DNA of 64,000 nt from the NCBI GenBank assembly GCA_963726745.1, contig CAVSDR010000006.1:800001-864000 (forward strand), in the 5' to 3' direction. The translations under genes were made by a program, and so were the position numbers. Every line of letters begins with the position of its first letter. The first letter of the stretch is position 1. The notes beneath the pieces were generated by a model. That model was not told where the DNA came from. It searched no databases and worked only from the letters and a program-made list of their open reading frames with translations. This document shows positions 1 to 64,000 of the stretch, piece by piece. Origin of the DNA: an uncultured Verrucomicrobiae bacterium. Lineage in GTDB: Bacteria > Verrucomicrobiota > Verrucomicrobiia > Chthoniobacterales > UBA10450.

Positions 1-438
1 AAAGTCCACCTGCGCCAGATCCCCGAGGATGGAATGCATCTCGAGGGGGAGGAAGATTGTCCGCTGCCGGAATTGGCCGAGCAGGATGTCGCGTGCGCCG
101 GGCCCTTGCGTTACGCGCTCGATCTCGGGATTTCCGACAACTCGCTCTGGGCCAACGGCACGCTCGCGCAGCCGGTAAAAATGACCTGCGTCTCCTGCCT
201 GACGCGTTTTGTGCATACGATCGAGGTGCCGGCCTTTGGGATCCTGGTCGATCTCGGCGGACCCGAAGAGGTCGATCTCGAGCCGTATGTGCGGGAAGAT
301 TTGCTCCTGAATCTGCCGGCGCACCCGCATTGCGATCAACACGGCGGGCTGGTCTGCCGGCCGCCGCAGCTACCCACGGCCTCGCCGGATGAGCCGCGCA
401 AGCCCGATTGGAGCGCGCTCGACCAGCTGGATTTGTAA
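1..438 (+). CDS. yceD: DUF177/YceD family protein (5'-truncated by window edge)
   Basis: Frame open from base 1 (KVHLRQIPEDGMHLEG...); CxxC 'CVSCL', 'DLEPYVREDLLLNLP..PHC...C', terminal 'WSALDQLDL'. Confidence 0.85.
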   Translation, partial: KVHLRQIPEDGMHLEGEEDCPLPELAEQDVACAGPLRYALDLGISDNSLWANGTLAQPVKMTCVSCLTRFVHTIEVPAFGILVDLGGPEEVDLEPYVREDLLLNLPAHPHCDQHGGLVCRPPQLPTASPDEPRKPDWSALDQLDL

Positions 439-448
439 GGCGCGCGCT

Positions 449-2602
449 TCAGTGCAGGGAGTAGATTTCGATGAGGCCCACCCCGGTCGTGCCGCCGGCG
501 CCGCGCACAATCGCGGTGTGCGGCGTGGGCGGGAGCGTGGCTACGATCGCTGACTCAAGTTCATTGGCCGGCGCGAGTGTGCTGGCAAGGATTTCCGCTT
601 CCTGATGGCTGCGCCAGTCATCGTTGAACGCGATGCGCGTGCCGTCGCGATTAAACAATTCGACGGTCGGATCGGGGACTTTGCCGGCCAACGGCAAGGA
701 GGGGCCGAGTGCGCGGACGAGGACTTTCTTGGGACCGGGTCCACTAATGATGAAGCCGCCGATGAGGACCTGGTCGCCGAGGCCGACCCGGCCGCGCGTG
801 GAAAGGTTGAGCAGGTCGGGTCCGAGACGGCGATCGAGATCATATAATTCCAAGAGGCCACTGCCGGTGGCGCCATGCGCGCCGCGCAGGATGGCAGTAT
901 AGCCGACGCCATCCGCATCCGCGGGCAACCGGGCGAGGATGGCGGCTTCGTTCGCGGAGGCGGGCGCGAGACCGGTGTCGATGATTTCCTGCTGGTTGGT
1001 GTTCGCGTCCCAATTGTCGTTCGTCGCGATAAGGGCGCCGGTGCGATCGTGCAATTCGAGCACGGGATCGGCGAGCCCGTCGCTGATCCCGCTCGCGCCT
1101 AACGAGGGTCCGAGAGCACGCAAGAGGACGCGTTTCGGCGACTGGCCGCGGATAATAAATCCACTGATGGCCACGTCGTCGCCGGTGCCGACCTGGACGC
1201 GCGCAGAAACGTTCGCCAGCTGCGTCCCCCCCGGGGCCGGCGGATATTGCGCAATGAACTGGCTGCGCGTGCCCGGCCAGATGGTGTTCGCGGACGGGGC
1301 GGTATCCTGCACGCCCGTCAGCATCAGGCGATAGCTCTCGTTAGGCAGGAGCGGCGAAACCGTCAGGAGGACGGTGTCGGGTTCGGGGCCGAGGGCGGCT
1401 GCGGAGACGGTGGCACCGCGGTCGAGGGCGTAGTTCGAGGCGCTGGCCGCCGTTCCCGGATCCACGTGGCTATTGAAGCGGACGAGGAGATGGGAGGTGT
1501 CCTCGAAGAGGAAAACCGAGAGCACTTCCAGCGGGCTGGCGATCCATTGCCGCAACGCTCGCATGGCGGTTTCGTGGACGACGTTTTTCGCCAGAGGCGG
1601 CATTTTGAATTGATCGAGCGCATTGTCCCTTTGGTGCAGGGGGGAGCCGGCGAGATCGCGAAACTTCACATAAGAATTGAGCAGGTTTTGATTTTCGAGC
1701 GGGGTGTTAAAACGGCCGTCGTAGCCCGGGCCGAAACCGCCCGGTCGATGGCAGTGCGAACAGTTCGCGTCGATCCACGAGCGCATGCGGTGCTGCACGG
1801 TGGCCGTCGGGTCGCTGACCGCAACGGCACGGGGATAGGTCGCGAAATTTTCCTCCCTAAGCGCAGGGTTGAAGAGGCCGAGATGGTTCAGCGTGCGCAA
1901 TTGATTGTCCGTCCGTCCGGTCGACGGGTAAGTGAAATTCCCATTCAACTGATGCGTCTTCGGCCCGAGGACGTAATTCGCCTGCTGGTTATGGCAGAAG
2001 AGACAATCGGCCCGGCTCGGATAGGAGTAACGTTGCAGGCGCGTGACTCCGGACGCGTTGGTGATCGCGATGTCCTCTTCAAAGCCGCCGGGCAGCAGGT
2101 CCGCGTCGCTTTCGTCCGGGCGCCACTTGTAGGTCACGCCGTAGACCGCGCCTTCGGCATTGCGCACGAGAAGGCGCGTCTCGAGCCGTTTCCGTGCGCC
2201 CGTCGCTTCATCCACGATCAGCTCGAAGTGCTTCACGAAGACGGTGCCGTTAGGGAAGGTCCATTCGCCCATGGGCACGAAGTTAATTTGCTCTGCCGGT
2301 GTGTAGGGCGCCCCGTCGTTCGGGACCGCCATCCAGCGGGTTTTGAGCGCACCATCCGACCAGAGCGGCGAGTTTACCGTGAAAGGAACCAGCGCATCGA
2401 TCGGTGTGAGCGTTGATAAATCCCGGAAAGCGCCGGTCGCGGAGAGAACGGGCGGGAAAGCGAACGCGCCGCTCATCGGCGGCAGACGGTTATTCAAATA
2501 CGGGCCGATGGGCGCGCGCCCATCGAGACCGGGAGGCGCCTGCGCGCAAGCCACGGAGGCGAGCCACACGCTCGCGCAGCCGCAAAGAAATGCTCGCCCC
2601 AT
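449..2602 (-). CDS. Secreted diheme c-type cytochrome-domain protein (SO2930-like) with Ig-like domain and two C-terminal 'N(L/V)S(T/A)R' domains
   Basis: Signal peptide; two CxxCH motifs (CLFCH, CSHCH); 'SPLWSDGALKTRW', 'FPNGTVFVKHF', 'RLETRLL', 'MPPL'; C-terminal repeats NVSARVQVG / NLSTRGRVG. Confidence 0.75.
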   Translation of the reverse strand: MGRAFLCGCASVWLASVACAQAPPGLDGRAPIGPYLNNRLPPMSGAFAFPPVLSATGAFRDLSTLTPIDALVPFTVNSPLWSDGALKTRWMAVPNDGAPYTPAEQINFVPMGEWTFPNGTVFVKHFELIVDEATGARKRLETRLLVRNAEGAVYGVTYKWRPDESDADLLPGGFEEDIAITNASGVTRLQRYSYPSRADCLFCHNQQANYVLGPKTHQLNGNFTYPSTGRTDNQLRTLNHLGLFNPALREENFATYPRAVAVSDPTATVQHRMRSWIDANCSHCHRPGGFGPGYDGRFNTPLENQNLLNSYVKFRDLAGSPLHQRDNALDQFKMPPLAKNVVHETAMRALRQWIASPLEVLSVFLFEDTSHLLVRFNSHVDPGTAASASNYALDRGATVSAAALGPEPDTVLLTVSPLLPNESYRLMLTGVQDTAPSANTIWPGTRSQFIAQYPPAPGGTQLANVSARVQVGTGDDVAISGFIIRGQSPKRVLLRALGPSLGASGISDGLADPVLELHDRTGALIATNDNWDANTNQQEIIDTGLAPASANEAAILARLPADADGVGYTAILRGAHGATGSGLLELYDLDRRLGPDLLNLSTRGRVGLGDQVLIGGFIISGPGPKKVLVRALGPSLPLAGKVPDPTVELFNRDGTRIAFNDDWRSHQEAEILASTLAPANELESAIVATLPPTPHTAIVRGAGGTTGVGLIEIYSLH

Positions 2603-2613
2603 GAAGGTGCGGA

Positions 2614-3784
2614 CTAATTCAGCGAATACACTTCCACCGTGGCCACACCGGTGGTGCGGTTTTTACCGCGCACAATGGCGGTGCGCGGACCCGGAGGAAG
2701 CGTCACGACAATGGCCGCCTCCAGGTTATTGGGAGGCGGGACCGTGCTGGCGATGATCTCCGCTTCCTGGTCGCTCCGCCAGTCGTCGTTCATCGCCATG
2801 CGGGCTCCGTTGCCATCGAAAAGCTCGAGCACCGGATCACCCAGGCCGCCGGCCACCGGTAAGGACGGGCCCAGCGCCCTCACGAGCACCTTCTTCGTGC
2901 CGCTGCCGCTGATGATGAAGCCGCCGATCATGACGTTGTCATCGGTCTGGACAAAGCCACGGCTGGAGATATTCGCGAGCGCAGCGTCACCAGTCACATC
3001 CAGTTCATACACTTCCACGGATGCGACCCCCGTGGTCCGTCCAACGCCGCGCACGATCGCGGTGTAGCCCGTCCGGTTGGAGGGCAGGGTCGTGAGGATG
3101 GCCGCCTCGAGGTTGTTTGTGGGGGCGACGGTGCTGTCGATGATTTCCTGGCGATTCGGCGCGTCCATCCAGTTGTCGTTCGTGGCGATGGAACCACTCG
3201 GGCCGACCAGCTCCAAGGTGGGATCCGCCATGCTTCCGGCCACGCCGAGCGACGGACCGCGGGTGCGGACGAGCAGGCGTTTTGCCTGCGTGCCCGTGAT
3301 GATGAAGCCCCCGATGAGGACGTTGTCGTCCGTCTGCACGGAGAGGCGCGTGGAAATATTCCCGAGCACGGGAGAACGCGGCGTGACCTCGGCGACGGTG
3401 ATCTGGCCGGTCATGCCCATGCTCAGATGGGGCCGGCAATAATAATCGAACGTGCCGGCGTTATTAAAAGTATACGAAAAAGTGAAGGGCGAACGCACGG
3501 TGCCGGAATCAAAAAGCCCATCGGGAGTGCCGTCTTTCCCGGAGGTGACACTGTGGAAAAATCCATTTTGTGCCCAGGTCCACGTGACGGTATCGCCGCG
3601 TTGGATGGAAAGCTGCCCAGGATCGAACGATGGACTGTCGCCACCGACAGCCACATTGAAGGTGGCCGCCGGTGATCGTCCCGCTGGTCGCGATAATGAG
3701 GCCTGCGGCGAGGATAGAAAGACGAAGCCACCGGTCGAAATAACCAGCTGGTCCACTCGTCACGACCGGGTTTTTTGTTCTCAT
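2614..3784 (-). CDS. Secreted plastocyanin/azurin-like cupredoxin with two C-terminal 'NISTR' domains (probable frameshift near 3670)
   Basis: Type-1 Cu ligands 'HSVT...YYCRPHLSMGM'; ATG at 3784 with AGGAAAGG upstream and signal-like 'WLRLSILAAGLIIA' in another frame joins the 2614..3756 ORF by one indel. Confidence 0.75.
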
Positions 3785-3884
3785 ATTGCTCGCCTTTCCT
3801 GTTGGGTTTGTCCTGCCTGTTGCTATTTTAAGGTGGAGCGCACTCGGCCGCTCGCGGTTACAGGCGACTTTCTCCGCGCTGGCT

Positions 3885-3931
3885 GTGAAAGTCCTTAAGC
3901 CCTCGCTGAATTTCCCTGAAATTTCCTGAAC
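3885..3931. promoter_or_regulatory. 10-bp-periodic CTGAA direct repeats between divergent genes, candidate wHTH regulator site
   Basis: CTGAA at 3906, 3916, 3926; degenerate copies near 3885 and 3894. Confidence 0.55.
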
Positions 3932-3935
3932 TCCC

Positions 3936-6135
3936 GTGATGAACGCTCGGCCTGCCCCCGTTTATGAGTTCGGCGATTTCCGGTTAGACTTGGGCCGTCG
4001 CCTTTTGTGGCGAGACGGCGCGCCCGTCTCGCTCACTCCGCGAGTCTTCGAGACTCTGCTCTATCTGCTCGAGCATCAGGGCACCGTGCTCGACAAAGAG
4101 CGCCTCATGGAAGCGATCTGGCCGGACACGATCGTCGAAGAAAATAATCTTACCCAGAACATCTCGACCCTGCGTCGCATCTTTGGAGAGACGCCGGGAG
4201 CACATCGCTTCATCGTCACCGTGCCGGGCCGCGGTTACCGCTTTGTCGCCGAAGTCAGGACGGTCGATAAAGCGATAGAGCCGCCGGAGCCGCGCGCCGA
4301 ACCGGCAGCGATCGGCCCGCAACCAGTGGCCAAAGCCTTGCCGACCGAGGCGAAGCCGGCGACTGGGAGGGCGGTCGGCTCGATCGCTGCGGCGGCCGTC
4401 GTCCTGCTGCTTGGCGCCTCCGCCTTCTTTTGGTGGCGCCATCCCGCGAGCCTCCCCGCCCCTTCACTTTCGCCAGGCAAAAGCATCGCCGTGCTCCCTT
4501 TCGAAAACCTCAGCCGCGATCCGGAGAATGCGTATTTCGCGGCCGGGTATGCAGGACGAAATCCTCTCAAACCTCGCGAAGATTTCCGCCTTGAAAGTGA
4601 TCAGCCGCACCTCGGCCAATCTCTACAAAACCGGCAGCCCGCGAAACGCGCGCGAGATTGGCCAACAACTCGGCGTGGCCCATTTGCTCGAAGGGAGCGT
4701 GCAGCGCGCGGGTGACCGGGTGCGGGTAAACGCGCAGCTTATTGATACGCGCACCGACACGCATCTTTGGGCGCAAAGCTACGACCGCCAGCTGGCCGAC
4801 GTCTTCGCCATCCAGGCGGAAATCGCGCAGACGATCGCCGCGCAGTTGCAAGCGCAAATCTCCCCGCGGGAAAAAGCTGCGATCGCACAGGCACCCACTA
4901 CAGACCTCGTCGCCAACGCACTTTATGCGCAGGCGATGAGTGCCGAATCCGAACCCGACCAGCAGCAGGCGGCCCTGCGAGCCGTGCGTCTGCTCGAGGA
5001 AGCGGTCGCGCGCGATCCGCACTTCCTCCTCGCGTACTGCGCGCTGAGTCAGATGCATCTCTCGCTTTACTTTGGCGGCCACGATCATACGCCAGCCCGG
5101 CGCGAACTGGCCCATGCAGCGATTGAAAATGCCGCCCGCATCCAACTCGATGCCGGCGAAGTGCATCTGGCCCGCGCACAGTATTGGCTGCACGGCTTCC
5201 GCGAGTACGAACGTGCGCGCCGAGAACTGGACATCGCTCGCCAGAGCTTGCCGAACCATCCGAAAATCTATTTCTGGAGCGCCGTGATCGACCGCCGGCA
5301 GGGCCAATGGGAAGCCGCGATCGAAAACGGCATGCGCGCGGTCGAGCTGGATCCTCGCAACGTTGAGTTCATCAACCTGGCCGCCGGCACCTATGAACGG
5401 CTGCGACGTTATCCCGAAGCGGCCCAGCTCTACGAGCGCGCCGCGGCAGTCGCGCCCCAAGACTTTTTCGCGCGTATCTTTCGCGCGTCATTACCGCTCC
5501 ACCTGCGCGCCGATTTTCATCCTCTGCGCGCCGAACTCGAGGCCGTGCTCAGGGAAAAGCCCTCGGCTGCGCCCGGCATGGCCGACATGCTCTTCTATTG
5601 CGCAGTAATCGAGCGTGACCCTGCCGCCGCCGCTCGTGCGCTGACGATGATACCCCTGGGAGGAATGGCCGCGGGCCACCAATTCATCTGGCCGCGCGAA
5701 TGGTTTGAGGGCGTCGCGGCGCGCACCTTTAATGATCCAGTGGCCGCGCGCACCGCTTTCACCGCCGCGCGCGCGATCCTCGAGAAAGCGGTGCGCGAAT
5801 CACCCGACTACGCGGATGGTTGGAGTCTGCTCAGCCGCATCGACGGGGCGCTGGGTCGGAAGGAAGAAGCGATCGCTGAAGGCCTTCGCGCCTGCGAATT
5901 GTTGCCCTTGTTCACCGACGCCTGGTTCGGAGCCTGGCCGGTGCGGAACCTGGCTTGGACCTACGCGTGGGTGGGAGAAAAAGACCGCGCGCTCGAACAA
6001 CTGGAGATATTGCAGCGCGAGGGCGGCATCCATTACGGCGAGTTAATCTTGAATCCGGAGTGGGATTCGCTCCGCGATGAGCCTCGCTTCAAAGAAATCC
6101 TCGCAGCGCTCGCGCCGAAAGAGCACGGCGACTGA
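3936..6135 (+). CDS. CadC/OmpR-type winged-helix + TM + TolB-N-like + TPR regulator (frameshift near 4546)
   Basis: 'YEFGDFRLD...LTPRVFETLLYL...EENNLTQNISTLRR...TVPGRGYRF'; TM helix; 'SIAVLPFENLS' continuing in the other frame as 'MQDEILSNLAKISALKVISRTS' and TPRs. Confidence 0.85.
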
Positions 6136-6220
6136 ACCGTCGGCGGCCGCGAAGCGCACTTGCCAAAGGCGAAACGCGAATTTGCGGTTTCGCGATTCCC
6201 TGCTTTCCTATTCGGCTCTT

Positions 6221-6400
6221 ATGGGAGTCCCAAAACGCAAAACATCCAAGATGCGCCTGCGCACGCGCAAGGCTTCGCATCGTTGGGAAGCCCCGCAGCT
6301 CAACAAGTGCCCACAGTGCAGCAGCACGGTGCGTTCGCACACGGCCTGCCCTTCGTGCGGCTATTACAAGGGCCGCCAGGTCCTGACGGTCGAAGCCTAG
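6221..6400 (+). CDS. rpmF: 50S ribosomal protein L32
   Basis: MGVPKRKTSK...CPQC...HTACPSCGYYKGR; upstream of plsX. Confidence 0.97.
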   Translation: MGVPKRKTSKMRLRTRKASHRWEAPQLNKCPQCSSTVRSHTACPSCGYYKGRQVLTVEA

Positions 6401-6523
6401 TTCTCGCCGGCACGTGCGCTTTCGCCTTCGCTTGCACCCCGGCGGTGTGAGCGTGCCGCACGCCCGCGCCGAAGCCGCTGGAGGGTTGCATTCCCTGCGC
6501 GACACTCGCAGACTCCCGCACCA

Positions 6524-7557
6524 GTGAAAATCGCACTCGATGCCATGGGCGGCGATTTCGGGCCGCCCAATCTCGTGGGCGGCGCGGTCATGGCCCTGCG
6601 GGAATACCCGCGCATCGACCAGCTCTTCCTCGTGGGCGATACCGCGCAGATCGAGGGCGAACTGAAAAAGCTCGGCTGCAATGATCGCCGGATCGAGATC
6701 GTCCATTCCACCCAGGTGGTCGAGATGTCGGACAAAGCGGTCGAGTCCGTCCGCCGCAAGAAAGATTCCTCGATCAGCCGCGCCGTTGATCTGGTGAAAC
6801 AAAAGCAGGCCGAGGCCGTGGTCAGCGCCGGGCCACACCGGTGCCGCCGTGGCCGCGACCACGATCAAACTTCGCACCCTCCCAGGCGTGGAACGCCCGG
6901 GCATTGCCTCGATCATTCCTACGGAGAGCAACCTTTTCGTGCTCATCGACGCCGGCGCGAACGTCGATCCCCGCCCGATGCATCTCCTGCAATACGGCAT
7001 CATGGGCTCGGTTTATTCGCGCCATGTCCTTGGCTACAAAACGCCGTCTATCGGGCTGATGTCGATCGGCGAAGAGGACGTGAAAGGGAGCGATTTCACC
7101 AAGGAAGTCTTCAAGATGCTCAAGCAGAGCGCGCTGAATTTTCGCGGCAACATCGAGGGGCACGATCTTTTCGCGCACCCGGTTGAGGTCGTCGTATGCG
7201 ACGGCTTTGTCGGCAACGTCATCCTCAAAACCTGCGAGTCGGTGGGCGACGCGATCTTCAAATGGCTCAAGCACGAGCTGACGAAAAACAAGATCCGCAT
7301 GGCCGGCGCGTACCTCGCGCAGTCGGCCTTCAAGACCATCCGCAAAAAAGTGAACTACGAGGAATACGGCGGCTCGCCGCTTGCTGGGCGTGAACGGCAT
7401 TTGCATCATCGCGCACGGCGCGAGCACGCCGCTGGCGATCAAGAATGCGCTCCGCGTTGCGGCCGAGTCGATTGAACACGAAGTGAACCCGCATATCGTC
7501 GAGGAGATTCGCCGCTACCATGAAACGACAGCCCCGCTCGAGCCCGCGCTCCGCTAG
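6524..7557 (+). CDS. plsX: Phosphate acyltransferase PlsX (frameshifts near 6830 and 7383)
   Basis: 'IALDAMGGDFGP', 'RTLPGVERPGIA', 'DAGAN', 'VCDGFVGN', then 'GVNGICIIAHGAS' in a third frame; rpmF-plsX-fabH order. Confidence 0.95.
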
Positions 7558-8545
7558 ACCCGGGCGCTCCGTTTCGATCGTCGGCACCGGCTCTTACGTC
7601 CCGGAGCGGATTCTTTCGAACGAAGACCTCTCGAAAATCGTCGACACGACCGACGAGTGGATCACCACCCGCACCGGGATCAAACAGCGCCGCATCGCCG
7701 CGGCCGACGAACAGACGAGCGACATGGCCACGAAGGCTGCGCTCGCCGCGATGGAGCAGGCCGGCGTGACCGCGGGCGAGATCGATCTCATCCTCGTGGC
7801 CACGGCCACGCCGGACATGATGTTTCCCGCGACCGCTTGCTTCGTGCAGGCGAAAATCGGCGCGAAGAAAGCCGCCTGCCTCGATGTCTCCGCGGCTTGC
7901 GCGGGCTTCCTTTTTGCCGTCGAGATCGGGCAGCAATTCATCACCTCGCACACCTACGACACCGTGCTCGTGATCGGCGCGGAGAAGCTCAGCTCGATCA
8001 CGAATTGGACTGATCGGAACACCTGCGTGCTCTTCGGCGACGGCGCCGGTGCGGTCATTCTGCGCCACCGCGATGCCAGCAGCCACGGCGTGATCAGCAC
8101 TCACATCGGGAGCGACGGAAATTTTGCCGACATTCTCTACATGCCGGGTGGCGGCAGCCGCACCCCGCTGACCGCGGAGAACGTGGGCGACAACCTGCAG
8201 ACGATCCACATGTCCGGGAAGGACGTCTACAAGCAGGCGGTCATCTCCATGCTCGCGGCCGCGAACAAGGCGCTCGAGACCGCCGGTCTAACGACCGATG
8301 ACATCGCCTGCGTGATTCCGCACCAGGCGAACCTGCGCATCATCGAGGCCATCGGTGAACGGCTCAAAATTCCCAAGGACCGCGTCTTCGTGAACGTGGA
8401 CAAATACGGGAACACTTCCGCCGCGGCGGTGGCGATTGCGCTCGATGAGGCAAATCGCAGCGGCCGGATCAAACAGGGCGATTACGTCTTGCTGATTGTT
8501 TTTGGCGGCGGGCTCACCTGGGCCAGCAGCGTGATGGAGTGGTAG
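7520..8545 (+). CDS. fabH: Beta-ketoacyl-ACP synthase III
   Basis: 'AACAGF', 'PHQANLRII', 'YGNTSAA', 'FGGGLTW'. Confidence 0.97.
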   Translation: MKRQPRSSPRSARPGRSVSIVGTGSYVPERILSNEDLSKIVDTTDEWITTRTGIKQRRIAAADEQTSDMATKAALAAMEQAGVTAGEIDLILVATATPDMMFPATACFVQAKIGAKKAACLDVSAACAGFLFAVEIGQQFITSHTYDTVLVIGAEKLSSITNWTDRNTCVLFGDGAGAVILRHRDASSHGVISTHIGSDGNFADILYMPGGGSRTPLTAENVGDNLQTIHMSGKDVYKQAVISMLAAANKALETAGLTTDDIACVIPHQANLRIIEAIGERLKIPKDRVFVNVDKYGNTSAAAVAIALDEANRSGRIKQGDYVLLIVFGGGLTWASSVMEW

Positions 8546-8574
8546 CGCCGCTCCGTTGCGCGCCGCCCTCGCGT

Positions 8575-8913
8575 CTAACGAAGATGCGCCGACTTCTCCG
8601 CCAGGTCTTTTTCCAGCCGCGCGCACATCAGGTCACAGAGCTCCATGATCTGCGGATCGGAGATGAAGTAGAAGGCGTTCACGCCCTGCTTTCTCCGGTC
8701 GACCATTCCCACCTCCATGAGGATGCCGAGATGCTTCGAGACGTTCCCCTGGCTCAGGCCGGTGAGGCCCACAAGCGCGGTGACGTTTTGCTCGCCCTGT
8801 TCAAGCGCAACCAGGAGTGCCAGGCGCGCCGGTTCGCTTAAAACCTGGAAGCGCCGCGCGACCATTTGCAGGCCGCGGGCCGAGAGGCGCGGTTTACTGG
8901 ATTTTCGGGGCAT
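8575..8913 (-). CDS. ArsR/SmtB family repressor
   Basis: 'FQVLSEPARLALL...NVTALVGLTGLSQGNVSKHLGIL...RRKQG'; C-terminal 'LCDLMC'; divergent from sulfur operon. Confidence 0.9.
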   Translation of the reverse strand: MPRKSSKPRLSARGLQMVARRFQVLSEPARLALLVALEQGEQNVTALVGLTGLSQGNVSKHLGILMEVGMVDRRKQGVNAFYFISDPQIMELCDLMCARLEKDLAEKSAHLR

Positions 8914-8940
8914 GACAAAAGAAGACGGCCGGTTTATACT

Positions 8941-8958
8941 ACTATATCGATATATAGT
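8941..8958. promoter_or_regulatory. Inverted-repeat operator ACTATAT-CGAT-ATATAGT
   Basis: Perfect 7-4-7 inverted repeat in the AT-rich 81-bp gap between arsR and the operon. Confidence 0.7.
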
Positions 8959-8994
8959 CGAGGAACGGCCGCCCGTCCTTCCATTCACCAACCC

Positions 8995-9258
8995 ATGAAA
9001 CTTGTAAATCTTTCGGCCCATTACCCGCTGATCACGGCGCTTCTCCTTGGAGCCCTCCTCGGGGCGGCGCTGGGCTACTTCGGCCAGTGCACTTCCGGCA
9101 CCTGCCCACTCACTTCCACTTGGTGGCGCGGCGCGCTTTATGGCGCCTTTCTCGGCGTCCTCTTTGGGTTGAGTTCGGAGCGTCGACCGGCGGCGAAGGT
9201 CGAATCAGGCAAGGACAGAAACCCGTCACGTGGCGAGGTGGCCGACTCCTCTCGTTAG
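8995..9258 (+). CDS. Small membrane protein, DUF6132-like (CxxGTCP motif)
   Basis: Two hydrophobic helices flanking 'GQCTSGTCPLTS'. Confidence 0.7.
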   Translation: MKLVNLSAHYPLITALLLGALLGAALGYFGQCTSGTCPLTSTWWRGALYGAFLGVLFGLSSERRPAAKVESGKDRNPSRGEVADSSR

Positions 9259-9341
9259 CCGCAAAAAGACCTTTTCAACTCAACAAAATAGACAGCGCGC
9301 TCAGCGGGAAACGCCAACCGCGCAAACGAAATCAACACCTC

Positions 9342-10746
9342 ATGTCACTCATCTTTGAACGCATCCAAACCGACGGCATCGCCGAGCTTTCCTATCTCGT
9401 GGGCGACGACAGCGAGGGCGTTGCGGCCGTCTTCGATCCGACACCGGACGTCGACAAATATCTCGAGCTGGCGCGGGAGAATAATCTCTCGATCACGCAC
9501 ATCTTCGAGACGCATATCCACGCCGATCTCGTGAGCGGTGCGCGGGAACTTTGCGCGCGGGTCGATTCGGCCAAAATCTTCGCCAGCCACGAGGGCGAGG
9601 CGCGTTACGGCTTCGACACCGAGAAGGTGAAGGACGGCGACACCTTCACGCTCGGCAGCACGGTCATCACCGCGCGGCACACGCCCGGGCACACGCCGGA
9701 GCACATGAGCTACGAGTTGGCCGAGAAGGAGCGGAAGGAGAAACCGTGGGGCGTGCTCACGGGCGATTCGCTTTTCGTCAGCTCGGCCGGGCGGCCTGAT
9801 CTGCTCGGCTCAAGCGAATCGGAGAAGCTGGCCAAGCAGCAATTTCACACCTTGCGCGATTACTTCCTCGAGCTGCCGGACAGCGTCATGATCCATCCCG
9901 CGCACGGCGCCGGCTCGCCCTGCGGCGCGGACATTGGCGACCGCCTCGTGAGCACGATCGGCTACGAGCGGACGACGAATCCCTTCCTCCAGTTCGACGA
10001 CGTGAAGGAGTTCACGCACTACGCGCTCAGCACCGCGCCGCCGGTCCCGACTTATTACCCGCGGATGAAAAAGGTGAACGCGAAAGGCCCCGAGATCATC
10101 GGCAATCTCCCGCGCGTGCCGGGCCTGCCGCCGAAGGCGTTCAAGGAAGCGATCGCGGAGAAGGAGAACGTCCTGATCGACACGCGCACGATGCTCGGCT
10201 TTGGCGGCGGACACATCCCCGGCGCGCTCAACATCGGCGGCTCGCCCATGCTTTCGATCTGGGCCGGCTGGCTGCTCGACCCGGAAAAGCCGGTCCTGCT
10301 CGTGCTCGAGAAAGACAGCGCGCTCGAGGACGTGGTCCGCTATTTCATCCGCACCGGTTACACGAAGTTTGCCGGCTATTTGGTCGGCGGGATGAAGTCG
10401 TGGGACAACGCCGGCTTCGAGATCGCGCGCGTCCCGCAGATGAGCGTGCACGAGGTCAATGCGGCCGCCGAGGGCGAGCTGCAGATCTTCGACGTGCGCA
10501 CGCCGGACGAATGGAAAGGCGGCCACATCCCCGGCGCGCATCATCTTTTCCTGCCGGAGATTCGCGAGAAAGTCGGCGCCGTTCGACAAGACGAAACCGA
10601 CCGCGGTCTATTGCGACAGCGGCTACCGCGCGAGCATCGCCACGAGCATGCTGAAGCAGGAAGGCTTCACCGATGTGCGCAATATCCCGGGTAGCTGGCA
10701 GGCCTGGAAGAAGGCCGGCTTCGAAGTGGAAGGAAAGATCTCATGA
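9342..10746 (+). CDS. MBL-fold persulfide dioxygenase-rhodanese fusion, CstB-like (frameshift near 10578)
   Basis: 'ETHIHADLVSG', 'TPGHTPEH', 'TGDSLF', 'HGAGSPCG'; two rhodanese domains, last with 'YCDSGYRAS' in shifted frame. Confidence 0.88.
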
Positions 10747-11333
10747 TGACCCGACTCCTCGTCCTCTTTCTCGTCACCGCGCCGTCGCTCGCTTTTGCGG
10801 CGGAGCCGAAAGTGAACGCGCTCCAGTTCTCCGGCCCGGCCTGGTCGCCCTATCTCGTCGGCGCGGGCATCGGCGTGCTCAGTTGGTTCACCTTTTACTT
10901 CGCGAACAAGCCAATCGGCGCCTCGTCCTTCTACGCGACCGTCGCGGGCGGCATCGGCCGGCTCTTCGCGCGCAAGCACACCGACTCGCTCGAGTATTAC
11001 AAAGACAACCCGCCCAAGCTCGGCTGGGAAACGGTGCTCGTGCTCGCGACAATCGCGGGCGCGTTCATCTCTGCGAAAACAGGCAGCGAGTTCACCGGCG
11101 AATGGCTCCCGCCGTTTTGGGTCGCGCGTTTCGGCGAGCAATCCTTCGCGCTCCACGCCGCTCTCGGCCTCGCCGGCGGCGTCCTGATGGCGTTCGGCGC
11201 GCGTTTCGCCGGCGGCTGCACCAGCGGCCACGGCATCAGCGGCGCGCTTCAGCTCAACCTCGGCTCGTGGATCGCCGTCATCTGTTTCTTCATCGGCGGC
11301 ATCGCCGTCGCCTACCCGCTTTACCTCTTATGA
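10743..11333 (+). CDS. YeeE/YedE family sulfur-compound transporter subunit
   Basis: 'WSPYLVGAGIG', 'GARFAGGCTSGHGISG'. Confidence 0.9.
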   Translation: MMTRLLVLFLVTAPSLAFAAEPKVNALQFSGPAWSPYLVGAGIGVLSWFTFYFANKPIGASSFYATVAGGIGRLFARKHTDSLEYYKDNPPKLGWETVLVLATIAGAFISAKTGSEFTGEWLPPFWVARFGEQSFALHAALGLAGGVLMAFGARFAGGCTSGHGISGALQLNLGSWIAVICFFIGGIAVAYPLYLL

Positions 11334-11916
11334 TCGACCCCGGTTCTGCCGTGAAAAAAGGGAGCGAAAAACCCGAGGCCGCGATCGCCCCGCCGGCCAA
11401 GCTCTTCCTCGCGCTCGTCGCCGGTCTCGCCTTCGGTTTCCTTCTGCAAAAGGGCGGCGCGGCCAAGTTCAACATCCTCATCGGCCAGCTCCTCCTCCAG
11501 GATTGGACCGTCGCGAAGATCATGCTCAGCGCGATCGTCGTCGGCATGCTCGGCATCTACCCGCTGCACGCGGCGGCGAAGGTGAACCTCCACCTGAAAC
11601 CGACCCGCCTCGGGCCGCAGATCATCGGCGGGCTCGTCTTCGGCGCCGGCTTCGCACTCATCGGCTACTGCCCCGGCACCGCCGCGGCCGCGCTCGGCCA
11701 GGGAAACTTCGACGCGCTCTTCGGCATGACCGGCCTCGTCATCGGCTCCTATCTTTACGCGGAATCTCCGGCTGGCTGAAGCGGATGGACTGGAAAGACC
11801 TCGGCAAAGTCACCCTGCCCGACACGATCAAGGTCGCGCGCCTCCCCTTTGCCCTCGGCTTCGCGGTTCTCCTCATCGGCGTTCTCTTCGCGCTCGAAAA
11901 GCTGACCATTCGTTAG
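11330..11916 (+). CDS. Second YeeE/YedE family subunit (frameshift near 11765)
   Basis: 'FGFLLQKGG', 'GGLVFGAGFALIGYCPGT'; C-terminus 'GWLKRMDWKDLGKVTLP' in another frame. Confidence 0.88.
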
Positions 11917-11924
11917 GCAGCGAG

Positions 11925-12683
11925 ATGGCACTCGCGCTGGCATTGGCGGTCTTGATCGGGCTCTCGCTCGCGCTTCTCGGCGGCGGCGGATCGATTATCA
12001 CCGTGCCGGTGCTGGTCTATGCGGCCGGGCAAACGCCGCAGGAAGCGGTCCCGATGTCGCTCGCGATTGTCGGCGCGGTCAGTTTGCTCGGGACATTGCA
12101 GAAAGCACGTGCCGGCCTTGTGCATTGGAAAGCGGTCTGGGCCTTTGGCGGCGCCGGGGTTCTCGGCGCGGCGCTGGGCGCGCAAGGAACCGCGCTGGTT
12201 TCGTCGCGCGTCCTCATGCTCATCTTCGCCGCGCTCATGCTCGGCGTGGCCGTGAACATGTGGCGCCGCCCGCACGACCTCAAAAAGCGCGATGCCGAGT
12301 GTCATGTCGGCCGCTGTCTCGCGGCTGGGTTTGCCGTCGGCGCGCTCACCGGATTCCTTGGCGTCGGCGGCGGTTTTCTGCTCGTCCCTGCGCTCGCTTA
12401 TTTCGCGCTCCTGACCACGCCGATGGCGGTCGGCACTTCGCTCGCCATCATTGCGATCAACTCGATCGGCGGCCTGCTCGGCCACTGGAGCGCCGCCGAA
12501 GGACAATGGACCCGGATCGCTTGGTTCCTCCTCGCCGCCGTCGCCGGCATGATCATTGGCCTGCCCTTGGCCGGACGGATTTCTCCGCGGCAGTTGAATC
12601 GCGCCTTCGCGGTCTTCGTCGTGCTCGTGGCCCTCTTCGTTATCGGCCAGACGCTGCTCCATCCGCAGGCCGCACAATTTTAA
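11925..12683 (+). CDS. TauE/SafE sulfite exporter family protein
   Basis: 'LLGGGGSIITVPVL', 'GFLGVGGGFLLVPAL', 'AVGTSL'. Confidence 0.92.
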   Translation: MALALALAVLIGLSLALLGGGGSIITVPVLVYAAGQTPQEAVPMSLAIVGAVSLLGTLQKARAGLVHWKAVWAFGGAGVLGAALGAQGTALVSSRVLMLIFAALMLGVAVNMWRRPHDLKKRDAECHVGRCLAAGFAVGALTGFLGVGGGFLLVPALAYFALLTTPMAVGTSLAIIAINSIGGLLGHWSAAEGQWTRIAWFLLAAVAGMIIGLPLAGRISPRQLNRAFAVFVVLVALFVIGQTLLHPQAAQF

Positions 12684-12703
12684 ACCACGAACCGAAAGGA
12701 CCC

Positions 12704-13147
12704 ATGAAAGACCTGAAGAAATTAAACGACCGCATCACCATCGGCGGCCAGCCGAGCGCGAGTGAGATCGAGGAACTAAAGCGCGACGGCTTCCGCACGA
12801 TCGTGAACCTGCGAACCGAAGGCGAAGACGACCAGCCGTTGAGCCCGGACGAGGAAGGGAAAGCGGTCGAGGCGGCCGGGATGAAGTATGTCCACTTCCC
12901 GGTTTCGAGCGCGACGATGACCCCGGAGATGGTCGATCAGTTCCGCGAGAAATTGCCGAAACTGGACGGCCCGGTCCTGGTGCATTGCCACGCCGGCATG
13001 CGCGCAGGCGCCTTCACCATGATGGCGACCGCGGTCGAGGAAGACTGGAGCGGCGAAGAAACCCTCGCGAAGGCGGAGGCGATGGGCTTCAAGTGCGAAG
13101 CGCCGCAGCTCCGGCAGTTCGTCAGCAGCTACGTCGATAATCATTGA
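12704..13147 (+). CDS. DUF442/Blh-like PTP-fold sulfur transferase
   Basis: 'IGGQPS', 'GFRTIVNLRTEGE', CX5R loop 'HCHAGMRA'. Confidence 0.85.
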   Translation: MKDLKKLNDRITIGGQPSASEIEELKRDGFRTIVNLRTEGEDDQPLSPDEEGKAVEAAGMKYVHFPVSSATMTPEMVDQFREKLPKLDGPVLVHCHAGMRAGAFTMMATAVEEDWSGEETLAKAEAMGFKCEAPQLRQFVSSYVDNH

Positions 13148-14688
13148 GCGTGGCAACTTGTCATGCGCTGGTGCTTCGCTGCTCTCCTTTCGTTCCTTTG
13201 CTCGCGATGAGTGTGCAGGGCGAGCCGCGGCGCATCGTGCTCCTGCACACGAACGACATCCACGGGCACATCACCGCGTGGCGCGGCTGGGAAGGTGAGC
13301 TCGCCGGCAAATCAGTCGGCGGGTTCGACCGGCTCGCGGCCGCGGTAGAAAAAGAACGCGCGCAGGCCGGCGCCGACCGCGTCCTCCTGCTGGACGCGGG
13401 CGATGCGATCGGCGACACCATGCTGGCCGACCTGACGCAAGGTGCGGCAGTGCTCGAGTGCATGGCGGCGCTCGGTTACGACGCGATGACGCTCGGCAAT
13501 CACGAGCCCGACTTCGGCGTGGCGACGCTGCGCCGTTACCTCGGGGAAGGGAAAGTGCCGATGCTGGCCGCGAACGTCCGCGAGAACGGCGGGAACTTCG
13601 CCACGCAATTTCAAATCAAGGAGGTCGGTGGCGTAAAGGTCGGCTTGCTCGGGCTGGCCTATCCGAACACGCCGCTCACGACCGCACCGAAGAACGTCGA
13701 AGGCCTGGCGTGGGAAGCGGATTCCGCGGCGGTCGTGCGCCGGCTCGTGCCGAAAATGCGCGCGCAAGGCGCGGAGCTCATCGTCGTCCTCTCGCATCTC
13801 GGCCTCGGCGCGGATAAGACACTCGCCGAAGCCGTCCCGGAAATAGACGTCATCGTCGGCGGTCACAGTCACAACCGCATGGAGCGCGCGCTCGCAGTTG
13901 GCTCGACCTTGATCGTGCAAGCCGGTGCGCATCTTTCCGACCTCGGCGTGCTCGAGCTCGCGGTGGAAGCCGGCCAGGTGACCGCGCACCAGCGGCGACT
14001 TATCCCGCTCACAGGCCCGGCCGATCCCGCCATGACCGCGCGGATCGCCAAAATCCGGAAGCCTTTCGCGGCCCAGCTCGATGAGTCGTTAGGCGAGGCC
14101 GCCGAGCCGATCGTCCGCGCGCAAACTCTCGCGGGGACGGACGCGCGTCAGCGCGACGAGCAATCGCCGGCTGACTCGCTCTTTGCCGACATCCTCCGCG
14201 CGAAAACAGGGAGCGAAATCGCGCTCCTGCCCGGCGTCGGCTACGGGGTAGCCATTCCGGCCGGACCGATCACCGCTGAGATGCTGCGCAACCTCGTGCC
14301 GCACGACGGCAAGGTTGTGACCATGACGCTGACCGGCGCGCAGATCCGCGAGATTCTGCAGCAGGCAGTCGAGAACAGCTACAGCAACGACCCGCAGCGG
14401 AAGGTCGGCGGGATGATCCAGGTGAGCGGCCTGCGCTTCACCCACGACGAGAAACGCGTGCTCGAGGATTCGTTAGACCCGAGCCGCACCTATCGCGTCG
14501 CGACCAACTCCATGCTCGCGCAAGGCGGCCATCGTTACCGCACGTTCCGCGACGGCGGCGACCGCGCCGAGCAGGGCGGACAATTTCAAACGATCGCTGA
14601 TTGGATCAAAACCGAGAAAAGAGTGAACGCGCCCACCGATGAACGCATCTCACGAAAGACCGCCGGAGCTCCCGCCCCGCAAAAATAA
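13144..14688 (+). CDS. Secreted 5'-nucleotidase/SoxB-superfamily dimetal hydrolase (true start probably ATG 13163 with an indel near 13198)
   Basis: 'HTNDIHG', 'DAGD', 'GNHE', 'SHLG', 'GGHSH'; SoxB-like C-terminal segment; ATG 13163 gives signal-like MRWCFAALLSFL. Confidence 0.85.
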   Translation: MSVATCHALVLRCSPFVPLLAMSVQGEPRRIVLLHTNDIHGHITAWRGWEGELAGKSVGGFDRLAAAVEKERAQAGADRVLLLDAGDAIGDTMLADLTQGAAVLECMAALGYDAMTLGNHEPDFGVATLRRYLGEGKVPMLAANVRENGGNFATQFQIKEVGGVKVGLLGLAYPNTPLTTAPKNVEGLAWEADSAAVVRRLVPKMRAQGAELIVVLSHLGLGADKTLAEAVPEIDVIVGGHSHNRMERALAVGSTLIVQAGAHLSDLGVLELAVEAGQVTAHQRRLIPLTGPADPAMTARIAKIRKPFAAQLDESLGEAAEPIVRAQTLAGTDARQRDEQSPADSLFADILRAKTGSEIALLPGVGYGVAIPAGPITAEMLRNLVPHDGKVVTMTLTGAQIREILQQAVENSYSNDPQRKVGGMIQVSGLRFTHDEKRVLEDSLDPSRTYRVATNSMLAQGGHRYRTFRDGGDRAEQGGQFQTIADWIKTEKRVNAPTDERISRKTAGAPAPQK

Positions 14689-14692
14689 CCTT

Positions 14693-15271
14693 ATGAAATC
14701 GAAAAACATCGCCCTCGTTGTCTTCGCCGTCGGGCTCGGCGTCCTCACCTGGCGCTCGAGCAACGCCTCCTCCGGCGGCGCCTGCTTCGCCCGCCTCTTC
14801 CCCACCTCTTCGCAGGTGCGCCCGATCGCGAACACCGAGGGCGCCGGAAAAGCCGCGCCCGCCTTCGAGTTGAAGGATCTCGAGGGCAAAACGGTCAAGC
14901 TCTCGGACTTCAAGGGGAAGGTCGTGCTCCTGAATTTCTGGGCCACCTGGTGCCCGCCCTGCCGCGAGGAGATCCCCGACCTCGTCGCTTTGCAGAACGA
15001 ATACAAAGACAAGGGCCTGGTCGTGCTCGGGGTCTCGTTAGACCAAAACGGACCCGCGCAGGTGAAGTCGTTTGTCAGCCGGATGAAGATCAACTACCCG
15101 GTAGTCATCGGGGACGAGAAGATGGCCATGAGCTACGGCAGCATCCAGGCGATCCCGACGACCTTTTACATTGATCGTGCCGGCAAAATCGCCGGCATGC
15201 ACGAAGGCGGCGCGGACAAGGAAATGTTTGAGCAGGCCGTGAAACCACTCCTCGAAAAACCAAGCGCCTAA
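14693..15271 (+). CDS. TlpA-family thiol-disulfide oxidoreductase
   Basis: N-terminal anchor; 'LNFWATWCPPCREEIP'; 'IPTTFYID'. Confidence 0.92.
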   Translation: MKSKNIALVVFAVGLGVLTWRSSNASSGGACFARLFPTSSQVRPIANTEGAGKAAPAFELKDLEGKTVKLSDFKGKVVLLNFWATWCPPCREEIPDLVALQNEYKDKGLVVLGVSLDQNGPAQVKSFVSRMKINYPVVIGDEKMAMSYGSIQAIPTTFYIDRAGKIAGMHEGGADKEMFEQAVKPLLEKPSA

Positions 15272-15273
15272 CC

Positions 15274-15696
15274 ATGAAAAACCTACTCGCATTTGCCCTT
15301 CTCGCCTTCATGAGCTCCAGCCCACTCGCCGCCGCCGAAATCGCGAAACACCGTGTCCTCTTCGAGGTCACGATGGGCGGCGAAGAGCAGTGGACCGGCG
15401 TGCTGAACAACGTGAAGAACGTCCGAGCCGCGCTCGGCGCCGAGTCCACCGAGGTCTTCGTGGTCGCGCACAGCAACGGCCTCGGCCTGCTCCTGCAAAA
15501 GGAAAACAAATTAGCCGACCGGATCAAGGAACTCGCTGGCGAAGGCGTTATCTTTGCCGCCTGCGAGAACACGATGAAGAAGAAAAACGTGACCAAGGCC
15601 GACCTCCTGCCGGCCGCGACCACGGTCGATTCGGGCGTGGCCGAGGTGGTGCGGAAACAGGAAGCCGGCTGGAGTTACCTCAAGTCGGGGAGCTGA
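15274..15696 (+). CDS. Secreted DsrE-family protein
   Basis: Signal peptide; 'VVAHSNGL', 'FAACENTM', 'SGVAEVVRKQEAGWSYLK'. Confidence 0.85.
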   Translation: MKNLLAFALLAFMSSSPLAAAEIAKHRVLFEVTMGGEEQWTGVLNNVKNVRAALGAESTEVFVVAHSNGLGLLLQKENKLADRIKELAGEGVIFAACENTMKKKNVTKADLLPAATTVDSGVAEVVRKQEAGWSYLKSGS

Positions 15697-15709
15697 GCTA
15701 GCTGCCTGC

Positions 15710-17137
15710 ATGGCGCAGAAGACAATCGCGATTCTCGGCGGTGGCTCGGCGGGACTGACGGCAGCGCGGACCGCGCGGGAATTCGGCGCGCGCGTGCTGC
15801 TTTTTCTCGGCCGTCGCGGCGCGGCGGCTTCGCTTTGCATCGAACGCGGCTGCATGCCGTCGAAAGCGATGTTCGAGCCGATCGACGCGATGCACCACGC
15901 GAAGCGGCACGGCTGGCTCGAGGTGCACCCGCGGGAGCCGGAGCAATTCCTCGCCCAGATCGTGGCTTGGAAAGATCGCGAGATCGATCGCTTCCGTTGC
16001 TTCCGCGAGGAGGAACTGGAGCGGCTGCACTGTCCCGACTTCCAAATCATCCCGCGCGACGCGCGTTTCAATGGTCCTAACGAAGTGGACGACGGCGAAC
16101 AGCGGTATCGTTTCGACGCGGCCATCATCGCCACCGGCTCGGCGAATTCGATCCCAGCGGAAGTGCATGTGCCGATCGGCCCGGACGGCGTCTGGACAAA
16201 CAGCGAGATCCTCGCGAACACGAAGCTTCCGCGCACGCTCGCGGTCATCGGCGGCGGACCGATCGCGCTCGAGTTTTCGCTCCGCTACGCGCGGCTCGGC
16301 TGCGCGGTCACGATTCTTTCGCGTTCGAAGTTGCTGTCTAAATTTCCCGCGAAATTCGGCGAGCGTCTTCAGCAAATTTACGAACGTGAAGGCTTGCGCA
16401 TCCTGACGGGACACAATCTCCTGGCGCTGGATCGCGCGGAGAATGGCAACTTTTCCGTGCGCACGAAAAGCGCCGCGGCCGGCGAGGAAACGTTCACCGC
16501 GGAGCGCGTTCTCCTCGCCACCGGGCGGCATCCGATTCTCGAAACGCTGAACCTTGGTGCGGTCGGCATCGAGCCGGGCAAGCACGGCAAGCTCGAGGTC
16601 GACGACGATATGCGCGTGCGCGGCCAACGGCACATCTTCGCCGCAGGCGACGTGGCCGGCCTACGCATGGTGGTGCACCAGGCGCACATCGAAGCCGGCA
16701 TCGCGGCCGAGAACGCAGTGAAAGAAAGCGATCGCCGATGGGAGCGGCGCTCAAACATTCAGGTGGTTTTTTCCGATCCCGAATTTGCCTTCGCCGGGAT
16801 GAGCCGCGAAACCGCCGAGAAGAAAGGCCTGGCCGTCGCCACCGCGGAAGGGGAGAGCGCCGATGTCGGCAAGCTGCACCTCGCGGGCGACGATCTCGGC
16901 TTCGGCGAATTTGTCGCCGACCGGGAGAGCGGCCGCCTCCTCGGCGCGGGCCTGCTTTGCAGCGACGCGGCCAATCTCATCCACCTGCCAGCCTACGCGA
17001 TCGACCACGAGCACACGGTCCACCAGCTCGTCACCGGCGAATATTATCACCCGACGAAAACTGAGATTGTCTCGGAAATAGGCGACGCTCTCTGCCGCGA
17101 GCTCGGCGGCACGCCCTTCTGCCGGGCGGGCGAGTAG
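15710..17137 (+). CDS. Class-I pyridine nucleotide-disulfide oxidoreductase (dihydrolipoamide dehydrogenase/MerA-like)
   Basis: 'GGGSAG', redox disulfide 'CIERGCMPSK', 'GGGPIALE', 'FAAGD', 'YHPT..E'. Confidence 0.88.
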   Translation: MAQKTIAILGGGSAGLTAARTAREFGARVLLFLGRRGAAASLCIERGCMPSKAMFEPIDAMHHAKRHGWLEVHPREPEQFLAQIVAWKDREIDRFRCFREEELERLHCPDFQIIPRDARFNGPNEVDDGEQRYRFDAAIIATGSANSIPAEVHVPIGPDGVWTNSEILANTKLPRTLAVIGGGPIALEFSLRYARLGCAVTILSRSKLLSKFPAKFGERLQQIYEREGLRILTGHNLLALDRAENGNFSVRTKSAAAGEETFTAERVLLATGRHPILETLNLGAVGIEPGKHGKLEVDDDMRVRGQRHIFAAGDVAGLRMVVHQAHIEAGIAAENAVKESDRRWERRSNIQVVFSDPEFAFAGMSRETAEKKGLAVATAEGESADVGKLHLAGDDLGFGEFVADRESGRLLGAGLLCSDAANLIHLPAYAIDHEHTVHQLVTGEYYHPTKTEIVSEIGDALCRELGGTPFCRAGE

Positions 17138-17183
17138 ACGGCGCGCAGTTGCCGCCGGCGAGCTTTGCCGCGATGGATGCCGC

Positions 17184-18044
17184 ATGCTGATCGAAACGCA
17201 CGCGCATCTCGATTATCCGGATTTCGCCCCGGACTTTGACGACGTTCTCCAGCGCGCAGCCGACGCCGGCGTGACGCGGATGATCACCATCGGCACTTCG
17301 CTCGCGAGCAGCCGGCGCGCGGTCGAGCTGGCGGAAACACACGACCACATCTACGCGGTCATCGGCGTGCATCCGACGGCGGAGGACGAGACCGCGGAGG
17401 ACGTGATCACCCCTCTGCGCGAGCTGGCGCAAAGCCCGCGGGTGGTCGCGATCGGCGAGACCGGTTTGGATTACCATCGGCTCCCGAGCGTGGAGGCGGC
17501 CAAGGCGAAGAGCGTGCAGGTGGCGCACGCGTTGCAAGGCGAGACCGACGCGGACATCGAGGCCGGCTTGCATGATGGCGCTTACAAGTCGCGGCAGGCG
17601 AGTTTGTTTGAGCAACAGCTTGATCTCGCGGTCGAGCTGCGGCTGAACGTGGTCATCCACCAGCGCGATGCCTGGGAAGATACGCTGGCGATTTTGCGGC
17701 CTTACGGCCGGCAGCTCAGCGGCGTCTTCCATTGCTTCGGCGGGACGCGGGCGCAGGCCGAGGAAGTGATTGCGCTGGGCCACCTGGTTTCCTTCACTGG
17801 GATCGTGACCTTCAAGAACGGCCAGCAGGTGCGCGAGGTCGCGGCCCAGCTCTCGTTAGGCGAATTTATGGTCGAGACCGATTGCCCGTATCTCGCGCCG
17901 GTGCCTTTTCGCGGGAAGCGCTGCGAGCCGGCGCATACCCGGCTGGTCGCGGAGACGATCGCGCAAGCGCGCGGGATTTCGCTCGAGGAAGTGGCGCGCG
18001 CGACCACCGCGACCGCGGAGGAATTTTTCCGATTCAATCGATGA
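17184..18044 (+). CDS. tatD: TatD family hydrolase
   Basis: 'ETHAHL', 'GETGLDY', 'HCF', 'ETDCPYLAP'. Confidence 0.93.
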   Translation: MLIETHAHLDYPDFAPDFDDVLQRAADAGVTRMITIGTSLASSRRAVELAETHDHIYAVIGVHPTAEDETAEDVITPLRELAQSPRVVAIGETGLDYHRLPSVEAAKAKSVQVAHALQGETDADIEAGLHDGAYKSRQASLFEQQLDLAVELRLNVVIHQRDAWEDTLAILRPYGRQLSGVFHCFGGTRAQAEEVIALGHLVSFTGIVTFKNGQQVREVAAQLSLGEFMVETDCPYLAPVPFRGKRCEPAHTRLVAETIAQARGISLEEVARATTATAEEFFRFNR

Positions 18045-18646
18045 TGCGTTTCCTCTGTCTCCTCGTCTTCATCTCGCTGCTTGTTTCCTGCACGACGCCG
18101 GACACGCGGCATCGCGTGGTCATCAGTGTGCCGGAGCAAAAAATGGCTGTGCTCGAAGATGGCGCGCCGGTGGCGACCTATCCCGTTTCGACCTCGAAAT
18201 TTGCGATCAGCGATGCGCCCGGCAGCCGCGGCACTCCGCTGGGTGAGCTGGAAATAGCGCGCAAGATCGGCGATGGCGCGCCGCTCGGCGCGGTCTTCAA
18301 GGATCGCCGCCGCACCGGCGAAGTGCTCCTGCCGGATGCGCCCGGGCGCGATCCGATCGTGAGCCGCATCCTCTGGCTGCGCGGCCGCGAGGCGCGCAAT
18401 CGCAACGCCTTCGACCGCTACATCTACATCCACGGAACCGCGGAGGAGCGGAACATTGGCCGGCCAGCCAGCTACGGCTGCATTCGCATGCGTTCGCGCG
18501 ATGTGATCCGCCTTTACGAAATCGTGGGCGAGGGCGCGCGCGTGAGCATCTTGAATGAGCCTCTCTCCAGCGCGCTGCCGGGCCTGGCGTCGTCGCGAGA
18601 ATTGCTCGCCGGGGAAGCGCCCTTCCAGGCGCCCACCGGAAATTAG
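18041..18646 (+). CDS. L,D-transpeptidase (YkuD family) lipoprotein
   Basis: Lipobox 'LVSC'; 'IYIHGT', 'SYGCIRM'. Confidence 0.9.
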   Translation: MMRFLCLLVFISLLVSCTTPDTRHRVVISVPEQKMAVLEDGAPVATYPVSTSKFAISDAPGSRGTPLGELEIARKIGDGAPLGAVFKDRRRTGEVLLPDAPGRDPIVSRILWLRGREARNRNAFDRYIYIHGTAEERNIGRPASYGCIRMRSRDVIRLYEIVGEGARVSILNEPLSSALPGLASSRELLAGEAPFQAPTGN

Positions 18647-18697
18647 GCAGCGCTTTCGGACGCGCCGGGGAACGCGCCCTGCTAAATCGGTTGCTGG

Positions 18698-20425
18698 ATG
18701 TCCAGTCGAGATCAGAATGCGAGCGCACGGAAAACCCACCTGCATGCCGAGCGTTTTTTCGTGCGCGTCGGCGTGGGCATATTTCTCGCGGTCCTTCTGA
18801 TTGCGGGGCTGTTCTGGGGCGGCCGAGCCGCGTTCTCCCGTGTGCAGCGGCATCGCTTACTCCAACAGGCGCATGCTTCGCTCGAAAAAGGCGATGCGCA
18901 TTGGGCCATCACGGCGGCCCGCCGGGTTTACGAACTGGATCCGCACAATGTGGAGGCGCTGCGAATCCTGGCGCAGATCAGCGAAAAAAGCGGCTACGCC
19001 GCGGCAGTGGATTGGTGGCAGCAAGTGGTGCAGGCGGCACCGGGCTCGGTGCCGGACGGGATCGCGCTGGCCCGGAGCGCAGTTCATTTCAAACAATGGC
19101 GCATCGCGGAGGAGGCCTTGCGCCAGATGGCGAGCAAGGCCGGCGAACTACCGGACTATCATAAAGTAAAGGCGGAGTTGGCGGAGGCGCGTGGAGATAG
19201 TGCGACGGCCGAAAAGGAATTGGCCGAGGCGCTGCGGTTAGCCGGACACAACGACGACCTGGCGATCGATCTGGCCTTGGCGCGCCTAAAAGAAGAGGCG
19301 CCGGAGAAGCGGGAGCAAGCACGCCAGACGCTGCGGGAATTCATGGGCCAGGAGGCGACGCGCCTGCGGGCTGCCCGGGCTTTGCGCCGGGACGCAGCGG
19401 AACGACGCGAGCTGCATTCGTTAGTCGAGCTGGCCGCAACGACAGCGCGCTACCCTGAGGCGGATTTTGCCGACCGGCTGTTCCAGGTGGCGATGCTCCA
19501 TGAATTGCAGATGGCGGATTTCCCCGAGGCGCTCGCGATTTTGCAGCAGGAAGCTGCCGGCGAGCCCGCCAAAGCCTTTGCCCTCCTGGATTGGATGAGC
19601 ACTTCGCGGCTCTCTCTGCTGGCGCTGGAGTGGGCCAAGACGTTGCCCGCAGAAATGTCCACGCATCCGCCGGTGCCGCTCGCGCTGGTTCACTGCCATG
19701 CGGCCCTGCACGATTGGGATGGCCTGGCGTACTTTTGCCGGAGCGGAAACTGGGGAGCGCTGGAACCACTGCGCCACGCCGCCGCGGCGCGAGCCCTGCG
19801 CGAGCGTGGGGACAGCTTGGAAAGCCGAACGGAATGGGCGCTGGCCCTAAAGGCAGCCACAGACTCGAACAAGCTGCTCGCCCTCGAGCAGGAAGTGGCC
19901 ACGTGGGGATGGAAAGAGGAAGCGATCGACCTTCTTTGGACCCTGGCGAAAGATGCGGAGAAGCAGGAGATCGCCCTCAGCAGTCTGTATCGCTACTACG
20001 CCGAAAGCCGCGAGACCGGGGAAATGTATCGCGTCGCCGTGCGGCTGCTGGCGTTGCGCCCACAGGATCCCGTGGCGCAGAATAATTTTGCGCAGCTCGC
20101 GCTCCTGCTTGAAGTCGACCGGCCGAGGGCCACGGAGGTGGCGGCGCAATTATATCAAAACGAACCCGGCCAAGCGGCCTTCGCTTCGACTTATGCCTAT
20201 GCGCTGCATCTGCAGGGAAAAACGGCCGAAGCGCTCCGCATTATGCAAAGTCTGCCTCCGGAAGACCTCCGCCAACCGGCCATCGCCGCGTATCAAGGCA
20301 TTTTCTTAGCCAGCAACAACCGCCCAGCGGAGGCAGCGGAATACCTGGCCTTAACCGGGAACGCGACTCTTCTGCCCGAAGAGGAAGCTGCTATCAGCAA
20401 AGCGCGAGCGCGCCTTTTGCACTGA
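18698..20425 (+). CDS. Membrane-anchored TPR-repeat protein
   Basis: N-terminal TM helix followed by helical repeats (e.g. 'PQDPVAQNNFA'). Confidence 0.75.
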   Translation: MSSRDQNASARKTHLHAERFFVRVGVGIFLAVLLIAGLFWGGRAAFSRVQRHRLLQQAHASLEKGDAHWAITAARRVYELDPHNVEALRILAQISEKSGYAAAVDWWQQVVQAAPGSVPDGIALARSAVHFKQWRIAEEALRQMASKAGELPDYHKVKAELAEARGDSATAEKELAEALRLAGHNDDLAIDLALARLKEEAPEKREQARQTLREFMGQEATRLRAARALRRDAAERRELHSLVELAATTARYPEADFADRLFQVAMLHELQMADFPEALAILQQEAAGEPAKAFALLDWMSTSRLSLLALEWAKTLPAEMSTHPPVPLALVHCHAALHDWDGLAYFCRSGNWGALEPLRHAAAARALRERGDSLESRTEWALALKAATDSNKLLALEQEVATWGWKEEAIDLLWTLAKDAEKQEIALSSLYRYYAESRETGEMYRVAVRLLALRPQDPVAQNNFAQLALLLEVDRPRATEVAAQLYQNEPGQAAFASTYAYALHLQGKTAEALRIMQSLPPEDLRQPAIAAYQGIFLASNNRPAEAAEYLALTGNATLLPEEEAAISKARARLLH

Positions 20426-20426
20426 G

Positions 20427-20466
20427 AAAAAGCAAACGGGCCGGCTCCGAAGAACCGGCCCGCTGC
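20427..20466 (-). terminator. Intrinsic terminator between convergent genes
   Basis: Stem CGGGCCGG/CCGGCCCG with T-tract on the minus strand. Confidence 0.65.
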
Positions 20467-20485
20467 AACCGAACACCAGACGGGA

Positions 20486-21295
20486 CTAGGAAAGCTGGCT
20501 CTCGGCGCGGCTCGCCTTCACCACTGCCCGAGCGTGCGTGCCAAGGAGGAGCGCAATCAAGGCGATGCCGCCGAGATAGGTGCTCGGCTCGGGGATCATG
20601 GGAATGCCGCCGCCGACAGACATGAGGAAGTAGGGATCGCTGTTTGGCTTCTCGCCGTGGGACGCATCGGCGTAGAGCAGGAACCCTTGAATATTGGCGT
20701 CCGACTTGCCGAGCTGCTGGAGGAGCTTGCCGAAATCGAGCTTCCAATAATCTTCCTTCGACGAAGCCCCCGGGACGGTCGTGGGCACCATCGCGGCGAA
20801 GATGTTCTCCGGCGTCGCATTAGCGAAGATGGAGTTATTCGCACCCAGGAGGATAAGGCCGGGCTCGACTTTATTTGGATTGAAAAACGCGTCGGTCGCT
20901 TTGATGTCAAAGTCTGCCAAGACGATCGAGACGGTGGAGGCGCTGACCAAACCGTTGAACTGGATGTTCAGACCAGTGGACTGCGTTTGCTTGGCCGCAT
21001 CGGCGTAGAGACCGAGCCCGAATTGAGTCACGCTGCCACCACCCTTGTCGTAAGCCACGCCGAAGGTCTGATCGAACTCAAAGTCGCGGTTCACCTGCGG
21101 GCTGAAGCTGGACTTCCCGAGCGGAGAAGCAGCGTCAATTCCTTGGGCCGCGGTCATGGTGTAGTTGGCCCCGGTGGGTGTGTAGGAATGGCCGAGAAGG
21201 ACGGCCGCCTGCGTCGCGGAGGACAAAGCGAGGAGACCGGCGCTCGCCAGCAAAAGACGGCAAGTCGAGGAAGCGAAGGGCACAAGTGATTTCAT
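20486..21295 (-). CDS. PEP-CTERM sorting-domain protein
   Basis: Signal peptide; C-terminal 'IPEPSTY' + TM helix + basic residues. Confidence 0.85.
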   Translation of the reverse strand: MKSLVPFASSTCRLLLASAGLLALSSATQAAVLLGHSYTPTGANYTMTAAQGIDAASPLGKSSFSPQVNRDFEFDQTFGVAYDKGGGSVTQFGLGLYADAAKQTQSTGLNIQFNGLVSASTVSIVLADFDIKATDAFFNPNKVEPGLILLGANNSIFANATPENIFAAMVPTTVPGASSKEDYWKLDFGKLLQQLGKSDANIQGFLLYADASHGEKPNSDPYFLMSVGGGIPMIPEPSTYLGGIALIALLLGTHARAVVKASRAESQLS

Positions 21296-21656
21296 GATGG
21301 TGATGCGAATGGTGTGTTTGGATTTATAAACAACAGACTGATGAACCGTTGAAGATTCATAATTGTCATAATTGATTCTCATTCGGCAACAAATTTCTCA
21401 TGCCGCATGGAAAAGTTTTTGTGCGCACCGGGCATTTTGCCCACTTTCCGGCTTAAAAACTCCCTTTACGGGGTCGTAAGCGGAAGGAAAGGCAGGGGAA
21501 GGGACAAAAGCCGTCAGCGTAGGCACGCCGAGGATTTCGTGCCAATCGCCGGCCTGCGGCGAAATTCGCTGCGACCCAAGAGGCTGTCGGCAGCGGGTGC
21601 CGACACGCCGAAGAGATTTACAAGAGGCGGCTCAGAGTCCGCCCATTCGGCCCGGG

Positions 21657-22670
21657 CTAAGGCAACTGCCCGAGTTGCTCCTGCTCCGACGGCCGCGCCA
21701 GGAGCTTGATATCGGCATCGACCATGATCTCGACGAGTTCCTTGAAGCGGGTTTTCGGTTCCCAATCGAGCACGCGCTTGGCCTTTGCCGGATCGCCGAT
21801 GAGCAACTCAACCTCCGCCGGACGCTCGTAGCGCTCGTCGTGCTTCACGTATTCCTTCCAGTCCATGTCGGCACGGGCAAAGGCGACTTCGCAGAACTCG
21901 CGCACAGTGTGGGTTTCGTTCGTCGCGAGGACAAAATCGTCGCCCTCGTCGTGCTGCAAGATGCGCCACATGCCCTCGACATATTCCGGAGCGTAACCCC
22001 AATCGCGCTTGGCCTCGAGGTTGCCGAGGAAGAGTTCCTTTTGCAGACCGTGCTTAATCGCCGCGACCGCGCGGGTGATCTTGCGGGTGACGAAGGTTTC
22101 GCCGCGCCGCGGGCTTTCGTGGTTAAAGAGAATGCCGTTGCTCGCGCACAGGCCGTAGCTTTCGCGGTAGTTGATCGTCGCCCAGTAGCTGAAAACCTTC
22201 GCCACCGCGTAGGGACTGCGCGGCCAGAAGGGCGTCGTCTCGGTCTGCGGGACTTCCTGGACTTTGCCGAACATCTCGCTGCTTGAGGCCTGATAAAAAC
22301 GCGAACGGATGCCGGTCTCGCGGATCGCCTCGAGGATGCGGATGGTGCCCACGCCGGTGACGTCGGCCGTGTATTCCGGGATGTCGAAGCTCACGCGCAC
22401 GTGGCTTTGGGCGGCGAGATTGTAGATCTCGTCCGGCTTCAAATTATACAGCAACTTCACCAGGTTCACCGAGTCGGCGAGATCGCCGTAATGCAGGAAA
22501 AGGCGAACGCCGTTGATGTGCGGATCCGCGTAAAGATGATCGATGCGCGAGGTGTTGAACGAGCTCGCACGGCGGATGATCCCATGGACTTCGTAGCCTT
22601 TTTGCAGGAGCAAATCGGCGAGGTAGCTGCCGTCCTGACCTGTGATCCCGGTGATGAGTGCTTTTTTCAT
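21657..22670 (-). CDS. gmd: GDP-mannose 4,6-dehydratase
   Basis: '[14 protein letters not shown]', '[10 protein letters not shown]', 'SPYAVAK', '[15 protein letters not shown]'. Confidence 0.97.
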
Positions 22671-22717
22671 TGGTTGGTGATTCTCCCGCGGCTGCGGCGA
22701 GAAATCGGTAGCACGAT

Positions 22718-23461
22718 CTAAACCGCTTGCACGCCCAAATGCCGCAGGGCTGCGCGCTGGGCCTCGACCAGCTCGGCGATTCCCTTGCGCCCGAGCGTGA
22801 GCATGCCGGCTAATTCCTCCGGCGAAAACGTCGCCTCCTCGCCAGAACCTTGCAGCTCCACAAATTCGCCGTCCTCGGTCGCAACGAGGTTGAAATCGAC
22901 CGTGACCGCTTTGTCCTCCTCGTAGTTCAAGTCGAGCACCGCGGTCTGCGCGAGCACGCCGGCGCTGACCGCCGCGACGAACTTCCGCAAGGGCGACTGC
23001 TTGAATTTTTTCTCGTCGAGCAATCTTTGGCACGCCAGCGCCATGGCCACGCTCGCGCCGGTGATCGCTGCAGTGCGCGTGCCGCCATCGGCCTGGAGCA
23101 CATCGCAATCGACCCAGATGGTGCGCTGCCCCAACTTGTCCAGGTCGACCACCGCGCGGAGCGAGCGACCGATAAGGCGCTGAATCTCGGAGCTGCGGCC
23201 ATCCAGGCGGCCCTTCGCGATGTCGCGCGGCTTCCGCCACTGGGTCGAGTAGGGCAGCATGGAATACTCCGCGGTCAGCCAGCCGCCTGGCACGCCCTGT
23301 TGTTTCATCCAACCAGGGACGCCATCCTCGATCATAACCGCGCAAATTACACGGGTGCTTCCCATGGCCACCAGGACGGAACCGGTTGCCTGCGGGGCGA
23401 TCCCCAATTCGAAGCTAATTGGGCGAAGTTGATCGGGTGCGCGGCCATCGGTGCGGAGCAT
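22718..23461 (-). CDS. rph: Ribonuclease PH
   Basis: 'TAEYSMLP', '[12 protein letters not shown]', '[18 protein letters not shown]'. Confidence 0.96.
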
Positions 23462-23684
23462 GCGCGCAGCGTAAACCGTCACGATCAAGGCGCGAATGAA
23501 AAGAGGCCACCGCTGCGAGACGATGGGTGCCTCGAAATTACGCATCGGCGAAATTTTTTCGGGGCTGCGCTTGACGCCGAGAAAGCGCTGCCTAATCTGC
23601 CGACCGTTCGATCGGTTGCCTTCGACTCCATGCGAGGGAAAAGCGGCCGCCGCAAAAAAGATCAAACTTTTTTGTGAATCGCAG

Positions 23685-23712
23685 TTGACGGAAGCGTCAT
23701 TCGCGATAATTT
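23685..23712 (+). promoter_or_regulatory. Putative sigma70 promoter of the 23S-5S unit
   Basis: TTGACG-N16-TAATTT with A/T-tract UP-like element upstream. Confidence 0.55.
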
Positions 23713-23879
23713 CGACACCCCGCCGCAAACGGGACTTCGGAAGCGCAAGCCTTCGGAGTTGTGTTCTGGAAATTTTGGGACTGCAAATTGGAACTCAATT
23801 TTGTCCCGCCTTGATTACGGCAACGTGTTCGAGTCGGAAGACAGAGTTGAGTTTTTTTGTCGCCTAGAATATCGCAGTC

Positions 23880-23907
23880 GCTGGTTCTTTGACATCTACA
23901 TACAGGG
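23880..23907 (+). promoter_or_regulatory. boxA-like antiterminator and 5' arm of pre-23S processing stem
   Basis: GTTCTTTGACA; 28-nt complementarity to 26995..27022. Confidence 0.75.
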
Positions 23908-24031
23908 TAGTAAAAACAACTTTTAAGAGCTGAGTCTGAAATATGCGGCCAGGAGGTAAGATGCCTGGCCTGCGAGAGTTTCAGTTATCATAAAGATCTC
24001 TGGTCCGGCATTCGCCGGATCGGAACAGATT

Positions 24032-26888
<2,857 letters not shown>

Positions 26889-27124
26889 ATTTACTTTTCA
26901 ATTAACCCGTCGCTTCGTCTGCAAGGACGGAGCGGCGGTAAATTGAGGGGAATGACTTAAAATAAAACGAAGCCTTGAAAATTGCGGACACTGTCCCTGT
27001 ATGTAGATATCAGAGAATCAGCACACACTGGTTCTTTAGGAAAATGACCTGGTTAGATCACCAGAGATTCGGAGTCGAAGGCTCCTCCCCCGCCTGGGGT
27101 TGGATGCAAGAGACGGCTCGGCCC

Positions 27125-27239
27125 TCTGGTGATCATAGCGCAGTGGCCCCACCCGTTCCCATTCCGAACACGGAAGTGAAACGCTGCAGCCCCGATGGTA
27201 GTGCATCTATAGGTTGTGCGAGAGTAGGACGTCGCCAGA
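27125..27239 (+). rRNA. rrf: 5S ribosomal RNA
   Basis: TCTGGTGA...CCCATTCCGAACACGGAAGTGAA...GAGAGTAGGACGTCGCCAGA. Confidence 0.96.
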
Positions 27240-27245
27240 ATTTAT

Positions 27246-27284
27246 GCCCGGCTTCTTGGAAACAAGAGGCCGGGCTTTTTCTTT
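27246..27284 (+). terminator. rRNA operon terminator
   Basis: GCCCGGCTTCTTG-GAAA-CAAGAGGCCGGGC-TTTTT. Confidence 0.85.
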
Positions 27285-27379
27285 GCCGCCGATGACAGGC
27301 GAACAAAGTCGTTCAGTGGATTTGCAGCCAAGTTGGCAAAGACTTGAATAGATCGAGCCCTACCCCCTTCTATACAGGC

Positions 27380-27713
27380 ATGAAAACGAACTCCCTGTTC
27401 AGTCTCGCCGCCAGCGCACTACTTGCCTTCAGCGGCACCGCTCTGGCTAGCCCCAGCAAAACCTACCAAGTCACTGGACCAATCCTGGAGATGAACGACT
27501 CCATGGTTGCGGTGCAGAAAGGGTAAGGAACGCTGGGAGGTCGCCCGCGATGCCAGCACCAAAGCCACCGGCGAAATGAAAGTCGGTGACAAGGTCACGA
27601 TCACCTACACCATGACCGCAACCGAGATCGAATCCAAAGCCGCCGCACCGACGGCAGCGAAGGACGCAGGAGCCAAGCCAGCGAAAACCGCCGCCTCTCC
27701 CGCGAAGAAGTAG
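27380..27713 (+). CDS. Small secreted beta-rich hypothetical protein (frameshift near 27521)
   Basis: Signal peptide MKTNSLFSLAASALLA; 'YQVTGPILE...VQKG' continues as 'KERWEVARD...KVGDKVTITYTMTA'. Confidence 0.7.
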
Positions 27714-27743
27714 GTTCAGTTCGAGGGCAGCCGGCGGAAAAGC

Positions 27744-29255
27744 TTAACGCCGCCGGCTGCCGCTTCCGAGGACGGATCCGAGCAGGCCGCGCACGATTTG
27801 CCGGCCGATCTGCGAACTCGCGGCCCGCATCGCACTTTTCATCATGCTGGTGGCGACCGAGTCCTTGACTGCGCCCCGGGGCCCGATCGTCGGTTGGAAG
27901 ACCGACTCGATTTTGCCCATGACCGAAGGGGACGTGCCTGTCGGGGAACCCGCGCCCGGCGCAGCGGCGGCCACCTTCTCGGCCGCGCGCGCCTGGAGTT
28001 TTTCATAGGCCGACTCACGGTCGACCGTTTTCTCGTAGTGCCCGAAAACGACGGACCCGTTAATGATCGCCTGCCTCTGCTGTGGCGTGACGGGGCCAAT
28101 CTGGCTTCGCGGCGGAGCAATCAGGGCGCGCTGAACGATCCCGGGTTTGCCATCCTCCTCGAGCATGGAAACGAGCGCCTCCCCTACTCCTAATTCGGTC
28201 AAAACCGACTCGACGTTGAGCTTCGGATTTTGGCGGAAGGTTTGCGCTGCCGCGGAGACCGCCTTCTGGTCGCGCGGAGTGAAGGCACGGAGCGCATGTT
28301 GCACCCGGTTGCCGAGCTGCCCGAGGACCACATCCGGAATATCCAGCGGGTTCTGACTCACGAAGTAAACGCCCACCCCCTTCGAGCGAATGAGCCGCAC
28401 GACCTGCTCGATCTTATCCCCGAGCGCCTTCTCGATGTCGGCAAATAGCAGATGCGCCTCGTCGAAGAAGAAAACCAGCTTCGGCTTTTCCACGTCGCCG
28501 ACTTCGGGCAGGCGCTCGAAGAGCTCCGAGAGGAGCCAGAGCAGGAACGTCGCGTAAACCTTGGGCGACTGCTGCATCAATTTGTCGGCTGCGAGAATGT
28601 TGATCACCCCGCGGCCATTCTGCGTTTGCAGGAGATCCTCGAGGTCGAGCGCGGGTTCGCCGAAAAATTTGTCAGCGCCTTGTGATTCCAGCGCGAGCAA
28701 GTTGCGCTGGATCGCCCCGGCGCTCGCGGTGGAGACGTTGCCGTATTGCGTTTTAAATTCCGCCGCGTTATCGGCCACGAACTGCACCATCGAGCGCAAA
28801 TCTTTCAGATCGAGCAAGAGGAGGCCGCGTTCATCCGCGATCCGGAAGACCATGTTGAGCACGCCTTCCTGGGTGTCGTTTAACTCGAGCAAGCGGCCCA
28901 AGAGGAGCGGCCCCATCTCTGAGACCGTCGCACGCACCGGATGCCCGCTTTCGCCGAAGACATCCCAGAAAACCACCGGCGAGCCCTCCGGCTTCCAGTC
29001 CGCGAGCTGCAGATCTTTGACTCGTTGATCGACTTTCGCGTTGCCGCCGCCGGGCTGGCTCACCCCTGCGAGGTCGCCTTTCACGTCGGCCATAAAGACG
29101 GGCACCCCGCGCGCGCTGAAGCTCTCCGCCAGAGTCTGCAAGGTAACCGTCTTGCCGGTACCGGTCGCGCCGGCGATGAGGCCGTGGCGGTTCGCCATTT
29201 TCGGCAAAAGAAAAATCGGGGCGTCGCCCTGTGCGACCAGGATGGGATCGTTCAT
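27744..29255 (-). CDS. DUF853/YjgR HerA-like ATPase
   Basis: '[15 protein letters not shown]', 'FFFDEAH', '[12 protein letters not shown]', '[13 protein letters not shown]'. Confidence 0.92.
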
Positions 29256-29312
29256 GCGCCCGCAGTCTGTGCGGAAACGGACGAGCTTGTCCAGATTGTC
29301 GGCAGTTTCCCG

Positions 29313-31190
29313 CTAGACCCCGGCGGTTTCCACCGCCTGCGTCTCGGGCGCGAGCTCATCGACAGGCGCAGCCTCGATCGAGATGATCTCAAACGTGCCC
29401 GTGCCTTGCTCGGAATTGAGCGTCACCTGGTCTCCGACCTTGTGACCGAGAAGCGCCTGCCCGATGGCCGTCTGGTAGGAAAGAATGCCGCGATCGGGAT
29501 CGCCATCCCAAGCGCCGAGAATGCTGTAGGTCTCTTCCTTGCCGGAAGCGCCTTCGCGTAGCGTGACCACCGTGCCGATGGAAACCTGCGACGTGTCCGG
29601 ATTCTCAAAGTTCGTCCCGCGCGCGCTATGGAGCGCGATCTCGAGCTCGGCCTTCCGCCGCATGAGCACGGCCTGCATTTCCTTGGCCGCCTTGAACTCG
29701 AAATTCTCCCGGAGATCACCGTAGGAGCGAGCGACCCCGATCTCTTTTGAATTCTCGGGAATCTTCTTCATCACCAGCTCCTCGAGCTCGGCTTTGCGCT
29801 TCTCCAGGCTGCTCCAGGAAACAACCAGCGACTCGATCTTTTCGTCCTTCTGCTCGCCGGTGACGACGCTTTCGAGTTCCGGGTAGAGCTTGATGATGCG
29901 CGCCAGCAGCGAACGCTTCGTCAGTTCGTCGAAGACCGGCGTGAGCATGAGCCGGCGCATGCCATCGCGGGCCACGCTCATCTCCGCGTTCGCGTAGATA
30001 TCCGGCAGGAGCTCGCGGTCCTCGAGCAGCAGGTCGCGCAGCTTGCTCCCGCGGCTGTTTTCGTTGTGCTGGTCGCGCTCGAGCGCGGACAAGATCGCGC
30101 TGAGTAATTCCGGCGTGATCAGATCGCGAAATTCGCCCTCCCGCTCGCGGCAAAGCCAAACCAACATCTCGCTGGTGATGGAATGCTCGCGAATGGCGCG
30201 CTGGAAATAGGTCCGCAGTTCCGCCTGCAGGCCGCTCTCGACAAAAATCCGCGGGATCTGCGAAACCGCGCGCGCGTGGTTCGACTGCAGCAGCTGGAAG
30301 GCGCGCTTGGTCCAATCCATCCCCAAGGCCGCCGGCAACACCTGGAGCACGCGCTTTTCCTTAGCCGAGGGCAGCTTCGGCAGAATCACGATAAGCTTCC
30401 CCTCCTCCTCGAAGAGCAAACGCTGCAGCGTGAGCTGCGGTTGGCTGCTGGTGAGCCCGGGAGTGCGCTCCATGAGATCGTCGCGCGCGATCACCAGCTC
30501 GACGGAGAACGCCGGGTTAAAGCGCTGATTGCGCTGCGCCGCATCCTCGATCGCGTCGACCAGCGGCTGCAGCTGCGCCACCGGGTCGTTGAACTCGCTG
30601 TGAAATTTGATGATTTGGTCGAGCGCCGCGGTCTGCTCCTTCGGCTGGCGCGCGTTATTAAAGAACGCGAGCAACTCCTCCGCGCGGGAGACTTTCTCCG
30701 CCCGCAGTTGGATCGGCTCCGTCTTCTTGGCCGGGATGTGGAAGAAGCCCTCCTTCTTCAGGGCCTTCGTGGTCGAGGTCCACCAGCGCTTCCATTCCGC
30801 CTCGTTGAAAAGATCGCCCGTCATCAGCTGGCTGATCTGCGTGACCGTGGCCGAACCGCCGAGGCTCTCGAGCACGTTGCGCATGATCCCGGCGGGATCC
30901 TTCTTCAGCTGCTCCTTGATCGCGCCGAGGTTCGTCGCCTTGCGGGCGAGGAAATGTTCCGGCGGGATCGCCTGCAGGTGATCGGCCGCGTAGGCCAGCT
31001 GCATCGCGTGGCCTTTTTTGCCGGCAAAATCGATCAGGATCTGGTTCAGCAGGAGATTCCACTCTGCCACCTTTCCGAAGCCCCAGCTCTTGTGCAGGCA
31101 ATAGGTGCCCGGCTTGAGCTGCTCCATTTGATCGACCTGTTTGGGCGTTAATTTGCCAGCGACTACCAGCTTCTCGAGTTCAGCATCCAT
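29313..31190 (-). CDS. greA: Long-form transcription elongation factor GreA with large N-terminal extension
   Basis: C-terminal 'ARSYGDLRENFEFKAAK', 'SYQTAIGQALLGHKVGD'; about 460-aa N-terminal extension. Confidence 0.88.
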   Translation of the reverse strand: MDAELEKLVVAGKLTPKQVDQMEQLKPGTYCLHKSWGFGKVAEWNLLLNQILIDFAGKKGHAMQLAYAADHLQAIPPEHFLARKATNLGAIKEQLKKDPAGIMRNVLESLGGSATVTQISQLMTGDLFNEAEWKRWWTSTTKALKKEGFFHIPAKKTEPIQLRAEKVSRAEELLAFFNNARQPKEQTAALDQIIKFHSEFNDPVAQLQPLVDAIEDAAQRNQRFNPAFSVELVIARDDLMERTPGLTSSQPQLTLQRLLFEEEGKLIVILPKLPSAKEKRVLQVLPAALGMDWTKRAFQLLQSNHARAVSQIPRIFVESGLQAELRTYFQRAIREHSITSEMLVWLCREREGEFRDLITPELLSAILSALERDQHNENSRGSKLRDLLLEDRELLPDIYANAEMSVARDGMRRLMLTPVFDELTKRSLLARIIKLYPELESVVTGEQKDEKIESLVVSWSSLEKRKAELEELVMKKIPENSKEIGVARSYGDLRENFEFKAAKEMQAVLMRRKAELEIALHSARGTNFENPDTSQVSIGTVVTLREGASGKEETYSILGAWDGDPDRGILSYQTAIGQALLGHKVGDQVTLNSEQGTGTFEIISIEAAPVDELAPETQAVETAGV

Positions 31191-31288
31191 CAGGGACTAT
31201 GAAGCTACGGCGTTCGGTCGCGGGCGCCAGAGAAAACTCCAGCACGCAGAGGCATTTGCGATTGCCACCTCTCTGGCCCCGTGGGACG

Positions 31289-32258
31289 GTGACCGTAGTG
31301 CCACTCTGGTTTTGGATCGCCTTCCACGTCGGCGTTTTTGTGGTCCTGGCGATCGACCTGATCGGCTTTCATCGCCGCGAGCGCGAGCACGTCATCACGA
31401 TCAAGGAAGCCGCCACCTGGAGCGTGGTCTGGGTGGTTCTTTCCCTCAGCTTCAATCTCCTCGTCTGGCACCTGCGCGGGCCCCAGGCCGCGGTCGAGTT
31501 CTTCACCGGCTACCTGATCGAGTACCTCGCTCAGCGTCGATAACATCTTCGTTTTCGTCCTCATCTTCGGCTACTTCAAGGTGCCCCCGCGGCACCAGCA
31601 CCGCGTCCTCGTGTGGGGCATCCTCGGCGCGCTGGTCATGCGCGGGTTGATGATCGGGATGGGGGTCGCGCTGGTCTCGCGCTTCCATTGGATTCTCTAT
31701 CTCTTCGGCGCCTTTCTCCTGATCACCGGGGTGAAGATGCTCCTGAGCCGCGGCGAGGAGCTGCAGCTCGAGAACAATTTCATCCTGCGCTTTTGCCGCC
31801 GCTGGATGCCGGTGACCAATGAGTATCACGAGCAGCGTTTCGCGGTGAAGCTCAACGGCCGCTGGATGCTCACGCCGCTCGCGCTCGTCCTGATCACGAT
31901 CGAGACGATGGACGTCGTCTTCGCGGTCGACTCCATCCCCGCGGTCTTCGCGATCACGCGCGACGAGTTCATCATCTACACCTCGAATGTCTGCGCCATC
32001 CTCGGCCTGCGCTCGCTCTACTTCGTCCTCGCGCACATCATCGATCGCTTCATTTACCTGAAGGTCGGGCTCGCGCTCATCCTCGGTTTCGTCGGCGCGA
32101 AGATGATCCTGAGCGACCTCTTCCACGTGCCGAACTGGCTCTCGCTCCTCTTCATCATCTCCATCCTCACGATCACGATCAGCCTCTCGCTCTTCGCCAC
32201 CCGTGGCTGGCGCAGCGCGTTAAAAGAGACCTTGCCTCCCGAGGGTAATCTCGATTAG
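31289..32258 (+). CDS. TerC/Alx family membrane protein (frameshift near 31526)
   Basis: 'EFFTGYLIEY' + 'SLSVDNIFVF', 'QHRVLVWGILGALVMRG', 'DVVFAVDSIPA', 'SNVCAILGLRSLYF'. Confidence 0.9.
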
Positions 32259-32271
32259 CTCAGCACCGCTC

Positions 32272-32676
32272 ATGAAAGCTCCCATCGCGGCTCTCCTTTT
32301 CCTCGGCCTCGCCTCGCTCGCGCTCGCGGATATCCACGATCCGCCGTCGAACAGCTACGGCCCCACGCGCAAGCTCGGCCGCGGGATCTCCAACGTCCTT
32401 TACGGCTGGTCCGAGCTCCCGACCACGATCGCGAAAGTGAACGCCGTCGAGGGCAACTCCGCCGCCGGCGGCTACGGCGTCGTCCGCGGGCTCGGCCGCA
32501 GCGTCCTGCGCGTCCAGGCCGGCGTTTTCGAGATTCTCACCTTCCCCTTCCCGCTCGTGCGCGGCTCCTATTATCCGGTGCTCGAAAGCGACACCCATTG
32601 GATTCACGCCGGCTACAAGGAATTCCCGCCCGAGCTCGGCAACGAAGCCAAATACCCCTACGTCCGGCAGTATTAA
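32272..32676 (+). CDS. Putative exosortase-associated protein (TIGR04073-like)
   Basis: Signal peptide; 'RKLGRGISNVLYGWSELP', 'GVFEILTFPFP'. Confidence 0.75.
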   Translation: MKAPIAALLFLGLASLALADIHDPPSNSYGPTRKLGRGISNVLYGWSELPTTIAKVNAVEGNSAAGGYGVVRGLGRSVLRVQAGVFEILTFPFPLVRGSYYPVLESDTHWIHAGYKEFPPELGNEAKYPYVRQY

Positions 32677-32677
32677 C

Positions 32678-33835
32678 CTGCTGATTAACGACATCGCCTT
32701 TGGCGGCAAAGGCGTCGGCCGGTTAGACGGCAAGGTCGTGTTCGTGCCCTTCGTCATCGATGGCGAAGAGGTCGAGGTCCGCATCGCGCAGGAGAAAAAG
32801 CAGTTTGCCGAGGGCGAACTGGAGCAAGTCGTCGCCAGCTCTCCGCATCGCGTTGCGCCGCCCTGCCCTTACTTTGGGCGCTGCGGCGGCTGCAGCTACC
32901 AGCACATCGCCTACGCCCACCAGCTCGAGGTCAAACGCTCCCAGGTCGCGCAGCTCCTCCGGCGCATCGGCCATTTCGCCGAGCTCACGGTCGAGCCCAC
33001 CATCCCCTCGCCCGCGGAATACGGCTACCGCAACCGCATCACCGTCCACGTGGTCGATGGAGTTGTCGGCTATTTCCGGCGCGACGCCCACGAGCTCATC
33101 GATGTCGAGCAATGCCCCATCGCCGAGCCGGGAGTGAACGATGTCCTCCGCGCCCTCCGTGCCCGGAAGCCGCGCGAAGGCCACTACACCCTGCGCGCCC
33201 AGGAAGGCCCGCGCGTCTTCGCGCAGACGAACGACGCCGTCGCCGAGGCGCTGGCAAATTTAGTCAGCGAGATGTTGCCTCGCGGCCAGGCCCTCCTGGT
33301 CGACGCCTACGCCGGAGCCGGCTTTTTCACCAAACGCCTTCACCCCCACTTCGAGCGCGTCGTCGGGATCGAGTGGGACGGTCACGCCGTCACCGCCGCC
33401 CTCGGGAACGCCGCCCCGAACGAGCAATACATCAATGGCGACGTCGAGCAGGAGCTCCGCTGGCAGCTCGAGCGCGCCACCCCCGCGAGCACCAGCGTCA
33501 TCGTCGACCCGCCCGCCACCGGCCTCGGCGCGGAAGCCCGCCGCGCCCTCCTCGCCCATCCGCCCCACACCCTCGTCTACGTCTCCTGCAATCCCTCCAC
33601 CCTCGCCCGCGACCTCCGGGAATTAGCCAGCAAGTTCACCATCGCCCGCGTCGTCCCCCTCGACATGTTCCCCCAGACCGCCGAGATCGAAGTCGCGGTC
33701 CAATGCCGCGGCGCGTATCGAATAGATTCGCAGGCAGTGCTATCGCAGCCAGGCGCGCCGAGCGCGACGCCTTTCGCGCAAATAACCTCGACTCGCTCGG
33801 CCCATCCTCTACCCTCGCTCTACCGCACGAGATGA
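32678..33835 (+). CDS. TRAM-domain RNA (uracil-5)-methyltransferase, RlmD/TrmA family
   Basis: 'INDIAFGGKGVGR', 'CPYFGRCGGCSYQH', 'DAYAGAG', 'VDPP', 'YVSCNPSTLARD', 'DMFPQT'; both ends uncertain. Confidence 0.88.
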   Translation: MLINDIAFGGKGVGRLDGKVVFVPFVIDGEEVEVRIAQEKKQFAEGELEQVVASSPHRVAPPCPYFGRCGGCSYQHIAYAHQLEVKRSQVAQLLRRIGHFAELTVEPTIPSPAEYGYRNRITVHVVDGVVGYFRRDAHELIDVEQCPIAEPGVNDVLRALRARKPREGHYTLRAQEGPRVFAQTNDAVAEALANLVSEMLPRGQALLVDAYAGAGFFTKRLHPHFERVVGIEWDGHAVTAALGNAAPNEQYINGDVEQELRWQLERATPASTSVIVDPPATGLGAEARRALLAHPPHTLVYVSCNPSTLARDLRELASKFTIARVVPLDMFPQTAEIEVAVQCRGAYRIDSQAVLSQPGAPSATPFAQITSTRSAHPLPSLYRTR

Positions 33836-36800
33836 CCATCCGCCCCCTCGTATTCAGCGTGCTCTTCATCGCCTCCGCGTTCGCGGCTGCGGAAACGCTC
33901 ATCGACCCGGATTTCCGCGCGCCCATTTTCGCGCGCCCGAGCATTCCCCAGCGAGCTCTCCTCCTCTCGGATGGGAAGTATTTTCTCTTTCGCAATCCCG
34001 AGACGCTGGCAATCGGCGCGCCGCGCCTTTGACTCGCTACCTTGGGAACGGCGCGCTTGATTCGTCCTTTCAGTTCACGCGCGATTATCAGGCCGTCGGC
34101 GCGGTGGAGCCGTTGCTCGAATGGCCAGTTCGTCATCGCCGCGACGCATCTATGTTTACAGCGAGAAATTCGGCACGGAGCGAATCCTGCGCATCAACGC
34201 TGATGGCTCGATCGATCCGAGCTTCAACGCAGTCGAGGTCGGCCGGTTCGAAATCGGCTATATCTGGATGCTGACTGCGCAGCCGGACGGCAAAATTTCG
34301 GCAACGGGCTCTTTCCTGAGCTTCGCCGGCAGCTCGCGCCAAAAAATTGTGCGCCTCTGAGCGACGGCAACCTCGACGGCACTTCAATCCGCCGCAGTTC
34401 TCGACCAGCAGCGGGATCTGGGCGCGGCCCATCATTTTGTCGGATGGCAGGATCGTGGTCGCGGGGGATTTCACCACCCTGAATGGAAGCGCGAGCCGGG
34501 GCGTAGCCCGGCTTCTGCCGGACGGGGTGCTGGACTCCTCGTTCACGCCTAGCGGATTTACTCGCGCCGCCGTCATCCGCCGGATCCTGCTCCTGCCTGA
34601 CGACAAGCTCCTGCTCGCAGGCCGATTCTTCCCTATCGGCGGATCCCAAAGCTCCCTTATCCGCCTAACGAGTGGCGGCGCGGCCGACCCAGCTTTTTCC
34701 ATGGCGGCGACGAGCGCGGCAGCGCGCGATGTCGTCCAGCAGAGTGATGGCCGCATGGTCGTCGCGGCCGGAAATTCCCTCTATCGTTACAGCACGAACG
34801 GATCGCCGGACGGCACTTTCACTTTTCACTATTTCGTCGACGCAGCCCAGGATAACTGGAGCTTCGGCACGGCCTCGACGCTTTCGCTCCTGCAGGACGG
34901 TCGAATCTTCGTGGGAGGAAACTTCACGGACGTGGATGTGGCCGGCATAGACCACTTCGGAGTGGCATTGTTCGATGCCAACGGCAACATCGACGCCGGT
35001 CTCCGCACCAGCCATCAAACAGCCAGTGAGCTGGCCCCCACGAGTTTTCGGCGAATGTCCGACGGCTCGGTGCTCACCAGCTTTGGTTATTCGCTCGGCT
35101 TTCTCATGCCCGCGGTTCCCTATAATTTCGCCCGCCTGCAGCTGGATGGGACGCTGGTGCAGGGCGCGGTTCTCAGCACGACGGATCCCGGTAGCACCCT
35201 GAACCAGGGCTTCCGCGCGCGGGAATTCGTCGAGTTGGCGGACGGCCGCCTGTTCACATTCGGCTACGGCAGCGCCGCTTTCTTCGCTAACGGCGCAGAG
35301 GATGAAGGCTTCCGGCTGAATACCCTCATCGACCCGATAAAGGCCTTCGCGCTCCCGGACGCCGGCGTCCTTGTGGTAAGTCAGAGTCAGCCTGTCCTTA
35401 CGCGCCTGACGGCCAGCGGAGGCTCAAACGACCGCTTCGCGTGCGATGCCTCTATCTGATCCGGCCACGGTCATAGTCGATCCGAACTTCGGCGTCACGG
35501 AAGCCTGGCTGGGCCGGCGCGTCCTCGCGATTCAGCCCGATGGCAAAATCCTCTTCATCTACTTTGCCTCGGATTATCTCTTCCACTTCGTTCGTCTGAA
35601 CGCCGATGGCTCACTCGATCCGAGCTTCAATGGCACCACGCTGCCGGCCTTCGACCTGAGCTTCGGGAGCACAAACATCTTCGATCCTTACACCTACTCC
35701 TTTCACGTCCCTGCGAATGGCGAATACGTCGCCAACCGCCGCTCTTTGACGCCGAGATTTTGCCGGACGGCAGGATTCTACTCGCGGGGCGATTCACTTC
35801 CTACGGCGGCCTGCCCGCGCGTGGACTGGTGCGCCTGCTGCCGGATGGAACGGTCGACAACAACTTCAGCGCCGGCGGTGGCGCGCAATGGACCTCGACC
35901 ATGGAAACGGCCGCCCTCGTTCCCGCCGTGGAGCAAATCGAAAAGCAGAACGACGGGACTTTCCTCCTTGGCGGCACCTTTGAAAAATTTAACGGAACGC
36001 CCGCACCAGGCCTGGTGCTGATCCACGGCGACGGCTCGGTCGATTCTTCGCTGTCGCCTGTCCCGGAGCGGAAAAAATTCCGCCGTGGCGTAACCAGCCT
36101 CGACAGGCAGGCGGACGGTTCGTTTCTATTGAGCGGGCATATGCCTTCCCGGGAGAAACAGAGCCGTCATTCATTCACCTTAAAAGCACTGGCGGCGTGC
36201 CTGTGATTGGCAGCGTGCCGCTCGCCACCGCAATCGTCGGCCGGCCGTTCAACTACCGGGTCGTCGCCAGCGGAGAACCGGCCAGCTACAGCGCGAGCGG
36301 ACTGCCCGGCGGATTTACAAAGATCCGCAAAGCGGCGTGGTTTCAGGCGAGGCAACGGGCGCGAATGTAGGCGTGCATTCCATCGTCCTCACCGCCGCAA
36401 ATGCGGAGGGCACCAGCGCCCCGGTACGTGCTAACGCTGACCGTCCCTCCTCTTCCACAATTGCTCGCCGCGGCCTCACGCAAAACACACGGCAGCGCGA
36501 ACACCGACTTTGACATCGACCTACCTTTAACCGGAGCTCTGGGCATCGAATGCCGCGTGGACAACACAGCGGCTCGCTCTTCCTCGTCCTGACTTTCAAC
36601 AACGATGTCTCGGGCGGGACCGCCTCCGTCATGCCGGCGGAGCCACGCTTGCAGCGCAATTTTCGCCGGATGGCCGCCACGCTTTTGTTTCTCTCGACAA
36701 CGTCGCGAATGCGCAGGTCGTGCGTGTGCAGCTCGGCAATGTGAGGGATCGCTACCTGCAACTCATGCCCAATACAGAAATCAGCCTCGGTGTGCTGCGG

Positions 36801-37016
36801 GGCGATGTGAACGGCGATGGCACGGTGAACGTGAGCGATGCACTGGTGACACGTGGACGCTCAGGGAGCGGACTGGATCCGTTGACCTTCCGCGCGGACG
36901 TCAATCGCGATGGCAGCATCAACTCCGGCGATTCCATCGCTGTCCGAAGCCAGTCCGGCACCGGACTGACCCTCGCTGCAGAGCAGGGTTTCGAGAAATC
37001 CGCGCGCAGCCAATAG
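33832..37016 (+). CDS. Large secreted delta-60-repeat protein with Ig-like, 'SRKTHG' and dockerin-like domains; multiply frameshifted (possible pseudogene)
   Basis: Repeated 'RLNADGSLDPSF' / 'QPDGKI' units over about 10 ORF fragments; C-terminal 'GDVNGDGTVNVSD...ADVNRDGSINSGD'. Confidence 0.75.
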
Positions 37017-37274
37017 GCGATTCGCGCGAGTTCAAAAGCGTGCGCCTTTTGAGGTGCGCCCCTTCCCCACCGGAAGTGCCCGGGTAGAATTAGATCGTCC
37101 GGCAGGTAAAAACGCACCTGCACGGCGGGATGCGCGCATATAGGGTGGATGCGCGCATGCAGGAATATCGTCATGCGTTAGGGAAGGCCGTGCTGCGGGG
37201 CCGCTAGACGACGGCGCCCGCAGAAAAGCACTTGCCACCGCTTCCCCGCGCCGCCGACAGTCGTCGCCTGAAAG

Positions 37275-39101
37275 ATGGCTGATCTCCCTGCGGCACCTGG
37301 CGTGCATCGCCCGCGCAACGTCGATTGGAAACGCGCTGCGGCGTTGCTCTACGGCGACTGGGGGACGAGCAAGGCTTACGTCATTGGCCTGGCCTTTGTC
37401 GCGGCGGGGTTCGCTTCGCTGCCGATCATCCTCGCGGTCTGCGTGCTCACCGCGGTGGTGGCTTACAACTACATCATCGTCTGCTCGCATTTCCCCGATG
37501 GCGGCGGGGTTTACTCGGCGGCGCGGGAGCAGAGCCGCTTCCTGGCCTCAACCGGCGCGCTCCTCCTGGTGGCGAATTTCATGGTCACGGCTGCGCTCAG
37601 TGGCTGGGCGGCGGTGAGCTACTTCGGCGTGCCGGCGCAATACGCGCCGCATGCGACCATGATCCTGGTCGCGCTCGTGGGGGTGATCAATTACTTCGGG
37701 CCGAAACACAGCGGGAGCGTTTCCCTTTGGCTCGCGCTCCCGGCGGTGGCGGTGGTCCTGGTGATCATTGCGCTGAGCGCGCCGCATTTGACCACGGTGC
37801 ATCTGGAGCCGCGGCATGCCGATCTGGGGCACACCTGGATCGCGTTTGTGGGCGTGATCCTCGCGCTCAGCGGCGTGGAAGCGGTCGCCAATATCACCGG
37901 CGTGATGAAGGCCGACAAAGGCTCGTCGCCGGACCACCCGACGGTGCGCAAGACGGCCACGAAGGCGATCGTGCCGGTGGCTTTCGAGGTCGTGGTGGGG
38001 ACGGCGCTGCTCGGCTGGGCCATGCTCTCGATGCCGAAGGAATTCACCGGCGCCCTCACCGCGCACAAGGAAGACATGCTGCGCTTTCTCGCGGAGCACT
38101 ACAGCGGCTTGGTCGCGGGCGCGGCGGTCAGCCAGGTGCTCGGGATCGTCGTCGGCGTGGTCTTCGGGTTGCTCCTCTTCAGCGCGGTCAACACCGCGGT
38201 GGTCGCGCTCGTGGGCGTGATCTACATGATGGCGCAGGATGGCGAGATGCCGCGCCAGCTCGCGCGGCTCAACCGCCACGGCGTCCCGCTCACGCCCTTG
38301 CTCATCGCCACCGGCATTCCCATTCTCATCCTCGCGGTCACGAAGGAATTCGAAGGCCTCGCCGGGCTTTACGCGATCGGCGTCGTCGGCGCGATCGCGG
38401 TCAATCTCGGCGCCTGCACCTTCAACAAAAAGCTCGCGCTCCGCTGGTATGAGCGCGGCGTCATGGGGCTGACTTTCTTTGTCCTCGCGGCGGTCGAGAT
38501 CACCATCGCCAAGACCAAGCCGGGCGCGCTTTTCTTCGCCGCCTGCGTCCTCGGCGCCGGCTACGCGCTCCGGGCCTACTCGCACAAGCTCTCCGGCCTA
38601 AAGACGGTCACGGTCTCCCGCGGCGTGGCCGCGATGGTGACGCCCGATCTGCACATGGCCATCCAGCCGCGGCTCGAGGAAGGGGCCAAGATCATGGTCG
38701 CGGCCCGCGGGATCACGCCCGTGCTCGGCTTTGCCCTCGAGGAAGCGCAGCTGCGCAAGGCCGTGCTCTGCGTTCTCTTCGTGAAAGAAATTGCCGTCTA
38801 TTTCTCGGCCGCGGCCACGCTCCCGCACCGCACGAAATGGCAGGACGACCCGGAAGCGAACGCGATCATGTCGCTCATGCTCAAGCTCGGCGAGGAACGC
38901 GGCGTCTGCGTGCTCCCGGTTTACGCGGTCAGCGAAAACGCTTCCGCCACCATCCTCGACCTCTCCGCGACCATGGGAGTGGATTACCTCATGATCGGCG
39001 CCTCGCAGCGCACCGCGATGGCGCATCTGCTTCGCGGCAGCGTGGTCACGAACGTGGCCGCGCAACTGCCCGACGAGATCCGGCTGGTTATTTTTGGCTA
39101 A
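37275..39101 (+). CDS. APC-superfamily (KimA/KUP-like) transporter with C-terminal USP domain
   Basis: 'YGDWGTSKAY', 'FPDGGGVY', 'SGVEAVAN', 'LYAIGV'; USP tail 'IGASQR...LRGSV'. Confidence 0.8.
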   Translation: MADLPAAPGVHRPRNVDWKRAAALLYGDWGTSKAYVIGLAFVAAGFASLPIILAVCVLTAVVAYNYIIVCSHFPDGGGVYSAAREQSRFLASTGALLLVANFMVTAALSGWAAVSYFGVPAQYAPHATMILVALVGVINYFGPKHSGSVSLWLALPAVAVVLVIIALSAPHLTTVHLEPRHADLGHTWIAFVGVILALSGVEAVANITGVMKADKGSSPDHPTVRKTATKAIVPVAFEVVVGTALLGWAMLSMPKEFTGALTAHKEDMLRFLAEHYSGLVAGAAVSQVLGIVVGVVFGLLLFSAVNTAVVALVGVIYMMAQDGEMPRQLARLNRHGVPLTPLLIATGIPILILAVTKEFEGLAGLYAIGVVGAIAVNLGACTFNKKLALRWYERGVMGLTFFVLAAVEITIAKTKPGALFFAACVLGAGYALRAYSHKLSGLKTVTVSRGVAAMVTPDLHMAIQPRLEEGAKIMVAARGITPVLGFALEEAQLRKAVLCVLFVKEIAVYFSAAATLPHRTKWQDDPEANAIMSLMLKLGEERGVCVLPVYAVSENASATILDLSATMGVDYLMIGASQRTAMAHLLRGSVVTNVAAQLPDEIRLVIFG

Positions 39102-39161
39102 GCCCCGCGCGCAGGCTTCGGGTTTGACGCCCGGCGCGTGACCGCGTCTCCTTTTGCTCCC

Positions 39162-40754
39162 ATGACCCCGCCGAAAGTCCTCATCGCTGATCCCGTTTCG
39201 CCCCGCGGTGTGGAAGAACTCTCGCGCGACGGCGCCCTGGAGGTGCTCTTCAAGACCGGCCTCACGGAGGCGGAGTTGATCGAGCTTATCCCAAGTTTCC
39301 AGGCGCTCGTGGTCCGCAGCGAAACCAAGGTGACCAAGGCCGTGCTCGAGGCCGCGCCGCAGCTGCGCGTGGTCGGTCGCGCCGGCGTCGGGGTGGACAA
39401 TGTCGATGTCGACGCGGCCACCCGCCGCGGGGTCATCGTGATGAACGCACCCGGCGGTAATACCGTCTCGACCGCAGAGCACGCTTTCTCGCTCCTCCTC
39501 TGCGTCGCGCGCAAAATCCCGCAGGCCGACGCCATGGTCCGCACCGGGAAGTGGAGCCGGAAGGAATTCCAGGGCGTGGAATTAAACAACAAGTCGTTAG
39601 GCATTATCGGCATGGGCCGGATCGGGAGCGAGCTCAGCCGGCGCGCGATCGCCTTCGGGATGCGCGTGCTTGCCTTCGATCCCTACCTCTCCGCGGCCCG
39701 TGCGCGGGCCTTGCAGGTGGAGTTAATGGACGACCTCGGCGAGCTCCTGGCGCGGGCCGATTTCATCACTTTGCACACTCCGCTCACGCCCGAGACGCAC
39801 CACGTGCTCAACGCCACGCGGCTGGCGCAGACGAAGCGGGGCGTGCGGATCATCAACTGCGCGCGCGGCGGCTTGATCGACGAAGCGGCTTTAGCCGACG
39901 CTTTGCGCAGCGGGCAGGTGGCCGCAGCCGCGCTCGATGTTTTCGAGACCGAGCCGCTGCCTAACGACTCCTTCCTCCGCGAAATCCCGAACCTGGTGCT
40001 GACCCCGCACCTCGGCGCTTCGACCGCAGAAGCGCAGGAAAGTGTGGGGATCGAGATCGCGGAATCGATCCGGGCCGCGCTCCTCGAAGGGACAATCCGC
40101 AACGCGGTCAACATGCCGAATCTGGATGCGAAGACGCTCGCGGTCATCGGGCCGCACCTCGCCTTCGGCGAAAAGCTCGGGCGTTTCCTCTCGCAGCTCG
40201 CGCCCCAGCATGTCGACTATTTAAACATCAACTACAGCGGGAAGGTGAACGAAGTCGATACCACTGCGATCACGCGTTCGGTCTTGAAAGGCTTCCTCCA
40301 AAAAGCCGGCGGGATCGAGGTCAACGAAGTCAACGCGCCGGCCTACGCCGAAAGCCGCGGACTCAAGATCACCGAGACGCGTCTGAGTGCGGTCGGCGAT
40401 TACAGCGACCTGCTCGAGCTCTCCGTCGGGACGACCGGCTCGAGTGTTTCCGTGGCCGGTGCCTTCTTCGGCGCGACGCCGCGGATCGTGAACATCAACG
40501 CCCGCCCGGTGGAAGCCCGGCCGCACGGCGTCGTCCTCGTGCTCGAGAACAGCGATCGCCCCGGCATCGTCGGCCGCATCGGCACGCTCCTCGGCGACCA
40601 CGGGGTCAACATCGCCACCATGTCGCTCAGCCGGAACGAAGCCGGTGGGACCGCACTTACCGTGCTCAACCTCGACACGGTCCCCGACGCCGATTTGCTG
40701 GCCACGATTCGCGGCAGCGAAGACATCCGCTCGGCGCAGGTCATCCAGCTCTAG
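39162..40754 (+). CDS. serA: D-3-phosphoglycerate dehydrogenase (long ASB+ACT form)
   Basis: 'RAGVGVDN', 'GMGRIG', 'NCARGG', 'TPHLGASTAEAQ', ACT 'DRPGIVG'. Confidence 0.96.
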   Translation: MTPPKVLIADPVSPRGVEELSRDGALEVLFKTGLTEAELIELIPSFQALVVRSETKVTKAVLEAAPQLRVVGRAGVGVDNVDVDAATRRGVIVMNAPGGNTVSTAEHAFSLLLCVARKIPQADAMVRTGKWSRKEFQGVELNNKSLGIIGMGRIGSELSRRAIAFGMRVLAFDPYLSAARARALQVELMDDLGELLARADFITLHTPLTPETHHVLNATRLAQTKRGVRIINCARGGLIDEAALADALRSGQVAAAALDVFETEPLPNDSFLREIPNLVLTPHLGASTAEAQESVGIEIAESIRAALLEGTIRNAVNMPNLDAKTLAVIGPHLAFGEKLGRFLSQLAPQHVDYLNINYSGKVNEVDTTAITRSVLKGFLQKAGGIEVNEVNAPAYAESRGLKITETRLSAVGDYSDLLELSVGTTGSSVSVAGAFFGATPRIVNINARPVEARPHGVVLVLENSDRPGIVGRIGTLLGDHGVNIATMSLSRNEAGGTALTVLNLDTVPDADLLATIRGSEDIRSAQVIQL

Positions 40755-40809
40755 CCGCTTCGCGAAATTCCGCTTCCGCTTCCGGCGACAGTTCGTTAGC
40801 CTGCGCCTC

Positions 40810-41070
40810 ATGAGTCTCTCTGCCATCCTCATCACCTGCGTGATCGGTCTTGTCGTCGGCGCCATCGCCAAGCTTCTGATGCCGGGAAAAGATCCGGGCG
40901 GTTGCATCATTACCATGCTCCTCGGTATCGCCGGCGCCTGGCTGGGAACCTTTGTTGGACGGGCCACTTTCGGGGGCGACAGCTACGCCGCCGGCTGGAT
41001 CATGTCGATCGTGGGCGCGATGATCCTGCTCCTGATCTACCGGATGATTTTCGGCCGGCGCAGCTCCTAG
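40810..41070 (+). CDS. GlsB/YeaQ/YmgE family membrane protein
   Basis: 'IGLVVGAIAKLLMPGKDPGGCIITMLLGIAGA'. Confidence 0.9.
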   Translation: MSLSAILITCVIGLVVGAIAKLLMPGKDPGGCIITMLLGIAGAWLGTFVGRATFGGDSYAAGWIMSIVGAMILLLIYRMIFGRRSS

Positions 41071-41133
41071 GCGTCCACTCGTTAGGCCAAGGCTGGCGCT
41101 TGCCAAGCGGCGGCCGCGGTGCGCTCGTGGCCG

Positions 41134-42093
41134 ATGCAGCAGCAGCGGCCATCCCGTGCGGCGATCCTCCTGGCGTTCGCCTCGCTTTACGTCATCTGGG
41201 GTTCGACCTACCTCGGCATCTTGCTGGCTATCCGCACGATCCCGCCGCTGCTCATGGCCGGGACGCGCTTCCTTCTCGCGGGCGCGATTCTCTATGCGGC
41301 GGCGCGCTTCACCGGGGCCGCCCGGCCGCGGCTGATCGAGTGGCGCACCGCCTGGATCGTAGGCGCCTGCCTTCTGCTCGGGGGCAACGGCGGGGTCACG
41401 CTCTCCGAGCAATACATTCCCACCGGCCTGGCCGCGCTCCTGGTGGCCACGGTCCCGCTTTACATCGCGCTCTTGAGCTGGGCCTTCGGGCTGACCGCGC
41501 GGCCCGGACGCTGGACGCTTATCGGATTAGCCGGCGGCTTCCTTGGGGTCGGCGTGCTCGTGGGGCCGGCGGTGCACTTTTCCGGCAGCGCGGCGGACAC
41601 GCGCGCCTGGGTCGGGATGGTGATCCTGCTTTGCTCCTCCTTCATCTGGTCGGCCGGCTCGCTCTACTCCCGGCAGGCGCCGAGCGCTTCCTCGCCTTTC
41701 CTCGCCGCCGGCCAGCAGATGCTCTGCGGCGGCGGCTCGCTCATCGCGGTCGCCTTGGTCAAGGGCGAGTGGGCGCAATTCCACCCAGGAGCGATCACCC
41801 TGGTTTCGTTAGGGGCGTTCCTCTACCTGGTCTTCATCGGAGGAATCATCGGTTACGCCTCCTACGCCTGGCTTCTGCGCTACTGCGATCCCGCAAATGT
41901 CTCCACTTACGCCTACGTCAATCCGGTGGTCGCGATCCTGCTCGGCTCGGTTTTCCTCGATGAAAAACTCAGCCTGCGCATCCTCGTGGCCGCCTTCCTG
42001 ATCATCGCCTCGGTCGCGCTCATTATTACTCGCGGCAAAGTGCGCGCAAAACGCGGCCAACTAATCGCCGGCAAACCCGTGCCCGCGGCCTAA
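41134..42093 (+). CDS. EamA/DMT transporter (YedA-like)
   Basis: 'YVIWGSTY', 'YAYVNPVVAILLG'; about 10 TM helices. Confidence 0.9.
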   Translation: MQQQRPSRAAILLAFASLYVIWGSTYLGILLAIRTIPPLLMAGTRFLLAGAILYAAARFTGAARPRLIEWRTAWIVGACLLLGGNGGVTLSEQYIPTGLAALLVATVPLYIALLSWAFGLTARPGRWTLIGLAGGFLGVGVLVGPAVHFSGSAADTRAWVGMVILLCSSFIWSAGSLYSRQAPSASSPFLAAGQQMLCGGGSLIAVALVKGEWAQFHPGAITLVSLGAFLYLVFIGGIIGYASYAWLLRYCDPANVSTYAYVNPVVAILLGSVFLDEKLSLRILVAAFLIIASVALIITRGKVRAKRGQLIAGKPVPAA

Positions 42094-42097
42094 CGAC

Positions 42098-44659
42098 TCA
42101 TTCCGTGCGCAGCGCGGCCATCGGGCTGATCCGCGTGGCCCGGCGCGCCGGGAGCCAGGTGGCGAGCAACGCCGCCGCTGCGAGCACCAGCGGCGCGAGG
42201 GCAAAGGCCAACGGGTCGAACGCGCCCACTTCGTAGAGAATGCCGGCTAATAATTTGCCGGTTGCGGCCGCCAGGAGCAGCCCGAGGACAATTCCGCTCG
42301 CAAGCATCACCAAACCTTCGCGCAGGATCATCCATTGCATGGTCTCGCGCCGCGCGCCCAGCGCCATGCGGATGCCGATCTCGCGCGTGCGCCGCGCGAC
42401 CGAATACGCCTTCACGCCGTAGACGCCGACGACCGCAAGCCCGAGCGCGACCAAACCGAAAACGCTGAAGAGCGTCGCGCCCGCGCGCACCAGCCAAAGC
42501 TCGATGTTCGCCTCGAGGTGTTGCGCGAAAGTTTTGAGCGACAAGATCGGCAGCACGCTGTCGACCTGGCGCACGGCGCGCCGGATCACATCGGCCGTCG
42601 CGGTCACGTCGCCCGCCGCGCCGGGGGCAAAGCGCAGATGAAAAAAGACGTTTCCCTGGTAACCGCCAGCGAAAGGCAGGTAGATCGCGCCCGGCGGATT
42701 TTTCTCGAACAGGCTGTGGCGCGCATAAGGCACGATGCCGACTACCTCGAGCACGCGCGTCGTTTCCACACTCTCGGCCGCCCCAGCTTTAGCCGACACT
42801 TTCTCCTTCTCGGTAGACTGAATTTGCTGCCCGAGCGCGTCACCGTCCGGCCACAATTTCTTTGCAAGGACTTCATCGATGATCGCCACTCGCGGCGTCG
42901 CTTCGTGCATCGCCTCCGCGGCGGAAAAAGCGCGGCCGCGCCGGACGGGTAATCCGACGGTCGCGAAATAATCCGCGCCCACGCTGTTCAAGTTTGCGCT
43001 GAAGGCGAGGCCCTCCGCGGGCGTGGCCGGTTTCGCGTCCGCCGGCGGATGAACACCGCCGCGTTGGATTGATTTTCGGATCGTGACCATGCCGAACGGA
43101 ACCACCCCGGCGATGCTGGCGTGTTCCACACCCGGAAGCGCCGCGAGGCGTTCCTCGAGCTGGCGGTAGAGATCCATCCCGCGTGCTTGATCGTAACCCG
43201 CGAGGCTGGCGTCGACTTCGACCAGGAAATTCTGCTCCGTCTGCAAGCCGGTCTTGACCGAGGCGGCTTTGAAGGCGCCCCGGATGAAGAGCGTGGCCGC
43301 GGTCAGGAGCGCGAGCGAAAAGGCGATTTGCACGACGACCAGCGGGTTGCGCGGAAGAAATTTCCAGCGGCGGCGGACCGCGTCTTCGCCCGGATGTTCC
43401 TTCAGATCGCCCAGGACGGCGCCGCGCGAGATTTTCATCGCCGGGCCGAGCGCAAAACCGAGCGTGCCGAGCACGCAAAAGCCGAGAGTGGCCAGCAGGA
43501 TGGAAGAGTCCAGGCCACCAGCCCAGACGAGGTCGAAGGGCATCATCCGGCCTAACGAGGCCACGAGCAGATCGGACGACCAGAGGCCGAGGAACAAGCC
43601 GCCCGCGCCGCCGGCGAGCGCGAGGACGAAACCTTCCACGAGCAGTTGCCGCACAATTCGCCAGCGGCTCGCGCCGAGCGCAAGGCGGACGGCAATTTCC
43701 TTCCGCCGCGCGGTCCCGCGCGCCAGGAGCATGTTGGCTAAATTCAAACAAGCCACGAGCAGGACGACCGCCGCCATTCCGAAAAGCAGCGGCCCGAGCG
43801 CGCTCACCTCGCTGTCGCTCGAAGGCGCCGTGCTTGTCCCGAGACGCGAGAGCGGCGCGGTCATGAACGTCTGGTCTTTTTGCTCCACCGGAAACGCCTG
43901 CTCGAGATTGGCCGCGAGCGTCTGCAAGGCCGGCGCGGCGGCGGCGGCGGTGACCCCGGCTTTCAGGCGTGCGATCAGGAGCAGCTGCTGGCCCGCGCGA
44001 TCGTCCAAGGTCGTGCGGGTGGAGGATTGGAAATCGCTTTCGAGTTGCTCGTAGACGCCGAGCGGCACCCAGATTTCCGGCGAGAAAAGATTCATCGTGC
44101 CGGTAAAACCGGCCGGCAAAATCCCAATGACCGTGAAGGGCCGGCCGTTGACCTGGATCTCTGAGCCGAGGAGCCCGGGCGAGAGCGCCTGTTTTTGCCA
44201 ATAGCGGTAGCTGACGATCGCGACCGCGGCCTTGCTCCCGGGCTTCTCTTCCTCGTCGGTGAAGGTGCGCCCCTGGATCGGCGCGACTCCGAGAACGCTG
44301 AAGTAATTCGACGAAACGATGTCGGCGAAGGTCCGGCGCGTGTTCCCCTGCTCGCCCACGCCGACCATCGCGAGATTATGCGCGAGCACGCCAGCGAAGA
44401 CGGAGTTTTGCTCGCGCAGATCGCGATAGGTCGGGTAGGAAAAACCGCGAAACTTCTTCGGGTCTTTCCGGTCCTGCGAAAAGATCTGCACGATCTCCTG
44501 CGCCTGCGGATAAGCCGGCGGCCGCAGGAGCAAGGTATCGAGCAGGCTGAAGATGGCTGCGTTCGCCCCGATACCGCAGGCGAGGACAAGAATAGCCGAC
44601 AAGCTGAAGGCCGGCGCCTTCAGCAATTGCCGCACGGCAAAACGCAGGTCGTTGATCAT
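42098..44659 (-). CDS. Duplicated MacB/FtsX-type ABC permease (ADOP-like)
   Basis: 'DLRFAVRQLLKAPAF', 'LLVACLNLANMLLAR...EIAVRLALGA', 'RTREIGIRMALGA', 'PARRATRISPMAALRTE'. Confidence 0.9.
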   Translation of the reverse strand: MINDLRFAVRQLLKAPAFSLSAILVLACGIGANAAIFSLLDTLLLRPPAYPQAQEIVQIFSQDRKDPKKFRGFSYPTYRDLREQNSVFAGVLAHNLAMVGVGEQGNTRRTFADIVSSNYFSVLGVAPIQGRTFTDEEEKPGSKAAVAIVSYRYWQKQALSPGLLGSEIQVNGRPFTVIGILPAGFTGTMNLFSPEIWVPLGVYEQLESDFQSSTRTTLDDRAGQQLLLIARLKAGVTAAAAAPALQTLAANLEQAFPVEQKDQTFMTAPLSRLGTSTAPSSDSEVSALGPLLFGMAAVVLLVACLNLANMLLARGTARRKEIAVRLALGASRWRIVRQLLVEGFVLALAGGAGGLFLGLWSSDLLVASLGRMMPFDLVWAGGLDSSILLATLGFCVLGTLGFALGPAMKISRGAVLGDLKEHPGEDAVRRRWKFLPRNPLVVVQIAFSLALLTAATLFIRGAFKAASVKTGLQTEQNFLVEVDASLAGYDQARGMDLYRQLEERLAALPGVEHASIAGVVPFGMVTIRKSIQRGGVHPPADAKPATPAEGLAFSANLNSVGADYFATVGLPVRRGRAFSAAEAMHEATPRVAIIDEVLAKKLWPDGDALGQQIQSTEKEKVSAKAGAAESVETTRVLEVVGIVPYARHSLFEKNPPGAIYLPFAGGYQGNVFFHLRFAPGAAGDVTATADVIRRAVRQVDSVLPILSLKTFAQHLEANIELWLVRAGATLFSVFGLVALGLAVVGVYGVKAYSVARRTREIGIRMALGARRETMQWMILREGLVMLASGIVLGLLLAAATGKLLAGILYEVGAFDPLAFALAPLVLAAAALLATWLPARRATRISPMAALRTE

Positions 44660-44708
44660 GGTCAACGATCTGATGCGGCTCGCGGGCCCGCTGGATTCAA
44701 CGAACTCG

Positions 44709-47700
44709 TTATTCTCGCGCCGTCGGCAGCGCCTCGCCCTCGCCCAGGAGCTGACGGAACGCGACCGTGGCGCTCGAGGACTCCGGCGCCAAGGCGAGCG
44801 GCGGCTGGCCTTTGGCTTTCAGCGCGTCGTTCAAGGCCGGGAGTTCCTTGGCGTTCAGTTGCTCAAACTCCCGGGTGACGTCGTCGAGCTCTTTCCGGAG
44901 CGCATCGATGTAAGCCAGCTGGTAATCGCCGGGCTTGCCTTCGTAGCTCAGGAGCGCGCCGTAAAGTTGGTCGGTGTGTTCACGCAGGCGTTCTTCGCCG
45001 GTAATCGCACCGCCTTCCGTTGTCGCCACGATCTGCTTCCGGACCTCGTCCAACTTGCTGTCAAAATCAGCCAGCACTTTGTGCAGCGGATCTTCCTGCG
45101 GGACTTCCGCGGAACGCTTCGCCACCGCCGCGCGCAGCGGCAAAATTTTATCCATCAAATCGCTCTCCGCGCCGAAGAGCGCATGCACCCGCATGGCCGC
45201 ATCGTATTGCGCCTTGCGGTCGGCCGCGGTGAACTTTGCGCGCCGATCGAGGGCAACGTTCACCTTGGTTTCAATCACCTGGCCGTTCTTCGTTAGGCGG
45301 ACGGTGTAGGTGCCCGGCAGGACGCGCGGACCGCGCAACCCGGCGCCAGCGATCTGCGCCGCCGGCGGCACCCGTGGCGGCTTTTCGCGCATGCTCCAGG
45401 TCACGCGGTTGAGCCCGGGACGCTTGCTCGCGGGCAGGGTATCGACCACGCGACCGCTCGGATCGAGAACTTCGATTTTCATTTTCCCGAAGAGATGACG
45501 GGAGCGCTGATAGTAGGTGATGACTGCCGCATCCGGCGGATTGTCGCCCGTAAAGACGGCGTCGCCATTGGCCCAGCCGCCGTTGCCCTGGATGCGCTGC
45601 TGCACCGGCTTCGCATCGACGAAGACCGCTTCCTGCGACATCACCTGCGGGGTAAGCGCGCGCAGCGGCGTGATGTCGTCAACAATCCAGATGCCGCGGC
45701 CGTGAGTCGCGAGCACGAGCTCGTTGTCGCGCGGCTGGATCGCGATGTCGCGCACGGAGACGGCCGGGAAGCGGCCGCCCTTGAATTGCGCCCAGGCTTT
45801 GCCGCCATCGATGGAAATGTAGAGGCCGAATTCCGTGCCCAGGAAAAGTAGCTCGGGCTTGACCGTGTCCTCCCGGATCACGTGCGCGTAACCCTGCACG
45901 CCGGAGAGCTCGTCTGGACTAACGAGTGGTTGCCAGGTCTGGCCGAAGTCGGCCGTCTTGTAGAGGTAGGCGGTCATGTCGCCAAAGGTGTGGCGATCGA
46001 AGGTGACGTAGGCCGTGCCCGGCGCGAAATTACTCGCCTGGACCCAGCTCACCCAGGAATTAGGCGGCAAGTTGGGGACGTTCTTGACCACGTTGTTCCA
46101 GGTCTTCCCGCCGTCTTTCGTGAGCTGAAGATTGCCGTCGTCCGTGCCGACCCAGATGACGTTCTTGTCCTTGGGCGACTCGCTGATCGAGTAGATCGTG
46201 GTGTGCGCTTCGGCCGCGGAGTTGTCGATCGTGACGCCGCCGGATTTCTCCTGCTCCTGCTTCTTCGGATCGTTCGTGGTCAGGTCGGGCGAGATGCGAT
46301 CCCAGCTCTGGCCCTGGTTGCGCGAACGGAAGAGAAACTGCGCGCCGAGGTAGATCGTCCCCTTCTCGTTCGGCGAAAGCGCGATCGGCGTGTTCCAATT
46401 CCAGCGCAGCTTCTCCTTGTAGTTCGGCTTCGGCTGAATGTCGCGGCCTTGGAGCGTTTTCCGGTTTACCCGGCCGATCGCGCCGCCCTGCGCTTCGGCG
46501 TAGAGGTAATCGGGATCCGACGGATCGGAGAACATCCAAAAGCCGTCGCCGCCAAACATGTTTTCCCATTGGGCGTTGTTGATCCCGCCAGGGTATTGCG
46601 ATTGGCCGACCCAGGAGCTGTTATCCTGCAAGCCGCCGTAGACGCGATAGGGATCGGCGTCGTCCACGCTCACATGGTAGAACTGCGAGATCGGGAGGTT
46701 GCCCGCCTTCCACCATTTGCTCCCGCCATTAAAGGAATACCAGAGGCCGCCGTCATCGCCCGCGTAGACCGTCTGCGGGTTCGTCGGATCGATCCAGACA
46801 TCGTGCACGTCGCCGTGCGCGCCCTGGAATCCGCCCACGGTGGCGAAACTTTTGCCGGCATCATCACTCACGATGAGCGCGCCATCGGTCTTGAAAACGC
46901 GGTCGGCGTTCTTCGGATCGACGATCAAATTAGCGAAATAAAACGGCCGCCAAACCATCCAGGTGCTCTTGTCGCGCTTATCCCAAGTGCCGCCGCCGTC
47001 GTCGGAAACAAAGAGCGCGCTGTCGGTTGATTCGACGAAGCAATAAACCCGCTGCGGATTAGACGGCGCGATCGCGACCGCGAGGCGTCCATAAGGCTTC
47101 TTGCCGAAACCTTTGTTCGCTTCCGGCGTGACCTCGGCCCAGGTGGCGCCGCCATCGGTCGACTTAAACAAGCCGCTCGCGCTTGGCCGCTTCCGGGCCC
47201 TCGCCGCCCGAGCGGAAGGTCCAGCCTTTGCGGCGGAAGTCCCACATGGTGGCGAAGAGGATATTGGGGTTGGCCGGATCCATCGCGATCCCGGAACAAC
47301 CGGTGGAAAGGTTGCCCCCTTTGAGAATGAGCTTCCAGTTCAGGCCGCCATCGGTCGTCTGGTAAAGCCCGCGCTCGGCGCTATCGCTCCAGAGCGGCCC
47401 GGGGACGGCGACATAAGCGGTCTCGCTGTTTGTCGGGCTGACGATGATCTTCGCGATCCGCTCGGAAGCAGGCAAGCCGATGCGGTTCCAGGTTTCGCCG
47501 CCATCGGTCGAGCGATACATCCCGTTGCCGATGGAGACGCTGTTGCGCGTCCAGGCTTCGCCGGTGCCCACCCAGACGTTCTTCGGGTTCTTCGGATCAA
47601 GCGCGATTGCGCCGATCGATTGCGCCGGCTGTTCGTCGAAGACCGGGCGGAAGATGGTGCCGTTGTCCTCCGATTTCCAAACGCCGCCGCTGGCCGCGCC

Positions 47701-47886
47701 GACGTAGATCGTGGTCTTGCCGTTGTCCTCGCGATGAGCTGCGAGCGCGGAGATGCGTCCGCTCATGGTGGCCGAGCCAATATTGCGCGCGCCCAGGCCG
47801 GAAATGGTCGCGGAGCTGTAAGGCGCCTGCTGGGCCGAGGCCAGGCCGGCGATGCCTAACGAGAGGATGATGGAGAGGTAACGCAT
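44709..47886 (-). CDS. Secreted BNR/Asp-box (sortilin/VPS10-like) beta-propeller protein (frameshift near 47185)
   Basis: 'RNIGSATMSGRI', repeated 'S/T-x-D-G-G-x-T-W' boxes, 'YGGLQDN', 'ATHGRGIW'. Confidence 0.85.
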
Positions 47887-47893
47887 GGGAAAA

Positions 47894-48646
47894 TTACTTG
47901 GAAGGGTTGGCCGCGGGGAATTGGAACGTCTTGCTGTCTATCGGCGCGTTCGCCTCGGCTTTTTCGAGGACGATCTTTTGCTTGTCCTGCGAGCCTTTGC
48001 GGCCGGACTCGACCGAGAAAGGCAGGTAAACGCCGTTCACTTTCTCGTAGTCGCTTAAGTCCGTCTCGGTCTCGACCTGCGCGCCGTGCTCGGTCCGTTG
48101 GGTGAGCACGCGGATCTCGAGGAAATGCTCCGGCTCGAGGTAAACGTAGTTAATGTCGCCGTTCTTGCGCGTCACCTTGAGCTTGTAGGCCTGGGTGCCG
48201 TCGACGTCCTCGGTCCCGAGGTATTCCACCTGGCTGCCCTTAGCTTTCCAGTCGACCAAAGCGCCGTCTATTTCCGCTTCCTCGATCAGCGATTTCTTGT
48301 CGTCCTCGGAAAGTTTCTCGGGATCTTTGCGTCCTTGGAACGGGGAAATCTTCCAGGCGTCCTGCCCGTCGAAAGCCTGCACCATCGTCAGGCCCTGGAG
48401 GGTGTATTCCGTCCGCACCGCGCCGGGACGTTGGCGGGTTTGCGAGTAACCAAATTCCATCTGCCCGCCGTTGACCAGCATCTTGCCGGTAAGGTGGACG
48501 GACTTGAGCGCCTGGAGCGCTTCCGCGCCGCCTTTGGCTTCGACATTTTTCGCGACCAGCTGGTCGACGGTCATTTGCTTCGGTTCCTGCGCGAAGAGCG
48601 AACCGGCAGCAGCGAGGGGAAGGAGGAGAAGGATTCGTGAGATCAT
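47894..48646 (-). CDS. Secreted LolA-like / lipoprotein-sorting-type hypothetical protein
   Basis: Signal peptide; 'TVDQLVAKNVEAKGG', 'QAFDG..AW', 'SDYEKVNGVYLPF'. Confidence 0.6.
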   Translation of the reverse strand: MISRILLLLPLAAAGSLFAQEPKQMTVDQLVAKNVEAKGGAEALQALKSVHLTGKMLVNGGQMEFGYSQTRQRPGAVRTEYTLQGLTMVQAFDGQDAWKISPFQGRKDPEKLSEDDKKSLIEEAEIDGALVDWKAKGSQVEYLGTEDVDGTQAYKLKVTRKNGDINYVYLEPEHFLEIRVLTQRTEHGAQVETETDLSDYEKVNGVYLPFSVESGRKGSQDKQKIVLEKAEANAPIDSKTFQFPAANPSK

Positions 48647-48785
48647 GGGTTGAACCGCAGCGAGGCGGGCAGGGGAAGATAAGCCTTTCCCCGCATTGGC
48701 AAGTCGCAGGCGCTGCCTAACGAGAAATTTCTTGCCAGCGGCGAGACTTTCCCGCCACTCTGCGCGCATCTGCCTTAACCCTACC

Positions 48786-51773
48786 ATGAAAACAACCAAG
48801 CTCCCCTTCTCCCGCATGTTGCCGGCAGCTGCGCTGGCCTTGCTCCTCTCCGCCGGGTCCGCCGCGGCCCAGCTCGCCGTCAGCGCGCCCACCCCGCCGG
48901 CGGCCGATCCCAACGGCAACGCCGTTCCCGTCCAGGAAGCGACCACTGACCGTGTCTTCGTCACCGGCTCGAACATCCCCACGGCAGCGGAAGTCGGGCC
49001 GAACCCGGTGCTGAACGTGAACCGGGACTTGATCAACAAGAGCGGTGAACGCACCGCCGAGGAACTCCTGCGCAATCTCCCGGTGGCGAACGCCAACGGC
49101 GTCCCGGTTTCCAACAACGAGAACGGCTCGAATACCGCGGTCGGCGCAGCGACAATCGCGCTCCGCGGCTTCGACGCGCGCGCTACCCTCATCCTGCTCG
49201 ATGGCCGCCGCGTGGCGCCTTACCCCACGAGCAATGCCGGGATCGTCTTCATCGATCTCAACTCCATCCCGCAATCGTCGATCGAGAGCATCGAGATTCT
49301 GAAGGACGGCGCCTCCACCACCTACGGCGCGGATGCGGTCGCAGGCGTGGTCAACGTCAAGCGCTGGAAAAACTTTAAAGGCGCGCAGGCCACGATCGAA
49401 TATGGGAACACGACCGACAAAGACTCGGGCGAATTCAATAGCTCGCTCCTCTTCGGCGTAGGCAACGGCACGACCACGGTCTCGGGCACGGTGAACTACT
49501 ATCACCGCAACTCGATCTTCAATCGCGACCGCGATTACTCCGCGGTCCCGCCGTTCCTGAGCAGCAATGCGAGCCCGTATAACCTGCAGTTGAGCAAAGC
49601 GGCCGTGGCTGCGGCCGGCGGCACCGTCCTGCCGGGCGCGAGCGCGAATCAATTTGCCACCCCGCCTGATCGGACGAATGGCCTGGCCCCGGCAAATGCC
49701 TACCTCTATGGCAACAGCCGTGTCCGTTCCGGCCCAAACGGTTTTAACTTCAACCAATTCTCCCTCTCCTTCCCGGAATCGGAGCGCTACGGCGGCTACC
49801 TCTCGATGGAGCACAAGGTCTTCGGCGACGCGCTCGTGCTCTACGGCGACTCGATGTATCAAAACGTGAAGACGCACAACGAGCTCGCGCCCCCGGCCAC
49901 GGGCAACTTCCAAACGCCCGGGCAGATCACGATCGCGATTCCTCCGCGCGTCCCGAATCCCGCAGGCACGACACCCTTCGGCGGGCCGACCTATGCGGAG
50001 ACCGGACTCGCGCCCGGCGCCTTCAATCCATTCAACCCCTTCAACCAAATCATTTCCGGCGGTTCGCGCGCGCGCCTCGCAGAATTTGGCAACCGGCTCT
50101 TCGACAACGAAACCGATGCCTTCCTCGCGACCCTCGGCTTCAAAGGCGACAAATTGTTTAACGGCACCTGGGGTTACGATGCCGGCTTCCGTTACAGCCA
50201 GGTGAAGAACACGACCACCGGGACGCAGCTCTCCTCCTCGCGTTTCACCCGCATCCTGAACCAGGCCGACCCGATCTTTAATCCGGCCTCGTCGCAGTAC
50301 ATCGGCACGACGACCGCGTTCAATCCCTTCGGCGATTACCGCAACCCGGTCGCCTCGAACCAGGCCACGGTGGAATACGCGCGCGTCCATCCAGTAGACA
50401 GCGACATCTCGAAGCTGGCCACGCTCGACGCCACGGTCTACACGACCGCGCTCTTCGACCTCCCGGCCGGCGGCGTGGGCTTCGCCTTTGGCGGTCAATT
50501 CCGCCGCGAATCGCTCAGCGAAGATCCAGACCAGCTCAACATCATCGGCGACATCGCGGGCAACTCCGCGATCGCCGCGGCGCGCGGCGGGCGGAAGTCG
50601 TTCGCCTTCTATTCGGAGACGAACGTGCCGATCTTTAGCCAGCAGAATGCGATCGGCGGTTTCCATGCGCTCGACCTGACCGCGGCGGTGCGTTACGAGG
50701 AATTCCGGAACAACAACACCAACGTGGCCGTGCCGAAATTTGGCCTCCGCTGGCAGCCGCTGGACGATTCCCTGACCCTGCGCGCGACCTGGGGCAAAGG
50801 CTTCCGCGAGCCCGCGCTCGAGGAGCTCTACACCGCGCCCATCTCCGATATCCAGCCGTCGCGCGATCCGATGAACGGCGGCGCCTTTGAGCCGGAGACG
50901 CAGACGCTGATCGTCGCGAACCCGAACCTCGCGCCGGAAGATTCCGAGACCGTGGCCTTCGGCGCGGTTTACTCGCCGAAGTATCTCGCCGGCCTCACCC
51001 TTACGCTCGACCTCTGGCAGATCGAGCGCACCGGCGTGGTTGAGACTTCGCCGCTCGACGCCGTCCTCCAGCGCGAACTTGCCGGCACTCTCCTCCCCGG
51101 CGAACGCGTGGAGCGTTTCGCCGATGGCTCGATCGCCCGCGTGGTCGTGCCCTATCGCAACGAAGGCAGCCAAAAAGCCAACGGCGTCGACATGGGGATT
51201 CAATACATTCGCGAAACTTCCTTCGGCACCTTCACCTCGCTCACGCAGGCGACTTACCTGAATTCCTTCGAACGTCAGCGCCTCGCAGGCGGACCGATCG
51301 ATCAACTCGCCGGCCAATCGAGCGAGCTCGGCGCTTCGAACGAGGGCTACTATCGCTGGCGCGCGAACAGCAGCCTCGATTGGGCCTGGAAAGGTTTCGA
51401 CCTCGTCAGCACTGTCCGTTTCATCGATGGCTTCCACGAAGAAGACGCGAACTTGAACCGCCACGATGTCGAGCACCGGTGGCTCTTCGACCTCCAGGCC
51501 TCTTACGATTTCGGCGCGCTCGTCTCGCACGCGCAGGCGACCGCGGGCTACGCGAAGGACAGCAAGGCCGGCCCGGCCACCGTCAGCACTGCGAGCGCGA
51601 GTGCGTGGGATCGGTTGCTCGAAGGCACGCGCCTGACCGTGGGCGTGACCAATCTCTTCGACAAGGATCCGCCGTTTGCGTCCGGCCAGGGCGGCAATGC
51701 GGTCGGCTATCCCGGCTTCACCTACGACTCGACTGGGCGCTTCGTTTATGTGCGCCTGATCAAGAAGTTTTAG
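48786..51773 (+). CDS. TonB-dependent receptor
   Basis: 'VFVTGSNI', plug 'LRG...TLILLDGRR...IEILKDGASTTYGADAVAGVVN'; C-terminal Phe. Confidence 0.93.
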   Translation: MKTTKLPFSRMLPAAALALLLSAGSAAAQLAVSAPTPPAADPNGNAVPVQEATTDRVFVTGSNIPTAAEVGPNPVLNVNRDLINKSGERTAEELLRNLPVANANGVPVSNNENGSNTAVGAATIALRGFDARATLILLDGRRVAPYPTSNAGIVFIDLNSIPQSSIESIEILKDGASTTYGADAVAGVVNVKRWKNFKGAQATIEYGNTTDKDSGEFNSSLLFGVGNGTTTVSGTVNYYHRNSIFNRDRDYSAVPPFLSSNASPYNLQLSKAAVAAAGGTVLPGASANQFATPPDRTNGLAPANAYLYGNSRVRSGPNGFNFNQFSLSFPESERYGGYLSMEHKVFGDALVLYGDSMYQNVKTHNELAPPATGNFQTPGQITIAIPPRVPNPAGTTPFGGPTYAETGLAPGAFNPFNPFNQIISGGSRARLAEFGNRLFDNETDAFLATLGFKGDKLFNGTWGYDAGFRYSQVKNTTTGTQLSSSRFTRILNQADPIFNPASSQYIGTTTAFNPFGDYRNPVASNQATVEYARVHPVDSDISKLATLDATVYTTALFDLPAGGVGFAFGGQFRRESLSEDPDQLNIIGDIAGNSAIAAARGGRKSFAFYSETNVPIFSQQNAIGGFHALDLTAAVRYEEFRNNNTNVAVPKFGLRWQPLDDSLTLRATWGKGFREPALEELYTAPISDIQPSRDPMNGGAFEPETQTLIVANPNLAPEDSETVAFGAVYSPKYLAGLTLTLDLWQIERTGVVETSPLDAVLQRELAGTLLPGERVERFADGSIARVVVPYRNEGSQKANGVDMGIQYIRETSFGTFTSLTQATYLNSFERQRLAGGPIDQLAGQSSELGASNEGYYRWRANSSLDWAWKGFDLVSTVRFIDGFHEEDANLNRHDVEHRWLFDLQASYDFGALVSHAQATAGYAKDSKAGPATVSTASASAWDRLLEGTRLTVGVTNLFDKDPPFASGQGGNAVGYPGFTYDSTGRFVYVRLIKKF

Positions 51774-51813
51774 GCGGCAACTTCAGCGCCCAAAGCGCTG
51801 GCTAAAATTCCCC

Positions 51814-51850
51814 AAACCCTCGCGCTCGTTTGATCCGGGCGCGGGGGTTT
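51814..51850. terminator. Probable bidirectional terminator
   Basis: AAACCCTCGCGCTCG...CGGGCGCGGGGGTTT between convergent genes. Confidence 0.6.
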
Positions 51851-51857
51851 GTGCTTT

Positions 51858-54032
51858 CTACGGGACGAGGCTCGCGAGGAAGGCGCGGAAAGCCGCCGGA
51901 TCCTTCAGCCGATAGCGCGCGCGCGACGGCGCGGAGCCGATTTTAAGCGTGAGAAAATTCGGCAGCTCGAGCTCGAACATGCTCTCGTCCGTCTGGTCGT
52001 CGCCCGCGCAAAAGACGAGGCCGTAGCGATGCTCGTGCAGCAGTCGGCGCATGGCCACGCCCTTGGAAACTTCCGCCGAGGTTACCTCCACGATCTTGCG
52101 GCCCTGGCGAATCTTCACCGGCTCGTTCGCCATCATCGTCCCGAGCTCATGCAGAAGTTGGTTCGCTTTCCAGGTGCCAAACTCCGGATCGGTCTTGCGA
52201 TAATGCCAGACGAGCGAAGTCCGTTTTTCCTCCACGAAACTCCCCGGCGTCGACTGCTCGTAGAGCCGGAGGAGGCCGCGAATCTCTTCCTTCCAGCCGT
52301 AGGTCACGTCGCGATCCCAATGTTCCCAATCGCTCGCGCCTGGACGCCAGATTGCGGCGCCGTGCTCGGCCACAAGCGTGAAGTCCGTCGGATGAAAAAA
52401 GGACTGCAAGTCCTCCCGGCTCCGACCGCTAATGATGATGACGTCTATTTTCGGATGCGCCCCGAGCCGCTCGAGTAACGCGCGGATTTCCTCCGTTGGC
52501 CGCGCGCTCCGCGGATCGGTCACGATCTCCCGCAGCGTCCCGTCGTAATCCAGGAAGAGCGCCAGCCGCTCGCCTTTTTCCAGCGCGCCCTGCATGAGCG
52601 CGAGCGCTTCCGCCGGCTCGCTCGCGCCCACGTTTTCCGCGGGATCGAGCGCGCGCAGCTGCTCGATGAAAGCCCGCGCCCAATGCTGCGCGTCATATTT
52701 CATCACCCGCGCACGCATCGGCTCGTTCGCCGCGCGGCGTTCTTCTTCCGGCAGCGCGAGCGCCTCGGCCAGGCTCTGCGCGACTGCGCGCGGGTCGTAC
52801 GGATTAACCAGCCACGCGTTTGAAAGTTCCTCGGCGGCGCCGGCAAATTCACTCAGGATGAGCACGCCGGGATCGTCCGTCTGGCAGGCGATATACTCCT
52901 TCGCGACCAGGTTCATCCCGTCGATTAACGGCGTCACCAGGCCCACATCCGCGATCGCATAAAGCGCGCAGAGATCGGTGAAATTCACCGAGCCATGGAT
53001 GAAGCGAATCGGGCTGCTGTTGAGCGTGGCGAAGGCGCCGTTGATCCGGCCGACGCGCGCTTCCGTCTCCGCGCGCAGGTCCTTGTATTCCTCCACGCCT
53101 TCGCGCGACGGCACGCTCACAAAGATGAACTTCATCCCGTCGCGTTCTTCCCGTGGGAGGTCGGTGAGGAAATGCTCGATCGCATCCAGCCGATGCAGGA
53201 TGCCCTTGGTGTAATCCATCCGCTCGACCGAAAGGACCACGCGCTTGGAGGCATTCGTCTGGCAGAAATGCTCGCGCCGTTCGGCGAACTCCGTCGAGGC
53301 GAGCTCGCGCTCAAATTTTCCGGCATTGATCCCGATGGGAAAAACGCCCATCGCGGTCACGTGGCCGTCATCGTTCCGGATGCGGGTAATCTCTGATTCC
53401 AACCCGAGCAGACGCAGGACGGTGCTGCGAAAATGCCGCATGTAACCGAAGGTGTGAAAGCCGACCAAGTTCGCGCCCAACATCCCTGCGAGCAGCTCGC
53501 GGCGTTTTGGATGGCACCGGAAAGTTTCGTAGGACGGAAATGGCGTATGGAGGAAGAAGCCGATCCGCAGCCGCGGCGAACGCGCGCGCAGCAGCGCCGG
53601 CAGCAACATGAGTTGGTAATCATGCACCCAAACGAGGTCGTCGGGCTTCGCCAGCTCGAGCACCTTCTCGGCGAAGCGCTCGTTTACCTGCGCATAGGTG
53701 TCCCACCAGGCCGGGTCGTAGCGCATGAAGTTCGGCATGTAATGAAGCAGCGGCCAGATGCTCGAGTTCGAGAAGCCCTCGTAATGCCCCGCGACCTCCC
53801 CTTCCGAGAGGAAAACCGGCAGGCAGCCGTGCTCGCGCTCCAGCACTTCGGCGACGCGCTTTTGCTCCGCCGCTTCCTCGATCGCCTGGCCCGGCCAGCC
53901 GAGCCACTTGAGCGCGTATTCCTCGGTCGAAAGACCCTCGAGCGCTGCCACCAGGCCGCCGGAGGATTTGGTGATCTGGTCGCCTACGGTCACAGGCAGG
54001 CGATTGGAAACGTTGATCAGCGTGGTCGGCAT
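51858..54032 (-). CDS. Bifunctional trehalose-6-phosphate synthase/phosphatase (OtsA-OtsB fusion)
   Basis: 'VSNRLP', 'GGLV', 'WVHDYQL', 'DGMNLVAKEY'; HAD 'FLDYDGTL', 'GDDQTDE'. Confidence 0.95.
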   Translation of the reverse strand: MPTTLINVSNRLPVTVGDQITKSSGGLVAALEGLSTEEYALKWLGWPGQAIEEAAEQKRVAEVLEREHGCLPVFLSEGEVAGHYEGFSNSSIWPLLHYMPNFMRYDPAWWDTYAQVNERFAEKVLELAKPDDLVWVHDYQLMLLPALLRARSPRLRIGFFLHTPFPSYETFRCHPKRRELLAGMLGANLVGFHTFGYMRHFRSTVLRLLGLESEITRIRNDDGHVTAMGVFPIGINAGKFERELASTEFAERREHFCQTNASKRVVLSVERMDYTKGILHRLDAIEHFLTDLPREERDGMKFIFVSVPSREGVEEYKDLRAETEARVGRINGAFATLNSSPIRFIHGSVNFTDLCALYAIADVGLVTPLIDGMNLVAKEYIACQTDDPGVLILSEFAGAAEELSNAWLVNPYDPRAVAQSLAEALALPEEERRAANEPMRARVMKYDAQHWARAFIEQLRALDPAENVGASEPAEALALMQGALEKGERLALFLDYDGTLREIVTDPRSARPTEEIRALLERLGAHPKIDVIIISGRSREDLQSFFHPTDFTLVAEHGAAIWRPGASDWEHWDRDVTYGWKEEIRGLLRLYEQSTPGSFVEEKRTSLVWHYRKTDPEFGTWKANQLLHELGTMMANEPVKIRQGRKIVEVTSAEVSKGVAMRRLLHEHRYGLVFCAGDDQTDESMFELELPNFLTLKIGSAPSRARYRLKDPAAFRAFLASLVP

Positions 54033-54136
54033 GCGTGCTTTCAGTTGAGGCCAGATTCGCGCGCGAGGCAATGCGCGGCCCGCGCAGCCGGCACCTTGAC
54101 GACGGCACCCTCCTTACGCACCCTCCCAGCCTGAGA

Positions 54137-56113
54137 ATGCGCTCCCATCAACTTGGAAACCGCCTTCCCGCCCTAACGAGTGCATTTGCGGCGTTGCTTC
54201 TCGGCCTCGCCGCGGCGCCGGCGCAGGACGCCTTGCCCACGCGTTTGGGCCAGCCTCCGTCCGCCACTTCGCAGTCCCCGCGGGAGTTGAAAAAGCTCTC
54301 GCTCGAGGAGTTGGTGGATGTGGAGATTACCTCCGCCTCGCGCCGGCCGGGGCTGCTCTCGCAAGCGGCGAGCGCGATCGATGTGGTCACGGCCGAGACC
54401 ATCCGCCGCTCTGGCGTGACCAGCCTGCCGGATGCCCTCCGCCTCGCGGCCGGCGTGCAGGTGGCGCAGATCGACGGCCACAGCTGGGCGATCTCGGCCC
54501 GCGGTTTCAACCTCGGCACCGCGAACAAGCTCCAGGTCTTGATGGATGGCCGGAGCCTCTACACGCCGCTTTACTCCGGCGTTTTCTGGGACGTGCAGCA
54601 GACCTTTCTCCCGGACCTCGAGCAGATCGAAGTGATCCGCGGGCCCGGCGCGACGCTGTGGGGCGCGAATGCAGTCAACGGCGTAATCAACATCCGCTCG
54701 AAGAACGCGAAGGACACGCAAGGCTTCCTGGTCGATACCGCAGGCGGCGAGGAGCTCGGCTACGCCGGCGTCCGCTACGGTGGAAAAATAGGCAGCAACA
54801 CGTTCTACCGCGCCTGGGTGATGCATACGCGGCGCGATGAGCTTTCGCTCGCGGATGGGAGCGGCGCAGGCGATGCGACCGATTTCACCAAAGGTGGCTT
54901 CCGGATCGATTCCACTGTTGGCGTGGACGACGCTCTAACCCTCCAGGGCGATGGCTACGGCGGAAGCTTTGGCCAGCACAACGCGGGCGACATCAGCGTG
55001 GATGGCGGCAACGTCCTGGCCCGTTGGACGCACGAGCTCGCGGCCGATTCCAACCTCACCGTCCAGACCTACTACGACCGGACGCATCGCCTCATCCCGG
55101 CGCTCTTCGAAGAGGAGCGGAACACCTTCGACCTCGAGCTCGAGGGACGCCGCGTCTTTAACCGGCACGACTTTGTCTACGGGGCGAACTACCGCCTCTC
55201 CGCGGACGAGATCGGCAATCTCGGGCCGCAGTTTGCCTTCCTCCCGGACGACCGCACGGTCCACCTCGTCAGCGGCTACCTGCAGGATGAGTGGCACGTA
55301 GTCCCGCGGCGCTTCTCGTTAGGCCTGGGCTCGAAGTTCGAGTGGAATAGCTTTAGCGGCTTCGAGCTGCAGCCGAGCGGGCGCTTCATCTGGACGCCGT
55401 CGAATACGCAAAGCCTCTGGGGCGCGATCTCGCGCGCGGTGCGCACGCCCACGCGGATCGACCAGGATATTTTCGCGCCCAATCCCAGCACGGGCAGCGC
55501 CTTCAGTTTCGTGGGCAACCGCGGTTTCCGTTCGGAAGTGGTCGTGGCCTACGAGCTCGGCTACCGGGTGGAACCGACGCCGCGGCTGGCCTTCGACCTC
55601 GCCACTTATTACAACGAATACGACAACCTCCGCAGCATCGAACCGCGGGGCGGACCGGGGACGCCCCTGCGTTTTGACAACAAGATCGAAGGCAGCTCCT
55701 ACGGCGCGACCTTGAGCACGCACTGGCGCGTAACCGATGGCTGGCGTTTAGACGGCAACTTCAGCGCGCTCCATCTCGATCTCCACGGCGCGCCCGGCTC
55801 GCTCGATCCCGCGAAGGGCCGGGCCAACGGGAACGATCCCGACTTCTTCTTCACCGTGCGCTCGTCGCTCGACCTGCCGTGGCACCTGCAGTTCGACACC
55901 GTGGTGCGCTACGTCAGCGACCTGCCACAGCCGGCGACCCCGGCGTACACCGCGCTCGACCTCCGCCTCGCCTGGAAGCCGCGTCCGAATTTCGAGGTCG
56001 CGCTCGTGGGCCGCAATTTGCTCGATCCACAGCACCCGGAATTTGCCAGCGCCACGGCGGTCACGCGCGAGGTCGACCGGAGCGTCTTTGCCACTCTGAA
56101 ATGGACCTACTAA
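54137..56113 (+). CDS. TonB-dependent receptor-like protein of a YfiR/kinase module
   Basis: 'LSLEELVDVEITSASRR', 'IEVIRGPGATLWGANAVNGVINI'; aromatic C-terminus. Confidence 0.9.
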   Translation: MRSHQLGNRLPALTSAFAALLLGLAAAPAQDALPTRLGQPPSATSQSPRELKKLSLEELVDVEITSASRRPGLLSQAASAIDVVTAETIRRSGVTSLPDALRLAAGVQVAQIDGHSWAISARGFNLGTANKLQVLMDGRSLYTPLYSGVFWDVQQTFLPDLEQIEVIRGPGATLWGANAVNGVINIRSKNAKDTQGFLVDTAGGEELGYAGVRYGGKIGSNTFYRAWVMHTRRDELSLADGSGAGDATDFTKGGFRIDSTVGVDDALTLQGDGYGGSFGQHNAGDISVDGGNVLARWTHELAADSNLTVQTYYDRTHRLIPALFEEERNTFDLELEGRRVFNRHDFVYGANYRLSADEIGNLGPQFAFLPDDRTVHLVSGYLQDEWHVVPRRFSLGLGSKFEWNSFSGFELQPSGRFIWTPSNTQSLWGAISRAVRTPTRIDQDIFAPNPSTGSAFSFVGNRGFRSEVVVAYELGYRVEPTPRLAFDLATYYNEYDNLRSIEPRGGPGTPLRFDNKIEGSSYGATLSTHWRVTDGWRLDGNFSALHLDLHGAPGSLDPAKGRANGNDPDFFFTVRSSLDLPWHLQFDTVVRYVSDLPQPATPAYTALDLRLAWKPRPNFEVALVGRNLLDPQHPEFASATAVTREVDRSVFATLKWTY

Positions 56114-56646
56114 GGCGGAGCCGGGCGGTCCTGGCGCTGCTGGCCGCGGCGCTCCTTTGCGCGCCCGCGCCGGCCCGCGCGGCCCAGCCTAACGAGTATG
56201 CGCTCAAGGCGGTCTTTCTCTACAATTTCTGCCGCTTCATCGACTGGCCGGACGCGGCTTTCAGCTCTCCGACCGATCCGTTGGTCATCGGCGTGCTCGG
56301 CGAGAATCCCTTCGGCACGCTGCTCGAGGAAGCGGTCAGCGATGAGACTTTTCGCGGCCGCAACATCCGCATCGAGAGCTACCGCAGCGCGCGCGAGATC
56401 GGCCGCTGCCAGTTACTCTTTGTCAGCGCCTCGGAAAGCGCGCGCCTGCCCGAGACCCTGGCCGCGGTCGCCGGGCGGAGCGTGGTGACCGTGGGCGAGA
56501 CGGAAAACTTCGTGGAGCACGGCGGGATGATCGCGCTGGTCGCGGATCGCAATCGCGTGCGGCTCCTGATTAACCCGGGCCTGCTGAGGGCCGCCCGCCT
56601 GGAGGTGAGCTCGAAGCTCCTCCGGGTCGCGGAGATCGTTCGTTAG
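56101..56646 (+). CDS. YfiR family periplasmic protein
   Basis: 'EYALKAVFLYNF..FIDWP', 'CQLLF', 'SSKLLRVA'. Confidence 0.9.
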   Translation: MDLLRRSRAVLALLAAALLCAPAPARAAQPNEYALKAVFLYNFCRFIDWPDAAFSSPTDPLVIGVLGENPFGTLLEEAVSDETFRGRNIRIESYRSAREIGRCQLLFVSASESARLPETLAAVAGRSVVTVGETENFVEHGGMIALVADRNRVRLLINPGLLRAARLEVSSKLLRVAEIVR

Positions 56647-56649
56647 GCC

Positions 56650-58960
56650 ATGGACCTGCGCCTGCGGAACAAGCCGATCCAGCAAAAGCTCACGCTGGTG
56701 ATTTTGCTCACGAGCAGCTTTGCCCTGCTGCTTATGGGGACGGCTTTGATCACTTATGAGGTGGTCACTTTCCGGCGCTCGCTCACGGTGAACTTGAGCG
56801 TGCTCGCGCAGATCATCGGCTCGAACAGCACCGCGGCGCTCGCCTTTGAAGATCAAAAGAACGCGCGCGAAATCCTGAGCGCGCTGACCGCGGAACGGCA
56901 GGTGAGCGCAGCCGCGATCTACGACCAGCGGGGCCAGATCTTCGCCAGTTTCCCGGAGAACCGCGACCGGGCGGAATTCCCCGCGCGGCCAGAGAATGAC
57001 GGCTATTTTTTCGCGGGCTCGCACTTGAGCATGTTCCAGCCGATCCGGCTGGAACAGCAACGCCTCGGGACGATCTATGTGCGGGCGGAGCTGCGGGAAA
57101 TGTATTCGCGGCTTCTGGTCTACGCTGTTCTCCTTTTATTCGTGGCCGGGTGTTCCTTCCTCGGCGCGCTCCTGCTCTCGCGCGTGCTCCAGCGCCACAT
57201 CTCCGCGCCCATCCTCGCACTCGCGAAAGTGGCGACCGCGGTCTCGGAGCGGCAGGATTATTCCGTGCGTGCCGTCAGCCACGGGACCGATGAGCTGGGG
57301 CAATTAACCACCGCTTTCAATCAAATGCTCACCCGCATCGGCGAGAGCAACGCCGCCCTCACCCGCAGCGAAGAACGCCTGCGGCTCGCGCTCGAAGGTT
57401 CGCAAACCGGCACCTGGGATTGGAACATTCTCACCGGGCGCGTGACCTGGGATGAATTCATGTATCCGCTTTACGGGCGCGGGCCGGAGGAATTTACCGG
57501 CATGGCCGGCAACGCCCTGCGCTATGCGCATCCCGACGATGGCGCGCGCATCGAGCAGGCGACGCGCGTGGCGGTGGAGCAGAAGCTCGACCTCGACATT
57601 GGCTTTCGCATCATCCTGCCGGATGGCTCCATCCGCCACATGGTCTCGCGCGGCCGGCCGTTCTACGACGACGAGGGACGCCCCGTGCGGATGGCCGGGG
57701 TGAGCCTGGACGTGACCCAAAGCAAGGAAGCGGAGGAGGAGTTGAGCCGCGCGAAAGAAGCCGCGGAAGCCGCGAGCAAGGCGAAGGATCACTTCCTCGC
57801 GATCCTGAGCCACGAGCTGCGCACGCCTTTGACGCCGGTGCTGGCCACCGTGGCCGCACTTCAGGATGACGAAAACCTGCCGGAGCCACATCGCGCGCGA
57901 ATTGGAAATGATCCGGCGAAACGTGGAAGTGGAAGCGCGCCTGATCGACGACTTGTTAGACCTGACCGGCGTGGCCCGTGGCAAACTGGAGCTGCATCGC
58001 CGGCCGACTGATGTGCGCCCGCTCCTGGAGCACGCGCTGCAGAACTACTGCGCGGGCGCGGCCCGGACGAAAAACCTCCGCGTTTCGATGGAAGTGACCG
58101 CGGCGGAGACGCACGTGCTCGGCGACAGCTCGCGGCTGACCCAGGTGTTTTGGAACCTGCTGCAAAACGCCTGCAAGTTTACCCCTGCCGGCGGGACGAT
58201 CGACATCCGCGTTTTTAACGAGCCGCAAATCATCGCCGGCACGAGCGAGGACGGGACCGACACCTCGGCGGAAGTGACCGACCTGGTGGTGCTGGTGAGC
58301 GACAGCGGCATCGGCATTGGCGAAGAAGACATGCCGCGCATCTTCAACGCCTTCGAGCAGGGCGAACGTTCGCGCACCCGCATCTTCGGCGGGCTGGGAT
58401 TGGGCCTGGCGATCAGCCGCGCGATCGTGGAATTACACGGCGGGATCATCACCGCGCGGAGCGATGGCCCGGGCAAAGGCACCCAGATTACCATCCGGCT
58501 GGCGACCGTGCCCGAGCGGGCCGAGGCCGCGCCGAGTCCGGACCAAGGCCATGCCGCTGCCGCCCAGGACCGGGCGTTGCGCATTCTCCTGGTGGAGGAT
58601 CATCCGGATACCGCGCAGCAATTGAGCCGGCTCTTGCAGCGCTCCGGTCACACCGTGACCTGCGCCGGGAGCCTGGCGGAAGCGCAAGCGGCGATGGACG
58701 CGGCCGGCAAGGAGCGCGCGGCTTGCCCCTTCGATCTTTTAATCAGCGACCTGGGCCTGCCGGATGGCAATGGCCAGGAGCTGATGCGCGACCTCGGCGC
58801 CTGTCTTGGGCTCCCGGGCATTGCCTTGAGCGGATTTGGAATGAAGGAAGACATCGCCGCCAGTCTCGCGGCCGGCTTCGCCCGGCACCTGACGAAGCCG
58901 GTCGACTGGCAGGAATTAAAGACGGTCATCCGCGAGCTCGCGGCCCGCCTTCCGGCCTAA
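56650..58960 (+). CDS. Hybrid histidine kinase (periplasmic sensor-HAMP-PAS-HisKA-HATPase-REC; frameshift near 57888)
   Basis: 'NSTAALAFED', 'DELGQLTTAFNQML', 'HPDD', 'SHELRTPL', 'NLLQNACKFT', 'GLGLGLAI', 'LLVEDH...LISDLGLP'. Confidence 0.92.
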
Positions 58961-58989
58961 CGAGTTGACGGCAAAGTTAGAATGCGCGG

Positions 58990-59382
58990 ATGAAGACGCG
59001 CTTTTTTGATCACATCGATCTGCGGGTGAAGGATCGCGCCCGCGCGCAGAAATTCTACGCGCAAGTGCTCCCGGCGCTTGGGTTCACCCGTGACCTGAGC
59101 GACCAGGAGTGGGGCAATTTCACCGTCCCGGGCGAAGGGAAGCACGAGTTCTTCGGCTTCACCGAAGACAGGAGTCACCAGCCCAACGGCACTCGCATTT
59201 CCTTCTGGGCGGACACGCCAGCGGAGGTCGACCAGGTGGCCGAGGTGGTGCGGCAGGCCGGCGGGCGCGCGCTGGAAGGGCCGGAACTTTGCCGGGATTA
59301 CACGCCGAATTACTACGCCTTTTTCTTCGAGGATCCGGATGGCAACAAGCTCGAGGTTTGCTGCCGCACGCCGGCGGATTGA
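58990..59382 (+). CDS. VOC/glyoxalase family protein
   Basis: 'DHIDLRV', 'YYAFFFEDPDGNKLEV'. Confidence 0.9.
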   Translation: MKTRFFDHIDLRVKDRARAQKFYAQVLPALGFTRDLSDQEWGNFTVPGEGKHEFFGFTEDRSHQPNGTRISFWADTPAEVDQVAEVVRQAGGRALEGPELCRDYTPNYYAFFFEDPDGNKLEVCCRTPAD

Positions 59383-59957
59383 GGCCCGGCGACGATGCCA
59401 AGGGCGCGCAGCAGCTCGGTCGTCTCGGCCATCGGCAGGCCGATGACGTTGGTCCGCGAACCGGAAATTTCGGCGATGATCTCGCTGCCTGTTTCCTGCG
59501 CGGCGTAAGCCCCGGCCTTGTCCAGCGGCTCCACTTTCTCCAGGTAACGCTCGATCTCCTGCTCGCCCCATGCGTGGAAACGCACCTGCGAAACCACGCC
59601 GCGGCTGTGCCGTGGCCCATTGGTCCCGTGGCAGGCGAAGACCGCAGTGTGGACCTGGTGGGTGCGTCCGCAAAGGCGGCGGAGAATGCGCCGGGCATCG
59701 TCCAGGTCCACCGGCTTGCCGATCACCTCGCCCTCGAGCGAAACCAGGGTATCCGCTCCCAGCACGACGGCTTGCGGTTCCTGCAGGGCAATCTCGAGCG
59801 CCTTGCGGGTGGCATTGAAAAACGTCAATTCGCGCGCACTGAAGTCGCTGCTCTCGATCTCCGGCGCGGCCGGCCGGTGCACGGCGAACCGGAACCCGGC
59901 CGCGGCCAGCAAATCGCGGCGACGCGGCGAACTGGAGGCAAGGATGAGCGAGGCCAT
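59313..59957 (-). CDS. maf: Maf family nucleotide pyrophosphatase
   Basis: 'LILASSSPRRRDLL', 'GADTLV', 'DKAGAY', 'NVIGLP'; 3' end overlaps the VOC gene. Confidence 0.92.
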   Translation of the reverse strand: MASLILASSSPRRRDLLAAAGFRFAVHRPAAPEIESSDFSARELTFFNATRKALEIALQEPQAVVLGADTLVSLEGEVIGKPVDLDDARRILRRLCGRTHQVHTAVFACHGTNGPRHSRGVVSQVRFHAWGEQEIERYLEKVEPLDKAGAYAAQETGSEIIAEISGSRTNVIGLPMAETTELLRALGIVAGPQSAGVRQQTSSLLPSGSSKKKA

Positions 59958-60031
59958 ACTCTCTCTTCGGATGTCACGGAGAAAAAGAGCTTGGCAGCCT
60001 CTGGAGGGCGCGGCAGCTTTGAGCCCATTCT

Positions 60032-60102
60032 GCGGGTGTAGCTTAATGGTAAAGCTGTAGCCTTCCAAGCTACTGACGAGGGTTCGATTCCCTTCACCCG
60101 CT
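60032..60102 (+). tRNA. tRNA-Gly (TCC), CCA not encoded
   Basis: Acceptor GCGGGTG/CACCCGC, anticodon arm GTAGC-CTTCCAA-GCTAC, T-arm GAGGG-TTCGATT-CCCTT. Confidence 0.96.
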
Positions 60103-60191
60103 TTCCCCTTTTTCCGAAAATTGTGTTGACCGTGGCAGAGTTACAGCTTTAGAAAGCACGAGTTTCGAAACGCAGCTTCCATCCGCTTCCT

Positions 60192-60887
60192 ATGAAAAAA
60201 TCGCTCTCCGGTTCCCTTCGCCATCACTCCGCCTCCTGGCTGCGGTCCAGCGCTGCGGCCATTTTGGGTCTGGCACTGGGGACATCGCTCTGGATGGCGA
60301 CCGCCCCGGCGGCCCGCGCACAGGGAAATAATCCCAGCGCGCTGATCGAAAAATCGCTCCCGCAAGGCCAGACGCTGGCGAACGCAAGCAAGGCCGATCT
60401 CCTTTCCGCGATCTGCTCGGCGGTGCAAAAAAATCCCAAGGCCGCGCCGCAGATCGTGCGCGTGGCGGTGACCGCCCGTCCTGAACTGGCGAAGGATATT
60501 CTCCGCACCGCGTTCCGTTGTGCCGGCTCGAGCGATTGCTCGCTCCTCGGCCGCATCCTCCGCGGGGCGATTGCCGGCGCGCCGGATCAATCGAGCGCGC
60601 TGACCAGCCTGGCGATTGAGCTTTCGCCGGATTGCTCCGGCTCTTTCCAACCCGGCGGCGGCGGTGGTAGTGGAGACGATGGCGGCAATTACGGCAACGC
60701 TCCCGGGAACCAGAATCCTCCTCCGGGAACGATCGGTGGCGGCGGTGGTGGCCAGGGCACCGTGGTCGCGGTTTGCTTCGCAGGCACCACCCGCTTCCTC
60801 TCGCCGCAGGCGGCCGAGGACTTCCTCCGGAATAACCCCGGCGCCAAGGTGGGGCCTTGCGTGGTTACCCCGGTGACGAACCAGTAA
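60192..60887 (+). CDS. Secreted Cys- and Gly-rich hypothetical protein
   Basis: Signal peptide, helical domain with Cys, Gly/Pro linker, small C-terminal domain with two Cys. Confidence 0.7.
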   Translation: MKKSLSGSLRHHSASWLRSSAAAILGLALGTSLWMATAPAARAQGNNPSALIEKSLPQGQTLANASKADLLSAICSAVQKNPKAAPQIVRVAVTARPELAKDILRTAFRCAGSSDCSLLGRILRGAIAGAPDQSSALTSLAIELSPDCSGSFQPGGGGGSGDDGGNYGNAPGNQNPPPGTIGGGGGGQGTVVAVCFAGTTRFLSPQAAEDFLRNNPGAKVGPCVVTPVTNQ

Positions 60888-60911
60888 TCGCCTTTAAAGA
60901 GTTTCACGAAG

Positions 60912-60948
60912 AGCCGTTGCGAGATCCTCGCAACGGCTTTTCTTTTTT
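60912..60948 (+). terminator. Intrinsic terminator
   Basis: AGCCGTTGCGAG-ATC-CTCGCAACGGCT followed by T-tract. Confidence 0.85.
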
Positions 60949-60992
60949 CCGCACTGGCGGGCGGGCCGGCGCGCGCGTAAATCCATTGCCCG

Positions 60993-62819
60993 ATGCCGTC
61001 CCGTCTGCGACTTCCCAGTCTGCCCGCACTTGCTGAAGGCGGCGCGCTTTTTCTCCTGGTGGCGGCGTTGCTCGCCATCCAGGTGCTCATCGGCGGCACG
61101 CGGATGATCTTTAGCCTGCCGCCTTACCTGCTGGTAAGCGTGGCTGGGTTACTGGCTCTTCTTTCGCTGCGCGCGGCCAAGCCTGCGGCCGATCGCGCCT
61201 GTCTCACAGCGTTCGTTGTTTTCGTGGTCTACGTGCTGGTGCGAGCCGCTTTTTCTCCCGCGCCTTACATTGTTCGCAGTGATGTCTACTCCGCGCTTGC
61301 GGCACTCGTGGTTTACCTCCTGGTCGCACTCGTGCTCACGGGCGCCTCCCAGCGCTTGCTGCTGGTGGGTTGCTTGCTGCTTTTTGCACTCGCGCACGTC
61401 CTCGTTGGCGCCTGGCAGTTCCGGGATGGCAACAATTTCATGCCGATCTCCTGGCTGCAACGCTACGACTACGGAACCCGGGCAAGCGGGTTTTATGTTT
61501 GCCCAAATCACCTCGCGGGCTTGCTGGAGGCGCTCGGGGCGATCGGGCTAAGCATTGTCGCCTGGAGCCGCTGGCCCATCTGGACCAAGTTGCTGGTTGG
61601 TTATGTGGTCGTCTGTTGTTATGCCGGCGTCATCATCACTGGCAGCCGGGGCGGCTACGTGAGCGCGGGGATGGGCCTGCTGGTTTTCGCGCTCCTCAGT
61701 CTGGTGGTCCTGCGCCGGGTCGGCCGGGGATTGTTCTGGAAAATCGGCGGGCTCGGCGCGCTTGCGGCGTTCCTTCTTCTCGCGATTGCGGGCTTTGCGG
61801 TCGCGAAGAACCAATACCTCAGCGGGCGGGCGCAAACCGTGGTGGACACAGAAAATATCCGATTCCAGCTCTGGCAGGCGGCTTTGGAACAATGGCATCT
61901 CCAGCCCCTCGTGGGCACGGGCACCGGGACCTATCTTTACTTTGGCCGGCTCTTCCGCGCTGCGACCATGCAGCGCGACCCGGTTTACGCCCACGGCGAT
62001 TACGTGCATCTGCTCGCAGAGTATGGCGCGCTGGGTGCGGCGGCAGTGGCCGTGGCCCTTTGGCTCCACTTTCGTTCCGGCCTTCGCACCTTCGGAAAAA
62101 TGGGGCCAAAACGCGTCGCCGTCTCGCAGCGTGTGCTGAGCAACGCACTTGCGCTCAACATTGGCGCTCTTGCTGCTTTATCGACCTGTCTGGTGCACTC
62201 GGCTTTAGACTTTAACCTTCACATTCCGGCGAACGCTCTGCTCATGAGCCTGTTCCTCGGCTTGCTCGCGAACGACGGCGTGGTCCGCCTGCGCGAGGAG
62301 GAGAAGCTTCCGCCGCGGGGCACCATCGCCTGGCGTCTCGTCGCTCCGGCCGCGAGCCTCCTCCTGCTGGTGCAAATTGCCCGCCTCCTCCCGGGGGAAT
62401 ATTTCGCAGAGCGCGCGCGTGGAGCCGTGCGCGACCAGCAACCCGCGGTGGCCTTGCATGAAGCCGCCCGCGGCCTGCGATACGATCCGCGAAATCCCGA
62501 CCTCCATTCCTACCTGGGCCAGGCCCGGCTGCAGCTGGGCGATGGGATGGAACATCCGCGGGCCGCGGCTGCGTTTTACCAGGACGCGGTCGAGAATTTT
62601 GCGCGGGCCCATGCGCTGGCCCCGCAAAACGAAGTCTATGGTTTGGAATTAGCCAGCACTTTGGACTCGGTCGGACGGTATCCGGAAGCGGAAGCGATTT
62701 ACCAGCAAACCCTGCAACTCGATCCGCGCTCGGAGAGTTTGCGCCAGGCCTATGAGGGTCACCTTCAGTCCTGGCAGGGCGTTCCCGCCAAGGCGATTGA
62801 AAGCGGGGACAAATCTTGA
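60993..62819 (+). CDS. O-antigen ligase/Wzy_C family protein with C-terminal TPR
   Basis: 'RASGFYVCPNHLAG', 'TGSRGG', 'GTGTGTY', 'AHGDYVHLLAEYG', 'HSALDFNLHIPAN'. Confidence 0.88.
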   Translation: MPSRLRLPSLPALAEGGALFLLVAALLAIQVLIGGTRMIFSLPPYLLVSVAGLLALLSLRAAKPAADRACLTAFVVFVVYVLVRAAFSPAPYIVRSDVYSALAALVVYLLVALVLTGASQRLLLVGCLLLFALAHVLVGAWQFRDGNNFMPISWLQRYDYGTRASGFYVCPNHLAGLLEALGAIGLSIVAWSRWPIWTKLLVGYVVVCCYAGVIITGSRGGYVSAGMGLLVFALLSLVVLRRVGRGLFWKIGGLGALAAFLLLAIAGFAVAKNQYLSGRAQTVVDTENIRFQLWQAALEQWHLQPLVGTGTGTYLYFGRLFRAATMQRDPVYAHGDYVHLLAEYGALGAAAVAVALWLHFRSGLRTFGKMGPKRVAVSQRVLSNALALNIGALAALSTCLVHSALDFNLHIPANALLMSLFLGLLANDGVVRLREEEKLPPRGTIAWRLVAPAASLLLLVQIARLLPGEYFAERARGAVRDQQPAVALHEAARGLRYDPRNPDLHSYLGQARLQLGDGMEHPRAAAAFYQDAVENFARAHALAPQNEVYGLELASTLDSVGRYPEAEAIYQQTLQLDPRSESLRQAYEGHLQSWQGVPAKAIESGDKS

Positions 62820-62954
62820 AGCGGCCGGCCACTTACGCTGAAAATGCGGGAGAAAAAGATTGCTGCCTATTTTTGACACGTCTACGCTGCGGGCCGCGGG
62901 ACGCTCGCGCCTCTGTAAGGGCGAAGGTTTTGCGCTAAGATTTGACGAGAAACT

Positions 62955-64000
62955 ATGAAACTGATCCACACTTTGAAGCTTGCTCCAGCACTCCTCGTCT
63001 GCGCATTGACCCTCGCCTCGCAGCAGGGTGTCTTCGCCGGCGGCGAAGGCTTTAGCGCCAGCGCTTACGACAGCAAGCAAACCTTCGACACCAAGTCGTC
63101 GGATGTCGGTTTGGGCAAGTTCTCGGCCAATCCTTTCCACGTCACGGTTTCCGTCCGCGGCGGTTACGACGACAACGTCAACCTCTCGACGGTGAACGCG
63201 CACGATTCCTTTTTCACCAACGCTGCCATCGGCCTGACCTACGATTTTGGCAGCCCGCGCACCCGCATCAGCCTGACCACCGGTGCCAGCGGCACGTATT
63301 ACTGGGATAACGGCAACAACGGCTTCGGCACGAACTCCGATGACTTTGTCTTCAACGCCTACCTCGGGTTCAATATCACCCACCGCGCCACTCCGCGCCT
63401 GACCCTCGCGGCCGCGGTGAACGCGGCTTACCTGACACGCCCGGGCTTCGATACCTTCAACAACAACGCCTTCACCGTCGATAGCCGCAGCCAGAATTAC
63501 TTCCAGCTCTCGAGCAAGCATTCCGTCGCTTACGCCTGGACGCCGCGCTTCTCCACCGTCACCAGCTACACCCTCGGCTACGTCAATTACGATGACGACG
63601 TGATCAGCTTCTTCGAGGACCGCTTCGAGCACACCTTCGGCAACGAATTCCGCTTTCTCATCATGCCGACGACGACCATCGTGGCCGAATATCGCTACGG
63701 CATTGTCAATTATGTCGACGACAACAACCGGGATTCCACGTCGCACTTTTTCCTCGCTGGCGTGGACCACAGCTTTAGCCCGCGTTTCAACGTCTCCGCC
63801 CGCGGCGGCGTGGAAGTGCGCGAGTTCAGCGACCCAGGCGTCCGCTTCGGCAATGTCGACACCTCCCGCACCGCTCCTTACGCCGAGGCGACTTTGAATT
63901 ATGCGATCGCGCAAAGCACCTCGCTGACTGCCTTTGCCCGCTACTCGCTCGAGCAGCCGAATGTGCCGGATGCCCTCAGCCGCGAGACCTTCCGCACCTC
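62955..64000 (+). CDS. Outer-membrane beta-barrel protein, polysaccharide-export-associated type (3'-truncated; not in ORF track)
   Basis: MKLIHTLKLAPALLVCALTLA... then 'VSVRGGYDDNV' and amphipathic strands; open to window end. Confidence 0.75.
   Translation, partial: MKLIHTLKLAPALLVCALTLASQQGVFAGGEGFSASAYDSKQTFDTKSSDVGLGKFSANPFHVTVSVRGGYDDNVNLSTVNAHDSFFTNAAIGLTYDFGSPRTRISLTTGASGTYYWDNGNNGFGTNSDDFVFNAYLGFNITHRATPRLTLAAAVNAAYLTRPGFDTFNNNAFTVDSRSQNYFQLSSKHSVAYAWTPRFSTVTSYTLGYVNYDDDVISFFEDRFEHTFGNEFRFLIMPTTTIVAEYRYGIVNYVDDNNRDSTSHFFLAGVDHSFSPRFNVSARGGVEVREFSDPGVRFGNVDTSRTAPYAEATLNYAIAQSTSLTAFARYSLEQPNVPDALSRETFRT

What the first reader, a model, noticed from the sequence alone, without database searches (positions are those of the whole stretch)
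1097..58963. Highly iterated non-palindromic motif GCCTAACGA: candidate DNA-uptake or nucleoid-binding signal
Seen: the 7-mer CTAACGA/TCGTTAG occurs at least 29 times, near 1098, 1338, 8288, 8575, 9252, 11910, 14086, 14470, 15035, 16076, 17853, 19418, 34664, 39594, 39960, 40793, 41079, 41806, 42089, 43551, 45290, 45919, 47855, 48716, 54172, 55316, 56188, 56640 and 58956. Of these, 21 extend to CCTAACGA and 18 to GCCTAACGA. A crude zero-order model assuming about 65% GC expects about 4 7-mers and about 0.4 9-mers. Orientation is balanced (14 vs 15). Inside genes it appears in several frames and forces codons that look rare here (TCG-TTA-GGC, CTA-ACG, CCT-AAC-GA), so protein sequence does not explain it. 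Known: Neisseria DUS and Pasteurellaceae USS are non-palindromic 9-10-mers on both strands at roughly kb spacing, whereas Chi and KOPS are strand-polarised and HIP1 is palindromic. Inference: a DUS-like self-DNA tag, or the site of an abundant sequence-specific DNA-binding or modifying protein. I know of no such signal described for this lineage.
Basis: partly seen in the sequence, partly recalled or inferred. Interest (0 to 1): 0.9.

Follow-up and report, generated by a model that had tools for sequence, protein, structure and literature searches.

The report
Two hyper-abundant DNA words, soil Verrucomicrobia
A soil bacterium related to Candidatus Udaeobacter has a 9-letter DNA word, and a second unrelated-looking word, written thousands of times through its ordinary genes, a pattern most like the self-DNA tags that Neisseria and Haemophilus use to choose which DNA to take up, although nobody has tested what reads them.

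Summary
The window holds 29 CTAACGA, 21 CCTAACGA and 18 GCCTAACGA (14 + / 15 -), against 3.5 and 0.22 expected for the 7-mer and 9-mer.

- **Abundance:** the 3.41-Mb genome holds 1312 copies of the 9-mer and 2025 of the 7-mer. GCCTAACGAG is its commonest 10-mer.
- **DNA-level signal:** 951 copies lie in genes, against 23 after synonymous-codon shuffling. All four stop-free frames are used, 185 genes take their stop codon from the word, and strands are 50:50 in every 100-kb bin.
- **Phylogenetic spread:** the word is enriched in about 41 of 61 genomes from 36 genera of one Chthoniobacterales family. It is enriched in none of 16 genomes from other families of the order.
- **New here:** a second, independent word with core GYYG[G/T/A]CTAAW has 1275 copies and the same properties. 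It is enriched in only 3 of the 25 genomes of the genus scanned for it, and weakly in one other genus.

Best reading (about 0.5): DNA-uptake-sequence-like self tags spread by biased uptake and recombination. Uptake, and whatever reads the words, remain untested. This scan met the same 9-mer before on other genomes. I found no published description.

The parts
1097..1105 (+). class-1 word GCCTAACGA, inside gene 449-2602(-)
1338..1346 (-). class-1 word GCCTAACGA, inside gene 449-2602(-)
8288..8294 (+). class-1 core CTAACGA (GTCTAACGA), in fabH-like gene
8575..8581 (+). class-1 core CTAACGA (GTCTAACGA)
9252..9258 (-). class-1 core CTAACGA (GGCTAACGA)
11910..11918 (-). class-1 word GCCTAACGA
14086..14094 (-). 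class-1 word GCCTAACGA, in 5'-nucleotidase-like gene
14470..14476 (-). class-1 core CTAACGA (GTCTAACGA)
15035..15041 (-). class-1 core CTAACGA (GTCTAACGA)
16077..16083 (+). class-1 core CTAACGA (TCCTAACGA)
17853..17861 (-). class-1 word GCCTAACGA, in TatD-like gene
19418..19424 (-). class-1 core CTAACGA (GACTAACGA); last copy before the 15-kb desert
19425..34662 (.). stretch free of class-1 words (GC 0.595) that holds 23S (24032-26890) and 5S (27125-27240) rRNA genes and about ten protein genes; three class-2 words lie in it (22805, 33259, 33622)
34663..34671 (+). class-1 word GCCTAACGA
39594..39602 (-). class-1 word in serA-like gene, read TCG TTA GGC (Ser-Leu-Gly); 12 of 79 orthologues carry the core at this column
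39959..39967 (+). class-1 word in serA-like gene, read G CCT AAC GA (Pro-Asn-Asp) at a hypervariable residue; 17 of 79 orthologues carry the core at this column
40793..40799 (-). class-1 core CTAACGA (GGCTAACGA), intergenic
41079..41087 (-). class-1 word GCCTAACGA, intergenic
41806..41812 (-). class-1 core CTAACGA (CCCTAACGA)
42088..42096 (+). class-1 word whose TAA is the stop codon of the EamA-like gene 41119-42093
43550..43558 (+). class-1 word in MacB/FtsX-like gene; shared with G024, while G015 and G002 differ by 2 or more bases at that place
45290..45298 (-). class-1 word in BNR/sortilin-like gene
45919..45925 (+). class-1 core CTAACGA (GACTAACGA) in BNR/sortilin-like gene
47854..47862 (+). 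class-1 word GCCTAACGA
48715..48723 (+). class-1 word in TonB-dependent receptor gene; covered by a short contig of run X1, and none of the 40 listed differences (of 145) falls in it
54173..54179 (+). class-1 core CTAACGA (CCCTAACGA); covered without any difference by a short contig of run X1
55316..55324 (-). class-1 word GCCTAACGA
56187..56195 (+). class-1 word GCCTAACGA, intergenic
56640..56648 (-). class-1 word, intergenic by my gene calls; covered by a short contig of run X1 whose one difference lies at 56775
58955..58963 (+). class-1 word GCCTAACGA, intergenic by my gene calls
15510..15519 (-). class-2 word GTCGGCTAAT
16333..16342 (+). class-2 word GCTGTCTAAA
22805..22814 (+). class-2 word GCCGGCTAAT
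33259..33268 (-). class-2 word GCTGACTAAA
33622..33631 (-). class-2 word GCTGGCTAAT
39890..39899 (-). class-2 word GTCGGCTAAA, in serA-like gene
41526..41535 (-). class-2 word GCCGGCTAAT
42242..42251 (+). class-2 word GCCGGCTAAT in MacB-like gene; found only in G000 among the 4 orthologues aligned
42788..42797 (-). class-2 word GTCGGCTAAA in MacB-like gene; found only in G000 among the 4 orthologues aligned
43733..43742 (+). class-2 word GTTGGCTAAA in MacB-like gene; found only in G000 among the 4 orthologues aligned
47058..47067 (-). class-2 word GCCGTCTAAT in BNR-like gene; found only in G000 among the 6 orthologues aligned
50634..50643 (-). class-2 word GCTGGCTAAA
51797..51806 (+). class-2 word GCTGGCTAAA, intergenic
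55747..55756 (-). class-2 word GCCGTCTAAA
62648..62657 (-). class-2 word GCTGGCTAAT

Best explanation
GCCTAACGA (strict core CTAACGA, favoured context YYGCCTAACGAGT) is a DNA-level self tag of the uptake-sequence kind. The proposed mechanism is this. Cells of this family take up free DNA through a type IV pilus and ComEC route. A surface or periplasmic DNA receptor prefers fragments that carry the word. Because such fragments are taken up and recombined more often, any substitution that creates or restores a word spreads through the population (molecular drive). The word therefore accumulates wherever protein function tolerates it, on either strand, and stays rare in DNA that has not been in the lineage long. 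The second word (core GYYG[G/T/A]CTAAW; wider consensus SAWNKYGYYGGCTAAWTY) would be a younger tag read by a changed or additional receptor in a few species. Shown here: abundance, action at the DNA level, lack of polarity, origin in place by point substitutions, frozen synonymous sites, family-wide spread, scarcity in accessory loci, and presence of the generic uptake genes.
For: (1) Size of the excess. 1312 9-mers against 19.7 expected (third-order Markov). 820 10-mers against 6.1, the commonest 10-mer of the genome despite four A/T in a 64% GC genome. (2) Not explained by proteins. 951 copies in genes against 23.4 after synonymous shuffles. All four stop-free frames are used: 429, 220, 201 and 97 copies. 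57% of Ser-Leu-Gly tripeptides are TCGTTAGGC. The proteome is bent towards the word: SLG 1.58x and PNE 2.37x over expectation. 108 genes end GCC-TAA-CGA and 77 end CGT-TAG-GC. (3) No polarity. 681 + against 631 -. The strand split fits 50:50 in every 100-kb and 200-kb bin (chi-square p = 0.30 and 0.31) and is uncorrelated with GC skew or gene strand. (4) Bare word. There are only weak flanks (G 62%, T 43%, W), no longer repeat, and close pairs are rarer than chance: 20 against 60 expected under 50 bp. (5) Actively kept. Variants at core positions 3-6 total 289 against 364 expected, so there is no halo of decayed copies. Positions 1, 2 and 8 are tolerant. (6) Origin in place. Orthologues in relatives differ by 2-3 substitutions at the site, with no insertion. 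In serA the word arose at a hypervariable residue (PLPxDS) in at least 4 clades. Inside the word, 12 of 12 carriers keep TCG TTA and 11 of 12 keep GGC, while non-carriers vary freely at those synonymous sites. (7) Family trait with variable density. About 41 of 61 genomes of 36 genera reach at least 3x the reversed-word control (my arithmetic). No enrichment is seen in 16 genomes of 15 other families of the order. (8) The longest word-free stretches hold an O-antigen-type polysaccharide cluster (GC 0.58), exosortase and surface-protein genes, giant dockerin proteins, a minor-pilin operon and rRNA genes. (9) Uptake hardware is present: ComEC, DprA, 10 T2SSE-type ATPases, 3 secretins, PilC-like genes, at least 9 prepilin-like genes and a weak ComEA-like HhH match. 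(10) A second word with the same properties but a different, narrow species range resembles the dialects of known uptake sequences.
Against: No uptake, transformation or binding has been observed, and no cultured member was available to me. ComEC and DprA occur in 40 of 41 genomes of the order, including families without the word, and in non-competent control species, so they do not discriminate. I found no reader. Four pilin-based searches gave no pattern that tracks either word. Unlike Neisseria DUS, the words do not form inverted pairs or terminators. Two co-dominant, unlinked words in one genome is not the textbook picture. Word density varies 30-fold among species that all keep ComEC and DprA. 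The absence of a halo of one-off variants fits site-by-site selection equally well. The test for an imported recombination tract around the serA sites of L117 was inconclusive.
Confidence: 0.5

Rival explanations
1. The words are binding sites of an abundant sequence-specific chromosomal protein (nucleoid organiser, SMC or segregation helper, or a self marker read by a defence or repair system). Each site is kept by selection rather than by uptake drive.
For: Even, near-Poisson spread: 18.9 +/- 4.9 per 50 kb. Close pairs are scarcer than chance. Core positions are strict with no halo of decayed copies. Synonymous sites are frozen. Accessory DNA is word-poor. All of this fits equally well.
Against: Selection on roughly 1300-2000 individual sites strong enough to change amino acids (SLG, PNE excess) and to recruit 3%-usage codons would be unusual for a nucleoid protein. 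Four congeners (G002, G003, G005, G012) show no excess of the 7-mer, so the function would have to be dispensable. Known abundant chromosomal sites that I recall (KOPS, Chi, matS, NBS, SBS) are polar, few, or only a few-fold enriched.
Confidence: 0.22
2. The words are the footprint of a sequence-biased repair or mutation process, for example a methyltransferase with a mismatch endonuclease, as proposed for cyanobacterial HIP1 (recalled). Such a process would convert near-matches into matches.
For: One-off variants at core positions 3-6 lie slightly below expectation (289 against 364). GCCTAATGA, the C-to-T variant at the CpG, has 0 copies. One C5 DNA methyltransferase gene is present. Word specificity changes within a genus, as methyltransferase specificities do.
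Against: No Vsr family gene was found in the 94.7%-complete genome. A very-short-patch type repair fixes one base in an existing near-match, and near-matches are expected at only tens of copies each, so it cannot build 1312 copies. Orthologous sites differ from the word by 2-3 scattered substitutions. No known repair enzyme has 9-18 bp asymmetric specificity (recalled).
Confidence: 0.12
3. The words are Chi-like or KOPS-like signals read directionally by a translocating enzyme (RecBCD/AddAB or FtsK).
For: They are short, asymmetric, over-represented and species-variable. Class 2 begins with GCTGG, as E. coli Chi does (recalled).
Against: No strand polarity anywhere: the 50:50 split holds in all 33 bins of 100 kb for both classes (p = 0.30 and 0.88). 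The enrichment of about 60x, with amino-acid changes, far exceeds the few-fold excess I recall for Chi.
Confidence: 0.03
4. The excess is an artefact, or a by-product of a repeated element, a protein motif or basecalling errors.
For: G000 looks like a long-read MAG with frameshifts: rpoB is split into two frames.
Against: The flanks are unconserved. Four frames, stop codons and intergenic sites all carry the word, in unrelated housekeeping genes. The same word is equally dense in many fragmented assemblies of other species. Short contigs of a soil run cover three sites, and none of the 40 differences listed (of 145) falls in them.
Confidence: 0.01

Closest known systems
Uptake signal sequence (USS) of Pasteurellaceae (Haemophilus influenzae type)
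   Same: An asymmetric 9-mer core with weak extended flanks. Single copies lie mostly inside genes in several frames, on both strands equally, about one per 1-3 kb. It distorts codon and peptide usage and is conserved across a family with variant types. USS properties are recalled; the family restriction and self-DNA role are stated in PMC12378983 (passages) and in the abstract of PMC7811141 (search listing).
   Different: The phylum is different (Verrucomicrobiota, Chthoniobacterales) and so is the sequence. Competence and uptake bias are not shown. No orthologue of the predicted receptor ComN/PpdA (abstract of PMC12616744) was sought or found. Two co-dominant words occur in one genome. Density ranges from none to about 480 ten-mers per Mb within one genus. 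There is no excess of one-off core variants.
DNA uptake sequence (DUS) of Neisseriaceae, read by the minor pilin ComP
   Same: Family-wide 10-12-mer with dialect-like variation between lineages. It is scarce in accessory or imported DNA. A type IV pilus system with several minor pilins is present. DUS properties are recalled; the ComP and dialect papers were seen only as entries in the reference list of PMC12378983.
   Different: No inverted pairs or terminator use: close pairs are rarer than chance. Copies are mostly intragenic rather than intergenic. No ComP-like conserved pilin tracks the word.
HIP1 (highly iterated palindrome) of cyanobacteria
   Same: A hyper-abundant short word written through genes at the DNA level, with its reader unknown (recalled).
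   Different: HIP1 is a palindrome; both words here are asymmetric.
Chi and KOPS
   Same: Short, asymmetric, over-represented chromosomal words.
   Different: Chi and KOPS are strand-polarised by replichore and only a few-fold enriched (recalled). Here there is no polarity and the excess is about 60-fold.

Membership tests
DNA uptake sequences (USS/DUS) | Short asymmetric word, tens- to hundreds-fold over-represented across the whole genome | tested here: met
   1312 against 19.7 expected (9-mer) and 820 against 6.1 (10-mer), on all 7 contigs
DNA uptake sequences (USS/DUS) | Both orientations equally frequent, no replichore polarity | tested here: met
   681 + / 631 -; chi-square over 33 bins of 100 kb gives p = 0.30
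DNA uptake sequences (USS/DUS) | Acts on DNA, not protein: present in several frames and between genes, against codon preference | tested here: met
   951 against 23.4 in synonymous shuffles; 4 frames, stop codons and 201 intergenic copies
DNA uptake sequences (USS/DUS) | Shared by a taxonomic family, with lineage variants | tested here: met
   About 41 of 61 genomes of 36 genera at 3x control or more; 0 of 16 genomes in other families of the order; second word in a few species
DNA uptake sequences (USS/DUS) | Scarce in accessory or recently acquired DNA | tested here: met
   15 gaps over 10 kb against 5 expected; the largest hold polysaccharide, surface-protein and minor-pilin loci, often of low GC. 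Acquisition itself was not shown.
DNA uptake sequences (USS/DUS) | Organism is naturally transformable and takes up word-bearing DNA preferentially | not testable with these tools
   Uncultured MAG lineage; only generic genes were seen (ComEC, DprA, T4P, secretins)
DNA uptake sequences (USS/DUS) | A dedicated receptor (ComP in Neisseria; ComN/PpdA predicted in Pasteurellaceae) | tested here: inconclusive
   At least 9 prepilin-like genes and two minor-pilin clusters exist. None of the 3 pilins or the one operon profiled tracks either word.
Neisseria-type DUS | Frequent inverted pairs acting as terminators | tested here: not met
   Spacings under 50 bp: 20 against 60 expected
Chi / KOPS-type polar words | Orientation skewed with replication direction | tested here: not met
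   No bin departs from 50:50; no correlation with GC skew
HIP1-type iterated palindromes | Palindromic word | tested here: not met
   GCCTAACGA and GYYG[G/T/A]CTAAW both differ from their reverse complements (read directly from the sequence)
REP / MITE-type repeats | Longer conserved or hairpin element, mostly intergenic | tested here: not met
   Flanks carry 0.4 bit or less per position; 72% of copies lie wholly inside genes
VSP-repair-driven word excess | Vsr endonuclease paired with a C5 methyltransferase | tested here: not met
   No Vsr family match in the genome; one C5 methyltransferase

The most novel reading that the evidence does not exclude
Verrucomicrobiota carry a so-far undescribed system that reads asymmetric words and, through uptake-plus-recombination or another conversion process, in effect writes them into the chromosome. 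Its specificity can switch within a genus. In this genome an ancient family-wide word (CTAACGA) and a newborn word (GYYG[G/T/A]CTAAW, all 5 aligned sites private to this species) coexist, so the birth of a new 'dialect' is caught in progress. If the system is uptake, one of the most abundant soil bacterial families (the relatives of Candidatus Udaeobacter) would be naturally transformable with a preference for self DNA.
Probability: 0.3. Interest if true: 0.9.

Novelty: new variant of a known kind. Interest (0 to 1): 0.72.

Why it matters
Sequence-specific DNA uptake is described only for Pasteurellaceae and Neisseriaceae (PMC12378983, passages). A third, unrelated case would be significant for several reasons.

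- **Generality:** it would lie in an uncultured soil family whose relatives are titled Chthoniobacterales, Spartobacteria and Candidatus Udaeobacter. That would show that self-DNA tagging evolved repeatedly.
- **Ecology:** it would imply frequent homologous exchange in dominant soil bacteria.
- **Practical use:** the word gives a marker for binning, for spotting accessory DNA in MAGs, and for designing DNA that these organisms might accept.
- **Evolution of specificity:** two words with different ages in one genome offer a natural experiment on how uptake (or binding) specificity changes.

Tried and rejected
1. **Protein-coding explanation: rejected.** Synonymous and codon-order shuffles, and the use of four frames, exclude it.
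2. **Repeat element or bipartite site: rejected.** Flanks are unconserved, and there is no fixed spacing between class 1 and class 2: counts per 20-bp bin within +/-300 bp scatter around the 8.6 expected.
3. **Promoter or gene-start signal for class 2: rejected.** There is no pile-up upstream of starts.
4. **Chi/KOPS-like polarity: rejected**.
5. **A variant 'dialect' in word-poor congeners: not found.** A 395-kb sample of G002 shows only a weak remnant of the same 9-mer (16 against 1 expected) and no other strong word.
6. **Broken competence genes as the cause of low density: not usable.** ComEC of G005 is split, but rpoB is also split in G000, G002, G014 and G044, so frameshifts in these few-contig MAGs are probably assembly errors.
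   - The minor-pilin operon (L071) matches almost nothing at DNA level in 30 congeners.
   - Its 247-aa pilin has equally weak relatives in word-free families, and none was found in word-rich G001 and G010.
   - The 194-aa pilin is present in both rich and poor genomes.
   - The 202-aa pilin is present in G002 and G015 and was not found in G013 and G024.
8. **Recombination tract around the two serA words of L117: inconclusive**.
9. **Public reads: little information.** One soil run held 18% of the sampled words. Its short contigs cover three sites, and none of the 40 listed differences falls in them. Only 40 of 145 differences were listed, which is too few to compare polymorphism inside and outside the words.
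10. **A third word: none found.** After masking both classes nothing exceeds about 10x, and the top residue is a (GCCAAC)n tandem repeat.
11. **Literature.**
    - Full-text searches for either strand of the 9-mer gave 75 and 61 papers. Of the 20 listed each time, judged by title and abstract start, none concerns a bacterial genomic motif.
    - 'DNA uptake sequence' with 'Verrucomicrobia' gave 3 papers, none of which, by title and abstract start, concerns such a motif.
    - One broader search was uninformative.

Full report
**1. Observation.** The window (G000:C6:800001-864000) holds 29 copies of CTAACGA/TCGTTAG, 21 of CCTAACGA and 18 of GCCTAACGA, with 14 on the + strand and 15 on the - strand. 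Dinucleotide-preserving shuffles give 3.52 (largest 11) for the 7-mer and 0.22 (largest 2) for the 9-mer. The copies lie in unrelated housekeeping genes: fabH-like, 5'-nucleotidase-like, TatD, serA, EamA, MacB/FtsX, BNR/sortilin-like and TonB-dependent receptors. Some lie between genes.

**2. Whole genome.** The assembly is 3.41 Mb in 7 contigs at 63.7% GC.
- It holds 1312 GCCTAACGA (681 +, 631 -) on all contigs, about one per 2.6 kb, and 2025 copies of the 7-mer.
- A third-order Markov model expects 19.7 copies of the 9-mer and 6.1 of GCCTAACGAG, which has 820. That 10-mer is the commonest in the genome.
- Aligned copies show only weak flanks: G 62%, then T 43%, then A/T three bases further on, and a slight C/T preference upstream. 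This is a bare word, not part of a longer repeat.
- Single-base variants show which positions matter. Positions 1, 2 and 8 are tolerant: CCCTAACGA 134, GGCTAACGA 240, GACTAACGA 123, GCCTAACAA 121. CTAAC and the final A are strict.
- Against a background built without CTAA-containing sequence, variants at positions 3-6 total 289 against 364 expected. There is no halo of decayed copies, so the word is being kept, not merely inherited.

**3. DNA level, not protein level.** I called 2930 genes with a codon-usage model of my own (87% coding).
- Of the 1312 copies, 947 lie wholly inside genes, 164 overlap a gene end and 201 are intergenic.
- All four frames without a stop are used: TCG-TTA-GGC 429, xGC-CTA-ACG-A 220, xxG-CCT-AAC-GA 201, xTC-GTT-AGG-C 97. 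The two frames with a stop are empty inside genes.
- Those two frames instead supply stop codons. 108 genes end GCC-TAA-CGA and 77 end CGT-TAG-GC, which is 6.3% of all genes.
- Shuffling synonymous codons within each gene keeps the protein and the codon usage, including the rare codons that the word itself contributes. It leaves 23.4 +/- 4.3 copies against 951 observed. Shuffling codon order leaves 8.9.
- TTA is 3% of Leu codons and CCT 9% of Pro codons. Yet 57% of all Ser-Leu-Gly tripeptides are written TCGTTAGGC, and 55% of Pro-Asn-Asp/Glu are written with the word.
- The proteome itself is bent: SLG is 1.58x and PNE 2.37x the product of residue frequencies.

**4. No polarity, no pairing, even spread.**
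- The strand split is uncorrelated with GC skew or gene strand. It fits 50:50 in every bin: chi-square 36.6 on 33 bins of 100 kb, p = 0.30. This needs no knowledge of ori and ter and argues against Chi- or KOPS-like reading.
- Counts per 50 kb are close to Poisson: mean 18.9, sd 4.9 against 4.3.
- Copies closer than 50 bp are fewer than chance (20 against 60), so the inverted-pair terminators of Neisseria are absent.
- Gaps over 10 kb are more frequent than chance (15 against 5), many with low GC.
- The largest gaps hold an O-antigen-type polysaccharide cluster (25 kb, GC 0.58), an exosortase and surface-protein region with an AbiEii gene, two regions of giant dockerin-bearing proteins, and a minor-pilin operon. 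The gap in the window holds the 23S and 5S rRNA genes. These are the variable, exchangeable parts of a genome. I did not show that they were recently acquired.

**5. A second word.** After masking the first word, a second family stands out.
- The top 9-mers are GCTGGCTAA (479), GCCGGCTAA (318) and GTCGGCTAA (315), with GCTGTCTAA among further variants. Together the core GYYG[G/T/A]CTAAW has 1275 copies, 643 on the + strand.
- The consensus is longer than the core: SAWNKYGYYGGCTAAWTY.
- It has the same properties as the first word. It occurs in all four open frames with no common peptide. It has 952 copies in genes against 43.5 +/- 6.9 after synonymous shuffles. It shows no polarity (p = 0.88), no link to gene starts and no fixed distance to the first word.
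- 67 genes take their TAA stop from it.
- With both words masked, nothing exceeds about 10x.
- The two words share YYG-S-CTAA and differ downstream: CGAG in class 1, WT in class 2.
- The window holds 15 class-2 copies.

**6. Relatives.** Record titles of the closest serA-encoding genomes read Chthoniobacterales, Spartobacteria, Verrucomicrobia/-ota/-iae and Candidatus Udaeobacter MAGs. Earlier notes of this scan call the genome a soil Verrucomicrobium.
- *Class 1 within the genus.* In 24 other genomes of the genus the class-1 10-mer ranges from 51 to 1549 copies, against reversed-word controls of 13-57. By the 7-mer, G002, G003, G005 and G012 show no excess, while G024 has 3449 copies. A 395-kb sample of G002 keeps a weak remnant (16 against 1 expected) and has no replacement word.
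- *Class 1 across the family.* In a sample of 61 genomes from 36 genera, about 41 reach at least 3x the control (up to 1549 copies) and about 10 are at 1.6x or less (my arithmetic). In 16 genomes from 15 other families of the order, counts are 0-14 and never above the control. The first word is thus an old, family-level trait whose density has risen and fallen many times.
- *rpoB tree.* An rpoB tree places the outgroups next to the word-rich G013 and G024 (support 92/67). Word-poor genomes are scattered among richer ones. This is one gene with moderate support.
- *Class 2.* It is enriched only in G000 (958 against 76), G011 (394 against 74) and G015 (254 against 102), and weakly in G052 of another genus (190 against 72). 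Nearly everywhere else it lies below the control. On the rpoB tree its holders are not a clean clade, because G002 and G018 lie among them without it.
- *Unpublished genomes.* Counts for G001, G008, G046, G048, G052 and G059 come from genomes flagged as unpublished. The statements that G001 is word-rich and that G052 has a class-2 excess rest on them.

**7. How copies arise.**
- In alignments of three window genes with up to five congeners (about 70-80% DNA identity), class-1 copies are mostly private to one or two species. The other species carry an ungapped sequence that differs by 2-3 substitutions, for example GGCCTAACGAGG against GGCCCATCGAGG.
- All 5 class-2 copies in these genes are private to G000, even against G015. 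This fits a young word.
- In 79 serA orthologues from across the family there are 46 7-mers at 11 columns.
- At one column, Lys-Thr-Leu-Gly (ACG CTC GGC, with free synonymous variation) is replaced by Lys-Ser-Leu-Gly in 12 genomes. All 12 keep TCG TTA and 11 keep GGC, the twelfth reading GGT. The flanking codons still vary, and a single intermediate (ACG TTA GGC) exists.
- At the other column the word sits on a hypervariable residue (Pro-Leu-Pro-x-Asp-Ser, with x being any of 14 residues). It appears as CCT AAC GA in 17 genomes of at least 4 separate clades of the gene tree.
- Words therefore arise in place, repeatedly, where the protein allows, and their silent positions then stop changing.
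- One distant genome (L117) carries both serA words. A sliding-window comparison did not show a clear imported tract.

**8. Machinery.**
- ComEC and DprA are present in G000, and in 40 of 41 genomes of the order.
- G000 also has 10 T2SSE-family ATPase matches, 3 secretins, PilC-like genes, three tandem major-pilin-like genes, two clusters of minor-pilin-like genes, and a weak ComEA-type HhH match.
- These genes are necessary for uptake but widespread, so they do not discriminate.
- I tried to find a reader by phyletic pattern and failed.
- No Vsr gene was found, and one C5 methyltransferase is present.

**9. Interpretation.**
- The combination of features is the signature I know only from the uptake sequences of Pasteurellaceae and Neisseriaceae. 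The features are a large excess, asymmetry without polarity, indifference to frame and strand, cost to codons and residues, origin in place at tolerant sites, frozen silent sites, family-wide conservation with lineage variants, and scarcity in accessory DNA.
- The properties of those systems are recalled. That specificity is described for those two families is stated in PMC12378983 (passages). That both known or predicted receptors are minor pilins rests on the abstract of PMC12616744 and on a title in a reference list.
- The resemblance is closest to the Haemophilus type: single copies inside genes.
- I put uptake-type drive at about 0.5.
- The main rival is a chromosomal binding protein with site-wise selection. 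It explains the even spread, the strict core and the missing halo equally well. It fits less well with the amino-acid cost and with congeners that do without the word (0.22).
- A repair-bias origin is quantitatively weak (0.12). Polar signals (0.03) and artefacts (0.01) are excluded as far as sequence can exclude them.

**10. Novelty.**
- Full-text searches for the word on either strand, and for uptake sequences in Verrucomicrobia, found no description. Those listings were read at the level of titles and abstract starts only.
- This scan has met the same 9-mer before on other genomes of the order, and other hyper-abundant words elsewhere in the phylum.
  - the family-level extent and the 30-fold range of density;
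  - the strict core against the tolerant positions;
  - the use of the word as stop codons;
  - recurrence at a hypervariable residue with frozen silent sites;
  - the content of the word-free stretches;
  - a second, independent and apparently young word in the same genome.

Noticed in passing
window 24032-27240: 23S and 5S rRNA genes have no 16S gene next to them. The gene upstream is an RNase PH-like gene on the other strand, so the rRNA operon appears unlinked.
   Followed up: no
G000:C4:302308-306067 (outside the window): rpoB is read in two frames that meet near residue 340. G002, G014 and G044 show similar splits. These are probably frameshift errors of few-contig (long-read) MAGs, so 'broken' genes in these assemblies should not be trusted.
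   Followed up: partly
whole genome G000: Stop codons are used in near-equal thirds (TAG 1006, TGA 967, TAA 957) in a 64% GC genome. Part of the TAA and TAG excess comes from the two words: 108 + 77 + 67 genes.
   Followed up: partly
G000:C6:313696-313929, C3:82903-83070, C6:1027519-1027668 and three more places: Tandem hexamer arrays (GCCAAC)n of 17-39 units occur at six places in the genome.
   Followed up: no
window 29313-31187 (-): A 624-aa protein has GreA/GreB domains only in its last 170 residues; the long N-terminal part has no Pfam match.
   Followed up: no
G000:C3:1,029,966-1,034,817 (locus L071): A minor-pilin operon (226, 139, 247 and 113 aa, plus an 812-aa protein) lies in a 13.5-kb stretch free of the class-1 core. 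It has almost no DNA-level match in 30 congeners, so it is a hypervariable or recently replaced locus.
   Followed up: partly
G002:C3:235356-242712 and G028:C7, C13, C21: Same-strand CTAACGA or 10-mer hits at about 500-bp spacing in otherwise word-poor genomes probably reflect a repeated domain in a giant gene, not the genome-wide word.
   Followed up: no
G000:C5:155143-158683: Three tandem, nearly identical major-pilin-like genes (131-134 aa) are interleaved with DUF2079 and TPR genes.
   Followed up: no
locus L145 and L151: Two serA loci that sit inside the Verrucomicrobia clade of the gene tree come from MAGs titled Alphaproteobacteria and Nitrospirota. Mis-binned contigs are the likely cause.
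   Followed up: no

Follow-up and report, generated by a model that had tools for sequence, protein, structure and literature searches.

A verrucomicrobial operon with a sulfane-sulfur core of known type and an optional exported module containing an uncharacterised SoxB-sister hydrolase

The locus analysed here raises the question of what a run of genes mixing persulfide-handling and Sox-like parts would do in its host. The window, that is the whole 64,000-nucleotide stretch of DNA analysed, carries eleven genes at 8575..17137, a divergent arsR and ten co-oriented genes, placed between fabH and tatD. An earlier note made from the sequence alone had described this near-abutting arrangement, and domain searches confirmed it, with gaps of -4 to 83 nt within the ten-gene run (Table 1). 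The note had also described the block as free of SQR and SoxYZ/AX, and the rest of the genome agreed with this: SoxY, SoxA/TsdA and SQR/FccB were not found in the assembly, whose completeness of 94.7% is the basis of all genome-wide absences given here. The NIR_SIR-domain sulfite reductase, GshB and BshC were likewise not found in this 94.7%-complete genome, and the DoxD-like matches were weak ones only. The block consists of two separable modules, a core of known kind and an optional exported add-on. The reading we favour, at about even chances, is a sulfane-sulfur operon of known type extended by an exported module whose SoxB-sister hydrolase would act on tetrathionate or related polythionates and set sulfate free.

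The surroundings of the block were compared among relatives. Eight same-genus genomes have fabH and tatD on one contig, and in four of these the two genes are no more than 150 nt apart; in five genomes from other families the distance is about 400 nt or less; since the two genes lie close together in relatives, the block is a true insertion. The same site was occupied by the block in one relative (L035). All seven reported copies of the host motif TCGTTAG/CTAACGA were located in the block (8575, 9252, 11910, 14086, 14470, 15035 and 16077), where the motif's frequency in this genome would predict 5.1 and an order-3 Markov model 0.49. This density is compatible with an old insertion and to that extent with the proposed long residence, but genomes of the same genus carry the cluster elsewhere and related clusters are plasmid-borne. 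The idea of one fixed unit did not survive, as the dioxygenase was present in 20 of 33 same-genus genomes and the hydrolase in 5 of 33, the two lying on separate contigs in two of them.

Table 1. Positions of the genes and predicted control sites of the block within the window
Feature	Position	Strand	Basis or remark
ArsR/SmtB repressor	8575..8913	-	PF01022, NF033788 above cut-off
Predicted sigma-70-type promoter of the ten-gene operon, ATGACA-17-TATACT	8912..8940	+	best-scoring of 3 sites
Palindrome TATATCGATATA, directly 3' of the -10 box	8943..8954		candidate ArsR operator
DUF6132 small membrane protein, C-x4-C	8995..9258	+	PF19628, E 7e-27
CstB-type persulfide dioxygenase-pseudorhodanese-rhodanese	9342..10746	+	MBL-rhodanese domain matches; one-base frameshift near 10572
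Short YeeE/YedE subunit (GGCTSGH), PmpAB/YedE1E2 type	10743..11333	+	PF04143
Second short YeeE/YedE subunit (GYCPG)	11330..11916	+	PF04143, PF20398; one-base frameshift near 11764
TauE/SafE exporter	11925..12683	+	PF01925, E 3e-46
DUF442 (Rhd442) sulfurtransferase, HCHAGMR, without signal peptide	12704..13147	+	PF04273
Exported dimetal hydrolase, uncharacterised branch beside SoxB (GNHEPD, PGVGYG)	13163..14688	+	metallophosphoesterase/5'-nucleotidase fold
Membrane-anchored TlpA/ResA-type thioredoxin, WCPPC	14693..15271	+	domain matches and conserved Cys
Exported DsrE, MTH1491 type, single Cys (ACENT)	15274..15696	+	PF02635; PDB 1l1s, E 9e-18
Cytoplasmic class I flavin disulfide reductase (CIERGC, HPTKTE)	15710..17137	+	below cut-off of every named family

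The ArsR protein carries a C-terminal CxxxC (LCDLMC), both Cys of which were kept in all 14 rows, the window's included, and it has no BigR-type Cys at the N-terminus; its score against the BigR model was 42 bits (cut-off 155). Shuffled sequences gave 1.0 +/- 1.1 promoter sites against the 3 scored here, and comparable boxes were present in five aligned relatives. The palindrome TATATCGATATA occurs once in the genome, is kept in the five aligned relatives and is likely the ArsR operator. A pattern built from its alignment recovered only the aligned sites themselves (6 of 156 loci). ArsR would presumably repress the operon.

The intact dioxygenase orthologue of relative L036 (466 aa, 90% identical) was aligned to 3r2u and 3tp9. 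The alignment revealed the PDO-pseudorhodanese-rhodanese architecture and the His2Asp triad. The CstB residues of the C201-G202 loop, G198, F148, R154, R370, C408 and R413 were kept, while L205, K203 and Q13 were replaced by Ile, Ala and Glu. Among full-length dioxygenase ORFs the CstB loop was present in 20 of 21 and the rhodanese motif also in 20 of 21; the window's own rhodanese Cys falls in the shifted frame. Because the CstB Cys-loop is kept, the product is likely thiosulfate and not sulfite, so that the cytoplasmic oxidation to sulfite proposed in the earlier note would not be its direct outcome; sulfite would require the DUF442 step. CstB makes thiosulfate from any persulfide according to a preprint (bioRxiv 10.64898/2026.02.20.707092), which fits the absence of GshB and BshC from the genome.

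The YeeE/YedE genes are adjacent and short, with one conserved Cys each (32/32 filled rows for the first subunit, 33/33 for the second), as in the PmpAB/YedE1E2 type, although their lengths are near 195 aa against the 130 aa quoted for that type. YedE1E2 is described as bringing in zero-valent sulfur for a dioxygenase (PMC10812762), and DUF442 as transferring sulfur from thiosulfate (PMC5823870). The DUF442 protein of the block scored 73 bits against TIGR01244 (cut-off 86) with both Cys kept in 8/8 rows, and the DUF6132 Cys were kept in 7/7. Every predicted sulfur-carrying Cys of the operon was nearly or fully invariant among the aligned rows.

With its CstB-type dioxygenase, PmpAB/YedE1E2 pair, DUF442 and TauE, the core belongs to the established BigR/Cst kind. 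ArsR, DUF442, a dioxygenase, TauE and a two-subunit YeeE/YedE are shared with the bigR-blh operon of Xylella and Agrobacterium and the PmpAB/YedE1E2 clusters (PMC5823870, PMC10812762, PMC11582611), systems that the earlier note had left unnamed. The block differs in having a separate DUF442 protein, a CstB-type instead of an ETHE1-type Blh dioxygenase (Blh model scores of 83 and 29 bits, cut-off 625; no DUF442-ETHE1 fusion), a C-terminal CxxxC in ArsR instead of the Cys42/Cys108 pair of BigR, and the added exported hydrolase-DsrE-TlpA module. The three-domain CstB dioxygenase and TauE are also found in the Staphylococcus aureus cst operon as outlined in the preprint above, whereas the block has ArsR in place of CstR (CsoR family), lacks CstA, resides in a genome where SQR was not found, and adds the YeeE pair together with the exported module.

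The exported hydrolase matched SoxB best among NCBIfam models (TIGR04486, 236 bits), below the cut-off of 550; two members of its family scored 231 and 244, compared to 779 for a true SoxB (L053). The UshA model gave 130 bits (cut-off 600). The SoxB motifs GHWE and PG[FV]RWG, of which we take the H-W-E replacing N-H-E and the Arg of P-x-[FV]-R-W-G to be the catalytic residues, are absent and the nucleotidase-type GNHE is retained, which argues against a thiosulfohydrolase; the window sequence reads GNHEP and PGVGYG where Thermus SoxB has SHWEW and PAVRWG. GNHEPD was kept by the full-length rows of the clade, the dimetal ligands varied little or not at all across 107 rows, and PGVGYG, PHDG and MLAQGGHRY of the C-domain were kept through the clade. 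The motifs N-x-G-G-I-R, P-F-x-N and F-x3-GGDG, presumably the C-domain substrate motifs of UshA/CD73-type 5'-nucleotidases, are usual in the distant nucleotidases, most of which keep them, and absent from the window hydrolase. The nucleotide-binding positions of its C-domain also differ from ordinary nucleotidases. The predicted model (pLDDT 95.8) aligned with SoxB 2wdc over 462 positions (Z 39.9, rmsd 2.3) and was slightly closer to a 5'-nucleotidase (Z 42.9 vs 39.9; TM 0.86 vs 0.87). Export was called from signal or twin-arginine leaders judged by eye.

Quick IQ-TREE searches of 56 and 40 chosen rows with an assumed root placed the hydrolase branch, SoxB and two GNWE clades together (SH-aLRT 99, two models), separate from the 22 and 16 ordinary nucleotidases included. 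A first FastTree tree with a single SoxB had given weak support (72) to hydrolase plus SoxB. The hydrolase is thus, by sequence, a branch of its own beside SoxB, neither SoxB nor an ordinary 5'-nucleotidase, and the label SoxB-like holds by ancestry and fails on the active-site motifs. Of the candidates scored, 691 clusters or more belonged to the clade by a cut of E <= 1e-60, which may take in neighbouring clades. Its members are now mostly annotated as 5'-nucleotidases. Hydrolase fold, dimetal site, export and the company of a TlpA-type thioredoxin and a DsrE are shared with the Sox system (Thermus SoxB 2wdc/4uwq; PMC5336275); the score below the SoxB cut-off, GNHE/PGVGYG against GHWE/PG[FV]RWG, and a genome in which SoxY and SoxA/TsdA were not found set the block apart.

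The linkage of the hydrolase was examined in 42 close loci of its branch, spanning seven phylum-level groups. A dioxygenase, YeeE or DsrE gene lay near the hydrolase in 35 of them, compared to 0 of 38 loci of ordinary, distant nucleotidases (2 of 40 when L089 and L091, which inspection led us to regroup, were still counted among these). The dioxygenase was found at 29 close loci, YeeE at 23 and DsrE at 27, and DsrE together with dioxygenase or YeeE at 23. Of the seven remaining close loci, two had a different DsrE-family gene nearby, two had a second SoxB-like gene, and in one the hydrolase was immediately followed by tsdBA-like genes, with a true soxB 5 kb further. A TsdA homologue follows DsrE in L056 and adjoins the hydrolase cluster in L053, and SQR lies upstream of the hydrolase in L091. 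TlpA was a neighbour at 10 of the 42 loci, with a weak match at two of these; the flavin reductase was found at five, all verrucomicrobial. The expected co-occurrence thus stood across phyla for hydrolase, DsrE, dioxygenase and YeeE, but was much less steady for TlpA and the reductase. A SoxA/TsdA domain was found in 12 of 47 hydrolase hosts, none being the window genome or the 12 other verrucomicrobial hosts, and SoxY exceeded its cut-off in just six of the 46 hosts besides the window genome (0 of 13 verrucomicrobial). A mutual exclusion of DsrE and SoxY, suggested by six SoxY-positive genomes without adjacent DsrE, was discarded since five of the six have DsrE homologues elsewhere and two have a DsrE-family gene near the hydrolase.

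The single Cys of DsrE was kept in 32/32 rows and was invariant in a larger set of 82, and a canonical sox cluster has a related exported DsrE (34% identical) flanked by soxZ and soxA. Four of the 120 hydrolase homologues listed (P0068, P0071, P0100 and P0106) are fusions with TlpA. The flavoprotein has no C-terminal Cys-Cys pair; identities as MerA, dihydrolipoamide dehydrogenase, RclA or glutathione reductase were rejected, all scoring below cut-off.

In the reading we favour, polythionates would probably react first with the single Cys of exported DsrE, and the hydrolase would then likely release sulfate from tetrathionate or related polythionates. The leftover sulfane sulfur would enter through the PmpAB/YedE1E2 pair, while TlpA, likely fed by the DsbD of the genome, would reset thiols. 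In the cytoplasm the CstB-type dioxygenase would convert persulfides to thiosulfate without need of glutathione, DUF442 would cleave thiosulfate to a new persulfide and sulfite, TauE would export the sulfite, and excess persulfides or disulfides may be reduced by the flavin reductase. Characterised relatives served as the model for the steps of the dioxygenase, YedE1E2, DUF442 and TauE; the substrates of hydrolase and reductase and the carrier role of DsrE are our own suggestions. DsrE3A with tetrathionate gives a Cys-S-thiosulfonate (PMC4175335), but the DsrE of the block belongs to a different subfamily from this archaeal protein. A host without TsdA or SoxAX would also depend on outside polythionates, which likewise counts against this reading.

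The earlier note had considered the route possibly undescribed, which did not hold: knockouts in Erythrobacter flavus 21-3 (PMC7608252) established a thiosulfate route free of SoxYZ/AX, using TsdA, a SoxB-like hydrolase and the dioxygenases SdoA/B. This heterotroph also has neither Sox complex nor SQR, and one cluster holds SoxB-like genes annotated as 5'-nucleotidases, an MBL dioxygenase-rhodanese and a thiol:disulfide protein. One SoxB-like gene, D0Y83_01365, is required for tetrathionate use without SoxYZ; that two of the three paralogues can be deleted without effect counts against the favoured reading. Tetrathionate yields sulfate and zero-valent sulfur, which then meets a dioxygenase; the route of the block may be likened to this. 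The window genome differs in having no detected TsdA/TsdB and one SoxB-related gene instead of three, and DsrE and YeeE occur nowhere in the main and supplement text of that report. Four published E. flavus primer halves had no match in 7 plasmid loci. What the block adds to the E. flavus case is a changed active site, a regular association with DsrE, and an occurrence in hosts that lack TsdA or sulfite reductase. A search of mainly open-access literature found nothing on this hydrolase clade with DsrE and, among its matches, no mention of DUF6132 or Chthoniobacterales.

The dispensable E. flavus paralogues also fit an unlikely alternative, that the core detoxifies persulfides and the hydrolase is an accessory phosphoesterase or sulfoesterase of other specificity (e.g. 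for S-sulfocysteine or thiophosphate). The dimetal ligand set is complete, GNHE retains its nucleotidase-type His, the Trp and Arg of SoxB are absent, and the closest PDB sequence and fold matches are 5'-nucleotidases. This is countered by the steady neighbourhood of genes for sulfur carriers, sulfite oxidases, TsdA and SQR, and by the window hydrolase being the only SoxB-related one found in its genome. GNWE-type paralogues occur in only about 11 of 47 hosts, so the hydrolase does not usually assist a second SoxB-like enzyme. Metagenomes scanned with a GNWE paralogue gave no match.

Sulfur nutrition is a rather improbable alternative, in which the exported module and the YeeE pair would gather sulfane sulfur, the reductase would supply cysteine synthesis with sulfide made from persulfides, and only the overflow would be burnt by the dioxygenase. 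Most of this chemistry is common to the favoured reading; purpose and net flux differ. The NIR_SIR sulfite reductase that was not found in the genome was present in 0 of 24 same-genus genomes, but 14 of the 16 genomes from elsewhere in the order have it, and the sole PAPS-reductase-family match is CysD beside CysN; a lineage unable to reduce sulfate would be led to such scavenging. The flavin reductase is linked at verrucomicrobial loci only, but these kin are not independent and the link is weak. Full-length YeeE serves E. coli thiosulfate assimilation (PMC11582611), whereas PMC10812762 ties the two-subunit YedE1E2 type to dioxygenase-coupled oxidation and not to assimilation. The rarity of the hydrolase branch within the genus also shows it to be dispensable for growth.

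Three genes are out of frame in the assembly, a point absent from the earlier note, the third in the hydrolase signal peptide near 13195. At the site in the second YeeE, three relatives and two soil contigs have one extra base; two DNA runs scanned held scattered pieces of relatives only. A check of 70 genes of the genome gave 15 or more frame switches, or 0.17 per kb, and because of this background the three are probably assembly errors. A decaying operon, the block being an inactive remnant, would account for frameshifts in 3 of 10 genes but is very improbable, as the housekeeping genes plsX, lpd and ndh are broken likewise, the background predicts about 1.4 in the block so that three are not unusual (Poisson about 0.18), catalytic residues are intact and unbroken orthologues are 77-90% identical in relatives.

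Polythionate use independent of SoxYZ is known genetically from E. flavus (PMC7608252) and from a Pusillimonas preprint. To this the block adds a candidate carrier, the Cys of DsrE, as well as a hydrolase clade of wide distribution whose active site is a hybrid. A bolder and less likely extension is that the exported MTH1491-type DsrE replaces SoxYZ as covalent carrier and that the His-retaining SoxB sister clade hydrolyses DsrE-S-thiosulfonate by a different active-site chemistry. Soil Verrucomicrobiota and Planctomycetota without TsdA, SQR and Sox, and in this genus also without sulfite reductase, might then use polythionates from other microbes, an unrecognised cross-feeding branch missed by soxB markers. 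If the favoured reading is true, the hydrolase branch would be an intermediate between nucleotidases and SoxB, and surveys of soxB and sqr would undercount sulfur turnover by soil and freshwater heterotrophs.

The genome carrying the window (3.41 Mb, 7 contigs, 94.7% complete; the window lies on contig C6) holds a sulfur block of one minus-strand ArsR gene and ten plus-strand genes with intergenic gaps of -4 to 83 nt. The profile families found for the block genes matched the gene-family list of an earlier note, which was made from the sequence alone. The note also placed the block as an insertion between fabH and tatD, and this is borne out, since the two genes are less than 150 nt apart in 4 of the 8 same-genus genomes where a single contig carries the two, and they lie near each other in five genomes from other families. 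Another locus (L035) has the block at the identical site, and related clusters lie at other places in further same-genus genomes. Several same-genus genomes (G002, G012, G015, G022) have inserts of about 1, 2, 7.5 and 10 kb at the junction, which is likely an insertion hot spot. The G+C content of the block equals that of the genome; elsewhere in the window, a stretch of lower G+C is possibly a recent insertion. The motif TCGTTAG/CTAACGA occurs in 2025 copies genome-wide, about 10 times the order-3 Markov expectation. The block has 7 copies, with 5.1 expected from the genome rate and 0.49 from the Markov model, and this density agrees with an old insertion. The long residence suggested earlier is favoured by these copies, but related clusters sit at other places in same-genus genomes and on plasmids. 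Among homologous loci, the motif count per 21 kb is 9-11 in L036, L039, L041 and L042, 4 in L045 and none in L035.

Coordinates of the features in the window and in homologous loci
Feature	Location	Start	End	Remark
plsX	window	6524	7475	split by frameshifts
fabH	window		8545	flank of block
Block	window	8575	17137	ArsR and ten genes
Sigma-70-type promoter (predicted)	window	8912	8940	palindrome comes next
tatD	window	17184		flank of block
fabH-tatD junction	window	8545	17184	inserts in same-genus genomes
Low G+C stretch	window	24001	27000	51-53%, surroundings about 63%
TCGTTAG/CTAACGA	window	1099	58957	29 copies
GNWE clade gene	L027	8230	9837	
GNWE clade gene	L042	11398	13074	
GNWE clade gene	L046	12136	13584	
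GNWE clade gene	L048	7425	9176	
GNWE clade gene	L048	11499	12953	
GNWE clade gene	L050	9558	11006	
GNWE clade gene	L126			
Hydrolase gene split by transposase	L037	8482	11290	IS4/5 family
MauG/peroxidase-like cytochrome	L058	266	1651	

The palindrome TATATCGATATA, at 8943-8954 of the window, has one copy in the genome and is conserved in five aligned relatives; a search with its pattern, circular for these five, gave 0 matches in the other 150 loci. The C-terminal CxxxC of the ArsR is invariant in 14/14 rows (the window's row counted), and by the BigR model score the protein is not of BigR type. We infer that the operon is repressed by this ArsR.

The core of the block (dioxygenase, YeeE/YedE pair, DUF442, TauE) has the same parts as bigR-type operons, which combine ArsR, DUF442, dioxygenase, TauE and a YedE pair. 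The nearest structures of the dioxygenase were 3tp9 and 3r2u, the latter agreeing with the CstB numbering in the available text of bioRxiv 10.64898/2026.02.20.707092. The dioxygenase shares the metal triad, G198, C201-G202, F148, R154, R370, C408 and R413 with CstB and differs from it at positions 13, 203 and 205, and the CstB loop motif was found in 20 of 21 full-length dioxygenase ORFs from the loci. CstB is described in that text as making thiosulfate from any persulfide with no sulfite released. Such breadth suits a host in whose 94.7%-complete genome GshB and BshC were not found, and the CstB type of the dioxygenase contradicts the earlier proposal of cytoplasmic oxidation to sulfite. Both short YeeE subunits have one invariant Cys each and are of the PmpAB/YedE1E2 type, for which import of zero-valent sulfur for a dioxygenase is described in the parts consulted of PMC10812762 and PMC11582611. 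DUF442 domains, as far as the available texts of PMC5823870 and bioRxiv 10.1101/2023.12.18.572138 go, transfer the sulfane sulfur of thiosulfate onto a thiol and free sulfite. The dioxygenase (at least 61% identity, some partial) is present in 20/33 same-genus genomes and the hydrolase branch in 5/33, on a separate contig from the dioxygenase in two; the same-genus tallies for dioxygenase, hydrolase, sulfite reductase and fabH-tatD include three genomes flagged as unpublished and needing permission (G001, G008, G030), of which G001 and G030 count among the 20 dioxygenase-positive genomes and none has the hydrolase. Taken alone, the function proposed for the core module is highly probable.

The exported hydrolase had SoxB as its best-scoring model, far under the cut-off. 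It retains every metal ligand and the nucleotidase-type GNHE, and it lacks the HWE and PG[FV]RWG of SoxB as well as the usual nucleotidase C-domain motifs, in place of which PG[VL]GYG, PH[DE], KVGG and GGH are conserved. The predicted model (pLDDT 95.8) was about as similar to nucleotidases as to SoxB, so the fold is not decisive. In two quick maximum-likelihood trees the hydrolase fell into a separate branch together with proteins of Pontibacter and Salinibacter. This branch lay on the SoxB side, as did two GNWE clades, and was set off from the ordinary nucleotidases, 22 in one tree and 16 in the other (SH-aLRT 99; support 72 in the first FastTree run), under an assumed root and with whatever the scan returned as outgroup. 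The GNWE clades retain the Arg and Trp of SoxB and often adjoin a window-type hydrolase; one is exported (NGFRF) and the other apparently cytoplasmic and leaderless ([HN]GWRYG). The three SoxB-related clades co-occur in L048 and on plasmid Paks1 of the cultured Pontibacter akesuensis, whose window-type enzyme belongs to the sister sub-branch. In one verrucomicrobial genome (L037) a transposase splits the hydrolase gene, and a second DsrE-hydrolase cluster is present. L036 has the hydrolase as an intact orthologue.

Of 217 confirmed loci, the best 80 were compared for the neighbourhood of the hydrolase, 42 of them close (hydrolase branch) and 38 distant (ordinary nucleotidases). The close loci held a dioxygenase in 29, a YeeE subunit in 23 and DsrE in 27, with at least one of these in 35, counts that are not independent draws as the hosts are often kin; none was found at the 38 distant loci, after two loci had been moved post hoc from distant to close, L089 for its partial close homologue and L091 for its motif of the sister sub-branch, the control having been 2/40 before. 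ArsR was found in 11 of the 42, TlpA in 10 (two weak), TauE in 9, DUF442 in 7, DUF6132 in 5 and a related reductase in 6, one of the latter distant and on the other strand. The association with dioxygenase and YeeE on which the earlier note relied therefore holds for hydrolase and DsrE, but much less for TlpA and the reductase. The hosts comprise Planctomycetota, Verrucomicrobiota, betaproteobacteria, Acidobacteriota, Nitrospirota, a deltaproteobacterium and Gemmatimonadota. Cultured Pontibacter, Hymenobacter, Sphingobium, Novosphingobium and Bradyrhizobium carry plasmids with related clusters (SoxB-like hydrolase, DsrE, TlpA, YeeE, dioxygenase). In Salinibacter, DsrE and TlpA accompany the hydrolase, and hydrolase and TlpA are fused in four proteins. 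The DsrE is MTH1491-like with a leader and a single invariant Cys, and a relative (34% identical) lies between soxZ and soxA of a canonical cluster. The hydrolase also has TsdA-like genes (L053, L056) and SQR (L091) as neighbours; sulfite-oxidase-family genes adjoin it in L065, with a homologue in L063, a reductase-rhodanese in L061, and further members of the DsrE family in L038 and L043.

Further recurrent neighbours were observed. A dihaem MauG/peroxidase-like cytochrome near the hydrolase in seven loci (L031, L049, L052, L054, L055, L058, L089), directly upstream in 3/7, could be an oxidant replacing SoxAX or TsdA. Sulfur clusters of this kind from several phyla (L021, L022, L027, L029, L032, L033, L036, L039, L041, L042, L060, L063, L157, L158) repeatedly contain DUF2243, DUF202, a YgaP-like membrane protein (GWCPP) and a small exported CPxC protein, which suggests that these have as yet unassigned parts in sulfur handling. 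On Salinibacter plasmid pSR116 (L127) a sister hydrolase and DsrE adjoin phosphosulfolactate synthase and an MmgE/PrpD gene, hinting at a connection with sulfite disposal or sulfonate chemistry.

In the proposed mechanism, for which the chances are about even, a polythionate would react at the single Cys of the exported DsrE, a step modelled by analogy on the reaction of archaeal DsrE3A with tetrathionate described in the available part of PMC4175335. The hydrolase would then take sulfate off, as SoxB does from trithionate in the portion consulted of PMC5336275, and the remaining sulfane would be imported via the YedE pair, to be oxidised and exported by the CstB-type dioxygenase, DUF442 and TauE. 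The earlier note described the operon as being without SQR or SoxYZ/AX; genome-wide, SoxY, SoxA/TsdA and SQR, and likewise FccB and sulfite reductase, were not found in the 94.7%-complete sequence, and SoxY, SoxA/TsdA and SQR had no match in any of 13 verrucomicrobial hosts examined, many with incomplete genomes. The source genome has CysDN, DsbD, two molybdopterin oxidoreductase-domain genes (one of a short 213-aa type) and weak DoxD-like matches.

That the hydrolase is instead an accessory enzyme of another specificity is rather unlikely: the His-retaining clade is the only SoxB-related one found in the source genome and GNWE paralogues occur in about 11/47 hosts, which speaks against its being just a helper. 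A nutritional role of the block, as a sulfur source in a genus lacking sulfite reductase, is unlikely; this reading is favoured by the presence of that enzyme in 0/24 same-genus genomes vs 14/16 other genomes of the order, many of them incomplete. Decay of the block, in which three genes are out of frame, is highly improbable, as plsX and, on contig C3, lpd and ndh (L106, L110) are broken in the same way and frame switches affect 12/70 orthologous genes. At no fewer than 0.17 switches per kb, broken genes of this assembly should not be taken as pseudogenes; the extra base at the YeeE frameshift site is present in two unrelated soil contigs, and the block frameshifts are probably assembly errors.

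The proposed polythionate route had earlier been thought possibly undescribed, but one free of SoxYZ/AX is already published. In the available text of PMC7608252, the thiosulfate-induced cluster of E. flavus 21-3 encodes TsdA, a dioxygenase-rhodanese protein and, as D0Y83_01365, D0Y83_01405 and D0Y83_01435 of CP032228, three SoxB-like 5'-nucleotidases, of which D0Y83_01365 is needed for tetrathionate use and the other two are dispensable, with the Sox complex and SQR absent; tetrathionate oxidation in Pusillimonas is SoxB-dependent and SoxYZ-independent in the accessible part of preprint 10.1101/708438. The E. flavus system is the closest one, the block resembling the lower half of its pathway with a BigR/Cst-type core added. 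The trees likewise give three SoxB-related clades, those that co-occur in Pontibacter and L048. No study of the hydrolase clade or its DsrE partner was found in the literature searched, and by the defining features of SoxB, cst and bigR the block belongs to none of them. The genus itself, in which no sulfite/nitrite reductase domain was found (source genome and 24 same-genus genomes), likely relies on reduced sulfur.
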